Assembly: GCA_024679065.1 (NCBI GenBank)
Contig: JAGIQG010000014.1
Span: 8,742,001 to 8,806,000 of the forward strand
Length of the DNA stretch: 64,000 nucleotides
DNA from: Sphyrna mokarran
Lineage: Eukaryota
Reading direction: 5' to 3'
A program made the position numbers and the translations under genes. This document shows, piece by piece, positions 1 to 64,000 of this stretch. Numbering within the stretch: position 1 is the first letter of the stretch; every line of letters starts with the position of its first letter. The notes beneath the pieces are model-generated. The model saw nothing but the letters and a program-made list of their open reading frames with translations. It did not search any database and was not told the DNA's origin.

Positions 1-67
1 CCTTCACACAATGCAGTGATAAAAAAACTGTACACAGTAATGCAGCTGTGAGCTACTGAGGGTTTCA

Positions 68-1200
68 GACATAGAACCATTAGAAGTAGGAGCAGGAATA
101 GGACTTTCGATTTTTTGAGCTTTTTTCCTCTATTGTTTATGAACATGGCTTATCATCCGACTAAATGGACAGAACCCAGAAACTCCCTTCCCCAATATGT
201 TGATCCCCTATGTTGCAAAGAGTTTATTTAACTTATTCTTCAATATATACAATGCGTTGGCCTCAGCTACTTCCCGTGGTTTCGATTTCCATCGGTTCAC
301 GTGTCTTTAGGGAAGAAATTTCTCTTCATCCTTATTCTAAAAGATTTATGCCATCTCTTCAGACGATGAACAGTCGTTCCTGGTACCCCCAACATCGGAA
401 AATCCATCCTAGATCCACCTATTCTAGTCCTGTTGGAATTTTATAAACTTCCAAAGATCCTTCTAAACGCCAACTAATATAATCCTAACCGGCTCAATTA
501 CTCCTCATAAATCAGTCTCACATCCCCAGAAATCAGTCTGGTGAACATTATCTTTATTCCTCCACAGCAAGAATATATTTCTTTAGAAAAGAATACAAGA
601 ACTGCTCACAATATTTCAGGTATAATTTCACCAAGGTCTTGTATATTTGCAGCAAGTCATCCCCACTATGTACTCAATCCTCGCGCTATGAAGGCCGACA
701 TACCGTGTGCTGTATTTACCGCCTGCTGCATTTGCACGTTTACCTTGTGTGATTTGTTTACGATGACACTCAGCTCTCATTGCACATTGCCCACTCATTC
801 AGATAATAATCTGCGATCCCATTTTCACCTTTTTGCTCGTGTGTTCTATGCCTCGGCAAATGGATTAAGATATCCAATATGCCTTTCTAACCACTTTATC
901 CACCAGTCCTGCAACTTCAGGGATCTTTGGACATGCACCCCAATATCTCTATGCCATACCTGGAATTCTGAACATCCTGTCTGTTGTCTATTCCATTTTC
1001 TTGTTCGTCCTCCCAAAATGCATCACCCTACACTTTTCATGATAAGTTCCATTTGCTGCTATTCTCCTGTGCAGGGGATGTGTGTTCAACATCAATTGAT
1101 AACAACTGATTAGAACTTTTTCCGATACTCCATTGTTAAGGACATTAATATATGCGAGGAAGAGCAAGGTTTTAACATTTATTCCCAAAGAACAACTAAA
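68..1200 (-). mobile_element. Degraded CR1-type LINE, 3' portion (probably two fragments)
   Basis: It begins with the reverse-oriented tail catagaaccattagaagtaggagcaggaatagg. The minus-strand ORF 988-1188 contains EKCRVMHFGRTNKK, the CR1 ORF2 KCxVxHFG motif also seen in the younger copies. Confidence 0.7.
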
Positions 1201-1429
1201 AAAAAAAATTCTGTCTGAATATCACTTTTTAATTACTGAATTCGGAAACAAATTTTGATGACACTGAGGCAATTTCGTACGTACCGATCCTGGCTATTTT
1301 TTCCCCCACGGGCTCAACAGTTGCTCACAAGTTTATTGTGGGAAATAGTGCTAACTGCATTTTGGAACCTCATACAAACCAGCTCAAACTTACTTCGTTT
1401 TTGTTTTCATTATAAGGCATATGTACATC

Positions 1430-1640
1430 GCTGGCTGGTCCCAGTATTCAAGGCACATCACCTTTCATTTCTGAGGAAATTTGAGAGTCAACCAGGTTGC
1501 TGTGGGTCTGGAGCCACACTTATGCTATCTCAGGTAAGGATGCAGATTTCCTCCTCTAAAAGGGTATTGAAACAGATAGTTTTTTTTTACGATAATTGAG
1601 ACAAGTTTTGTGGTCACAAGTCCTGATCTCTCCATTGTTA
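1430..1640 (-). mobile_element. Old SINE-like interspersed repeat
   Basis: gagagtcaaccaggttgctgtgggtctggagccacac...caggtaagg is the reverse complement of the repeat core at ~16360-16410. Related copies lie at ~17840 and ~55650. Confidence 0.5.
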
Positions 1641-2068
1641 GTACTAATTGGGAGGGAAGAGTTCTTCAGATGGATGATGGTGAGCGAATCTATGGGAACG
1701 CCAGTAGTATCGCAATTATATAAAGATTAAACGTGGGCTCGAAGACACAACACTTTAATATGCGCTTCTAGTTCTTTTTTTCATTTCTCAACGTTTTAAT
1801 GAATTAATTATCATGGTGCATTATTCCTTATTTGAAATTGTACCTGCAAATCTGTCTACCATCTATCCCAATATGTACGTCAAGGATGGCTATTCCTTGA
1901 ATCTCTGCTGCAGATGTTGATATTAAATTTGATCTGTTGCATCTTGGAGAGCACAAAAACTTTCACGTGGTTAATTACTTCAGGAAATGGTTTTGAAAAC
2001 AATGGAATTTTCGTCCCGACATGAAATTCCGCCAGTTGAAGGAAATCCGCGGATGTAGCGTGTTCTAA

Positions 2069-2997
2069 CTAGGGACAGAAAGTTTGTTTTAGTTTCGCAT
2101 ATTTCTCCAAAATGAAAAATATATTCCACCAAGGGAATTTTGAGGAATTAAATAATTCTTTATGCAGGCAGATGTGTGTCGCTACATAAATACATTTTTT
2201 GGCACACGACTTCAACTGTGTGAGCATGTCTCCGGTTTCAGTGGCAATATATGCAGGAGATGTATAACCAGGTCTGAGATGAACAACCAGGCTGTTAATC
2301 CAATGAGTCACCATCGATGTCAGACTCAACAGTATAAAATTGGCCGACACAGCAAACAACAAAACAATTGATTTCCTTCGGCTCTCCATTTCTGGATCAT
2401 GCTGATTCTCAGTGATGGGAGTCCGGAGTCTCCTGCGAGCAATATTCGTCAGTACAATTCGCCTCACTGTTATGCAATTGAACAGCAATATAAAACCAAA
2501 TGGCATCAATGAGAATAAAACAATTTGCAATTTGAAGTACGTTCTCCCTGCAAGTGATGTGAAAAAGGCCACACTTGGGCGGAAACCCCATTGCACACCG
2601 TTCAAGATTTGTGTATGCTCATTTGAAAACCAAAACGGGATGTTCTCTAAACACATTAACACAGAAACAATGATTATGACATTGGATGCGGTTCTCACGG
2701 TGCAATATCTGGTTTTCAGTTTCTGAGAACATATGCCTACACACCGGTCAAATGTGAAGCCAACTGTAAACCACACCGACAAACCCACACTGGTGCAAGT
2801 CAGGTATGTCATTAGCTTGCAAACCACAGTGTAAGAGAGAAATGAAAATGGAAAGCGTTTTCTTAGAATTTGAAATGCGATTCTTTGGACGAGTGTGACC
2901 AGTAGATCTGCGGCTCCCATAGCAACCATATAAATGGACATACATTTGGAAATGCCACAGTTTCCTCGGCAGAGTGTCACTATTATCAATAGGTTCA
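2069..2997 (-). CDS. GPR139/GPR142-like GPCR gene A, coding exon 2 (spliced product about 332 aa)
   Basis: Acceptor cttttctgcctctttCAG ends at 2998. Phase-1 join G+TG gives V-N-L-L-I-I-V. Hydrophobic 7TM pattern with LCRGNCGIS, YMVAMGAADLLV, SVWFTVGFTFDRC, ILLFNCITV, DPEMESRRKSIVLLF and CIYVAT. Confidence 0.85.
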
Positions 2998-3699
2998 CTG
3001 AAAGAGGCAGAAAAGATCATTAAGAGTAAACGCTCAGCAACATCTCCACATCTGTTGCGGCACAGCGTAAAAATGTGTTTTTACGAAAAATTGGGATCAT
3101 GATTTCCTTTTACAATAATAGAAAAGCATTGGTGACATTGTTTCCCAATTAATCAATCTGAACACTGCACATCCTTTATGCATATTTCTTTCGAAAGCAA
3201 CAAATGCGGTTCTAATTCAGGATGATGATGAATCGGAAAGAAACAGGGGCATACCAACACATGGAAACACATACGCTCAACTCCCAAAGAATGGCGGGAG
3301 GATAGGGCAATGACGTGGGTGATCACATGGTGTCACTCGTCAGTATTTAGTCATTTTCTCTCCCAATTTGATTCCCAAAAGCAAACCCCGTTAAATTGAC
3401 CGCTAGGTGTCAAAGGGACATTAATGGTCCTAAAAATTCGGTCCTCCCCACGATGGTACACAGAGGGTCTCGAACACAAAATTTAGTTTCTTTGCAACTG
3501 AGGAAATTGGAGCTTAGGAAACTGTAGCTGGTATTTATCTCTTGTTTCTAATGGAATATATCATACTAAGGTTCTTCGCGGAAGTGTTATTTTTCAAAAT
3601 TAGACACCACATCATCTAAGGAGATTTTAGAAAGGTAGTTCAAGTTTCGGGACGGGAAGTCCTCAGGTTTGAAGGAGTTTCTCTGAAGAGAAAAGATGA

Positions 3700-4350
3700 A
3701 GAAGCAGTGCAGTTTGCAAAGAACGATGACAATTTTGTAATGGAGGCACTATTTTGGCGGAAGATAGCGGAGGACAGCGGGTAGTAACGTACAAGGTGAA
3801 CAGAATTTGTGTTGAAAAATGTCATAGATTATAGAGATTTGGATATCTTCAAGTGTACACAAGTCAAGGCGTGAGTGGCCGGACAGGGTTGAATTAGCAT
3901 GGTCAAGAGATAGCAAGTATTTGAGTGCACGTTTCAGCAGCCAGAACTGGACAATGTTTGAGATAATTGCGGAGGTGATAATGGCGGACTCTGTGCAGGT
4001 GCAAGTATATTGTTAGAATCGCATCTCGTAGTCAAACATTAGGCCGTATTTCAATACACTTCGGCTTCATTTCTTAACATTACTTGGCAGAGTTAAAAGG
4101 CAATATTTCGGTAACTAAGTTTGAAGCAGGAGCCAGATCGAATGGCTTCCTCCTTCCTGATATTTTAAGGTATTAAATATCATATTATCCAAGAAAACAT
4201 ATCAAATAAACGCACTGATGATTTATTAACAGTGGGGGAATCGAGTGAGGGGACTGTGTGGCAGAGCTCGCTGTCATCGGTGTACAGGTGAAATCATTTA
4301 TGATTTTGTTTGATGTTATGTGACTATAAATAGGATAGAGTTAATGAAAA
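3700..4350 (-). mobile_element. Old LINE reverse transcriptase fragment (L2/CR1 group) in the gene A intron
   Basis: The reverse complement of ctgtcatcggtgtacaggtgaaa (~4271-4293) reads F-H-L-Y-T-D-D-S, a decayed YADD motif. The surrounding sequence is heavily decayed. Confidence 0.45.
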
Positions 4351-4358
4351 AATGTTGA

Positions 4359-4925
4359 ACATAAGAACATAAGAAATAGGAGCAGGAGTAGGCCATCTAA
4401 CCCTCGAGCCAGCCCTGCCATTCAATAAGATCATGGCTCATCTGTAGTGGATCAGTTCCACTTTCCCGCTTTCTCCCCATAACCCTTAATTCCCTCGTCT
4501 ATTGGAAATGTACCTACCCGAGGCTTAAATATATTTAACGAGGTAGCCTCCACCACTTCAATGGGCGGAAAATTCCAGAGATTGTGTGAAGAAGTCCTTT
4601 TTCAACTCTGTTCTAAACTGACCCCTCCCCCCCCCACTTATTTTGAGGCTGTGCCCTCTAGTTCTGTTTTCCTTTCTAAGCGAAAATAATCTCTCTGCCT
4701 CTACCCTATTACTGTTCATTATCTTGCAAGTCTCTATAAGATTCCCCCCTCAGCCTTCTAAACTCTAACGAGTACAGGCCCAATCTATTTAATCTTTCCT
4801 CATAAACTAACCTTCTCATCTCCGGTATCAGCCTGGTGAACCTTCTCTGTACTCCCTCCAAGGCCAATATATCCTTAAGGAAACAAGGGGACCAAAACTG
4901 CACACAGTATTCCAGTATTGATTTG
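4359..4925 (-). mobile_element. CR1 LINE 3' end
   Basis: Tail aacataagaacataagaaataggagcaggagtaggcc. ORF 4709-4942 encodes [10 protein letters not shown]...LEGVQRRFTRLIP...YEERLNRLGLYSLEFRRLRG, the CR1 ORF2 C-terminus. Confidence 0.9.
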
Positions 4926-5169
4926 ATATTTATCACTGGCATAGAAATGGGACGATAAGCGATTGCAATTTGATCTTGTGATGTGATTAACTAAAAAGCA
5001 ATCACAGACAATCATATAATTGATCTGGCGCATACAGAAGCCATTTTTTACTTCCGTGTTTGTACAGTTCTCCCAATCCATAACTCTCATGGTCCGACTC
5101 CGGATTGTTTTAACTGAAAGCCTGTCGAATCTTTCTGATCAGATACTTGTGTGAAGCCAATATAAATTA

Positions 5170-5660
5170 TTCAAATTGACCTCACTTCACCATATTCGCA
5201 GGCAACGCAATGCACACTTACTGCATAAAACAAGCGTTTTTCTTCGTAATATTTTTCCAGATACTCGTTTAAACTTATGAAGTTTTGTCCTCGATGTTTT
5301 AACGACTGAGAAAGTTTCTCCCTATCTATTCAGCCTCTCATAGTTTTGAATGTCTCTATCAACTCTTCAATCAGTTGCCTTTTCTTTCAGGTGAGCAGTC
5401 GAAACGTCTCCAAATTATCTTCAGAGCTGAAGCTAGTCAGCCCAGGAAGCTTTCCTGAATCTTTTCTACACTATCTCTGCAGCATTTATATCCTCCTTAA
5501 TGTGTTGCGACACTAACGGGATGTGATATTGTGACTTAAACACGTAGTCCATATCCCCTTTACTCTGCATTCTCCTATTATTAAAGCGAAATATGTTGCT
5601 TTCTCTCGAACAGTCCCGCCACTTGCACGGGCGCAAAGGTCTACATTATTAATTTTGATC
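5170..5660 (-). mobile_element. Highly degraded CR1 3' fragment
   Basis: Recognisable remnants of the CR1 3' sequence: gttttgaatgtctctatcaa...ctgaagct...gtagtccatatcccctt. Confidence 0.45.
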
Positions 5661-6149
5661 AGAAAAATAAGCATCACAACGTTAACTCTCTTAACCCCTC
5701 GACGAATTTTCCCCAAGCATGAAATAATGCATTAACAATCATTATCATTCCTGTCACTCACTCAATCCCTGATTGCAGTGCTACTCTCATTTTAATTCCG
5801 TGAGTGTGAATCCTGCTCAGAATTCCAAATGTGCAGCATTTTATCAATTGGCGTTTGAAGGTTCATATACACCATGTTAAATTTTATGTTTCCAACATGA
5901 GAATGAAACGCATCAATGCCAAGAGCCACGTGATTGTAGTCAGCAACAAGGCAGTGCCGAGCGTGAGAGACACAACACTTGTTAAGTGTTCCAACGGCTA
6001 CAGCGAGGCAGAGTGCTGTGAGCACACGTTATTATGATCATGCAGAATGTAATTATTACTTTGAGTAAAGCCATGTTGTTACTCTCTCCGATGTTGAAAC
6101 TCTTTCGATCGATTTGAATATGTACTTCTGACTAATGAGGACCCACGTT

Positions 6150-6680
6150 GGAGAGGAAACAATTGTTCAAGAACATTCTTTAGAACAAATGAAGTTCGGA
6201 GATAGGAAATATGTTTAATGGATCATGGGTCCAAGTGTTGTGTTCGGTGGAGTTAAAAGGCAATGCAGTTCTTCAAATGAGTGATCCAGCTCACCAGACA
6301 AAAAAGCACAACTATTGATAGCATGAACTGATACGAGGAGCAGACGAAAAGATAGTTTTGTGGTCAGCAGTTTAGTTCGATTAAGATTTAGCGTGGATCT
6401 CATGGACAAGCTGACTTTTGAACATGGAATGATGAGGCATTGGAGAAACTAGACACATCTTTGAGTTACGGAAATGACAGTAGAATTTAAGTGCCTTTGA
6501 ACTGCGAATTTCATTCAATCCAGCATAGCTGATGGAGTCCATGGAAAATTGAAGCGATTAAAGAGTGAGGCAAGGAATTGATCAAAGATGGATTCCATTG
6601 TGATTTGTACGAGTGGCATCATATGACGCGAGAACCTAACCAGAAACATCCAGTACTATAATAAATGTTTCATGGGTGGT
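6150..6680 (+). mobile_element. Possible decayed Gypsy-type LTR retrotransposon pol fragment
   Basis: A frameshifted reading gives DEALEKL...IADGVH-x-KIEAIKE, resembling the RT thumb region (GI.PDP.KVEAI). The match is weak. Confidence 0.3.
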
Positions 6681-7530
6681 TCAATGATTCTTAATCTTCA
6701 GCAACAATACACATTCATTTATCACATATATCTGAACATACAGCAATTTGTTATGCTCAGAATTTTTTTTAAAAAATAAACTCAACACGATGCTTGCACA
6801 CACAATTTATGCACGTTTCTAAGTTACCGGTGCAGGTTCATTGTGTAAGTAATGGGATTTTACATTTTATCCCTGCAATTTACTTGAGACCAGAATCAGG
6901 GGAACAGTATTAGATGCAAATCGCATTCAATATCTTTCCTAAACCTTAATTCGAAATAAACCAGATCAAGTAAAACAATCAACTGAGATAAAGGAGCAAA
7001 AATGCGCGAGGAAGCTTCTCAGGAGTTGAACGGGAGCTGGTGGAAGCTTACTGTTTCTTTCCAGTTAAAAGTTTATGATTTTTTTTCTACAAATGGATTT
7101 CAAAATCTCTATCGATTATATGCATCAGCAGTAAAAAACACAACTGTACAGGGACCAATGATGCAACATGAATGATGGAAATTCATCACAACATTCACAA
7201 GCACAATAAAGGCTGGACAATACATACTAGCGTTCACATTTCGTGAAATCATAAATAAAACACTTTCTTCAGCAGGTCATTGAAACAACTCGAGTCTTGC
7301 AAAATCCGTTTCGCTACCTTTATTATAGTGACTGAAGCTGAGTCGGAATCTAACACTCTACCAGCCAAAAGAGGCTCTGGCCCGTTGCTTGATCTTCTGA
7401 GTTTTCTGCTGATTTTTAGTGCTTCTCTGCGGCATAAATGATTCTGCAAGCAAGAGTTTCTCATTCTGCCATATAAACATCAACACTAAAATATTCAACA
7501 TTGATTTAAAAAAAGAATATAAATGATTAC

Positions 7531-7600
7531 CGGGTGTACCAATGGCCACCAGCACGGGATAATAAATGTCGATTATCTGTCGGATCACTGGCCTTTCCAT
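7531..7600 (-). CDS. GPCR gene A, coding exon 1 (MERPVIRQIIDIYYPVLVAIGTP-G)
   Basis: ATG at 7600, 23 codons plus 1 nt, then donor G^GTAATC at 7530. It has the same YYPxLxxxGxP^G layout as gene C exon 1. The intron spans 2998-7530. Confidence 0.85.
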
Positions 7601-8819
7601 TCTTTGGAAGGATGCTTGTTCAATATTGCGTTTTCCAACTCCTACCAAAATGTAAGCGTTTTTAAGCGTTCGCCTTTACAGAGAGAGAGAAAAAAAAAAT
7701 CCACGCCCAGCTGGGTAAATCAGCTTACGCAGCAGCTGACTTTAGTTATCGTCACCGAACAAGCAAACAATCCATTCCACTTCCGTGAATTCGAAGCGAC
7801 GATGGATAAACTGCAGCCATCAATCCACACAATGCTGCCAATGAAATGCATCACCAGGAAGAAATCTGAAAGAAAATACAGCTCATGGAATGTACACAAG
7901 CGTGTTTTGTAAATTCGTATTTCCACAGGCACAAAAGGGAACAATCGATATCAGATCGAGTAGTCCTTACAGAGAACATTTTAAGTAAGAACATTACGCT
8001 TTATAATTCAAATTTAGACTTGGTGACTAATTCATGATGTCTATAGACAAACAAATTTTGCGAATAAAATAAACATAATATTAAAATCATTAAATTAATT
8101 CTAGAGACAAACAAATCACAGAAGATAATGGTTCAAGTATGAATAGAAAGAGCTCTGACAGTTACGAAATTAATGCCTGACTAGATAGTAACCATCAAAT
8201 ATTCTTAAAGTTTCAGAAAAGAGAGCCTTTTTTTATGGGTAGAACAAAAGGGAATTAATTACGACGCACGTTTGTGGCATAAACCAGTCTAAGAAGTTTG
8301 TGTGCAGTCTGTAACCAGAAGAAAAAGAAACACATGTAAATCGATGTTGACAGGTTAGTCAAAGAGAAAGGTGAAATTATAATTGACAATAAGAAAACAA
8401 TCCAGAAGTAACATGAAATGGAATGTCTGACGAAAATAGGGAGCGTGTATGTATCAGTATCAGGATTTCAAAACAAATATAATATTGGTAAGAGTCAAGG
8501 AACTACGTGGGAAAAAAATCCTCTGGACTTGTCTTCGAAGGGTTTTTAAAAAAGAGTTGAATATCAAGTTGGCAGATGTGATAGACTTGGTACTTCAGAA
8601 ACAATTAGCGTATTGAGTGGTTGGGAGGTGGGGAAGTAGGGAAGCGGGGAAATAAATAACGTAAAGATGAGGCAAATATTCGTGCCAGGCAAAATGATCG
8701 CAACTACCGTTAAGTGCCTGATAATAATAAAATTGTATGTCATAAATTCATTCAATGGAATCAATAAAGAAGGGGAATTGATCTGAAAAATAAAGTGTTA
8801 AAGCCCAGAGGGACACTCA

Positions 8820-10110
8820 GCCAATTTTGTCTTTGCAAATTGTCCTGAGAAGCAGCCTATGTATTACCAGTACTATCCTTTCTCCCTTCATCCAGTGCAT
8901 TCCTGGTTATCACATATTTACAAAACATAGCAATTTTGAATGAGCAAAAAGAGGTTCCTCATCTCACTTTGCAGAAATGCAAAACAACGATATTGGGCCT
9001 ATCGATGTTGTGTTTTCCAAAGCGGGTCATGTCCATTGAAGTTAGAGAATTTCAGATGCTTATCTTATACCTGTTGAATGGCGTGAAAGTTTGTGCCTTA
9101 GTCATTATTTCAGATTGCGACTTCCAGAGTCCTACCACCAACCGTGCGAGAAAAGCCCACACTTGTCTTTCAGTCAACTGCTTTCATTCTTTGGCCTTTC
9201 ATATCCAAATCAATGATCTCTTAAGTCAGGGATGTAGATCCTTCCATATCACTCATTCAACACCTTTCAAATTCTTCGAAGACACAGTCAAGTGTCCTAT
9301 CAGCATCCTCTGTTTCAAAGAAAATAACGACAGCCTTTCAAAACTACACATGACAAAATTTTCCAATATGGGAAACATAATCGTCAAAGTCACATCTGCC
9401 TCTTCAAGTACAATTACATCCTTTCAAAAAGGAGGTGACCAGAACATTTTACAATAACAAAGTTATGCCCAAAATTAATGATTTGCACAGCTCCAGCATA
9501 ATCTCTCTGCCTTGACCACCAAACAAATCGATTCAAAATGTCTCCTTAATATCCATATCAACCAATTACTTTCAAGGACCCTCGAGCATATGCACCGATT
9601 TTATTTTTTGCATTTCCACTACAACTTTCAGCATTCTCACATTTTTGAAACTGCATTTCCTTTGTCTGATTTCCAAAGTATAACACCTCAAACTTCCCCG
9701 GTTTGAATTCCATTTGCCTCTCTTCTTCCGATTGAACCAGTTCTTTAATGTGTCCCCCCATTCTGCAACGATTCTCCTCAGTACAATAAGCAGCCATATT
9801 TCACTTTGTGGACAAATTTCATGATCATGCCTTCTTCATCAAAGTCAAAATCATAAACATGTACGCAGCAAGCAGCACACCTCGAACTGAAATCTGTGGA
9901 GCTCACTGTAAACTACCTCCCAGTCACAAAAAAAAACATTCGCCGAGCGCCACACTTTTTAATTTTCCGTGCAGCTGAGACGAAGTGGTATCAGTTTGCT
10001 ATACTCCCCAGGGTTTTGTGTACGACCTTGCCAAATCTTTTGCAAAACAATGGTTATACGACAACAAATTATTATCCTAGTATATCATTCTTTTAATTTC
10101 CTGAAACAGT
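8820..10110 (-). mobile_element. Degraded CR1 LINE
   Basis: ORF 9558-9797 contains QSEEERQMEFKPGKFEVLYFG, matching CR1 WAExWQMEFNxxKCEVxHFG. Confidence 0.65.
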
Positions 10111-10119
10111 TTAATCATG

Positions 10120-10850
10120 TTCGTCGGACAAAGCCTACGTTCGACTAATATGGTAGAATCCTTTGAGAACATTGCATGTGCAGTAGTCAATGAGGAACCT
10201 TTGAATGTGGTGCATCTGAGTTCCCAGAAGGTATGTGACAACGTGCCACAACAAAGACTGCTGCATAAGGTAAAGGTGCATAATGTTCGAGGTAATGTAG
10301 GTGCGTGGATAGAAGATTGTTTAAACAACAGAAAACATAGATCGGTGGGGTATATTGATTCAGTTGGTTGATTCTAGAGTTGAGAGGGTTGGCTTGTGAG
10401 GAGTGATTGAGTAGACTGGGCCTCTACTTATTCGAATTCAGAAGAAAGAGGCAAGATCTTAAAGAAGCATATAAAATTTTGAAAAGAAGAGAAAATACAA
10501 AAGCAGGAAAGTTGTTTCCACTGCCAGGTAAAACTACAATTAGTGTGCAGAGCCTCAAAATAAGAGGAAGCAGACTTAGGACTGAGTTGAGAAACAACTT
10601 CACACACTGGTTGTGAATCTGTCGAATTCCCTGCCCAGTGAAGCATTTGAGGCTACCTCATTGAATGTTTTTAAGGCAAGGCTTAGATCCATTTTTGAAG
10701 AGTAATAAAAATCAAGGTTATGGTTTGCGGGCGGTTAAGTGGAGCTGAGCCCACTGAAAGCATCCATGAGATTATTGAATGGTCGAACAGGCTCGAGGAG
10801 TCAAATGGACTGCTCCTGCGCCTAATTCTTTTGCTATTATGCTCTTATTA
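10120..10850 (+). mobile_element. Degraded, internally deleted CR1 LINE
   Basis: GQSLRSTNMVESFE...VPQQRLLHKVKVHNVRGNVGAWIEDCLNNRK and RLGLYLFEFRRKRQDLKEAYKILK. The 3' tail is ctgctcctgcgcctaattcttttgctattatgctctt. Confidence 0.8.
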
Positions 10851-11729
10851 AGCTAACTCTGAAGAAATTCATGATTCCAGATTACTGAAGTTTTTTCTTT
10901 CCTGAATGACAGCTTGTCCTATCCCAAGGAATTAATTCCAATAATTTTCTCACTGACCTAGTTAGACTACTGACATATGTTGTATGATCTATCCTGACTG
11001 TCCATCTTTTAACCAAATTAAATATTAGAAGTCATGCAAAGGAGTTTGTCAACACCCCCGTATCGAACATGGAAACTTTTAAAAGATTGCCAAACATTCT
11101 TCTTTAAATTCTTCCCAGCTTGTTTTTACAGTTTGGTGTATGTTTCCTTTGGTTTTGATGTAATACATATTTTCAGAAATGCTAATCAAATTAATCTTTC
11201 ATCTATGTTTCGATTTAATATTTACAACATTTTACTTACTCCTATATAAATGCACTATCACTTTCACACAAAAAAAGACTCAGAACATTTATTATCCGCA
11301 TCCAGCGCTTGAGAACATAGGCTACTTTTTCAGCTTACTTCTGGGGCCCTATTCTTTATATTCTATATTACCTCTGATGTATTAATGCCACATTTTCGGG
11401 GTCCCCTTGATTTTGCATGGCAATATTCTGCAGTTTTGATTTTCTAACTCCATTTTAGATTATACCTCTTCAATTTCTGTGCTCCTCCTCGCTTTCCATG
11501 CCATTGAGCTCCCATAAGCGTTGGCTTTCTTTCTTAGTGGGAATAACATCATTGTGACATTTGTGTTTGTGAAGGTGGTGGAAGTTTAGTGGACATGGAG
11601 GGAAGTGGAGGCAGCAAGGAAGCAGAAGGTGGGGCATCCAGCATTCTAAGTTCGCCTCTGAATCGAGCATTTTCATTTGCCAAATATAAAATAAGTTGTA
11701 GATTAAACAGCAAACATGAAAGACCAAAA

Positions 11730-12270
11730 TGGAACATCACAAGAAACGAAACAGGAGCAGAAGTAGGCAAATACATTGAGATTATATTTCATTGTTCCTT
11801 GACTTCATTTCCGCCCCTGACCTGTTCACCAAATCCCATTTAGCCGTTCCTTACATTTTAAATATATTTATCTCCATCTTGAAACTATTCAATTATTCAG
11901 TCTCCATAGTGCTTTGGGAGAGCGAGTTCTATACATTCAGCACCCTACGCGGCGGTTTAATCTCTCCTCAAACGTCAACACTTCCATCCCCATCAAAAAA
12001 AAAATTGTGGTGAATGCCCTCTGAACTCCAATTCCACCAGATCCACTCTCAAGTAAGTCGACCAAAATTGGACACTGCACTTTAAATGTTGTCTGACCAA
12101 CACCTGATACAATTGCAACACCAGTTCTTAATTTGTTTTATTCTTCAGTCCTATTGCAATAAACAACAGCATCACATTTGTTTTTTTTTTATAATATGCA
12201 GAACCTGAATATCTACTTTCTATGATTCATGAAGATAGGTTGTCGCTACCTGAATGCATTTTGGATCCAC
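11730..12270 (-). mobile_element. Degraded CR1 3' fragment
   Basis: Tail aacatcacaagaaacgaaacaggagcagaagtaggc followed by decayed CR1 3' sequence. Confidence 0.55.
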
Positions 12271-15200
12271 ATTTTGGAAAAGTACAAGTACTCCCTTTTT
12301 GAACTCAAAACTATTATGTTAATTTTATTCATGACCTTTAGGTATACGTCGAAGGTCACCATTGTTCATTTTTCAACTACTGATCTCTGCCAATTCTAAC
12401 ATTTCTTATATTATATTATGTTTGGCCTGTCAGGCAATTTAGCGTTCAGATGACAGGCAACGATCCAGGTATGATCTTGTATAACCAATAGACCAGCGCG
12501 TGTACTGCTGACTGATTCCATTCACAAACGGCATACACGAAAGATTTATGAGAGAAGCGTTTCGCATTGGTACGAATGCTACAAATAACCGAGAATACCT
12601 GTATCGAATTATTGACTGAAACTAAATTTCCAATTTGCCTGCTAGATCACATTGCAGTTTAAAATTAGGGGGAATCGTGTAATTCCTTCCCCTGCGTTAG
12701 GTGGACACGTGACAATCTATCTTACCTTCTGGGTAGACACCCACACTACATCACAAGAGCAGTTGCGGTTCAAGGAAATGACTCATCAGCAACTTAACTG
12801 GCAAGTGAAGTAGGATAATAATCGACGGATTCAGAGTGATTTTGTCCATTTCTCTATTGGCAACAGAAACCGTTGAATAACGCAACTCACCACAACCACC
12901 TAAAGGACAGTTAGGGAGTGGAAACTAAAGGTAGCGTAGAAATTAATCCCTATGTCAAATAAAGTAATGAAAATGGACTTTGGAACCAAGAATACTGAAA
13001 GCACACTGCGCAACAACTCTCCCCACGTGTCTTGTCTAAGTCATGGTAGAAAGTATCCGGCAGCTTGTTCACGGATCGGTCCAGTGAGATTAACGTCCAG
13101 ATCAGTTTTCTAATGGAGTTCAAGCGGAGACAAAATTCATAAACGTCTATGTGGTTGATGGAAGTGCCTTTAAGCTCTTTATTATTTGTAACCGATATTA
13201 CCTCTATCACAAAGTCCTAAATTTGGTGGAGCGATCTTTTATCTCCCTCTTCGTGTAAAAGGTATCGTTCATCGAGGTAACAATGGAGATACAATAGAAT
13301 TCCACACGAAAGCTTTCGAAACCGTTATCTATCTGGTTACCTGCTAAACCGTCCTGTTTCCTGGAATAGATTCAAGAGCTCGTGAGACTGAAACATGAAT
13401 GGATAAGAGGAGGTTCCGATTTTTTTTTAAGAGGATGCTTATTGGAATGGAAAAAATTGTAATAAGATATTCTCCTCGATAACCAGTGTGCAGAGAGTTC
13501 GGGTAACTTGTAGGGTATTTAACATGAATTCGGGAGTGTTTTCACGGAGCGGTATTCAGAATTTGGAACACATTGCCTCAGAGGTTGAGAGAGGCAGGCA
13601 CTTCAATAAAATTTATCAAACGGCTATAGTATGCCTTTTAATTTGCCGAAGGTACAGGCGACAGACAGGAGCTGGATAGTGCATAAATATGTCCGCCGTC
13701 AAAATGGACCGAATGACCTGTCCACATGTTTTGCACTATTTAGTCTTTATATTTATCCTGTTTTATATTGTTCCATGGATTCCAACTGTATGCTCGAACA
13801 TATGAAATAGACAAAATAAACGGAGATATTAAAAATGTTTGCTGAGTGCAGAAAGGAAATTGTGACGATCAAAATACGAAAACAGACTTGGACGATTTTA
13901 CATCGTTGTTGGAATGTCGATTTTTCCTGTGTTAACGTTTTACAATTAGAATCTTCTGCCTGGTCAACAATTTAAGATAATAGTTTGTCGTAACTTCCTT
14001 TCTAAAGATTTGCGATTGGTTGTGGTTGATTGGATGTTCAAGTAAGGGAACATTGATATGTGTGTCCACTTAATGCGTTTGATAAATATAAAATGACCAG
14101 CAAAAATTCCAAACGGAAATTTTAAATTGGACTATCACAGAGATCTTGTATGATTGGACAAAAGGACCAGTTGAAAACGACTGGGAATGTGGTACTGCCT
14201 GGAAGAGGTTTTAGAGATAGCGTCAGTCGCAAAGGCTGGATGAATATACAGAAGTAAGAAGGCCAGTAGGCGTTCCAGGGTTTTATACAAATGTGTTGTG
14301 GTGATGGATAAGTTCTCTTCGAAGGGCATAGTATACGTTCAGTTGGAAAGTCCTGTAATGGAGGAAATTTAGGATTTGAAAGATTTTAGTGTTTGATGCG
14401 TCGCTTTCGGGGATTGGACGAGAATTTAGAAATAAAGATCACTGGTGGGGCTGGACGAGTTTTCAGGAATGGGGAGTTTAAAGATGGAGTTTTTTTTTTA
14501 ATACGGAGGATTAAAGGAACAGGAGGATGATGAGTACATAAGGAGCGTCGATCTGGAGAGAGTTTGGAAATATTGAAATTCAAATACACGAACAGTGATT
14601 GCAGCACTTTTGCTGATTTGGAAGGGAAGCATTGCTATAAAGGCTGGTGGGTATTACAGAGATCGAATCTGATCTCTGCTTTGCTATACAAACCGGTGAC
14701 GTACAGTCTATTTCTGTATGTTCCTCCACTATTACACGTCTCCATATCTTCCCAAGTTCCCTAAACACTATAACACTCCCTGATCGATGACATCATCGAT
14801 GACATGGTAATCATATGATTGTTCTGGCAAAAGATTCCTCGGCACCAATTGGCTGTCCTGTTTTCTTGAATTTAAGAGCGATAACACTTTAAACAACAGA
14901 TCGCTTGTGGTAAAGGACGTTGGGACATTTTGTTTGTATTGCAAGAGAACGTGTAGAACATCTAAATAATGTTTCTTCTCAATTCCCGTCACCAAGGGAA
15001 TCACAGAAAGTCAGCAAATCACAAAAAATGATATTTCTAGCTAATTATTTGTTTAAAATTAAAGCCATTATTATCTGTAGCATTAACCATTAAAACATCA
15101 AAACGAAAAAAAGTTTATGCCTTGAATTTGAATGAACTAATTTCGCAAAAGTGCACTCTTTGCAATAGGTAAATACATCCAAGATGGGAGCAGCAGTAGG

Positions 15201-15686
15201 AAATGTGCGCCCAGTCAGAATAATCGGCACAGAATCTCAACACAAGTTTGTGCGTTGTTTCTTCATATCCCTTAACAATGCATTTTTTTAATGATCACTC
15301 TGCAACGTACAATGTGGACATTGTATATATTGTTCTTGTCACAACATAGGGAAAAATAAAACACTTGAAAGAACCACACATTATATAGAAACGTGAAGGC
15401 ATTTTTTTCGGAAACTAATACATTCTAACTAAAATGAAACGTGCGATAGAATTGTACTTTGTTGAAAGCTGAAGAGACTAAACGGAAGGTAAGGGAGGTG
15501 AGACAAATTGTTGGATTGTTGGATTCTAGTAAAGGATCAATTGTTTAGCAGGTTGGGGATAAAACGTATTGCGGATTTGAATTTTAATTCGTTGGTACAT
15601 TGATTAGAGGTGAGATGAGCAACAATATGTACTTCAGCGATGAAGGAAAAGGTACTGAAGGTATGCTACCTTATTATCATAAGCCT

Positions 15687-15988
15687 AATCCATAAAATCC
15701 ATAGCTTTTCTACAATGCAGAAAACGGTCATTCGATCCATGGGCCTTCACTAAACCTCCCAACGTGCAGTCTACATCGGGGCACTCTCCGCCTGATTCCC
15801 GTAATCTCTTATCATTGATCATGGGCAATCCACTTAAATGACGTCTGTGGGTAGAAACTGAAACACACGAAAGAAATCCACGCAGACGCAGGCAATTTGT
15901 ACAAATTCCACAAAATAGTAAAACCGAGGCTGCAATCAATCCAGGTCCCTGGCGGTGAGAGACAACATTACGAATCAATGCGCAGCCT
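15687..15988 (-). mobile_element. tRNA-derived SINE (V-SINE/HE1-like), old copy
   Basis: CR1-like tail aatccataaaatccatag, a decayed V-core (gaaactgaaacacacgaaagaaatccacgcagacgcagg) and a tRNA-like head at the right end. The paralogous copy lies at 53465-53770. Confidence 0.65.
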
Positions 15989-16269
15989 GCAAAGAGAACA
16001 AAATTGATATGATGATTTACCTTCGTTTAAAGTTGAGCAACTAAACCGTTAATACACCTATTGACAACTCATTTTCCAGCCCGATGGACTGAACTCACTT
16101 GGCTGAGGCTAGATCCAGGAATGCAGGATAAATATTTTCATGATCTCTTGAAAAATCCCTGCACCAGAGTTTTTCGAACGGAAGAAATGGGCGAGTGGTA
16201 TTAGGACTGGACTTTTAATTCTGGAAGCCAGCTGTTGTGCAGGGGATCCGGGTTCGAACCCTGTCACGG

Positions 16270-16490
16270 ATATTGAAATACATAAAAAAAGGAATCTGGA
16301 ATTTAGAATCTACTGATCAAGGTGAAACCATTGTCGAAAGTCTGAGATCTCAGTTCTTATTTGCCTGGTCTAAGTATGAATCCAGAGCTACAGCAATGTG
16401 GTTGACTGGCCTCTGCCCTTGGGCAATCAGGGATAGGAAACAAATGCGGGTCATCCAGCGACGCCCATGCCCCACGAATAAACAAATTTT
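16270..16490 (+). mobile_element. Old SINE-like repeat
   Basis: gcctggtctaagtatgaatccagagctacagcaatgtggttgact...cagcgacgcccatgcccacgaataaa. The paralog is at ~54020-54255. Confidence 0.55.
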
Positions 16491-19400
16491 GCACAGTATC
16501 AGCGGTGTGAGCCATCTAAAAGACACACTGCAAGGCTCCTTTGAAAGCACCTTCCAAGCCCTAAAATCTATCACCTAGAAAGAAAAGGGTGGGTAATGCA
16601 TTGTGTGCAAACTAGCGCTGCCCAGATCCCAGGATGGAATGCAACAAAAACATCTTATTTGTTTGTCGTGAGGTTGTTTCACTCTCTATAACATCCGATC
16701 AATCCATTTTTATCATGCAAGTGGCCTTGTGTTGTCGTTTCACCTCATTTTTAGCTGTGCCATATCCTTAATCTGGCATGCCATTTTCCCATATTCATTG
16801 AATCAAAATTGACTATCAATTTGATAGTAATGATAGTTTGGGTGACATGACTTGCGTCGAATTCGCAGCTTATGCTTGAATGGTGACCTGCTACCGCTGA
16901 TAGCGCACAAGGCCATTAGGATATCATGTTTTCAGTTAAAAATGTTTGGAACTTATCCCATCTACCGTAGCGGCAGTGCACACAATATAACGAAAATTAT
17001 CCAAAATTTGCAACTGAACTGTACCCTATTTAGGACATTGCGGTCGTCATCCTACCAAATCTATTGGAAGAAGTAACCGCTACATGCACAGAGTACATGG
17101 ATAAGTGCATCCGGGACTGAGATTGGTGAGGATGAATTGATTTTATTCACATTTCTTTAGTAAACATTTGGTGTTTTTTTTTTACCCTCAGCTTACCCAT
17201 ATGAACAGACCTATAAATATATTAATTTGGAGCAGAAATAGATGACATTTTCCGTGGAATTTCTTCAAGTTATTTCTTATTCTTTCAATTTTTTCTGAAT
17301 ATAAGTGCAACCTCAGCACGCCTTCAACCTGACACAGAATCGTGTTATTAATTTCGTAAAGCTCCGCTGAAATGTGTCAAATAGATTCTTTTTTTTCTTT
17401 AATAACAAGGACGCCAGGCAAGTCTCAGCCTTTCTTCTATTAGTTTTATCAGGTCAGGTTAGGCCAGCTGCTGGCGAAGCAAGATCAGTAATAACCAGCA
17501 TGACGTTTCACTGCCCATGCCTAACCTGGTGCTATGTTATTTCATTGGATTCTGTTCAAGGTTGAGGACCCCAACTCGCCCCAGGCAAACCTTTGTTGGA
17601 TGCATGACAACATGCCCTTGCCTCTGTCCATACGTAGGAATTGTTATCATGCATCACAATATCATAAGGTAAGATACAGTCACTATAACTGCATCAGTCC
17701 TTTGTTTTACTGATGACCAGCCCCCAAATGTTCAGATATTAGACTTTGACAGAATGAATGTCCCGTGCATACTGCTGTATTCTTTGGCAATGGCGATGTT
17801 CGGTGATCCATATGGCTTTGATCCACTTAGAATTCGAGTGGCTAAGTGGGCCATTTCAGAGTCAGCGACTCAGAGTCAGGGCCTGGAATCACATATAGGT
17901 CAGGCCAGGTAAAGATTACAGATTTCTTAAACAGATGGATGCTAACTTTAATCGGCCATGCTTTCATTGTCATTATTAGGGGAGTCTTTTCGTTGGTTTT
18001 CAAGTTGTACGATTGCAACAGCAATGGTAAGCTTTTAAAACGGCCGTCAGAGCAATAGCCTCTATATCTTGATTTCTCACCAAGTGTATTTTCACTACAA
18101 CATTATCTATCCAAGTGATTGTCTCCCTGATAATTGCAAAATAAAAACAAAGCCTTTGCTAAGGAAACGCGGATTATGCTTGTCACTGATAAAATTATAT
18201 GACGAAAATAGCACTGAATATATAATTCTCTGTGTTATCATTAGAATTGAATTGGGTCTATAGCTACACGGTCATAACTTGATGTTGAAATCTATTTGCG
18301 CAAAGCAAACTAAATACAATGTTATCAACGTTGCAATCTAGCATATCCCCAAGGACGCCGAATACAATAGAAAATAGTAGGCACGCACTGATTCACATTT
18401 CATAGAGAAACTTGCCCGACCACAAAGGAGCATATCACATTGTACAGAAAATATATTATCTGATAGATAGTATCCTAGGAATATATTGCAACATCCTTAC
18501 TTTTACTGGGCTTCCTGCGAAGTCACTATAGATAATAATCTTGTGCAAAGATGTGTCTCAATTGTTCTATTATTTTATTTTGCAATTGATAATGTTACAT
18601 GCTGCTTTTGAAAACACAATTTTCCAGGCAATGAAAGAATTATGTTATTTTGTTGAATCAAATTCTTGAATTACCTGAGCTGTGTTAATCAAATGTTTTA
18701 GCTGGTAATATATCTTACTATCTGACTAAGGGGCTTCTGAATGATGATGCTCATCGTGCCTTTAAAGCAACATTGTGTAGATATGAATCTGACCTCAATG
18801 CATGCAACATCTTTGAGTAAAGTTAGTAATTTCGAGTTTTTTGGGATTGCCTACTGTTGTAGAATTATATTGAGTCTTGTTCAGGAATTGAACTTGGCAC
18901 CACTGACTCTGCATGTGTTTCTGTCAGTGTAGACCTGTTCAAAGAGATGTGCACCAACTGAACTAAAATAAAATATCTGACTGCACTAATTATGTGTTAC
19001 TGTAGCTGTAATATTATACTACATGAGGCTCACCAACTCAGCACCAGAAAAAGTTTGCCCATTCCCTTTCCAGACTCTACCAAATGGACAAATGATCGAT
19101 TCGAAGTTGCATTTGCTTATTATCAATTACTCTCTGCCCATACTTACTTCAACATGTTGCACTTAATCGCTGAGTTAGACATTGAAAATATCTGATTACT
19201 AAATCGCAGTATTGTTTGCTGGCTCCCTTATAGTTAATTTTGTGGCAATTTGTGGTCTTATGCGGGGAAAATGCAGCCTCTCCACGTGCACTACTCATTA
19301 CCTGGTGACACGATATGGCAGCAGTGGATCTATTGGTTATCATCACCGAGGTAATACTGCAAAGAAATGTGTACTACTATTATTCCCGGGGTAATTTTGC

Positions 19401-19887
19401 TGTACATCGTCCCTGTATGTAGTATTATCAACATCAGACGACACTGTGTAGCCGTATAATGTTCTGTCTTGTTTAATGTCATTTTCTCCTTTGATCGATC
19501 ATTAGAAACTTGTTATCAGAAACTGAGAACTAAATATTGAAACAAGAAAACAGCAGCTGCTTTCTAATAACAATCTATTTTTTCACTCTATCAAGAATCA
19601 TAGCATTCTACTTTACATTTGAACTGTGGAGAAGTAATCAACGAAGTGACACCATTCTATTATATAAAACAACTATTTCGCTGAGCTAACATTTGACCAG
19701 TTTAATTAGGTTTTAACTTCAAATCTTTTATTTGCTTCAATTCTGCTGTTCAACGCTCTGACAATCAAACATATTTTATTGGCCAATCGAGTCAGTGAGG
19801 CACTGAAGGGTCAGAAAAAAAAGAAAGAGTCGTAGTGACCAGACACTGAGAGCAGAAGGAAGCCTTGGTATTTACTGTTCTTCATAT

Positions 19888-20648
19888 AGAACAAAGAACA
19901 TAGAACACTACAGCACAAACAGGCCCTTCGGCCCACAAGTTGCGCCGAACACATCAAAACCTACCCAGCCATAGACCTATCTATAACCCCCAATCCCATT
20001 GGATCCCATATACTCATCCAGGAGTCTTTTAAAAGACCCCAGCGAGTTCGCCTTGACCACCACCGACGGCAGCCGATTCCATTCACTCACCACCCTCTGA
20101 GTGAAAAACTTTTCCCTAGCATCCCCTCTGTACTTGCTTCCCTGCACCTTAAATCTGTGCCCTCTCGTCGCGACCATTTCAGCCCTGGGAAATAGTCCCT
20201 GAGAGTCCACCCTATCTAATCCTCTCAACATCTTGTAAACCTCTATCAGGTCGCCTCTCAATCTTCGTCTCTCCAGGGAGAACAGTCCCAGCACCCTCAA
20301 CCTGTCTTCATAAGGCATGCCTCCCAATCCAGGCAACATCCTTGTAAATCTCCTCTGCACCCTTTCAATAGCTTCCATGTTTTTCCTACAGTGAGGCGAC
20401 CAGAACTGCGCACAGTACTCCAAGTGTGGTCTGACAAGGATCCTCTAAAACTGCAGCATTACCTCCTGACTCCTGAACTCAATCCCTCGATGAATGAAGG
20501 CCAGTACACCGTAAGCTTTCTTAACCACATCCTCCACCTGGGAGGCCGATTTGAGAGTCTTATGGACCCGGACCCCAAGATCCCTCTGCTCTTCCACACA
20601 GCTAAGATTCCTACCTTTGATAGTGTACTCATTCATCCCGTTGGATGA
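19888..20648 (-). mobile_element. Young 5'-truncated CR1 inserted into pseudogene B exon 2
   Basis: Tail agaacaaagaacatagaacac. ORFs 19977-20423 and 20445-20636 are a clean CR1 ORF2 C-terminus (EYCAQFWSPH...RRRLRGDLIEVYK...FFTQRVV.WNRLP). ATAT is present at both junctions. Confidence 0.93.
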
Positions 20649-20723
20649 ATATCTGGTAGCTTCATCCTTTTGTTATCGGTGGGTGTTTTGCATGTTTCAT
20701 AATATAACATTAATGAAGCAACG

Positions 20724-20749
20724 TATATATATACACACACACATATGTG

Positions 20750-20788
<39 letters not shown>
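20724..20788. repeat. (TA)n/(CA)n microsatellite
   Basis: The dinucleotide run is directly visible. Confidence 0.95.
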
Positions 20789-20792
<4 letters not shown>

Positions 20793-23700
20793 CGAGTACA
20801 ACTTGTTAATGTTTTTCTCCCGCTTCTCCAGGAAGCAAGTCCGACTGGTTAATATTTTTCCTGGGGAGGGTGAGAGAATAGGGATGAATCGTTTGGTGAA
20901 TTGAATGGATCGATATGCTTGTTTGATGGGAGCAGCTAACATATTTAGAACAATTTGCTATTTTTTTTTTCACAGAAGAGACATATCCAGGAGTTAAGGG
21001 ACACGAGATCACATTCAGAGGACTCAAGGTAAGGATGTTGGAGGAGTAAAGCACTGACGGGCTGTGAACTGTGGGAATGTATTTTGGCTTCTTTTCAGAA
21101 CAGGTATCGCCAAAAAGCTCAGTTCATGCAGGAACTCACGAGACCAGAGTCCCAATGAAAGACACATCTTTATCGATCAACGATCAAGGTTAGCCTTGAG
21201 CAGTCAATACCTTACTAGAATAGAAAGACTTTAGAATTCTCGTTCCACTCTAAAATTGCAGTATATCAATCAGAACAATTAGACATTGCCCAAGTTTGCA
21301 TCTTTCACTTTTTTTCCAGTGAATATTATGAAATATTCATCATTTGTACAAATCAATCACTGTTAACAATTGTCTTATGCGTTAGCCAGTTGAATTATAC
21401 TCTCTGGCATCATGGAATTTCAATGGCTTGAACATCTGGATTCTTCTCCCCTCTGTCAGTTATAAATTAACAAAAAATCGGATTTTACATTTCAACTAAT
21501 TGGGAATATGCCGAGGTTTGAAGCTGTTGCAGTAACAAATTTCTTTATGCAGCGACTCAGTCTAAATTCAGAGAACAGTTTAAAAGTGCAACGAAGCACC
21601 AATTTACTGTATTTAATCCCAGATACTTAGCTACAAATGTCAAAGTTGCTGCTCCCACCAATTCTCATTCACGTCAATGGCCGAAGAAGATAGCTGCCAT
21701 TCTCATACATGAGAAGGGATGCCTTATCAGGGCAACTTGAATTGTCCTATTCATAAAGTGGCTTTAGAAGCCATAGCTTTCGTAAGGTTTTCTGAGAAAA
21801 CCATACACATTCTGTGTTTTCATTCTTCCAAGGAATGTGTTTCGTCTGCCAAAGCACCTTCCTTCACAGCCTTTGGATAAAGTGTACAATTGCCTTTAAA
21901 ATATAGCTAATAATTTCAGATATCAAAACAAATATTTAAATCGTAAATACTTGATCAAATTGCACACATAATTTAAGTCAATAAAGCGTTTATGCCACTT
22001 TCCTGATACAGTTTCCCCTGTAACACTGAGACTCTGATCTGGGGTCATTATAATTATTGCTAGCAGTTTATTTTGTCTTAAATTCCTGATAATTGGAAAT
22101 TATCAAGTATGATCTACTATGAATTTCTCCAACAGCAGAATATTTATAATGATACTATAATATGTGAAACGCTACGTGACAATGAAGGTACAATGAGCCA
22201 AATAAAAATGGGAACCTTTAGGACACCGTGGTAGATACAGAGGAGTAGGCAGACGGGCCAAAGAGCCGTGATCAGGGACAATTTTTGTGCTATCAAATAT
22301 AGGAAGGGAACTGTGTGGTGGCAGCGCATTAACAAAATCAGAGCGTCGCCAGATGGTGTGCAAGCTACAGCTGCTGAGACCGCCAACTTAGCTGGCTCGA
22401 TTCTCAGATTCTAAAGTATTGAAAGAAAGAAACGTAACTCTACTTACGAAACGAAAATTATTCAAATGTTGTAAAGCTACTTGTGAGAGCTGGTTACATT
22501 TTAAATATTACAACAGACAATTTATTGTGTCCCGGTCCCTAAGTTTCAAGCTGTAGAGCTCACAAGAATGAAACTCGAATGGGAGGTTGAGGGGAGGGCG
22601 AGTGGCGCTGTTCACGTGTTCACCTGTTCACCTGTTTACGTCCAGTCCATGTCTGGACAGAGCGACAGAGCCCGGATAAGTGATTAGAGATGACTTCGGT
22701 TAATGATACCGAGTCTCCAATGCCTCAAGCCTTTGGATGCTGGCCAACTCAATTTGTCACTGTGATAACTCTTTCAAGCTGAAAAAAGGATGTGATCGCT
22801 CAATCTGAGCTCAACTTCTGATTACTGATTCTGCTTAGCATCACTAAGGCCGCCTCTTTCACCTCTGCGACATCATCTGACTCGCTTCCTGCCTAATCAT
22901 TTCTGTGACTGGAAATCTATAGCAATCCGTCTTACCTCTGGACTTAACTATTGCAGCCTGCTGCTTTCTGACCTCAAACAATGTAACCTCCAGTGAGTAA
23001 AGGTTGTCCAAAACTTTTGTGCCTATGCCCTTATCACACAGAGCCCCATTCATCAGTTCTGATCACTGACTCATACTGTCTCGTTATATATGATTTAAAT
23101 TATTGCCACGCTTTTTAGGCCCCTTATGGTTTTCTATACCCCAGTTAATGTTCATCAATCTCCTCTTAAAGAAATTATATCCAAATCGGCCATTTTTTTT
23201 TTCCATGGCTAAAATTGTGCAGCCCTGCCAATATCTCCTGCAGGATTAATAACATTATCCAAAACTTAGTGAGAATGTTTTAATCGCAGTCTCAGGGATC
23301 ACTTTGAAGTTATGGTTAGAGAAATAATTAATGCTATAGAGATTAGCAATATATTTTGATCGCGTCAGATGGAGAGAGACCCGTCTGGAACATCAGCACC
23401 ATCTGCAATAGATGTTCTGAATCGTCTATTCCTTTCTCTGCTTCGTCCGTCTGTCAAAACTGTTTGCATTGTCTTCAGGTAGTTCATTCAAGATTAGAAT
23501 AGCTCGACTTGTGAACATCAAGCCCCTTCATCTCTTCTCTCGTTGTCACATTTGTCAATTACTACCAAGCGCCTGAAGTTGATGTTGCGATGGACAGATT
23601 GTTTTATCAATCTTACATCTTCCCATAATGCTGCATTCATTCTGTACTTTGAAGATCGGTGACAGAACGAAGTGACGAGATGATGAGGGAGAAGATTCAA

Positions 23701-24044
23701 CACACATTACTATATTATACGTTAGGTAGGTGGATTATTGAGTTTCCGGGAATGGGGTTCACCCGCGGAAACAATGTCAGTGCAGACTCGATGGGCTCCT
23801 TCGGCATTGCAGAGATTCGACATTTAACTATTCTTATTTGGTCAACACGGGCAATATCAGGTCACAGCTCACAGTACAGGTTATGACTTGACTTTCTGCA
23901 GTTTTCTTTGATCTGCATCTCTGTTTCCTTTAAGTTGATCAACAATTCCTATTATGCTTGATTTCATTTGTCATTGGTACTTTGCTGTTGACCATCCAGC
24001 CATAATCCTTCTTGATAATCTTGGAACATTAAACGCATTGACCC

Positions 24045-24365
24045 ATAAAGAACAAAGAACAAAACAACATGGGAAACAGGCCCTTCGGCCCAACGAGCAC
24101 AGGCCGCCACCCCGATGTTCCCAACTCTATCCGCGATCCCTGTCCATGTTTATAGATCTATGCATTAAAAACCAAATTTGAGACAATTTAGGGAGAATTT
24201 GTTTTGCCAATTAGCCTAAGAGCACATCTTTGGGATGTGGGAGGAAACCGGAGCGCCCGGAGAAAACCCACGCAAGCACGGGTAGAATGCGCAAACTCCC
24301 ACAGACACAGGCTCAAATCCATGTATCTGCACAGCACAGCGATAGTCACTGAGCTGTCGTGTTGC
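24045..24365 (-). mobile_element. V-SINE/HE1-like SINE
   Basis: CR1-derived tail aaagaacaaagaac...acaggcccttcggccc and the well-preserved core tgtgggaggaaaccggagcgcccggagaaaacccacgcaagcacgggtagaatgcgcaaactcc. Confidence 0.8.
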
Positions 24366-24589
24366 CCATCAGATGGTCCAGGTCAAGCGTACACTAACAC
24401 TAAGCACTAGGTGCTGAGTGAAGCACTAGGATACTCTCGAAAGAGATCCAAGAGCAGTCCTCTCACGACCCATCGCGTGTATGCCCCTCGTGAGACAACA
24501 AGGTGGACCAAAGCACCTGTAGGATAAAAACAAGTACATCAATATCATCATCTATTTACACACTTCCCAGGGACTCCCAAGGCTCATGA

Positions 24590-26280
24590 TCCCTATTTTA
24601 AATCAGTTTTCTATACCCCTCCATTCCCATTCTGTACATGTGCCCATCTAAGTATTTCTTAAATATCTCCTAAGTACCTGCCTCCACCACTTTACTTGGC
24701 AGCGCATTCCATACGCCCACAACGCTCTGTGTGAGAAAACTCCCTCTAGCATCCAAATGATACCTTACCCCCCTCACCCTACGCCCTTGACCCCTCGTGC
24801 TTTTTGAGCCCATCCTAGGAAAAAGCTTAACCCTGATTACTCAATATACCCCCTTCAAAATCTTGTACACCTCTATCAGATCTCCTCTAAGTCTACGTCT
24901 TCCTAAGGAAAACAGTCCCAAATTGCCTAAGCTGTCCTCGTAACTCAGACCTTCCATACCAGGCAGCATCCTGGTAAACCTCCTCCGCACTCTCTCCAGA
25001 GTCTCCACGTCCTTCCGGTAATAAGGCGACCAGAACTGGACGCAGTACTCCAAATGAGGTCTAACCAGTGTTTCATACAACTGCAACATTAAAGGCCAGC
25101 TCTTGTACTCTATACCCCTTCCTTTAAAGGCTAACATACTATATGCTTTTTTCACAACCTCCTTCACTTGCTCTGCCAACTTCAGAGACTTGTTCACCTG
25201 TACCCCCAGGTCCCTCTGCGTTTCTATACTCTTAATAGGTCTACTGTTTATCATTTACCTCCCCCCTACATTCTTTCTCCCGAAATGCATCACCTCATCT
25301 TTATCAGGATTGAATTCCATCTGCCATCTGTCTGCCCAAGCTACCAGCCTATCTATGTCCTGCTGCATCGCCTAACAACGCTCCTCACTATCTGCAAGTC
25401 CAGCCATCTTTGTATTGTCTGCAAACTTGCTGAACTCTCCACTTACTCCCTCTTCCAAGTCATTTATATATATTACAAACAGAAGAGGTCCCAGTATCGA
25501 GCCCTGCGGCACATCACTAGAGACCGACCTCCAGCTAGAGAAACACCCTTCCACTATTACTTTCTGTCTCCTATTACCAAGCCAGTTACTTATCCATCTA
25601 GCTACCTGTCTTTGTATCCCATTTGCCTTGACCTTCTCGACTAACCTCCCATGAGGGATTTTGTCAAACGCCTTACTAAAATCCAAATAGACAACATCAA
25701 TGGCTCGCCCTTGGTCCACTGATTTCGTCGCGTCCTCAAAAAATTCTAGCAAATTTGTAAGACACGACTTTCCCTTAACAAATCCATGCTGCGTATCCCG
25801 AATCAGATCACAACGCTCTCAGTGCCTATACATCCTACCTTTAAGAATTCCCTCCAACAGCTTCCCTACCACTGACGTCAATCTCACTGGCCTATAATTT
25901 CCAGGGTTATCCCTACTACCCTTTTCAAACAACGGTACAACATTAGCTATTCTCCACAGGGACACAGGACCTCACCTGTGTCCAAGGAAGAGACAAAGAT
26001 TTGCGTCAGAGGCCCAGCAATTTCACCTCATACCTCCCTAAGCAGTCTGGGATAAATGCCATCAGGCCAGGAGATTTATCAGTTTTAATGCTACCTGGAA
26101 GCTCTAACACTTCCTCGATCGGTACGGATATTTCCCTCAACTGGTCCACAGCTCCCTCAGAGACAGGAGCTGTCAACAAACCCCTCTCCTTCGTGAATAC
26201 CGACGCAATGTATTCATTCAGGATCTCTGCCATTCCCTCGGGCTATAAGCACAGTTCCCCACCTCTGTCCCGAAGAGGTC
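24590..26280 (-). mobile_element. CR1 LINE, ORF2 reverse transcriptase through C-terminus, disrupted
   Basis: ORFs 26006-26233 (KSPG), 25372-25752 ([13 protein letters not shown]...VPQGSILGPLLFVIYINDL...KFADNTK) and 24841-25254 ([15 protein letters not shown]). Confidence 0.93.
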
Positions 26281-39699: not shown

Positions 39700-41200
39700 C
39701 TTCTGCACTTTTCCTTCACAACATCATGAATAACATCATCATTGGTAAAATAGTGCATAGAGGCATGTTTAATCGTCAATATTAATGAACGTGGCAAATG
39801 TCCCAGAGTCATTATACTTCACAGATAACCTTTTTGATACAATAAAAGAACATTTATTATAAGTTTCTGTGACTGGTATTCTTAAGTATATTTTCAGAAT
39901 GTTTTTCAAATTTGGTAAGATTTCTCACAAACTATCACGTAAGTGATGACAGAAATCAATTATTGATCTGAAGAAAAACATCTCACCATTACTGATGAAA
40001 TTAATGAGTTATTTCACTCCAGCTCCTGGAAGAAATTGTGTCTATGTCCTCCCGGTTGAATTTAGTTAATTTCTGACTAAAAGTGGGGATCTTAGGATTC
40101 TCATATAAACATCAGTCAAAAAGCTCGGAAATAATTTAACATTGTTCTTCATAGTTTCATGTCCACTCTGCAATTGCCCAATTTTTAGTCAGAAATAACA
40201 CTAACAGACTCAAGAATGATCTTCTTTTTCCCTTTTCACATCATTTCATTGTCTCTAGATTCATCGAAAATAACTTTGTGCATCTTGGACCCTCCTCATC
40301 ATCAGAGGGGCCAGCATTTTTAATGCTAACGTAATTGTCTTTGCGTCCGATGAGATACAGTCATTTTGAAATTTCATTACAAAACTTTTAACTGAGGTTA
40401 ACAATTGTAATGCAGTCCACAAATTTGTGTCAGCATTTTGCAGTGGTTTGATGATAACATTCATTCTTTGAAGTAACTGGTTCCACAGGACAGTATAATC
40501 TGCAATATCACATCCTTCAAATATATCTAATAAGCGTATTGCTCTGAATTTATTGATTATGCCTCATAAGAATTTCTTTATAGCGGCAAATTTCCGTTTA
40601 AAAATCAATACAGTATCTGCAAAAAAGACCAAATTGTGTAACAAAATCGCTCGATCTTCGAAGAATTTGCATGCGCCTGCTTCACGCATGATTACAACGT
40701 TATCCAACGATACATAAAAACCAAAAATAAGGCATACAAGTTTAGATCTTTTTTTTAATGTACAGTTGCATCCCATTATTAGCAGCTGTATTGCATGCTA
40801 AAATTAAAGAGTGATTGGAACATGGAATGAATAATACACAGGGGCTTGCATTGTTCAGTCTTGTTTGCAGCCTTGAATATTTTCCTGCCATATTTGCATT
40901 TTCATAAAATCTGTGGCTCCAATTTTTTTTTTTTTGAAAGGTTTTCAAGAAATAAGTTGTCTGCGGGGACTAAAAATTTGGGATTGTACGTTGAGAAAAC
41001 CGGAAAAATCCCCTCTCTCTCTTAAAAATGTTGAAGACGTACCTAAAATAGTGTCAGTTTTAGCCAACGCAAAGCGAGTGTTTAATCAACTATTACGGAA
41101 TCATATTTAGATTCTTTAACTTCACTTTAGGAGTTTCCTTTCTGAACGCAGAGTGCTGAGGTCCAGTTCCCCAACGCAAGCAATCAGGGTCACTTATTTA
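39700..41200 (-). mobile_element. hAT-superfamily DNA transposon, transposase pseudogene
   Basis: Minus-strand motifs appear in the correct order: EVKESKYDSVIVD*T (first catalytic D), YENANMAGKYSRLQTRL (YDNAxNMxG), FIPCSNHSL (CxxH), NVIIKPLQNADTNL and LPNLKNILKIYLRIPVTETYNKCSF (hATC dimerisation, normally IPVTxxxxERSFS). Confidence 0.82.
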
Positions 41201-41449
41201 TCATATCAAATTAGAAGGAACCTTTGGAAAGCGAATGGCATACAGGAGACAGACAAGTCACATTAACGTTCGTGGGAAAGTCAGGAAAAGTCATTTCGAC
41301 AGCAATATCCAACAGGCATTTGAATGGGCCTAACTTGCATGAAGTTGATCTTTCTCTACACTTTAGCTTCTAACTGCAACACGGCATTCTGCAATCTCTC
41401 GTTTAATTCTCTATGAAAAAAAATGCTTTATCAATATTTTGTGCAGCGT

Positions 41450-41632
41450 TCATTACCACACTTGCGGGTTGCTAATTTCAGACCCTAACAACGTGTTCTG
41501 TAACATTTTGAATATTTCATTCTGCTTTTGATTCTCCTGTAAATAACTGAAAACTCTGTCCTTTTTTGTCAAATCTCCCTTTGCGGATACCTCTCTACAC
41601 TGTGATAGACCGTCATTATTTTAAACACATCG
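41450..41632 (+). repeat. Direct repeat copy 1 (decayed CR1-derived); copy 2 at ~46200-46390
   Basis: Both copies share the strings ttctgtaacatt, tatttcattctg, tttgattctcctg, aaataactgaaaa and cactgtgatagaccgtcattattttaaa. Confidence 0.8.
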
Positions 41633-43435
41633 GTGTATAAATGAGTTTTAAACGCAGAAACGTCCGAACATTGTTGAAAAGCCATTGAGAAAGAAGTTTT
41701 GAACAATAAAAAAAACAGTCCTTTCAATTTAGAAAAAGAAGAACAAAGAGCCCTCAAACGGGCATACAGGAGGAAATAATCTTACAGAGGACATGGAAGA
41801 CTGGGAGACTAATAAAGTAACACATAGACATCGAGAGAACGCAAGAGTAACAGAGATGCACAGATAGACAGAGTTTGTGAGATCATCATGCAGACTTTGG
41901 GAAAAGGCACAAGAGAAAGCTGGAGAGAGAGAGAAGTTTTGCACAGGGATGTTTGAAAACACGTTGTATTTACTTAACTCTTTTCTTTTAGGGAACTGTT
42001 CCAATGATCTTCACAGACATGTTAAATGGTAACAATTTTACACCAATCCAAGCAGATAGTAGGAACGAGAGGAGGATTTTATGCCACTTCCTACATGAAA
42101 GAGAAACAAAAAAAAGACTACTTTTTGTTTAACTGCGGAATTCCTAAGCATTGCGCTTCAACAGTAGAAGTTCCCTAGTGTTGAAACGATTAAAATGGGG
42201 GATCAATGGAAACAATGGATTCTGATAGGGATCGGAAAAGAGTGCAAATATACGGAGAGTCGTGGTGGTTAAATGAGTTGACAAAAATAATAATAACGTT
42301 GGGAACTGAGAAAGATTAGAAATACGGGATGGGCATGGGGACTGATGAAGGTAGAGTTCTGGAGATGCTTGAAATATTAGGTCAGCATACAAAATTCGAG
42401 AAGGTTATATTTCAAATGGAGCTGAAAAAAAAAATTAGGAAGCCAATGAGGGCAATAACATATAAAAATCTTGGGAAATACAGTATGTCACGGAATAAGT
42501 GTGTCTTATCGGAACTGGAAAAGATTTCAAATATTGATGGAATTTTGCTGCTGGGAAATGTGTCAGAGATAAAGAACGTTGTATGAACAAAAGACGCGTA
42601 CATCGTTGTGCAAGGGCTATGGACTGTAAGATCGCAAAGTGGTAGGGGACTCGACGGGGGTCGGAATATTTAATGAGTTCGGGAGGAAACAATAGCTTTG
42701 AAAAAATGCAGCATTTTAACTCAAGGTTTTGGTGTACATTTTTCAGAAAGATCAGATTGCACACGGGATGATTTGTGTGTGAGGCTTTCTGTGATTAAGC
42801 CATAGATTGTACAGAGGGTTGTTATGGAGTGTGTAAGTGGAACATTTGACAGAGTTGCTTTGGACTAATGTCTGAACAAGGTGTTAAATGGTGGACGCTT
42901 TGAGCAGATTCTGACAACAGAAATGAGTCGGGTGAACTTATTGTTTAGAATAAACGTGAAGGAGTAGACATGCGTTCAGATCTGGCGATCAGTATGACTT
43001 CTGCGGACTTGATTGGGAACAGGTACCAGGGACAGGCACGATTCAAGATGAAATGAATCGCACCCCCTCACCCCTCTGGCATCCCCAACCCCCGAGTTTT
43101 TGTCTCCTATATCACATATAGGTAGTCAGGCAAGACGGCGTCACTGTTTGACACAGGAAGGAGTTTGTGTGGAGAGATATAGTTGGTGGAATACAAAGAT
43201 CATAGATTCAATATATTTTTTTCGAATATTGCTGATAAATGTTGTTGAAGCTCAAATGCCACCGGTCTACCAGTTAGCATTCTACTCTATATTAAGTATA
43301 AATTGTCTTTTTCGGGTTTTTGTCGGCCGTTATTGCGAAATGTTCAAGTGACTGTAAGGCGGGGAACGTCAAAACGACGCTTGCATCAGCAATCATGAAG
43401 TGCTGCACGATCAAAAAAGTCAACACTTTCTAAAT

Positions 43436-43610
43436 GGAGGTGGGATGGATGGATGGAATGGATGGATGAATGGATGGATTGACGGGAGGATGGACAGATG
43501 GACAGTTAAACAGATTGATGAAATAGTGGACAGGTGAAGCGAGCAATGGATAGGAGGGAAGAAGGAAAGACGGATTGATGAAGGAGGGATGGTGAGATGA
43601 GTGGTTGATA
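43436..43610. repeat. (GGAT)n-like degenerate tetranucleotide repeat
   Basis: ggatggatggatggaatggatggatgaatggatgg... Confidence 0.85.
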
Positions 43611-43755
43611 AATGTACGAATTGACTTGCCTGTCAATAACACCTCTTTGATATTTTTAGTCCTCGAGGGTTTTTTTTTTGTTCCGTTGTGCCGCCGGTGG
43701 TCAACTCTTGCATCAAAGCACTGAATCTTGGGGCAGATTCCAACTTAATTGTTTA

Positions 43756-44630
43756 TTAATTTAACAATCGATGTAACGGATATTTCACCATACTCTTCAA
43801 TTGCTCTCTGAACTTGGACTGAGTCGCCACGTAAATAAATGTATTTGTGCAACAGTTTAAATCCCGTAGCATATACGCAATTTTTTCAAAGTTATAAAAA
43901 GATTCAGCATCGAATCCATCACCGACGTCAAAAAAGTATAAAAGATACACCAACCACAGAAGAAGGAAGCTGCCAGGAATGGTGAACAGCAAAATGATTG
44001 ATTTCATTCTGTTCTCTATCTCTGGATCACTGTGATTCTCCCCCTTGTTCTGACCTTTCAGCTCTTTACGTTTTCGACTGCTCAGTAAAATATGTTTGAC
44101 GGTTAGGGCGTTGAGCAACAGAATTAAACCAAATGGTATCAATGGGGTTAAAATCTTTTCAAATTTTCTAAATCCAATCCATCTTGGATCAGTGAAGTAG
44201 CTTCGCTTATTATAACAGTACCATGGTACATTCTCAATGATCTTTTTCGGTTCAAATCTGAAGTAGATGGGAATGTTTTTTAAACAGAGCAAAATGCCAA
44301 TTGTAGATAGTATCAACACCGCAGTTTTCTTGGTGCAATATTTAGTTTTCAGAGAATGACAACAAATGGCGACATATCTATCAAAACTGAAAGCGACAGT
44401 AAACCAAACAGAGCAGTCCAGGGCCGCACGCAAAAGTGCATAGCGAACACTGCACACAGGGGTAATCCATAGGAAATTAATTCTGAAATAATATTCATTG
44501 ACGCGCCTGAGAATGACCTCAGTAATAATGACCACTAGATCCGCAGTTGCCATTGCCACCAGGTATTGAGTGGTGCAGTTGGAGAGGCCACAATTGCCAC
44601 ACGACAGAATGACGATTGCAAGTCCGTTAA
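43756..44630 (-). CDS. GPR139/GPR142-like GPCR gene D, coding exon 2 (spliced product 313 aa, intact)
   Basis: Acceptor tatttctcttacAG ends at 44631, and G+TT gives V-N-G-L-A-I-V. Motifs: CGNCGLS, YLVAMATADL, TPVC, SVWFTVAFSFDRYVAIC, NVPWYCY, LLLNALTV and NCCTNTFIYVATQSKFREQL. Confidence 0.92.
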
Positions 44631-45510
44631 CTGTAAGAGAAATAAGAGTCAAGAAACTGGAAATTATTAACATGCACCTGCCACTCCGAAATACATATGA
44701 CGTGATATTTAGCGTCGAAAACTGGGGATCAGGACCGGGTCGGCCTCTGGTGAACCTCAAACTTGACATCAACCACGCTTCTGCTCGCACGTTCGCGTCC
44801 GGATGACCAGTGCACCACTTCCAAATGACTACATCCCCATCCTTCAACCTGCTCCCAGGTGCCTTCAACGAGGGGAACCATCCAGGCCATTTCTGAGACA
44901 ATGACTGAGTGGAAACCTGTATTTCAGGACCAAAAGATGAATATCCATATATTCCACAAATAAAAAGAAACAGTCTGAATACGAGAGTGGTGAGAATGTG
45001 GAATTGCAAACAATTGGAGTAGCTGAGAAGAAATGTGTTGAAGAAAAAGCAAGATTTGCAGATGGGTGAAAAGGAATGAAAGTTAGATGAGTTGGAAAGA
45101 AAGAGCCCTTAAAGTAATTCTTGTAGACAGACATAGATTATTTGGGATGAATGACTATAATTTACACATGGAATATTAACTATTCATACCCATCAGTGTG
45201 TTTTTTTTTTAATACTGAAATAGATTATTGATTAAAGCACTGCACCCATAGCGCAGTGAACTTCATAATACTTCATAGGGAAAACGATCATTCAGAATCT
45301 AAAATTTGTCATTGATTCTACATAGGAAGCAATCGTTCAATGACAGAAAATGTAGCAAACTGCTGAGACACTTCTGAAAATAGCATGCATTTATTCTACT
45401 GAAAGGATGTTGAGAATTAGATCGAATTTAACTTTATCATTCATATATTAAGTTTAGAAAATACGCATGCAGAAATTTAATCATCCCGATTGACTTTTTT
45501 GGAAACTTAC

Positions 45511-45577
45511 CAGGCACACCAACTATACCAAGAACCATGTAGAATATTTTTCTGACCCATTGAACTGGTCGATGCAT
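45511..45577 (-). CDS. GPCR gene D, coding exon 1 (MHRPVQWVRKIFYMVLGIVGVP-G)
   Basis: ATG at 45577, 22 codons plus 1 nt, consensus donor G^GTAAGT at 45510. Confidence 0.9.
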
Positions 45578-45638
45578 TTTTGTGTGTGAAGTCAATCCGT
45601 CACTTTGTACAACAGACAATGCATTCACTGTGCATCGA

Positions 45639-45677
45639 TTTTATGCACTCCATGATCTCCAGGGAGTTAGTGACGTT
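45639..45677 (-). promoter_or_regulatory. Putative gene D promoter: O/E-like site plus TATA-like box
   Basis: The minus strand reads aacgtcactaacTCCCTGGAGAtcatggagtgCATAAAA, ending ~60 bp before the ATG. Confidence 0.45.
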
Positions 45678-46199
45678 TCAGAATGGTTCATTTTCTTCAA
45701 TTTAGAACAAACAGATTAACGAAACCTGTTGACGGAATATGCAAGATACTGAGAACTAATCGAACCAAAGAATATCTCATCATCTGATCACTTTTTTAAA
45801 AAATATATAAGTGCAATCCATGCTAAACAGCAATGGGCATGTACCCGTAAACAACAAGGCATACATTCTTTGATCTCATATTTTTGTTCGGAGATGACAT
45901 TCAGTCTGAGTCACAATTCAGTAGTTAAACCCCTAATATTAGAGCATTCTTTTAATACTTTGTGTTCTGAATTGTGCCTGTACATTAAGTTTTGGTATTC
46001 GATTCAATAAAAAAGAATCGAAAGAGATCAAACTATATAACGCTTGTACATAAGCTGTTGACCATTTGGTTGTTCGTGTCAGAGTCAGCTGTCTACAAGA
46101 TCAACTTAGTTCATAGTCTTTAGTTGTCCGTGGCTCTATCATTGTTGCAAAACAAAAGTTCTCGTTAGTCGCTTATTCAATTTGCATCTGACTGAACTT

Positions 46200-46390
46200 G
46201 GCACCACCACACTAGCAGGCTTCTGATTTCAGATCCTGACAATTTATTCTGTAACATTCTGATTATTTCATTCTGTTTTTGATTCTCCTGCAAAATAACT
46301 GAAAAAAAAAAATATCCTTTCTTGTGTCAAACCTGCCTTCGTGAACATCTCTCTGCACTGTGATAGACCGTCATTATTTTAAAGAATCTG
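46200..46390 (+). repeat. Direct repeat copy 2
   Basis: See 41450-41632. Confidence 0.8.
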
Positions 46391-47559
46391 TGAGGTTGCC
46401 GGAAAAAGTTCAGTCAAATTCTACACTGCGTTGATTTCATTCACATGTTTGTTCAATTGCCATGTCCAGTCGAGGATTGGGTTTGCAATCTCCCTCTATC
46501 TCTCACTCTGCCCTCAAAGCAACGCAGGTTCAAACTACCGTATATTAATTCAATACATTGATGACTGTAACCGTGCGATGACAATATGGTATTGACATGT
46601 TTTCCCTTTTAAGGGGAATATTTTAAAATTCATTTTATACAGGCAGTCTATCTGGAAGGGATAGAGTTAGTATGCCAGAGGAACAGAGAGATTACTTATT
46701 TTAGCCATATGATATATAGTTGGGAATATAGTCATAAGTTGTGTTTTAAATTGGAGACCCATTTATTTTTAACTGTGCTAACGACCACTGCACATGAGCG
46801 TGCACAAATTCTCAGCATCTAACACTGAGAAGTTTATATATTTCAATTAGAGCGCCTCCATTCTCCATATTAAGAGAATTCCAAACAAATTCTTCTTTTC
46901 ACTTAAGACAGACCTTTCTTTACTTTCCCGGGATCAACTAGCTAGACCTTTTCCGAATCTGCTCCTTTATTGGCGTCGTAAAGACTATATTCAATCCATA
47001 TGAAGGTTACTTAATTGTATTCCCATATCGTACATAACATAGCGGTGAATTTGATTAAGTCCCTCCACTGCTTCTTTCCCAAGCGAAGTTTAAAAATCAA
47101 TATCTTCAGATGAAAATATTTCATTCTCTTCAATAATGACACTGATGAATCGCTTATTCGTCCAATTTTTGAGGTTGTCGATTTGGGGGTGTGGGTCTTC
47201 CTCTGTTAATGATGCCAACTCCACATGTCCTGAAGATTTTGAATGGTCTTCTTCCAATATAGCAACTATGTCAATGCAGGCCACCTCCCTCCAGTTCTCC
47301 CTGACCAATCCCACCCCTCACCATAACCCGCACCCCTCCCCCCAAACACACACACACACACTCGTTTTCTCTGAAAATCACAATCAAAATCAGAATTAGC
47401 ATGCTCTCATTGTCCCCTTCTCTTCTGCAGCTTTTGTTTGCCTCCAATGTTGTGGCTGGTTATTTAAGTGCCAGCCCTGATTTTCTCACAAGCATCCAGA
47501 TAAATATAATTATTCTGGCAAAAAAAAACAAAACAATCAGTGGGTCTTTGATGAAGTTT

Positions 47560-48980
47560 TGACTGCCTCGTTTTGGAACGGCGGTCAGACGCTGGTGTAC
47601 TTCACACGCAGGTGGTGATCTTTTGTTTTCAGACTATGTAGTGTCACCTTTCCGTTGAACTACCTTCTCGGTAGTGAAACCAGACGACTTATTTCTTCTG
47701 CCAAATGCACAGCCTGATATATGACGTGTTGTTCCTTTTGATAGGGTTGAGGGGTTTTCAGAAATCGTCGTTAATGTTAGCGTTCTTTTACCAGGGCCTC
47801 CGTAATGTCTGGGCTATGGTTATCTTGCATCACAGCTTTCTCCCGTCTGGAATCGTGGGTACCATCAGGGAAGCCGCTCCTCAAGAATGTGTTTCTCCTC
47901 TCAATGTGCTTTCCACTGATTGGTGGAGAGATGGACTGTGGATGATGGGATGACCAGGGTCAGCAATTTGGTGGGTGGTGAGGGATGGGCTGAATGATAC
48001 CTTGCGAGTTGGCTCAATATACTACAATTGGCATCCAGCTCCTCATTGACGGTATATCTGGACTCAAAACAATAATGCTTGGACACAATATTACACAGCG
48101 TGCCGAGGATCCACACTGGTGTGGTGGAATCCCGTCCGAGCATACCCCTGTTCGGACGGAAACCCACATTGTCCGCAAATCAGCACCCGTTTCCTCAGGG
48201 ATTGAACCCCACAGTGTGAGAAACATCGCGTCGGTGCCCTCTTCCAATGCACAACGGGATTCTCTTTATGGGTATTCCTGCACACCTTCCACTTCTATGC
48301 TCCAACAATGGAGGACGCTCTATGGAGAGATCCTTCCCCTCTTCATCGGGCTGAAGACTAGTGCATGTAGTATTACATGAAACCGAAAATGTCACTTGTC
48401 CCTGGGCTCCCATATAACTTGCCGTTTTTGTGATGCCATGGAGTCCGTGAACCATGTCTAGGTTACTTGTTTTAAGCCGCACTCCTTTCAATTATTGAAA
48501 AAAATATTCTTACTGATATTCGGTTTGCATTTCACACCCCATTCCTGGTTTATGGACACTGTGTGGGGTCTGCGGGGAAGGAAGCAGATTGTCTCATGCA
48601 CCTGCTCCTCGGCCTGGCTCAGTATGTTACATATTTCAGCAGGCAAACCCGGGTTTTCTTCATTCCGTCTGTCTGCCCGTCAACTGCCGCTCTATTCACA
48701 GATGGGTGTCTCTGGACAGGGAATATGAGCCGTCTGAGGTACCGCTGAGTCCTTTCTTGATGTTTTGGACATTGGAGGGACTGTCATATTTTAACCCCGT
48801 TTAAGCACATTTTGGACCAATGCATTAAATTTCCTTCTGCGTCGTGGCTTTTTACGGGTGTTTTTTCGTCTTTTAATGGGGCTTTCATTCCGGGTTTCTT
48901 ACTGTGTTTAGTTGAGTCCGTTTTATCGTTTGTAACAAAAGGAAAAGTGGATGTCATACAGCGATAGGCCAACCTTGCGG
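47560..48980 (+). mobile_element. Tx1/L1-clade LINE, decayed 3' part of ORF2
   Basis: Plus-strand fragments FYQGLRNVW, QWRTLYGEILPLFIG, the zinc finger CRFCDAMESVNHV*VTC, and CLMHLLLGLAQYVTYFSR are typical of the Tx1 ORF2 C-terminus. Confidence 0.7.
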
Positions 48981-49070
48981 AAATTTGGAAAGCAATTTTC
49001 AAAAAACGGTAGCTAGAAATCTATAAACAATTGTTAAAACGGATCGAGGTTACCACAATCTCAAGAAGTT

Positions 49071-49102
<32 letters not shown>

Positions 49103-49110
49103 ATATATAT
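49071..49110. repeat. (TA)n microsatellite
   Basis: Directly visible. Confidence 0.95.
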
Positions 49111-50964
49111 GCGTTCTTTGGCAATTCATGCAAACAGACTCACAGCGCATTTCCCTCACAGGCAACGTAACTCATGCCTTTGCCTTTGGTTCATGAATTT
49201 GCACCAAATAATCGCGTCTGCTCAGTGGTGTGCGAGATGGCAACTGTTTACTTTTCACTAGGCCTTCACAGATTTGAGGACTGCATTGATTTCAGGGCGC
49301 TATTAGTGGAAAGAACAAAGACAGAGAGATGGATTTCATAAAAGGATAAAAAGTTTAATCTGGAGTTTTTTTTGTGGCTCAGTGTAAATTCACAAAGTTC
49401 ATTCGGATGTGGTTTGAACTCAATGAATAACAAAGTTTAGAAATGTAAATAGATCTGTGGGACATAGGTTTTGTTCATAAATGCTCCATCAATTATTCGC
49501 CTTTAATTTCCCCCGTATCATTCAGGAAGTGGCTCAAAGTTATCCCGAGAAAACATTCAAAATGTTGCTCCTGCATTAGCCTCCAAAGACAACTCAAAAG
49601 AACTTCTCTTTGACTGTGTAGTGTTCTTGGTAACAGTCATATACATATTCTATCTTAACTTTGCCGTTATCGTTTCAGATGCTGCCATCCCCTGTTTAGA
49701 TTTTTCAGTATTCTCTGCCTCTATCAAATTCTTCTCGGGTAGCCTTTTCGACGTTTTGTATTTGAGTTGAAGTCATGCATTGACTAAGTAGATAAAGACA
49801 CCGCTGACGTATGAATTTATGATAACCAATTTACTGCATGGGCACTCTAATCATCTGAGTCACAACAGTAAGTTTTCAAAACCCATTTGTGATGATTTTA
49901 TTGGCTCCTACTACAACCATGCGAATTACGAAATGTCAACTGCATTGTGTTTTCAAAGCTTTGAATATGACAATTACTGTGGTCAGATGTAAGGTGTTTG
50001 AAATTTCTTTGGGGGTAAACACAGGGACAATTACTGGTTTATGAAATTGCAAAACAATTGAAGAAGACGTTGTTGAAAAGTGTGATATATTCCACTCGAA
50101 AACAAGGCCGTTTTCGGAGTAAGGTTTATGGTGATAAATAAAATATGATGGTGTCATATTTTATTACATCACTGAGCCCAAAGTCAGAATTCAAAATCTT
50201 CCATATATATCCTTCCCCACACTCTCCTGGATAATGTGCAGTGACACAAATTAGTTCTTTTTTTTTCCTTTGCTCTCATCTGTCACTGGCAACAATTCGA
50301 AGCGCTTCCTTCAGCACCAACTTCCGAAGTCATATTGACCCAATCGGGTTTCGACATGTTTGCAGCAAAGTCAAATGGTTTATTCGGAATTTGTTAGGTT
50401 GATTTGAACTTCACAACATGCTGCCTCCATGTTATTTCTTGTCGATTTCAGGTTGGTCATGTCCTTTCTTCAGTCCTTAATGTTACACTGTTCAATTGTT
50501 ATGCAGCCATTTACAATCTTAACTGGACATATGTTTTGTCTCTTTGATATGAATATTGTCACTTTCTTTGTAATTTGCATCATGAAATGTCTTCCAACTT
50601 CCCTATTTCCCCACAAATGTTCTCTTTTGTCTACCTTGTCCCTCTCACTCCGTTTGTGTAAAACTTGTTATATTTATATATTTATTCTTTTCTGAGGAAA
50701 TACCATCAACGAGAATAATTTTGACTCTCCCCATGGATGCCCAACAGCTTGTGAAGTGTTCCAACATTTCCTTGTTTTTATAAGATTTCCAGCTGTTTGC
50801 TTTACGAGCTGACAGCATGGTTTTGAGCCAAATCTGAGATATTGGTTTAATTCATGTAATTATTTAAGTGCTTTAATATACAACATAAATTGGTAAAGCC
50901 AGATTTCATTTTCACTGACATATGTTTCATAATACAATGCTCTAAACAACAGTAAAGATCTGCT

Positions 50965-52193
50965 TAGAACATAGAACATAGAACATAGAACATTACAGCA
51001 CAGAACAGGCCCTTCGGCCTTCGATGTTGTTCCGACCAAAATAAAAAGCAATGCCCCTTCAAACTAAACCATTCCCTTCTCTTCCATATACTTATCAATT
51101 AACCTCTTAAACGCCACCAAACTTGGCGGATCTACGACAGCTGAGGCAGGGCATTCCATTCCCTAATCACTCTTTGAGTAAAGAACCTACCTCTGATATC
51201 CGTCCTATAACTCATACCCCTTAATTTAAAGCTGTGTCCCCTCGTGCTAGCTTTCTCCATCCTAGGAAAAAGGCTATCACTGTCCACCCTATCTAAACCT
51301 CTAATCATCTTATATGCTTCAATAAGATCCCTCTTAGCCGCCTCCTTTCTAACGAAAACAACCTCAAATCCTTCAACCTCTCTTCATAGGACCTGCCCTC
51401 CATACCAGGCAACATCCTGGTAAACCTCCTCTGTACCCTCTCCAATGCCTCCACATCTTTCTTATAATGTGGACCAGAACTGCACACAATACTCCAAGTG
51501 CGGCCGCACTAGAGTTTTGTACAGTTGCAACATGATGCTGCGGCTCCTAAATTCAATCCCCCTGCCAATAAAGCTAAGACTCCATATGCCTTCTTAACAA
51601 CTTTATCCACTTGACTGCCTACTTTCAGGGATCTATTGACACATACACCAAGATCCTTCTGTTCCTCAACACTATTAAGAGCCCTACCATTAGCCCTATA
51701 CTCTACACATTTATTGTTCCTGCCAAAGTGCATTACCTCACACTTTTCCACATTAAACTCCATTTGCCACCTCTCGGCCCAGCTCTGCAACTTGTCCAAG
51801 TCACTCTGTAAACTAAAACACCCCTCTTCACTATCTACCACACCACCAACTTTAGTATCATCTGCAAATTTACTGATCCATCCCTCAATACCCTCATCCA
51901 GATCATTTATAAAAATTACAAACAGCAGGGGCCCCAAAACAGACCCCTGAGGCACACCACTTGTCACCGAACTCCACGATGAATATCTCCCATCAACCAC
52001 CACCCTCTGTCTTCTATCTGCCAGCCAATTCCTCATCCAATTAGCTAAATCACCCTCTATTCCATACATCTGCATTTTCTGCAGAAGTCTTCCATGGGCC
52101 ACCTTATCAAACGCCTTACTAAAGTCCATATTAAATCCTATCCCTAATTATACTCTCCAATACTTTGCCCATAACAGAAGTAAGACTCACTGG
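50965..52193 (-). mobile_element. Young CR1 LINE, 5'-truncated, with an internal deletion near 52130
   Basis: Tail (tagaaca)x3 and ORFs 51509-52129 (DFSKAFD...[13 protein letters not shown]...FADD) and 51305-51487. It is almost identical to 30128-30790 over the shared part. Confidence 0.95.
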
Positions 52194-53464
52194 CATGACT
52201 GGACGAATTTTCAAGGATGGAGAGCTTAAAGACGGATTTTTTCTTATGGATAGGGAGAATTATAGGGACGGAAGGCTGATGTATAGAAAGGAATTGTCGG
52301 TCTGGATAAGGTTACAAAGAATGCGGGAATTGCATATCCAAGCACATGAATAATGCTTACAGCCAGACTGTTGGTTAGGAAGTTAGGCATTACTATATAG
52401 ATGGTTGCATATTACAGTGATAGATTCTGAATGTGCATGCGAACTGGCGGCGTACTCAATATCTCTGTTCCTGCGCCATGGCATTTTTTCTCATTACTGA
52501 AGTCCTAAGCACCACGTCCCTCTCTTACCTAGAACATCATGCGCAGTATATAATGATTATTATCAGATTCTTCCGGCAAGAGATTTCTAGCCCTCGTTTG
52601 GCAGTTGTGCTCTTCTGAATTGAAGATTGCTAATATTTTAAACAGTAGACCATTTGTGGCAAAAGGCTTTACGACTTTTTTTTATGTTGTAAGAAGCATG
52701 ATACGAATTCTAACAGATTATTTTTCTATTTCGATTGCAGTAACTGAAAGATCACAGGACACAAAGAAGAACACAAAACGACAGAGAAAGAGGCGTTACT
52801 AGCTAATTATTTGCTTTAATTCAAATCATAGTTGCCTATAACGCGAACCACTAAAATTTTGAAATGAAAAAAAATGCTCATGCCCTGGATTTCAATGACC
52901 TAATTTCACTAATGTGCACTTTTTGCAGTGCTTCAAGATATCGAACATAGAATTAGGACTCAAACATTTGCCCCTACGAATCTGTGAAGCCAGTCAGGAT
53001 GATTATGGCAGATCCAAACAACATACTCCCGGCACTTTCCTCGTATTCTTGACAATGTGTTTCCTTCATGACTTCCTTGCACTGATCACTGTGGAAAACA
53101 ATTAGAATAGCATATATTGTTCTTGTAGTCAGAACACAAGAAAGTATGAAACCACCAGACATTATACAGAAATGAAAAGGCATTTATCTGAAATTGGAGA
53201 ATTTTAGCTAAAGGGAGGGTTCAACAGAATGTTTGTACTTTGTTTAAAGCAGAGCTGAGCGGAAGTTTAAGGGAGGTGAGTCAAATTCTGAAAATGTTAG
53301 ATTGTTATTAGAAATGATTTATTTAGCACATAACGTTGATAGCAAAGCAGCAAGCATTTTAATTTTAATTCATTGGTCTCTTCATTAGAGGAGAGTTGAG
53401 TATGTTTTAATCAGTGATGATAGGAAATTACTCCAAGTATGTTAAACTATTATCACCAGTACAA

Positions 53465-53770
53465 TCCATAAAATCCATAGAGATTCTACACTATAGTAAG
53501 ATGCCATTCGGCCCGTGGGCCCTGAACTGACTCTGCAAAAGTGCACTCCACTTCGGCCCAGTCTCTGCCCTATTCCATGAACTCGGATCATTGACCATGG
53601 CGAATCCACTTAAACCACAACTTAAACGATGCGATGGAATTAAGGGAATTCGGAGGAAACCTACGTAGACACAAGGAAATCGTAGAACCTCCATACAGAC
53701 AGTCACTCTCGGATGGAATCAATCTGCATCTTTGGCGCTGGGAGATTGCAGTACGAAGCATTGTGCCACT
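53465..53770 (-). mobile_element. tRNA-derived SINE, paralog of 15687-15988
   Basis: It has the same aatccataaaatccatag tail and the same position within the duplicated block. Confidence 0.65.
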
Positions 53771-56128
53771 TGTCCGGAGAGATGTGCTTCGTCTTCGATT
53801 AAAATTGAGCAACCAGACCATTAACACAACTGTTCAGTTCCCAGCCTCATGGGCCGAACACGCTTGGCCTAAGAGACATTCAGGAGTACAGGGCAAATGT
53901 CTACATGACATCTTGGAAAATACCTGCACCAAATTTGCTGGAAGGAGGAGATCGATTAGTGACATTTTCAATAGACTTTTAATTGAGAATATTCAGCTGA
54001 TTAATCCATCACGTCAGCTGGTGGAATTTGAATTCAATGAAAAAAGAACTGCAATTAATAATTTACTGAACGTGGGAAACCATTGCCGATTGTTGGAAAA
54101 GCCCATCTCACCTCCCAAGTTGGCAAGTTGGCACTTGCCTGGCCAACGTGTGACTCCAGAACCGCAGCAAAACAGTTAAGTCGCTACCAGGGGCTACAAG
54201 AGATGGAGATTACATCCTGGCGAGCTAGCGATGCCCATGTCCTACGAATGAATAAAAATTGAATAGTGTCAGTGGTGTGCCAACTACGAGACACTGTAAC
54301 GTTACCATTCCAGCACCTTCCGAGTTCACTAGCTCTACTACCGAGAAGGAAAATAATACATAAATAATAATAAATAAGTTATTAATAAATAATAATAAGC
54401 TGGGACTGCCCACATTCCAGGAAAAAATAAGCAAATAAAAAGTCTTTTCTTATTGCAAGGATGCTTCTACCTGGATATCACACGCTGCGTCCACTGCTTA
54501 TCATAGCTCTGTTGTCGCTTCAAACGACAGACATGCTATTTTTACTTCTGTCAAATTTCTAACCCGGCACGCCATTTTATTCCTTGAATAAAATTTGACT
54601 ATCAAACCCGATGGCAATGGTAGTATGAGTGGTGTGAATTGCTTTAAAGTAACAGGTAATGATTAAAAAGTGTCCTGCTGGCTCTGATGGGCCTCAACGA
54701 CACATGAATGTCATGTTTCCAGTTCAAAATATTTGGAACTTTTCCCTACTAACGTGGTAGCAGTGCCAAACAGCACTAGATTGATTATCAAAAGTTTGCA
54801 GAACTTCATCTTCACATGACTGTGCTTTCGTTACCCATCAATAATATTCATCGGAGTAACGTCACATACACAAACAAAAGCACGTGGAAAGGTGCATCTG
54901 TGACAGAGTGATTGGTGAGGGTTAATATTCTTTCTTCCAGAGAATGTTTGATGCCTTTATCGCCCTCAGAACATGCCTATGAACATATCTGTGCATATAG
55001 CAATATGGATAGCGTAGACGACATAGTCTGAGAAACCTCCTTTAACACATTTATTGATATTCCAATTGTACTGAAAGTGAGCCTAAACTCGAAACACCTT
55101 CACCATCAGACTCGATCTTGCTATTAATCTCGTAAGCCTCACCTGAAATGCATCAGGCAGATTTTTTTTTTCCTTTAATTACAAGGTCACTGCAATATAA
55201 AGCACCCCAGGCGCGTGATCATCCGTTTCCTGTATTAGTTTTATCAGCTGAGGCTAGGGAGTAGATGGTGAAGCGCATGGACGAAATGGTGATGTCCAAT
55301 GGACATTTCTTTGCTCATGCCTGATCTGATGCCATGATATTTCATTACGTTCCGGTGGAGGTTGTGGACCCCACATCCGTCTCTAGAGAATCATTGCCCA
55401 ACACTTGGCTACTTGCCACCACCCGTAGCCACATGCGAGAATGGTGATAATGGTGTTTGGGTTGTTGACTGAGGAAAGTATATCTATATCAATCATTTGC
55501 TTCACTTGTGACCAGTCCTCAAAATTTCGAATGTGAGACTTTTCCCGAATTAATGTCCTGGGTATGCTGCTGTTTTTTTTTTCTCTCTCTCTGGCACCAA
55601 TGGTAATGCTTGATGATCCATATTTTTTTTTTCCACTTATAATTCAAGTGGCTAGCTCTAGTTTCAGAGCCAGCCACTTAACGAGGGTATGGACTCTTAC
55701 ATATAGGTCAAATTAGGTAAAGATTACAGATTGCCGAAACAAGTGTTTTTTTTTACTGGAATTAGCCATCTTTCATCGTCATCAGTAGAGGGGAGTTTTG
55801 TTCGTTTTCAAGTTGCAAGATTCCATTTCTGTTCAAGCAATTGCAATGTCAGGACATTAACGGCTGCCAATAGAACATTAAACTCGGTTTCTTGATTTCT
55901 CACCAACTGACCTTTTCACTAAACCAGCATCTATCCAAATGATTGGCTTCCTGGTACTTGCCAGAACAATGGACTCTCTAGCAAAACGTGACTTATACCT
56001 ATCATTGGTAAAATTATATGAATAGCACTGAAAATAGAATTCTCTGTGATATGCTCATAAATCGATGCTGAAGTATGTTTTCTCAAATCAAGCTAAATAC
56101 AATGTGATCAGAGCTGCAATCGAGCATA

Positions 56129-56156
56129 TCCCCAAGGAAGTCGAACACTGTATAAA
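56129..56156 (+). promoter_or_regulatory. Putative gene E promoter: O/E-like site plus TATA
   Basis: TCCCCAAGGA 56129-56138 and TATAAA 56151-56156; ATG at 56242. The first motif is identical in pseudogene B (18346-18355). Confidence 0.5.
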
Positions 56157-56241
56157 TTAAACACTCGAGGCACGTACTGATTCAAGTTTCATTCAGAGAG
56201 GCTTGCCCGACCACAAAGGACCAAATTAGAACACACAGAAC

Positions 56242-56308
56242 ATGCATTACCCTATCGATAACATCCTGAAAATGTATTACATTATTCTTGTTGTTATTGG
56301 TCTTCCTG
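56242..56308 (+). CDS. GPCR gene E, coding exon 1 (MHYPIDNILKMYYIILVVIGLP-G)
   Basis: ATG at 56242, 22 codons plus 1 nt, donor G^GTAAGT. It is absent from the ORF track because it is short. Confidence 0.9.
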
Positions 56309-56999
56309 GTAAGTAACTACAATTATTAAAGTTGTACAAAGATGTGTCTCATCTATTCTATTGATTTGTTGTGCGATTGATGACGCCGCATACTGGCCTC
56401 GAGGACACAATTTCAGAGGCAATAAAAAAGTAATGTTATTTTATTGAACCAAAACGTCTTGAATTGCCAGAGGTGTTTTAATCAATTGTTTTATCCGGTA
56501 AAGTATCTCAGTATCAAACTAACGAGTTTCTGAGTTACCGTGCTCCGGGGTTTAAACGACATTGTGTAGATATGAATCAGACCTCAGTGCATGTAGCATC
56601 GTTGAGTAAAGTTAATAATCTCCTCTTCTTGCGATTTTCTACTATAGTAGAATTGTACTGAGTTTCCATCAGGAATTGAATTTGGAGCACTGACTACGCA
56701 TGGTTTTATGTCAATATAGAACTGTACAATGAGTTGTGCACTATCTGAACTAAAAATAAATTTGTGACTCCACCGAATATACATTACTTTATCTATGAAA
56801 CTCTGTTATACGCTGATCACCTGAAAAAAGTTTGTCAAACCATTATCTTCCAAGACTCTATTAAACGGGCAAGTTTGAGGGTGCACAGGCTTCTGAAAAA
56901 ATATATACATTCTGTCCCTTCCCTTCTCAGCATGCAGTCCTTACTTTCTCGGTTAGTCACCAAGTGAATCTCACTATATTTTTATCACCTCTCTTACAG

Positions 57000-57901
57000 C
57001 TAATTTTGTGGCAATTCTGATTCTATCACGGGGAAAATGCAACCTCTCTCCCTCTACTATTCGTTACCTGGTGACGATGGCAGCAGCAGATCTACTTGTC
57101 ATCATCTCAGAGGTTATACTGTGGCGAATTGTTTATTACTATTCCCCGGGAATTTTTCTGTACATCACCCCTGTGTGTAGTGTCATCAATGTCATACGCC
57201 GTGCAGCCATAGATTGTTCTGTCTGGTTTACTGTCACTTTTTCCTTTGATCGATTCTTGGCCATTTGTTCTCCAAAGCTGAGAACAAAATATTGCAACAA
57301 GAAAACGGCAGCTGTGGTTCTATTAACAACCTGCATATTTTTCTCTATCAAAAATGTACCCTTCTACTTTACACTTGAACCCGGAGCGATAATCAACAAT
57401 GTGCCATGGTACTGTTATGTAAATTCAATTTACTTCACTGAACCAGGATGGATGGCATTTGACTTGTTTAATTGGGTTTTAACTCCAATTCTCCCATTTA
57501 TTTTAATTCTGCTGTTCAATGTGTTGACAGTCAGATACATTTTGGTTGCTAGTCGAGTCCGTAAGACACTGAAGGGTCAAAGAAAAGGAGAAAATCACAG
57601 TGACCCAGAGATTGAGGGCAGAAAGAAGTCTCGGATTTTATTGTTCAGCATATCTGGCAGCTTCATTCTTCTGTGGTTATTATTTGTTTTGTATGTCTCA
57701 TATTATAACATTACTGGAGCGAATGCCAGGAATTATAACGTTTCTGAATTTATCTTTCAACGAGTTGGGTTTATGCTGCGGAATTTAAGTTGTTGCACAA
57801 ACACATTTATTTATGTGGCGACTCAGTCTAAATTCAGGGAGCAGATCAAAAGTGCAATGAAATATCCATTTACTCTAATTAAACAAATATTTAATGAATG
57901 A
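57000..57901 (+). CDS. GPR139/GPR142-like GPCR gene E, coding exon 2 (spliced product 322 aa, intact)
   Basis: Acceptor cctctcttacAG ends at 56999, and G+CT gives A-N-F-V-A-I-L, i.e. GLPAN as in GPR139 TM1. Motifs: SRGKCNLS, YLVTMAAADLL, TPVC, DRFLAIC, NVPWYCY and SCCTNTFIYVATQSKFREQI. Confidence 0.93.
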
Positions 57902-60879
57902 CACAACGAAGCATAGTTCTGAAGCAAGTTCCAGTACTGGAAAATAACGTTGATCCAAAAGCTTGGGGAAACATTAGAGTGGACAGTTTTGTGATGTGGC
58001 TGGATCGATTTGGTTGGTGGATGGCTGTAGCAATTAAGTTTCTGGGAAATTATTATTCATTTGTCTTCAGAAGACAAAGATCCAGGAGCTAAGGAACAAG
58101 AGGTCGCATTCGGAGGACTCAAAGTAAAGATATTGGAGAAATAAATCATTGAAGGATTGTGAGCTAAGGGAGAGTGTTACGGGATATTTTGAGAAGATAG
58201 GTGCGTCCAAAATGTTCAGATAATACAAAGACACACAAGTTCAATGTCCTAGTGAAAGACGTATCTTTATTGGCCAGCGATCGAAGAGAGAAATTACTAT
58301 TAATAATTCAGTGCCTTACAGAAAGAGAAGGCCTTGAGCATTCCATCCTCCCTCTGAGTTGTCAATACATCAGTCACTACAATTAGATATTTCTCAAGTT
58401 TGCTTCTCCTGCCTTTCTGGCATTCATGAACCAACCACCCTTAATACAAAGCAATCACCGTTAACAATTAAATTTTGGCCTAACCAATTGCATTTTACCC
58501 TCTGATATCATGAGATTTCGTTGGTCTGTAGTATCGAGATACGTATTCTCCCGGATGCTTAACTACAAAGGTCAAAGTTGATTATCCCACCAATTCTCAT
58601 TCATATCAAATGCCGAACAAAACAGCTGACATTCTTACAGCTGTGAAGACCTGTCTTATTAGGACAACTTGAATTGCCCAATACATAAATTGGCTTTGGG
58701 AACCAAACTGTTCATAGCTTTTGCTGATAGAATCATGTACATTTTGTGCGCTTCGTTCTTCCAAAGAATGTTGTTTGTCCGCTAAGGTGTCATTCCACCA
58801 TCCATCACAGCAGTCTATCTTTGGTTACAGTGTGCAATTACTTTCAAAATACAGCTCAAGTTCAAATTGCAAAATATATCTTAAATCTTAAATCCCAGAC
58901 CAAATTGCACACATATTCAAGGTTTTATTTTGTGGATGTTCATATTGTTCCCCTATTAGATTGTGATTCTGATCTGTGGTGACTTTAATCATTGCTAGCA
59001 GATTCAGTAGTGTTTAAATCTCTGATTATTTGAAATATCGCTGATCTACTACGAATTTCTGCAACAAATTAATCTTGGTAATGATGTTATATTATGAGGA
59101 GCGCTACGTTACGAGGGAGGTATACGACAACCTACAGTGAACTGTCAGATGCTTTGATCGAGTAATGGAATTGGTCGGATTTCTCCACGGAGAAGCGAAC
59201 CAGTTTCCTTGACATCCCCTGAACTCTCTCTGTGGCAAATACAACCTTCTTAATCTAAGGAAGTCAAAACTCTACGTAACTGTCCAGCTGCAATGACATC
59301 TAGTCTATGGAAAGCTATGGCATCAGCTATTTCTTACTTTGCTCGAATCCTTTTGCATAAGGTTTAAATGTCAAATGTCTTCTTAATCGTTTACCGATCC
59401 TGTCAGCTTTAAGAGATTCATGAACGATTACGACTCTTTGGACACAAACACATCCTAATCTCCCACCAGTCAAGAAATGTTCCGACCTTGTATTTTTCCC
59501 CTACCCAAAATGGATAATTCCTACATGCTTCCTGAAGGCGTTTGCATCTTTCTCAGTGAAAATAAGGCGCACAATATCGGGTTAGTTTTTTTTTCTGTCA
59601 TCTGACAGCAGAAGAGACACCAGATATATTATGAATTTTAACACTGGCCGGGCTATCGATTTGGAAGGACTTATCACCGCTTTCTTATAATTGTGATCTA
59701 GGCCAATGTCTATAAAAGACAAATTACCTTTGCTATCCTCTGGCAAATTCATTTTTCAAGCATGAGATTTTAGAAATATTAGTGTTTAATGTCCACATTC
59801 AACATTCAGTTGCATCCCATTTTCCCCAGCTCCTTGACGTACTTCTCAGATCAAGGCAAGTTGATCACGAAAAAAACTGAAAGTTGAATTTTTTCAGCTT
59901 CTTTTTTCATAGAATAGCCAATCACCTTGGATATTCGCTGCAAATTGTTTCAGTTCGGCACAAATACTCAGCTGAACACCAAACTATAAATATTTTCTTG
60001 AATTGGCCACATAGCTATTTTCCCATCAACATTATTAGAAAATAATTTGATGCTAAACCATCTTTTTTGGTTCTTTCACTACATTGGAAAAGTCTTAAGT
60101 CAAAATGACAGCATATTTGTCCACGTTGCCAGTGTAAACAGCACACGACATCGACTGATGAGTGCGAGACAGAGGTCAGCATAAACTCACGACTTCAGTT
60201 AAATAGCTGGGAAGGAAAGAGTGAAGTATCACAAGGATGCACACTGTATGAGTTGTTTAGTCAAGTTAAACACTTGTCAATGTTGTTTTATGGTAAATCT
60301 CAGGCTTGCAATATTCACACCATAATTCCAGGTGAATTACCAAAATCGGCCACTACAAAATCTTATATTGCTTCTGCACTAGATGAACATTCTCGGGAAA
60401 TTTAAATTGACCTGCTATATATCACAATCTGCAGTGGACTCTTCTGCATGTCCGACACCAATGCTGAATCCCGCCGCCATTTTTTTTATCCTTGGGTTCG
60501 AAATGCCTGTATGCAGAGGAATGCCGTTACTTAATTAAAAAAAATAGGAAAAAGGAAAATAATGCCTCCTTCAGAACAGTGGTTGTAATGGAAGTGATGT
60601 GGACATAACCTTAACCTATTCTCAGCTGAAGACGTTGTATGATGGAAGAAGTGGCATAAAATCAGATTCTTATGGACAATTTGCTAACCTTGATTCCCTT
60701 ATATTTACAGAGAGAAAATAAATCCGATATTTCGAGTCTGGAATATCCTAAGGTATCAAGTGGCATACACTTGTCCCGTATGATAGCTTTGTTGTGATTT
60801 GACTATGTAATGACCATTTCCATCTTCCAGAATGGTATGAAGGGATTCCTGAATCAAATTGCAAAATTCAATAAAATCA

Positions 60880-61092
60880 ACTGCATTCCTTGAAGTTTCA
60901 TCGCATTGCTAATATGAGCAGGTTAGGTTTATTGGTCATGACAAATTTCCCCTTGGTGTCAGGAGGATTATCAGACTCAATATGTGGGGATATGGGGATC
61001 AGGTATTGGTGAGATTGTTTTTATTTTGGTGCAGGTTGGTGGACCAAATGGCTTCTTTTTGCACTGAAAGGATTCTATCATTCTATCACATG
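60880..61092 (+). mobile_element. SINE 3' half (V-SINE/HE1-like)
   Basis: gcaggttaggtttattggtcatgacaaatttcccctt...ggaccaaatggcttct...ggattctatcattctat. Confidence 0.6.
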
Positions 61093-63289
61093 CTACACAT
61101 TCCATTTAGGAATCGACCAAACACATACAGCGTGCATCACGGTGACTTCCTACGTCAATTGACAAATTAAATGATCCATTACCAAATTTAATGAAGTATG
61201 AGTTTTAACTCCCAATTTTCTTATTTTTTTTGTTAAAGAGGAATGTTCATTTCTTTAGTTAAACAACATTTTAATATCTTGGTGTGATTCACGGATTTTC
61301 AAAAAGCAAAGCTCTGGATTTGATGTACAATCCCTTGAGGCTGCAGGCCAACCTGTGGCTTAGAGCACTAATTTGACCTCACGCAAATTATTCTGACACA
61401 CTTCTTTCTGAACACCTTGAGTCGACTTCCTCCCGATCAAAACGTAATCATATATTTCCAATGTACTCCAGTCCACAATCCTCTGAGGTATCTGTGTTTT
61501 TCCTATGCCTGTCACTCAAAACTCTGACTTTAATCGTTGCATATTTGCCAGGCATTGTTTCTGTCCTTGCAGATGCTACCAGGCCTGCCGAGTTTTTCGA
61601 CATTTTTTTTCCTTTAGTTTCATATTCTACCATCGGCACCTATTTGCTTCTATCCATTGTTTCGCTGCATTCCCTGTAACAATGTTGCAATCGCGGTTCA
61701 TCCTTCCAGTACGGAGCTTTCCCGAGTAATGATTGAAATTGTCCCTTGCTAGAATTGTTATCATATTACTCATTTTTACCTGTCCTTTATTTACTGTATT
61801 CTGTTCATCATAACCCGCGCGTCTGTGAGATACACGGGTCACTTCACGTTCTAATAATTGCTGAGATTCTGCAAGCCGTTTTTTTTTAATCCCATAAACC
61901 GAGATGAATGGATATTAATCGCCTCACTAACATGTTGGACAATTACTGATTTCCTATCACACTCCATTACCAGAATCTTCCCATGTTTTGCTACTCTTTT
62001 ACTCTATATGATGTCCACATGAGTTATCTCTTACGATATTCTGTGATATTGTAAAGCTCGCTGTGTTTTCTATGCGAATGCTGCCTTGAAGAATATTCCT
62101 CTCCCTCCATATGCGGCATCCAAACGCAGAGAAAACTTAGAACTAATTCCACTTGCTTCCAAGAGCTAGAACCGATCACACTGCACACAAGGGTATTTAA
62201 CACATTAATTGACACGGATTATAGGTCTTAACCATTTGCACCGAAAGACTTCCATGTGCTAGCAACGCCACCGCAGACCTCAGTTTGTAGTTTAATTGGT
62301 CAGCTAAGGGTTTACAGAACATTTGTTCAATCACTGTGATTTATTTCACAGTGCCCATAGCTGAAAGGATTTTGCGCTGTGGTGTTAACCACCGCGATAC
62401 TCAAATTTACAAATATATGCCTGCAAGTTCCATCCTTAACAATCCACACCGACTTTTTCCACTGTCATTCGGGAAATTGATCGACGCCCTCACTTCAGTC
62501 CCTGTTCATTTTACATGATGTTATATTGAACTGTGCTTGTTCTGAACCCAGTAATTGCAGAAAATGACTGAATCTTGTTGTTCTAATTCTGAAAATTAAA
62601 ATGAAAATATTGCCTACCTGGAACCATATCCTGAAATCCATTGTTGCAACTTCGTTACTGCCTCATACCGTTGAGCAACTTACAACAGGTGTAATGATGC
62701 TCTATGTCTGACCAGCCTTCGCCATCTAATTCGATGAGTCAACGATTTTTTTCTCAATCAAGCTGAATTTAATTCTCTCACCATTGCATCCTTCCAATTC
62801 GCCTTCCGTTTTCATCTTCTCTCTCCGTTACTCATTCAACTACCTTTCTTTTTCTTCATAACAGGTTACCACACTATTGCAATATCCATTCATCGAGATT
62901 CTTTGATACGTGCATAATTTTCATTAACACCTGCATCGTTGACCCTAAGTATTTTTAAAGTGTCTAACACATTCATATCAGCATTCACAAATCATGACTG
63001 TCAGTCGTTGTTTTCTGTTATCACCATTGTATAAGTTTCTGCAAAAATAGCTGTGTGGATGCACAATATTCTTTTAGATTCTGTTTCGACATATATATTT
63101 CTTGTCTATCACACTGCACTCTTCTAATTACACCACTCCGATTACACTGTGTCTTAATTTTCCTTAATTTTAATTTCATCTTTTCGGTCTTTTGACACTT
63201 CTGGCAGAGCCGGATTTCTTGATAAGTTAGTTGATAAGTACATGGAAGAGAAGGGAATGGTTTAGTTTGGAGGGTCATTGCTTTTTTCA

Positions 63290-63354
63290 TAATTGGTCGG
63301 CACAACATCGAAGGCCGAAGGGCCTGTTCTGTGCTGTAATGTTCTATGTTCTAT
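63290..63354 (+). mobile_element. CR1 3' tail
   Basis: ttggtcggcacaacatcgaaggccgaagggcctgttctgtgctgtaatgttctatgttctat is the reverse complement of 50975-51040. Confidence 0.85.
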
Positions 63355-63717
63355 TGAAACACGCTGTGCCTAGTCACAGAGCCCTGACCAATTTGGGGGA
63401 AGGATTTGCTGGCCATCCGCTGGCTGGTGCCTGGGAGTTGTACTCTGTTTATTTAATGGTAACGTTCAAGATACAGACAATACAAAGAAAACAGTCCTGT
63501 GTGATTGGTGCCTTTTCATTTCAGTCTGCGTCCGTGTAGAGTCTGTCAGTAGCATCAATCCCTTATCTTCGCATCTCCTGGTCCAGTTTAACCCTTGAAA
63601 CCACATGCCGAATGAAATGAAGACAATTATTTTCAAAAGGCTGATGTGGAAACTTGTTACATAAAATTTCCTGCAACGTTTCAAATATAACAATGGACAT
63701 ATTTGTAAAAATAAAGT

Positions 63718-63720
63718 TCT

Positions 63721-63751
<31 letters not shown>

Positions 63752-63800
63752 GCCTCTGAAAGTTTCCCCATCCATCTCTCCTTTTTTCTCGCTCTCTCTT
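63718..63800. repeat. (CT)n microsatellite
   Basis: Directly visible. Confidence 0.9.
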
Positions 63801-64000
63801 TCCAGAAGCCTTTCATTATCCAATGTGCCCTCGATCCATTCTTTTTTTTTAATCAGTCCATCTCAACCTCACGTTTTACTATTGACTTCAATTTTAATCG
63901 GAGTTATTGGCAAATCTCCGCCAGCAGTCAGGCAGGAGCTCGTTTAATCCGATCAGCAATTGGCTGCTCTTCGATGAGAATGAAAAATGACTTTGATTGG

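Follow-up and report, generated by a model that had tools for sequence, protein, structure and literature searches.

A tandem receptor cluster of Sphyrna mokarran as part of a very large, GPR139-related elasmobranch GPCR family with a possible chemosensory role

The window analysed, a stretch of 64,000 nt from contig JAGIQG010000014.1 of Sphyrna mokarran, contains five class A GPCR paralogs (A to E) which, judging from their sequences, make up a single tandem array within a repertoire expanded in elasmobranchs. This family is very large in elasmobranchs (sharks and rays), clustered, and shaped by birth-and-death with lineage-specific growth. The leading reading is an expanded GPR139-related repertoire with a chemosensory role, on which confidence is evenly balanced.

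Tblastn places the five paralogs in mixed orientation (-,+,+,-,+), as an earlier note on this DNA had claimed (Table 1). In A, C, D and E, a coding exon 1 of 67–70 nt is followed by a phase-1 GT-AG intron past G-x-P, in TM1, and by a single large exon 2. This two-exon plan, also described in the earlier note, is present in decayed form in B. All four translatable copies (A, C, D and E) exceed the curated 7tm_1 cut-off and, according to Pfam, 66/66 family members match 7tm_1; together with seven helices and a D/E-R-Y-type motif, this puts the family in class A. Copy decay was scored as breaks at 52 near-invariant family sites. With two and one of these broken, respectively, D and E are intact, and a structure model of E predicts seven helices and an ECL2 beta-hairpin. 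Gene A (332 aa) is open but degenerate, with 9/52 sites broken, including the ECL2 cysteine, W6.48 and N7.49, and is probably non-functional. B, which has many stops and frameshifts plus a LINE insertion, and C are pseudogenes, in agreement with the two intact, one degenerate and two dead copies counted before. Among A, C, D and E, the identities of ICL1 (0.63), TM3 (0.53) and ECL3 (0.08) follow the proposed contrast between conserved TM2, TM3 and ICLs and divergent ECL2, TM5 and ECL3. The contrast is not general, since TM2 (0.46) and ICL3 (0.41) are hardly better kept than ECL2 (0.42); TM5 and TM4 reach 0.37 and 0.30.

Table 1. Receptor copies and associated features in the window
Feature	Position	Strand	Remarks
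Gene A, coding exon 2 (TM1 end to stop)	2069..2997	-	Open frame
Gene A, coding exon 1	7531..7600	-	70 nt, then 4533-nt phase-1 intron
B unit	14428..22190	+	Apparent old segmental duplicate of E unit (52176-59122); 66% over 5719 columns plus 67-78% pieces; covers upstream region and intron
Pseudogene B, exon 1 remnant	18451..18517	+	Start codon and donor site gone; 68% identity to E exon 1
Pseudogene B, exon 2	19234..21616	+	Three pieces (19234-19887, 20649-20719, 21478-21616); stops, frameshifts
LINE 3' fragment inside B exon 2	19888..20648	-	ORF 19980-20444; blastn to LINE copies 50971-51691, 24855-25219
Gene C, coding exon 1	33648..33717	+	70 nt, then 408-nt phase-1 intron
Gene C, coding exon 2	34126..35018	+	One in-frame stop at 34875 (position 7.36); short in-frame ICL3 deletion
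Gene D, coding exon 2	43756..44630	-	Intact; 313 aa including exon 1
Gene D, coding exon 1	45511..45577	-	67 nt, then 880-nt phase-1 intron
Possible proximal promoter of E	56123..56156	+	O/E (EBF)-like site plus TATAAA; a weak lead
Gene E, coding exon 1	56242..56308	+	67 nt, then 691-nt phase-1 intron
Gene E, coding exon 2	57000..57901	+	Intact; 322 aa including exon 1

The rapid turnover that had been suggested is not borne out within the window. A young duplicate was looked for among the window copies and none was found. In the most similar pair, B/E, identity comes to 73% for the intron and 78% for exon 2, pointing to old rather than rapid duplications. LINE fragments are common in the window, and adjoining LINE frames match RVT_1. 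Of 11 other long frames, nine lack a Pfam match and two are LINE reverse transcriptases. Rfam matches and tRNAs were sought in the window and none were found. One-mismatch O/E-like sites lie 88–113 nt upstream of B, D and E and none within 1 kb of A and C; this signal is within chance (such sites occur in 13% of 300-bp windows here).

In a profile search of the PDB, GPR139 was the best match with 83 bits (E 1.6e-22), the next reaching 61 bits. This upholds the kinship with GPR139 claimed earlier, in that GPR139 is the closest characterised and solved receptor, with the family falling in the wider GPR139/142 clade. Membership of GPR139/GPR142 proper is not supported: the ligand-site residues are mostly absent, the family is not single-copy, and two orphan genes, here called G2 and G3, are far closer. 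A fold search puts GPR139 joint first, which is no evidence of kinship because it ranks level with neurotensin and opioid receptors. Trees covering the shark family, G2, G3 and nine outgroup proteins of presumably invertebrate origin, with no true GPR139 or GPR142 sequence among them, point to a separate shark clade beside G2 and G3, both roughly single-copy genes of jawed vertebrates. G3, an unnamed amphibian and sturgeon orphan GPCR that is also automatically named probable GPR139 (profile match E 1.7e-56), is probably the ortholog of the shark family. The tree left G2 versus G3 as sister group unsettled; G3 was chosen because of motifs shared with the shark family, namely a cysteine pair after TM3 and the ICL3 D-P-E motif (18/21 G3 proteins, 49/58 family representatives and 114 of the best 120 matches, and 0/94 for G2). 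G2, an unnamed orphan GPCR present in sharks, bony fishes, amphibians and reptiles (E 2.8e-52), has its own shark orthologs and is therefore regarded as a paralog. It may correspond to GPR210A/B (Rinne et al. 2019; PMC6504862).

A protein search with E exon 2 matched 1,284 of 2,416 candidate clusters, in line with the large, clustered family with pseudogenes that had been proposed. The best 120 of these 1,284 all carry shark names and include 79 Heterodontus proteins on 23 contigs, 28 of them on one contig. Among the matches listed, the nearest neighbour is conspecific for 79/79 Heterodontus and 18/19 Pristiophorus proteins, and species labels group together on the tree. As the earlier note expected, the automatic label 'probable GPR139' is frequent (118/120 matches listed). 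No description of the family expansion was found in the literature covered; the catshark and bioRxiv supplements, which may mention it, lay outside this coverage. In whale-shark supplements, two large 7tm_1 orthogroups have no human names, OG0000365 (157 proteins, 12 taxa) and OG0000181 (199 proteins, 17 taxa), and may be this receptor family. Atlas look-alikes of the homologs include FMRFamide-receptor-like clusters.

Variability was examined at 19 GPR139 pocket positions in 58 family representatives, the best 120 matches, 21 G3 and 94 G2 proteins. In the representatives, mean entropy is 2.66 bits in the pocket vs 1.61 at 169 other helix sites (p 2e-5), whereas the values are 0.17 vs 0.52 bits in G3 orthologs (p 0.002) and 0.71 vs 1.02 bits in G2 orthologs (p 0.12). 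Compared with 73 other extracellular-half sites, the pocket excess holds in the 58 representatives (p 0.012), is not significant in the best 120 (p 0.062) or when Heterodontus (p 0.053) and Pristiophorus (p 0.27) are each taken by themselves, and is reversed in G2 (p 0.035) and G3 (p 0.010). The largest entropy shifts are at 6.51, 2.61, 3.29, 5.42, 3.33, 7.35, 5.43, 6.55, 7.39 and 5.39. All 16-residue pocket strings are distinct in the best 120 (120 types) and the representatives (58/58); the 21 G3 proteins have 4 types and the 94 G2 proteins 48. A pocket that varies among paralogs and is conserved among orthologs reads as the signature of diversified ligand specificity. The earlier note took a variable extracellular face as a sign of a sensory repertoire, which applies to the pocket and not to the loops: loop variability is not diagnostic because single-copy G2, too, has ECL2 and ECL3 among its most variable regions. 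Selection is purifying overall, with dN/dS of 0.25–0.31 in three of the six window pairs, the other three being saturated in dS. For the D/E pair, pocket pN is 0.42 vs a pS of 0.44 (18 codons only), against 0.25 vs 0.57 for the whole gene, with four coding sequences in all.

The most specific proposal made before, sensing of aromatic amino acids, can be judged from the GPR139 Trp/Phe site, which consists of F3.33, H5.42, W6.48, R6.51 and N7.39 (PMC5430874). The window copies match 0–2 of these five residues, and none of the 58 representatives or the best 120 matches has more than three. R or K at 6.51 occurs in 6/58 representatives, 1 of the best 120 and 0/4 window copies. Aromatic amino-acid sensing is thus unsupported because the site residues beyond W6.48 are mostly absent. 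That the family are GPR139/142 co-orthologs responding to L-Trp, L-Phe and amino acids like them is very improbable on these counts and given the unexpanded published GPR142 orthogroup (70 proteins, 35 taxa), even with GPR139 as best solved relative by sequence and joint first by fold, and with G2, a related gene, carrying an intron at about this position.

In the chemosensory reading, the founder would be one orphan receptor from within the wider GPR139/142 clade, which expanded in elasmobranchs. Every copy keeps the signalling half (D2.50, S-V-W-F-T-V in TM3, DRF, D-P-E-x-x-x-R-R-K-S in ICL3 and the 3.25-ECL2 cysteine pair) and has its own orthosteric pocket, so that many different ligands might feed into one G-protein output. 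New copies arise by tandem or segmental duplication and are lost by stops, frameshifts and LINE insertion. The ligands would be cues from outside, carried in water or present in a lumen; the charged pocket residues and the ECL2 hairpin make peptides or other polar molecules the likeliest. Scattered chemosensory cells in nose, mouth, gill or skin would read them. The same criteria picked out chemoreceptors in Aplysia, according to the available part of PMC2700072. A catshark top-50 olfactory-library list holds no GPCR (PMC11979771), but cannot inform on sparsely expressed genes: V2Rs are missing from it too. The gap in shark chemoreceptors implied earlier exists in a smaller form, as an expanded V2R family already serves shark olfactory neurons. 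A bolder version, possible but on the doubtful side, would make this a fifth vertebrate olfactory or chemosensory family of GPR139-related orphan origin, outnumbering the V2Rs in some sharks and with each neuron of the elasmobranch nose expressing one receptor.

The main rival, though rather unlikely, is surveillance, in which leukocytes, mast-like cells or somatosensory neurons sense microbial, venom or damage peptides. MRGPR and FPR families have the same signature of clusters, pseudogenes and a variable pocket, yet are not olfactory. An ECL2 hairpin, as predicted for E, is usual in peptide receptors, and EBF is also a B-cell factor, which was counted toward surveillance. This role is left open because MAS1 and related receptors are absent from cartilaginous fishes, as given in the accessible part of PMC8455134 (orthogroup OG0000260), and peptides with an aromatic C-terminus activate the wider clade in the portion available of PMC8557429. 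However, the 83 bits of GPR139 are well above those of chemokine receptors (61 bits at best), and no immune genes were found in the window. Internal nutrient or hormone sensing in gut, pancreas, rectal gland or gonad, a GPR142-type role spread over many metabolites or peptides, is improbable. The available sections of PMC7318219 have GPR142 acting in pancreas and gut and GPR139 in brain, the probable ortholog G3 retains F3.33, W6.48 and N7.39 (three of the five Trp/Phe-site residues) plus the basic K6.51, and expression of shark V2Rs and ORs extends to testis, rectal gland, spleen and stomach. Receptors of endogenous ligands nevertheless hold the pocket constant, which is the case in G2 and G3, and scores of distinct pockets with species-specific expansions are hard to fit. 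Copy-number drift of a duplication-prone unit in LINE-rich regions, with most copies dispensable, would suit the three of five window copies that are dead or decaying and the frequent LINE fragments; it is already largely refuted and has very little probability left, in view of the low dN/dS, the concentration of variation in the pocket and the 104 of the best 120 matches that break at most one of the 52 near-invariant sites.

Cartilaginous fishes are described as GPCR-poor in the part of PMC8455134 available, and shark smell is credited to about 32 canonical V2Rs and a handful of OR, TAAR and V1R genes. The horn shark has at least 79 distinct proteins from one subclade of the present family alone. 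Whichever tissue uses it, the repertoire under the label 'probable GPR139' would be a missing part of shark biology. An olfactory use would mean another independent origin of vertebrate chemoreceptors, and a true fifth olfactory family would overturn the view of sharks smelling with a few dozen receptors; an immune or somatosensory use would make it the shark counterpart of MRGPRs. G3, with its conserved and GPR139-like pocket, offers a handle on the ancestral ligand.

Compared with known systems, the family shares with GPR139 the two coding exons (two exons being given for GPR139 in the part of the source available) and the lack of proline at 7.50. It differs in sequence, the structural match with 7vui giving 21% identity, in a 3.25 cysteine that GPR139 lacks in alignments, and in having tens to hundreds of copies vs one for GPR139 and GPR142. 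Unspliced G2 entries turn intron-like directly before N1.50, as expected for the same intron, but R6.51 is invariant in G2. G3 differs in having about one copy per species, 66–74% identity among amphibians and an invariant pocket. With OR, TAAR, V1R and V2R repertoires, the family has in common clusters on many chromosomes, birth-and-death and a pocket that varies among paralogs and is conserved among orthologs; unlike these, it has a coding intron, OR or TAAR motifs in 0/4 window proteins and 66/66 members free of Pfam matches to olfactory, V1R or taste receptors. The MRGPR, FPR, Aplysia and lophotrochozoan class A expansions are similar in the independent growth of a peptide-type receptor with a variable pocket, MRGPRs and FPRs having arisen from another ancestor than the shark family.

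Exon 2 of copy E, one of two intact class A receptor genes among the five GPCR paralogs (A-E) in the window, matched 1,284 out of 2,416 candidates, each a cluster at 90% identity. The receptor family suspected in the earlier note is real and exceeds what the window alone could show. Species and names were counted for the best 120 of the 1,284 matches. All 120 are shark-named, with 79 from Heterodontus, 19 from Pristiophorus and 22 from seven other species; the assigned name is probable or putative GPR139 in 118 cases and capa receptor-like in two. The 79 listed Heterodontus proteins are spread over at least 23 contigs (16 being at least 10 Mb), one of which carries at least 28; no pair is more than 95% identical, and the nearest neighbour of every one is another Heterodontus protein. 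Among representatives clustered at 50% (without species names), 108 reached E 1e-30 or better. The 50%-clustering search gave 149 new proteins, of which 79 were discarded as fragments (<240 profile positions), the remainder being 58 family members, three vertebrate orphans and nine presumed invertebrate proteins. Full-text searches, mostly outside subscription journals, found no papers describing the family expansion, nor, among papers mentioning both GPR139 and sharks, any that deals with shark genes to judge by title and abstract. Since public annotation uses a borrowed name, the sequences are already public, yet unrecognised as a family as far as our literature searches reach.

Within the window, tblastn of long frames identified five related GPCR loci and no further ones. 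In A, C, D and E, a phase 1 intron is placed after G-x-P and before x-N(1.50). Together with the exon boundaries, this establishes as real the five-paralog cluster with a common phase-1 intron described earlier. C has one in-frame stop. The reading frame of A is open, yet 9 of 52 near-invariant sites (defined in the 58 representatives) are broken, among them the cysteine of ECL2 as well as W6.48 and N7.49; at least as many are broken in just two of the 58. Pairwise protein identity among the window copies is 36-58%. The database hits point to an elasmobranch host, with a top identity of 70%.

Coordinates of the five receptor copies
Copy	Position	Strand	Remarks
A	exon 1 7600-7531; exon 2 2997-2069	-	exon boundaries
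B	about 18451-21616	+	pseudogene: start and donor lost; stops, frameshifts, LINE fragment
C	exon 1 33648-33717; exon 2 34126-35018	+	exon boundaries
D	exon 1 45577-45511; exon 2 44630-43756	-	exon boundaries
E	exon 1 56242-56308; exon 2 57000-57901	+	exon boundaries

A 192-N assembly gap (28106-28297) separates B and C and could hide additional copies. Acceptor-like pyrimidine tracts just 5' of the ATG of A (7675-7700) and C (33620-33640) suggest that genes of this subfamily begin with an additional, non-coding exon. In B (20891-21616), two segments adjoining a (TA)n run are swapped relative to E, the match to the E 3' flank (57986-58519) preceding that to the end of E exon 2 (57743-57882). 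An inverted repeat (29067-29300 and 29339-29572; 234-nt arms, 88% complementary, 38-nt spacer) adjoins an (AT)n run and appears MITE-like. Two LINE RT fragments (30132-30564 and 51699-52131) are 97.5% identical, a sign that LINEs were active recently; other LINE pieces lie near 4357-4833, 10366-10844, 24788-26080, 38726-39002 and 63226-63354. D is flanked by a 188-nt repeat (41455-41635 and 46206-46392, 80% identical). A 100-aa minus-strand frame (40264-40563), which we take to resemble a decayed hAT-type transposase, had no match in a Pfam search.

A segmental duplication relates B and its flanks (14428-22190) to the E unit (52176-59122); the two are 71% identical across 4 kb of upstream sequence, 73% within the intron and 78% in exon 2. 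For D/E, dS is about 1.07 and dN/dS 0.29; dN/dS is 0.31 for A/C and 0.25 for C/E, and dS is saturated in three of the window pairs. In the trees, A+C and D+E belong to separate deep subfamilies, and for each of these copies some database proteins are closer than the adjacent copies in the array. Judged from this divergence and these trees, the array is old, and the "rapid" turnover previously attributed to the window is not supported.

Of the receptors with a solved structure, human GPR139 comes closest, at a distance (E 1e-9, query E alone); the family profile scores it at 83 bits, followed by 61 bits for the next solved structure. Far closer are G2 (P0246 group) and G3 (P0238 group), two conserved non-mammalian vertebrate orphans also auto-named probable GPR139. 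Among the 120 of 145 G2 matches listed, there is about one per species, from sharks to reptiles, and none is bird- or mammal-named. Some of the gene models for G2 carry the name of TMEM183A isoforms, which hints that TMEM183A adjoins G2. The G3 search gave 25 matches, comprising 20 amphibian and one sturgeon G3 and four family members, a skate protein being among the family matches. Position 2.50 of G3 is N, and its pocket resembles that of GPR139. An IQ-TREE of 52 rows, built without true GPR139/142 sequences, separates the family (SH-aLRT 89), G2 (100) and G3 (100) as clades, with their fork unresolved. The ICL3 D-P-E motif, shared by G3 (18/21) and the family and found in 0/94 G2, and a cysteine pair after TM3 common to G3 and the family point to G3 as the probable ortholog, G2 having shark orthologs of its own. 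The family appears not to be GPR139/142 proper: G2 and G3 are much closer, and of F3.33, W6.48, N7.39 and basic 6.51, all kept in G3, it retains only W6.48. The passages available from Rinne et al. (PMC6504862) describe GPR210A/B as GPR139/142-related subtypes of coelacanth and fishes and leave sharks unmentioned; PMC8455134 gives a GPR142 orthogroup of 70 proteins from 35 taxa.

Nineteen pocket positions were mapped from the GPR139 list in the available part of PMC5430874, with residue numbers set by author-chosen anchors on the alignment. The pocket is more variable than other helix sites in the 58 representatives (2.66 vs 1.61 bits, p 2e-5) and less variable in 21 G3 orthologs (0.17 vs 0.52 bits, p 0.002); in G2 (94/120 proteins passing the length filter) it is lower, not significantly (0.71 vs 1.02 bits, p 0.12). 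With sites of the extracellular half alone as control, the contrast persists in the 58 (2.66 vs 2.15 bits, p 0.012), whereas G2 and G3 show the opposite; p was 0.001 in a rank-shift test. Narrower sets gave p 0.062 (120 closest), 0.053 (Heterodontus) and 0.27 (Pristiophorus). Distinct 16-residue pocket strings number 58/58 and 120/120 in the family, 4 types in 21 G3 and 48 in 94 G2. By helix half, entropy is 1.21 bits on the intracellular side vs 2.25. AlphaFold modelled E exon 2 with seven helices and an ECL2 hairpin (pLDDT 87.0, pTM 0.84), and Foldseek placed GPR139 level with peptide receptors.

The conserved intracellular half with a varied pocket, the purifying selection, the tandem duplication and the frequent gene death show repertoire-type evolution. 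A G3-like ancestor, a receptor for an aromatic amino acid or peptide, would have expanded into a set of receptors that together serve many ligands. The likeliest use, with about an even chance of being correct, would be the reading of external cues by chemosensory cells. O/E-like sites precede B, D and E by 88-113 nt, those of B and E counting as one event, against a background of 13% of 300-bp windows having one. The main rival, an immune or somatosensory use like that of MRGPR/FPR receptors, seems rather unlikely to us; in its favour, cartilaginous fishes lack MAS relatives, according to the available part of PMC8455134. As for chemosensory use, shark V2Rs are, in the excerpts available, expanded and expressed in olfactory neurons, which counts against a need for the family as chemoreceptors.

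What the first reader, a model, noticed from the sequence alone, without database searches (positions are those of the whole stretch)
18346..56156. Shared promoter grammar: O/E (EBF)-like site at a fixed 20-22 bp upstream of a TATA-like box in four paralogs
Seen: E has TCCCCAAGGA(56129)..TATAAA(56151), offset 22. B has TCCCCAAGGA(18346)..TAGAAA(18368), offset 22. C has TCCCTGCAGGA(33539)..TATAAA(33560), offset 21. D (minus) has TCCCTGGAGA(45665)..CATAAAA(45645), offset 20. The flanks of C, D and E are otherwise not alignable by eye. Established: TCCCnnGGGA is the EBF/Olf-1 (O/E) consensus enriched in olfactory receptor and olfactory-neuron promoters; EBF also acts in B cells. Inference: this is a conserved cis-element pointing to olfactory-neuron-type regulation. 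Caveats: each site has at least one mismatch, B and E are not independent, and gene A lacks a clear site.
Basis: partly seen in the sequence, partly recalled or inferred. Interest (0 to 1): 0.75.

Follow-up and report, generated by a model that had tools for sequence, protein, structure and literature searches.

The report
Shared promoter of shark receptor genes
Three old copies of a shark-and-ray receptor gene, and a broken fourth, share a short promoter-like pattern resembling that of mammalian smell-receptor genes, which hints, but does not show, that this large unstudied family works in sensory neurons.

Summary
All eight motif strings are at the stated coordinates. They lie 68-113 bp upstream of the start codons of two-exon GPR139-like class A GPCR paralogs of an elasmobranch: D and E intact, C with one nonsense codon, B a decayed duplicate of E; intact gene A lacks the pair. 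Against published O/E and TATA consensus strings, 3 of 19 good O/E matches in the window have a TATA box 18-26 bp downstream, and these are exactly C, D and E. A motif-blind test gave 0 of 300 shuffles, 4 of 300 random trios and 1 of 40 control regions as high. C split from D/E before sharks and rays diverged, so the pair looks selectively retained. A third shared block (TRTTT, forkhead-like) lies 47-53 bp further upstream. Best reading: a compact proximal promoter, EBF/COE-type site plus TATA, with starts about 40-60 bp before ATG (0.6). The olfactory inference is unproven: EBF acts in most differentiating neurons and in B cells, D and E lack homeodomain sites, C's site also scores as a splice acceptor, and no expression, start-site or family-wide DNA data could be obtained.

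The parts
56129..56139 (+). Gene E O/E (EBF/COE)-like site, 113 bp upstream of ATG; 1 mismatch in the 11-nt core, 4 in the 22-nt consensus
56150..56158 (+). Gene E TATA box, 8 of 9 to staTAAAwr; predicted start about 56181
56076..56082 (+). Gene E TRTTT block (forkhead-like, 1 mismatch to a recalled consensus), 53 bp upstream of the O/E-like site
56242..56308 (+). Gene E coding exon 1; N-terminus matches shark homologs P0003, P0009
57000..57901 (+). Gene E coding exon 2 (7tm_1); spliced product 322 aa, intact
45655..45665 (-). Gene D O/E-like site, best match of the set (first 10 core positions all fit; 2 mismatches in 22), 88 bp upstream of ATG
45638..45646 (-). Gene D TATA-like box, 7 of 9, TAAA core intact; predicted start about 45615, downstream of two upstream ATGs at -58 and -47
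45707..45713 (-). Gene D TRTTT block (full forkhead-like match), 48 bp upstream of the O/E-like site
45511..45577 (-). Gene D coding exon 1
43756..44630 (-). Gene D coding exon 2; spliced product 313 aa, intact
33539..33549 (+). Gene C degenerate O/E-like site (2 of 11 core mismatches); its CAG also scores as a strong 3' splice site
33559..33567 (+). Gene C TATA box, 9 of 9; predicted start about 33590
33492..33498 (+). Gene C TRTTT block, 47 bp upstream of the O/E-like site, overlapping a TAATGA homeodomain-like word
33648..33717 (+). Gene C coding exon 1
34126..35018 (+). Gene C coding exon 2 with one in-frame stop at 34875-34877 before helix 7; probable young pseudogene
18346..18356 (+). 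Pseudogene B O/E-like site, inside a 16-nt run identical to E
18367..18375 (+). Pseudogene B decayed TATA box (core broken)
18293..18299 (+). Pseudogene B TRTTT block (full forkhead-like match), 53 bp upstream of the O/E-like site
18451..21616 (+). Pseudogene B: start codon and splice donor lost, stops and frameshifts, repeat insertion at about 19888-20648; part of a duplication 14428-22190 / 52176-59122 shared with E
7706..7716 (-). Gene A homologous position: CCC..GGG palindrome with 4-bp spacer, no O/E core match and no TATA at +18..26
7763..7769 (-). Gene A TRTTT block (full forkhead-like match), 53 bp upstream of that palindrome
7531..7600 (-). Gene A coding exon 1
2069..2997 (-). Gene A coding exon 2; spliced product 332 aa, frame open

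Best explanation
The pair is an inherited, selectively kept proximal promoter of the elasmobranch GPR139-like receptor family. A COE/EBF dimer would bind the TCCC..G.GA site (one intact half-site, one degenerate), TBP/TFIID the TATA box 20-22 bp (two helical turns) downstream, and possibly a forkhead-type factor the TRTTT block 47-53 bp upstream. Transcription would start about 30 bp after the TATA (about 33590, 45615, 56181), giving a 38-61 nt unspliced leader into coding exon 1. The expressing cell would be an EBF-positive cell, most plausibly a neuron. Shown: sequence, spacing, non-randomness, age of the paralogs. Inferred: start sites, EBF and forkhead binding, cell type.
For: Composite confined to C, D, E in 128 kb of both strands (3 of 19; 4 of 51 at the looser core threshold). 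Motif-blind score 0 of 300 shuffles, 4 of 300 random trios; highest of 11 C-D-E regions. C lies in a starred clade with a sawfish protein and apart from D/E; four-fold-site distances C-D 1.72, C-E 1.11, D-E 0.51. D and E have no good acceptor between motif and ATG (best in top 29% and 8.6% of AGs). Predicted leaders are ATG-free, and D's two upstream ATGs fall just 5' of its predicted start (chance about 0.045). TATA core is broken in the long-dead B. O/E near the start plus TATA in a subset is the documented layout of mouse OR promoters (PMC3247239 section 6).
Against: Three homologous instances only; intact gene A lacks both motifs. Mismatch thresholds and the 18-26 offset were set after seeing the sites. 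One of 40 control trios scored higher (49.7, introns of A, D, E). Pairwise alignment of upstream regions: only C-D reached p 0.018 of 6 pairs, which does not survive correction; four-way alignment was reached by 3 of 40 shuffles. B/E identity in -150..-1 (0.80) is not higher than in -540..-151 (p 0.15). C's site scores as an acceptor in the top 0.6% of AGs. B, C and E sites are also 1 mismatch from a recalled AP-2 consensus.
Confidence: 0.6

Rival explanations
1. The TATA promoter is real and conserved, but the upstream CCC..GG block is bound by another factor (AP-2, a zinc-finger protein) or is residual similarity by descent; its likeness to the O/E site is incidental.
For: Only the TCCC half is invariant; C has 3 mismatches to TCCCNNGGGA; A has a 4-bp-spacer palindrome at the homologous place; B, C, E are 1 mismatch from a recalled AP-2 consensus. 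D-E four-fold-site distance is only 0.51, so some neutral similarity may survive.
Against: D fits the first 10 positions of the published O/E core and is one of the two best 22-nt matches among 447 TCCC sites; D fits AP-2 worse (2 mismatches); C, D, E introns and 3' flanks show no comparable block.
Confidence: 0.22
2. The region is the 3' end of an intron: a non-coding first exon lies far upstream, as in most mammalian OR genes, and the motifs are splice-acceptor or branch-point sequence or bystanders.
For: C has three acceptor-like sites upstream of ATG (-100 top 0.6%, -8 top 1.4%, -51 top 2.3% of AGs) and A one at -73 (top 1.3%); a random 110-nt stretch reaches such scores in about 4-13% of cases (rough recalled matrix). 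Pyrimidine tract plus AG lies at homologous places in A and C.
Against: D and E have no such acceptor; no strong donor within 1.5 kb upstream of A, C, D, E (although true donors of A and C also score low); the TATA match is perfect in C. May hold for the A/C subfamily only.
Confidence: 0.1
3. The EBF site is real but reflects regulation outside the nose: differentiating CNS neurons (the recalled home of GPR139 is habenula and striatum), other sensory neurons, B cells or fat cells. This rival concerns the cell type and is compatible with the best explanation.
For: [quoted passage not shown] No homeodomain words within 300 bp of A, D, E, although these accompany O/E in OR promoters (PMC12547500 passages). 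Catshark nose expresses V2R/OlfC in microvillous neurons and no OR (PMC10116579 abstract).
Against: Clustered genes, frequent pseudogenes (2 of 5 here) and a very large family (1553 hits of 3784 candidates) are the pattern of chemoreceptor families (established knowledge), not of single CNS receptors; they also fit immune receptor families.
Confidence: 0.4
4. Chance alignment of short common words, noticed after the fact.
For: Unweighted motif-blind test 6 of 200 shuffles; weighted test 4 of 300 random trios and 1 of 40 control trios; TATA-like words with up to 2 mismatches occur in 31% of tiles.
Against: Externally defined composite occurs about 0.001 times per 120-nt stretch yet precedes 3 of 4 independent genes at the same place relative to ATG.
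Confidence: 0.08

Closest known systems
Mouse odorant receptor proximal promoters (O/E site, homeodomain site, TATA in a subset); PMC3247239, PMC12547500
   Same: O/E-like site within 200 bp of the presumed start, TATA box, AT-rich sequence (GC 0.35-0.42), clustered GPCR family with pseudogenes.
   Different: The genes are not ORs; no homeodomain words in D or E; O/E-TATA spacing is narrow here (20-22 bp), and no fixed spacing was stated in the passages I read; an extra forkhead-like block; the promoter seems to abut coding exon 1 instead of a distant non-coding exon (the latter recalled for ORs).
EBF1/COE binding site TCCCNNGGGA (PMC4312928 passage)
   Same: One perfect TCCC half-site and a pyrimidine-purine spacer in B, C, D, E; D and E/B have 1 mismatch.
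   Different: No site is a perfect palindrome; C has 3 mismatches; binding untested.
GPR139 / GPR142 (human GPR139, PDB 7vug, 9m42)
   Same: Best solved relative (profile E 6e-17, 64.9 bits; single sequence E 3.5e-10); databases name the family 'probable GPR139'.
   Different: Only distant similarity, a few bits above bombesin and other peptide receptors in the single-sequence search; many paralogs per genome in elasmobranchs; orthology not tested. A review table lists separate 'NMOGPR' and 'Orphan 139-like' groups beside GPR139/142 (PMC5207463); whether these are this family was not determined.

Membership tests
EBF/COE (O/E) binding site | Match to TCCCNNGGGA / TCCCyngrgar with 2-bp spacer | tested here: met
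   D and E 1 of 11 core mismatches; B 2 of 11; all three 1 mismatch to TCCCNNGGGA
EBF/COE (O/E) binding site | Same match for gene C and gene A | tested here: inconclusive
   C 2 of 11 core, 3 of 8 to TCCCNNGGGA; A no match with an intact TCCC core better than 3 mismatches
EBF/COE (O/E) binding site | Bound by EBF protein; mutation changes expression | not testable with these tools
   needs EMSA, CUT&RUN or reporter
TATA-box core promoter | TATA consensus staTAAAwr | tested here: met
   C 9 of 9, E 8 of 9, D 7 of 9; B core broken; A none at the homologous place
TATA-box core promoter | Transcription start about 30 bp downstream | not testable with these tools
   no RNA run listed; no clear initiator by eye
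OR-type olfactory promoter | O/E site within 200 bp of the start | tested here: inconclusive
   met relative to ATG and predicted start in D, E; true start unknown
OR-type olfactory promoter | Homeodomain (Lhx2/Emx2-type) site near the O/E site | tested here: not met
   none within 300 bp in A, D, E; one word in B, four in C (recalled word list)
OR-type olfactory promoter | Drives expression in olfactory sensory neurons | not testable with these tools
   no expression data; catshark tissue tables in the supplement of PMC11979771 could not be read
Odorant receptor (OR) gene family | Match to olfactory-receptor Pfam model and OR relatives | tested here: not met
   only 7tm_1 at significance for 4 of 4 proteins; nearest relatives are GPR139-named
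GPR139 orthologs | High identity and single-copy orthology to GPR139 | tested here: inconclusive
   weak similarity; no tree with true GPR139/GPR142 was built

The most novel reading that the evidence does not exclude
The large elasmobranch GPR139-like family is an unrecognised chemosensory receptor family expressed in olfactory neurons, recruited through an O/E-TATA promoter like that of odorant receptor genes; sharks and rays would then have a far larger olfactory repertoire than the 20-62 genes now counted.
Probability: 0.25. Interest if true: 0.9.

Novelty: new variant of a known kind. Interest (0 to 1): 0.5.

Why it matters
Cartilaginous fishes are credited with the smallest olfactory receptor repertoires of vertebrates (mean 43.8 complete genes, 20-62; PMC10869828 passage) despite large olfactory organs (PMC10116579 abstract). 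Here a GPCR family with over a thousand database relatives carries, in three old paralogs, the kind of promoter found on odorant receptor genes. It gives a concrete, cheap test (existing tissue RNA-seq, in situ, 5' RACE, family-wide motif scan) of where this family is expressed. On its own the motif is an ordinary kind of promoter, and EBF sites are not specific for the nose.

Tried and rejected
No whole genome is held for this window, so the family-wide promoter scan could not be run. Two metagenome scans for host DNA with family alignments found no relative (337 and 191 pattern matches, none confirmed). N-terminal extensions of predicted homologs were checked as a window on upstream DNA: 9 of 132 parsed proteins (of 240 held) had 16 or more residues before the exon-1 motif, none usable (one search likewise). 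No further exon-1/promoter copies in the window beyond A-E. No Rfam match; no satellite array upstream of the genes, 7 short tandem repeats elsewhere. Reading C's site as an 11-nt gapped EBF site was rejected in favour of an ungapped reading. Ikaros and RBPJ words fit no better. A possible upstream donor conserved in B/E near 55716 did not reach the donor threshold. Paper searches for a description of the shark family listed none that describes it; the library lacks most subscription journals, so absence from print is not shown. A search for the site strings in print listed 13 papers, none holding them; my recollection that rodent Olf-1 sites tolerate the E-type mismatch stays unverified. The supplement of PMC11979771 (tissue expression tables) was too large to read and may bear directly on expression; the paper under doi 10.1093/molbev/msv179, which I recalled as the source of the 'Orphan 139-like' group, is not held.
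Full report
Setting. The window is elasmobranch DNA with LINE fragments and five copies of a two-coding-exon class A GPCR. Gene E finds 1553 relatives among 3784 candidates; the 120 listed all carry shark names, nearly all 'probable GPR139'. Gene A finds 424 of 1471; of 120 listed, 118 carry shark, ray or skate names and 2 have none. The nearest solved structure is human GPR139, at a distance. A (332 aa), D (313 aa) and E (322 aa) have open frames; C has one in-frame stop at 34875-34877; B has lost its start codon and donor and carries stops, frameshifts and an insertion. B and E are one duplication of about 8 kb at 69% identity over 5251 aligned columns. E's start codon is supported by near-identical N-termini in other sharks.

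The observation. All strings and offsets are as reported. To avoid a motif defined from the data I used the consensus strings in Table 1 of PMC3247239 (passages). Of 447 oriented TCCC sites, 19 have at most 4 mismatches to the 22-nt O/E string; 3 of the 19 have a TATA at +18..26, and they are C, D and E. At the looser core threshold 4 of 51 do, the fourth at 32998. 14 of 447 TCCC sites have such a TATA at all. The background rate of the composite is about 0.001 per 120-nt stretch. Thresholds and offset range were chosen after seeing the sites, so I also ran a motif-blind two-block search on the C, D, E regions -135..-15. It recovered the same pair; 0 of 300 shuffles and 4 of 300 random trios reached its score, and 1 of 40 control region-trios from the same genes exceeded it. 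The unweighted version gave 6 of 200. Whole-region alignment tests were weak: C-D p 0.018 as the best of 6 pairs; three-way 0 of 40 shuffles but z only 1.7, four-way 3 of 40. A pattern drawn from the three sites matches only them, which is circular and not counted.

Age and retention. In a tree of the 4 window proteins and 50 of the 240 fetched proteins, picked by hand (bootstrap not fully settled, midpoint root), A and C lie on one side of a 100/100 branch and D and E on the other; rays occur on both sides, and C sits in a starred 7-row set with a sawfish protein. So C parted from D/E before sharks and rays did, unless the root lies inside that set. Four-fold-site distances are 1.1-1.7 for C against D/E and 0.51 for D-E. 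Introns and flanks of C, D, E show no comparable shared block. Retention by selection is therefore the simplest reading. B adds little: -150..-1 is 80% identical to E, above the far upstream region (66%, p 0.0002) and the intron (71%, p 0.03) but not above -540..-151 (p 0.15). B's TATA core has decayed while its O/E-like site has not.

All five regions appear homologous. A TGTTT/TATTT block lies 47, 48, 53 and 53 bp upstream of TCCC in C, D, E, B, and 53 bp upstream of a CCC..GGG palindrome in A; such a core falls in a given 8-base range in 4.7% of positions, but the block was found after the fact and the forkhead label is recalled. C's site aligns without a gap to D's (10 of 12). A has no O/E core and no TATA at the homologous place. 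A start 30 bp after the TATA would give leaders of 58, 38 and 61 nt without ATG; D's two upstream ATGs fall just outside.

Mechanism. Inferred: an EBF/COE dimer on the TCCC site, TBP two helical turns downstream, perhaps a forkhead factor upstream, short unspliced leader. EBF1 binds TCCCNNGGGA as a dimer contacting both half-sites (PMC4312928 passages). D and E fit with one mismatch; C fits poorly, and its CAG scores as an acceptor in the top 0.6% of AGs on a rough recalled matrix. A and C have further acceptor-like tracts before ATG while D and E do not, so a distant non-coding exon remains possible for the A/C subfamily.

Olfactory or not. [quoted passage not shown] Here D and E have no homeodomain word within 300 bp. 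Ebf genes act in most differentiating CNS neurons and in B cells (PMC3117877 abstract and section 13), and mutation of the Olf-1 site did not change the OMP pattern (as cited in PMC6549253, passages). The catshark nose expresses V2R/OlfC and no OR (PMC10116579 abstract and passages). The 50 most specific genes of the catshark brain-plus-olfactory library held no GPCR (PMC11979771 passages); this says little, since V2Rs were not among them either. No expression data could be had. The olfactory reading thus rests on the motif and on the birth-and-death pattern of the family.

Literature. Seven searches (listings only) showed no paper on this family in sharks. Passages of PMC8455134 speak of a paucity of GPCRs in cartilaginous fishes; PMC10869828 counts 20-62 olfactory receptor genes; neither PMC11979771, PMC10116579 nor PMC10869828 contains the word GPR139 in its main text. 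PMC5207463 lists an 'Orphan 139-like' group in a table. PMC13378369 (passages) gave nothing of use. Two earlier notes of this scan, from other genomes, describe the same kind of family and one a conserved TATA promoter; they are unchecked leads.

Verdict. Observation confirmed and somewhat extended; promoter reading 0.6; olfactory receptor family reading 0.25. Interest 0.5; a new variant of a known kind of promoter on an apparently unstudied receptor family.

Noticed in passing
window 2069-57901: Five members of a very large elasmobranch GPR139-like family in 56 kb, two of them broken; they belong to at least four old lineages, so the cluster is not a recent tandem array. No description found in the paper library.
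   Followed up: partly
window 7763-7769, 18293-18299, 33492-33498, 45707-45713, 56076-56082: Shared TRTTT (forkhead-like) block 47-53 bp upstream of the CCC block in all five genes, including A.
   Followed up: partly
window 33549, 33597, 33640 and 7673 (minus): Acceptor-like pyrimidine tracts upstream of the ATG in C and A, absent in D and E; may mark a non-coding first exon in that subfamily.
   Followed up: partly
window 2129-2200 (minus): Gene A has an open frame but changed residues in the helix-7 motif (CAKKCIY where relatives have CTNTFIY/CTNTCIY); it may be decaying.
   Followed up: no
window 57143-57152 and 19384-19393: A second O/E-like match lies inside exon 2 of E and B (3-4 mismatches in 22); probably set by the coding sequence.
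   Followed up: no
introns of A (+341), D (+320), E (+260) after the donor: Two-block word ATGAAT ... CATGT shared by three introns scored above the promoter pair in the motif-blind test; chance or an intronic element.
   Followed up: no
window 55699-55732 and 17892-17924: Well-kept stretch about 520 bp upstream of ATG in the B/E duplication (18-nt identical run); possible distal element.
   Followed up: partly
window 28100-28300: Assembly gap of 192 N; LINE reverse-transcriptase fragments at about 19900-20600, 24800-26100, 30100-31200 and 51000-52200.
   Followed up: no
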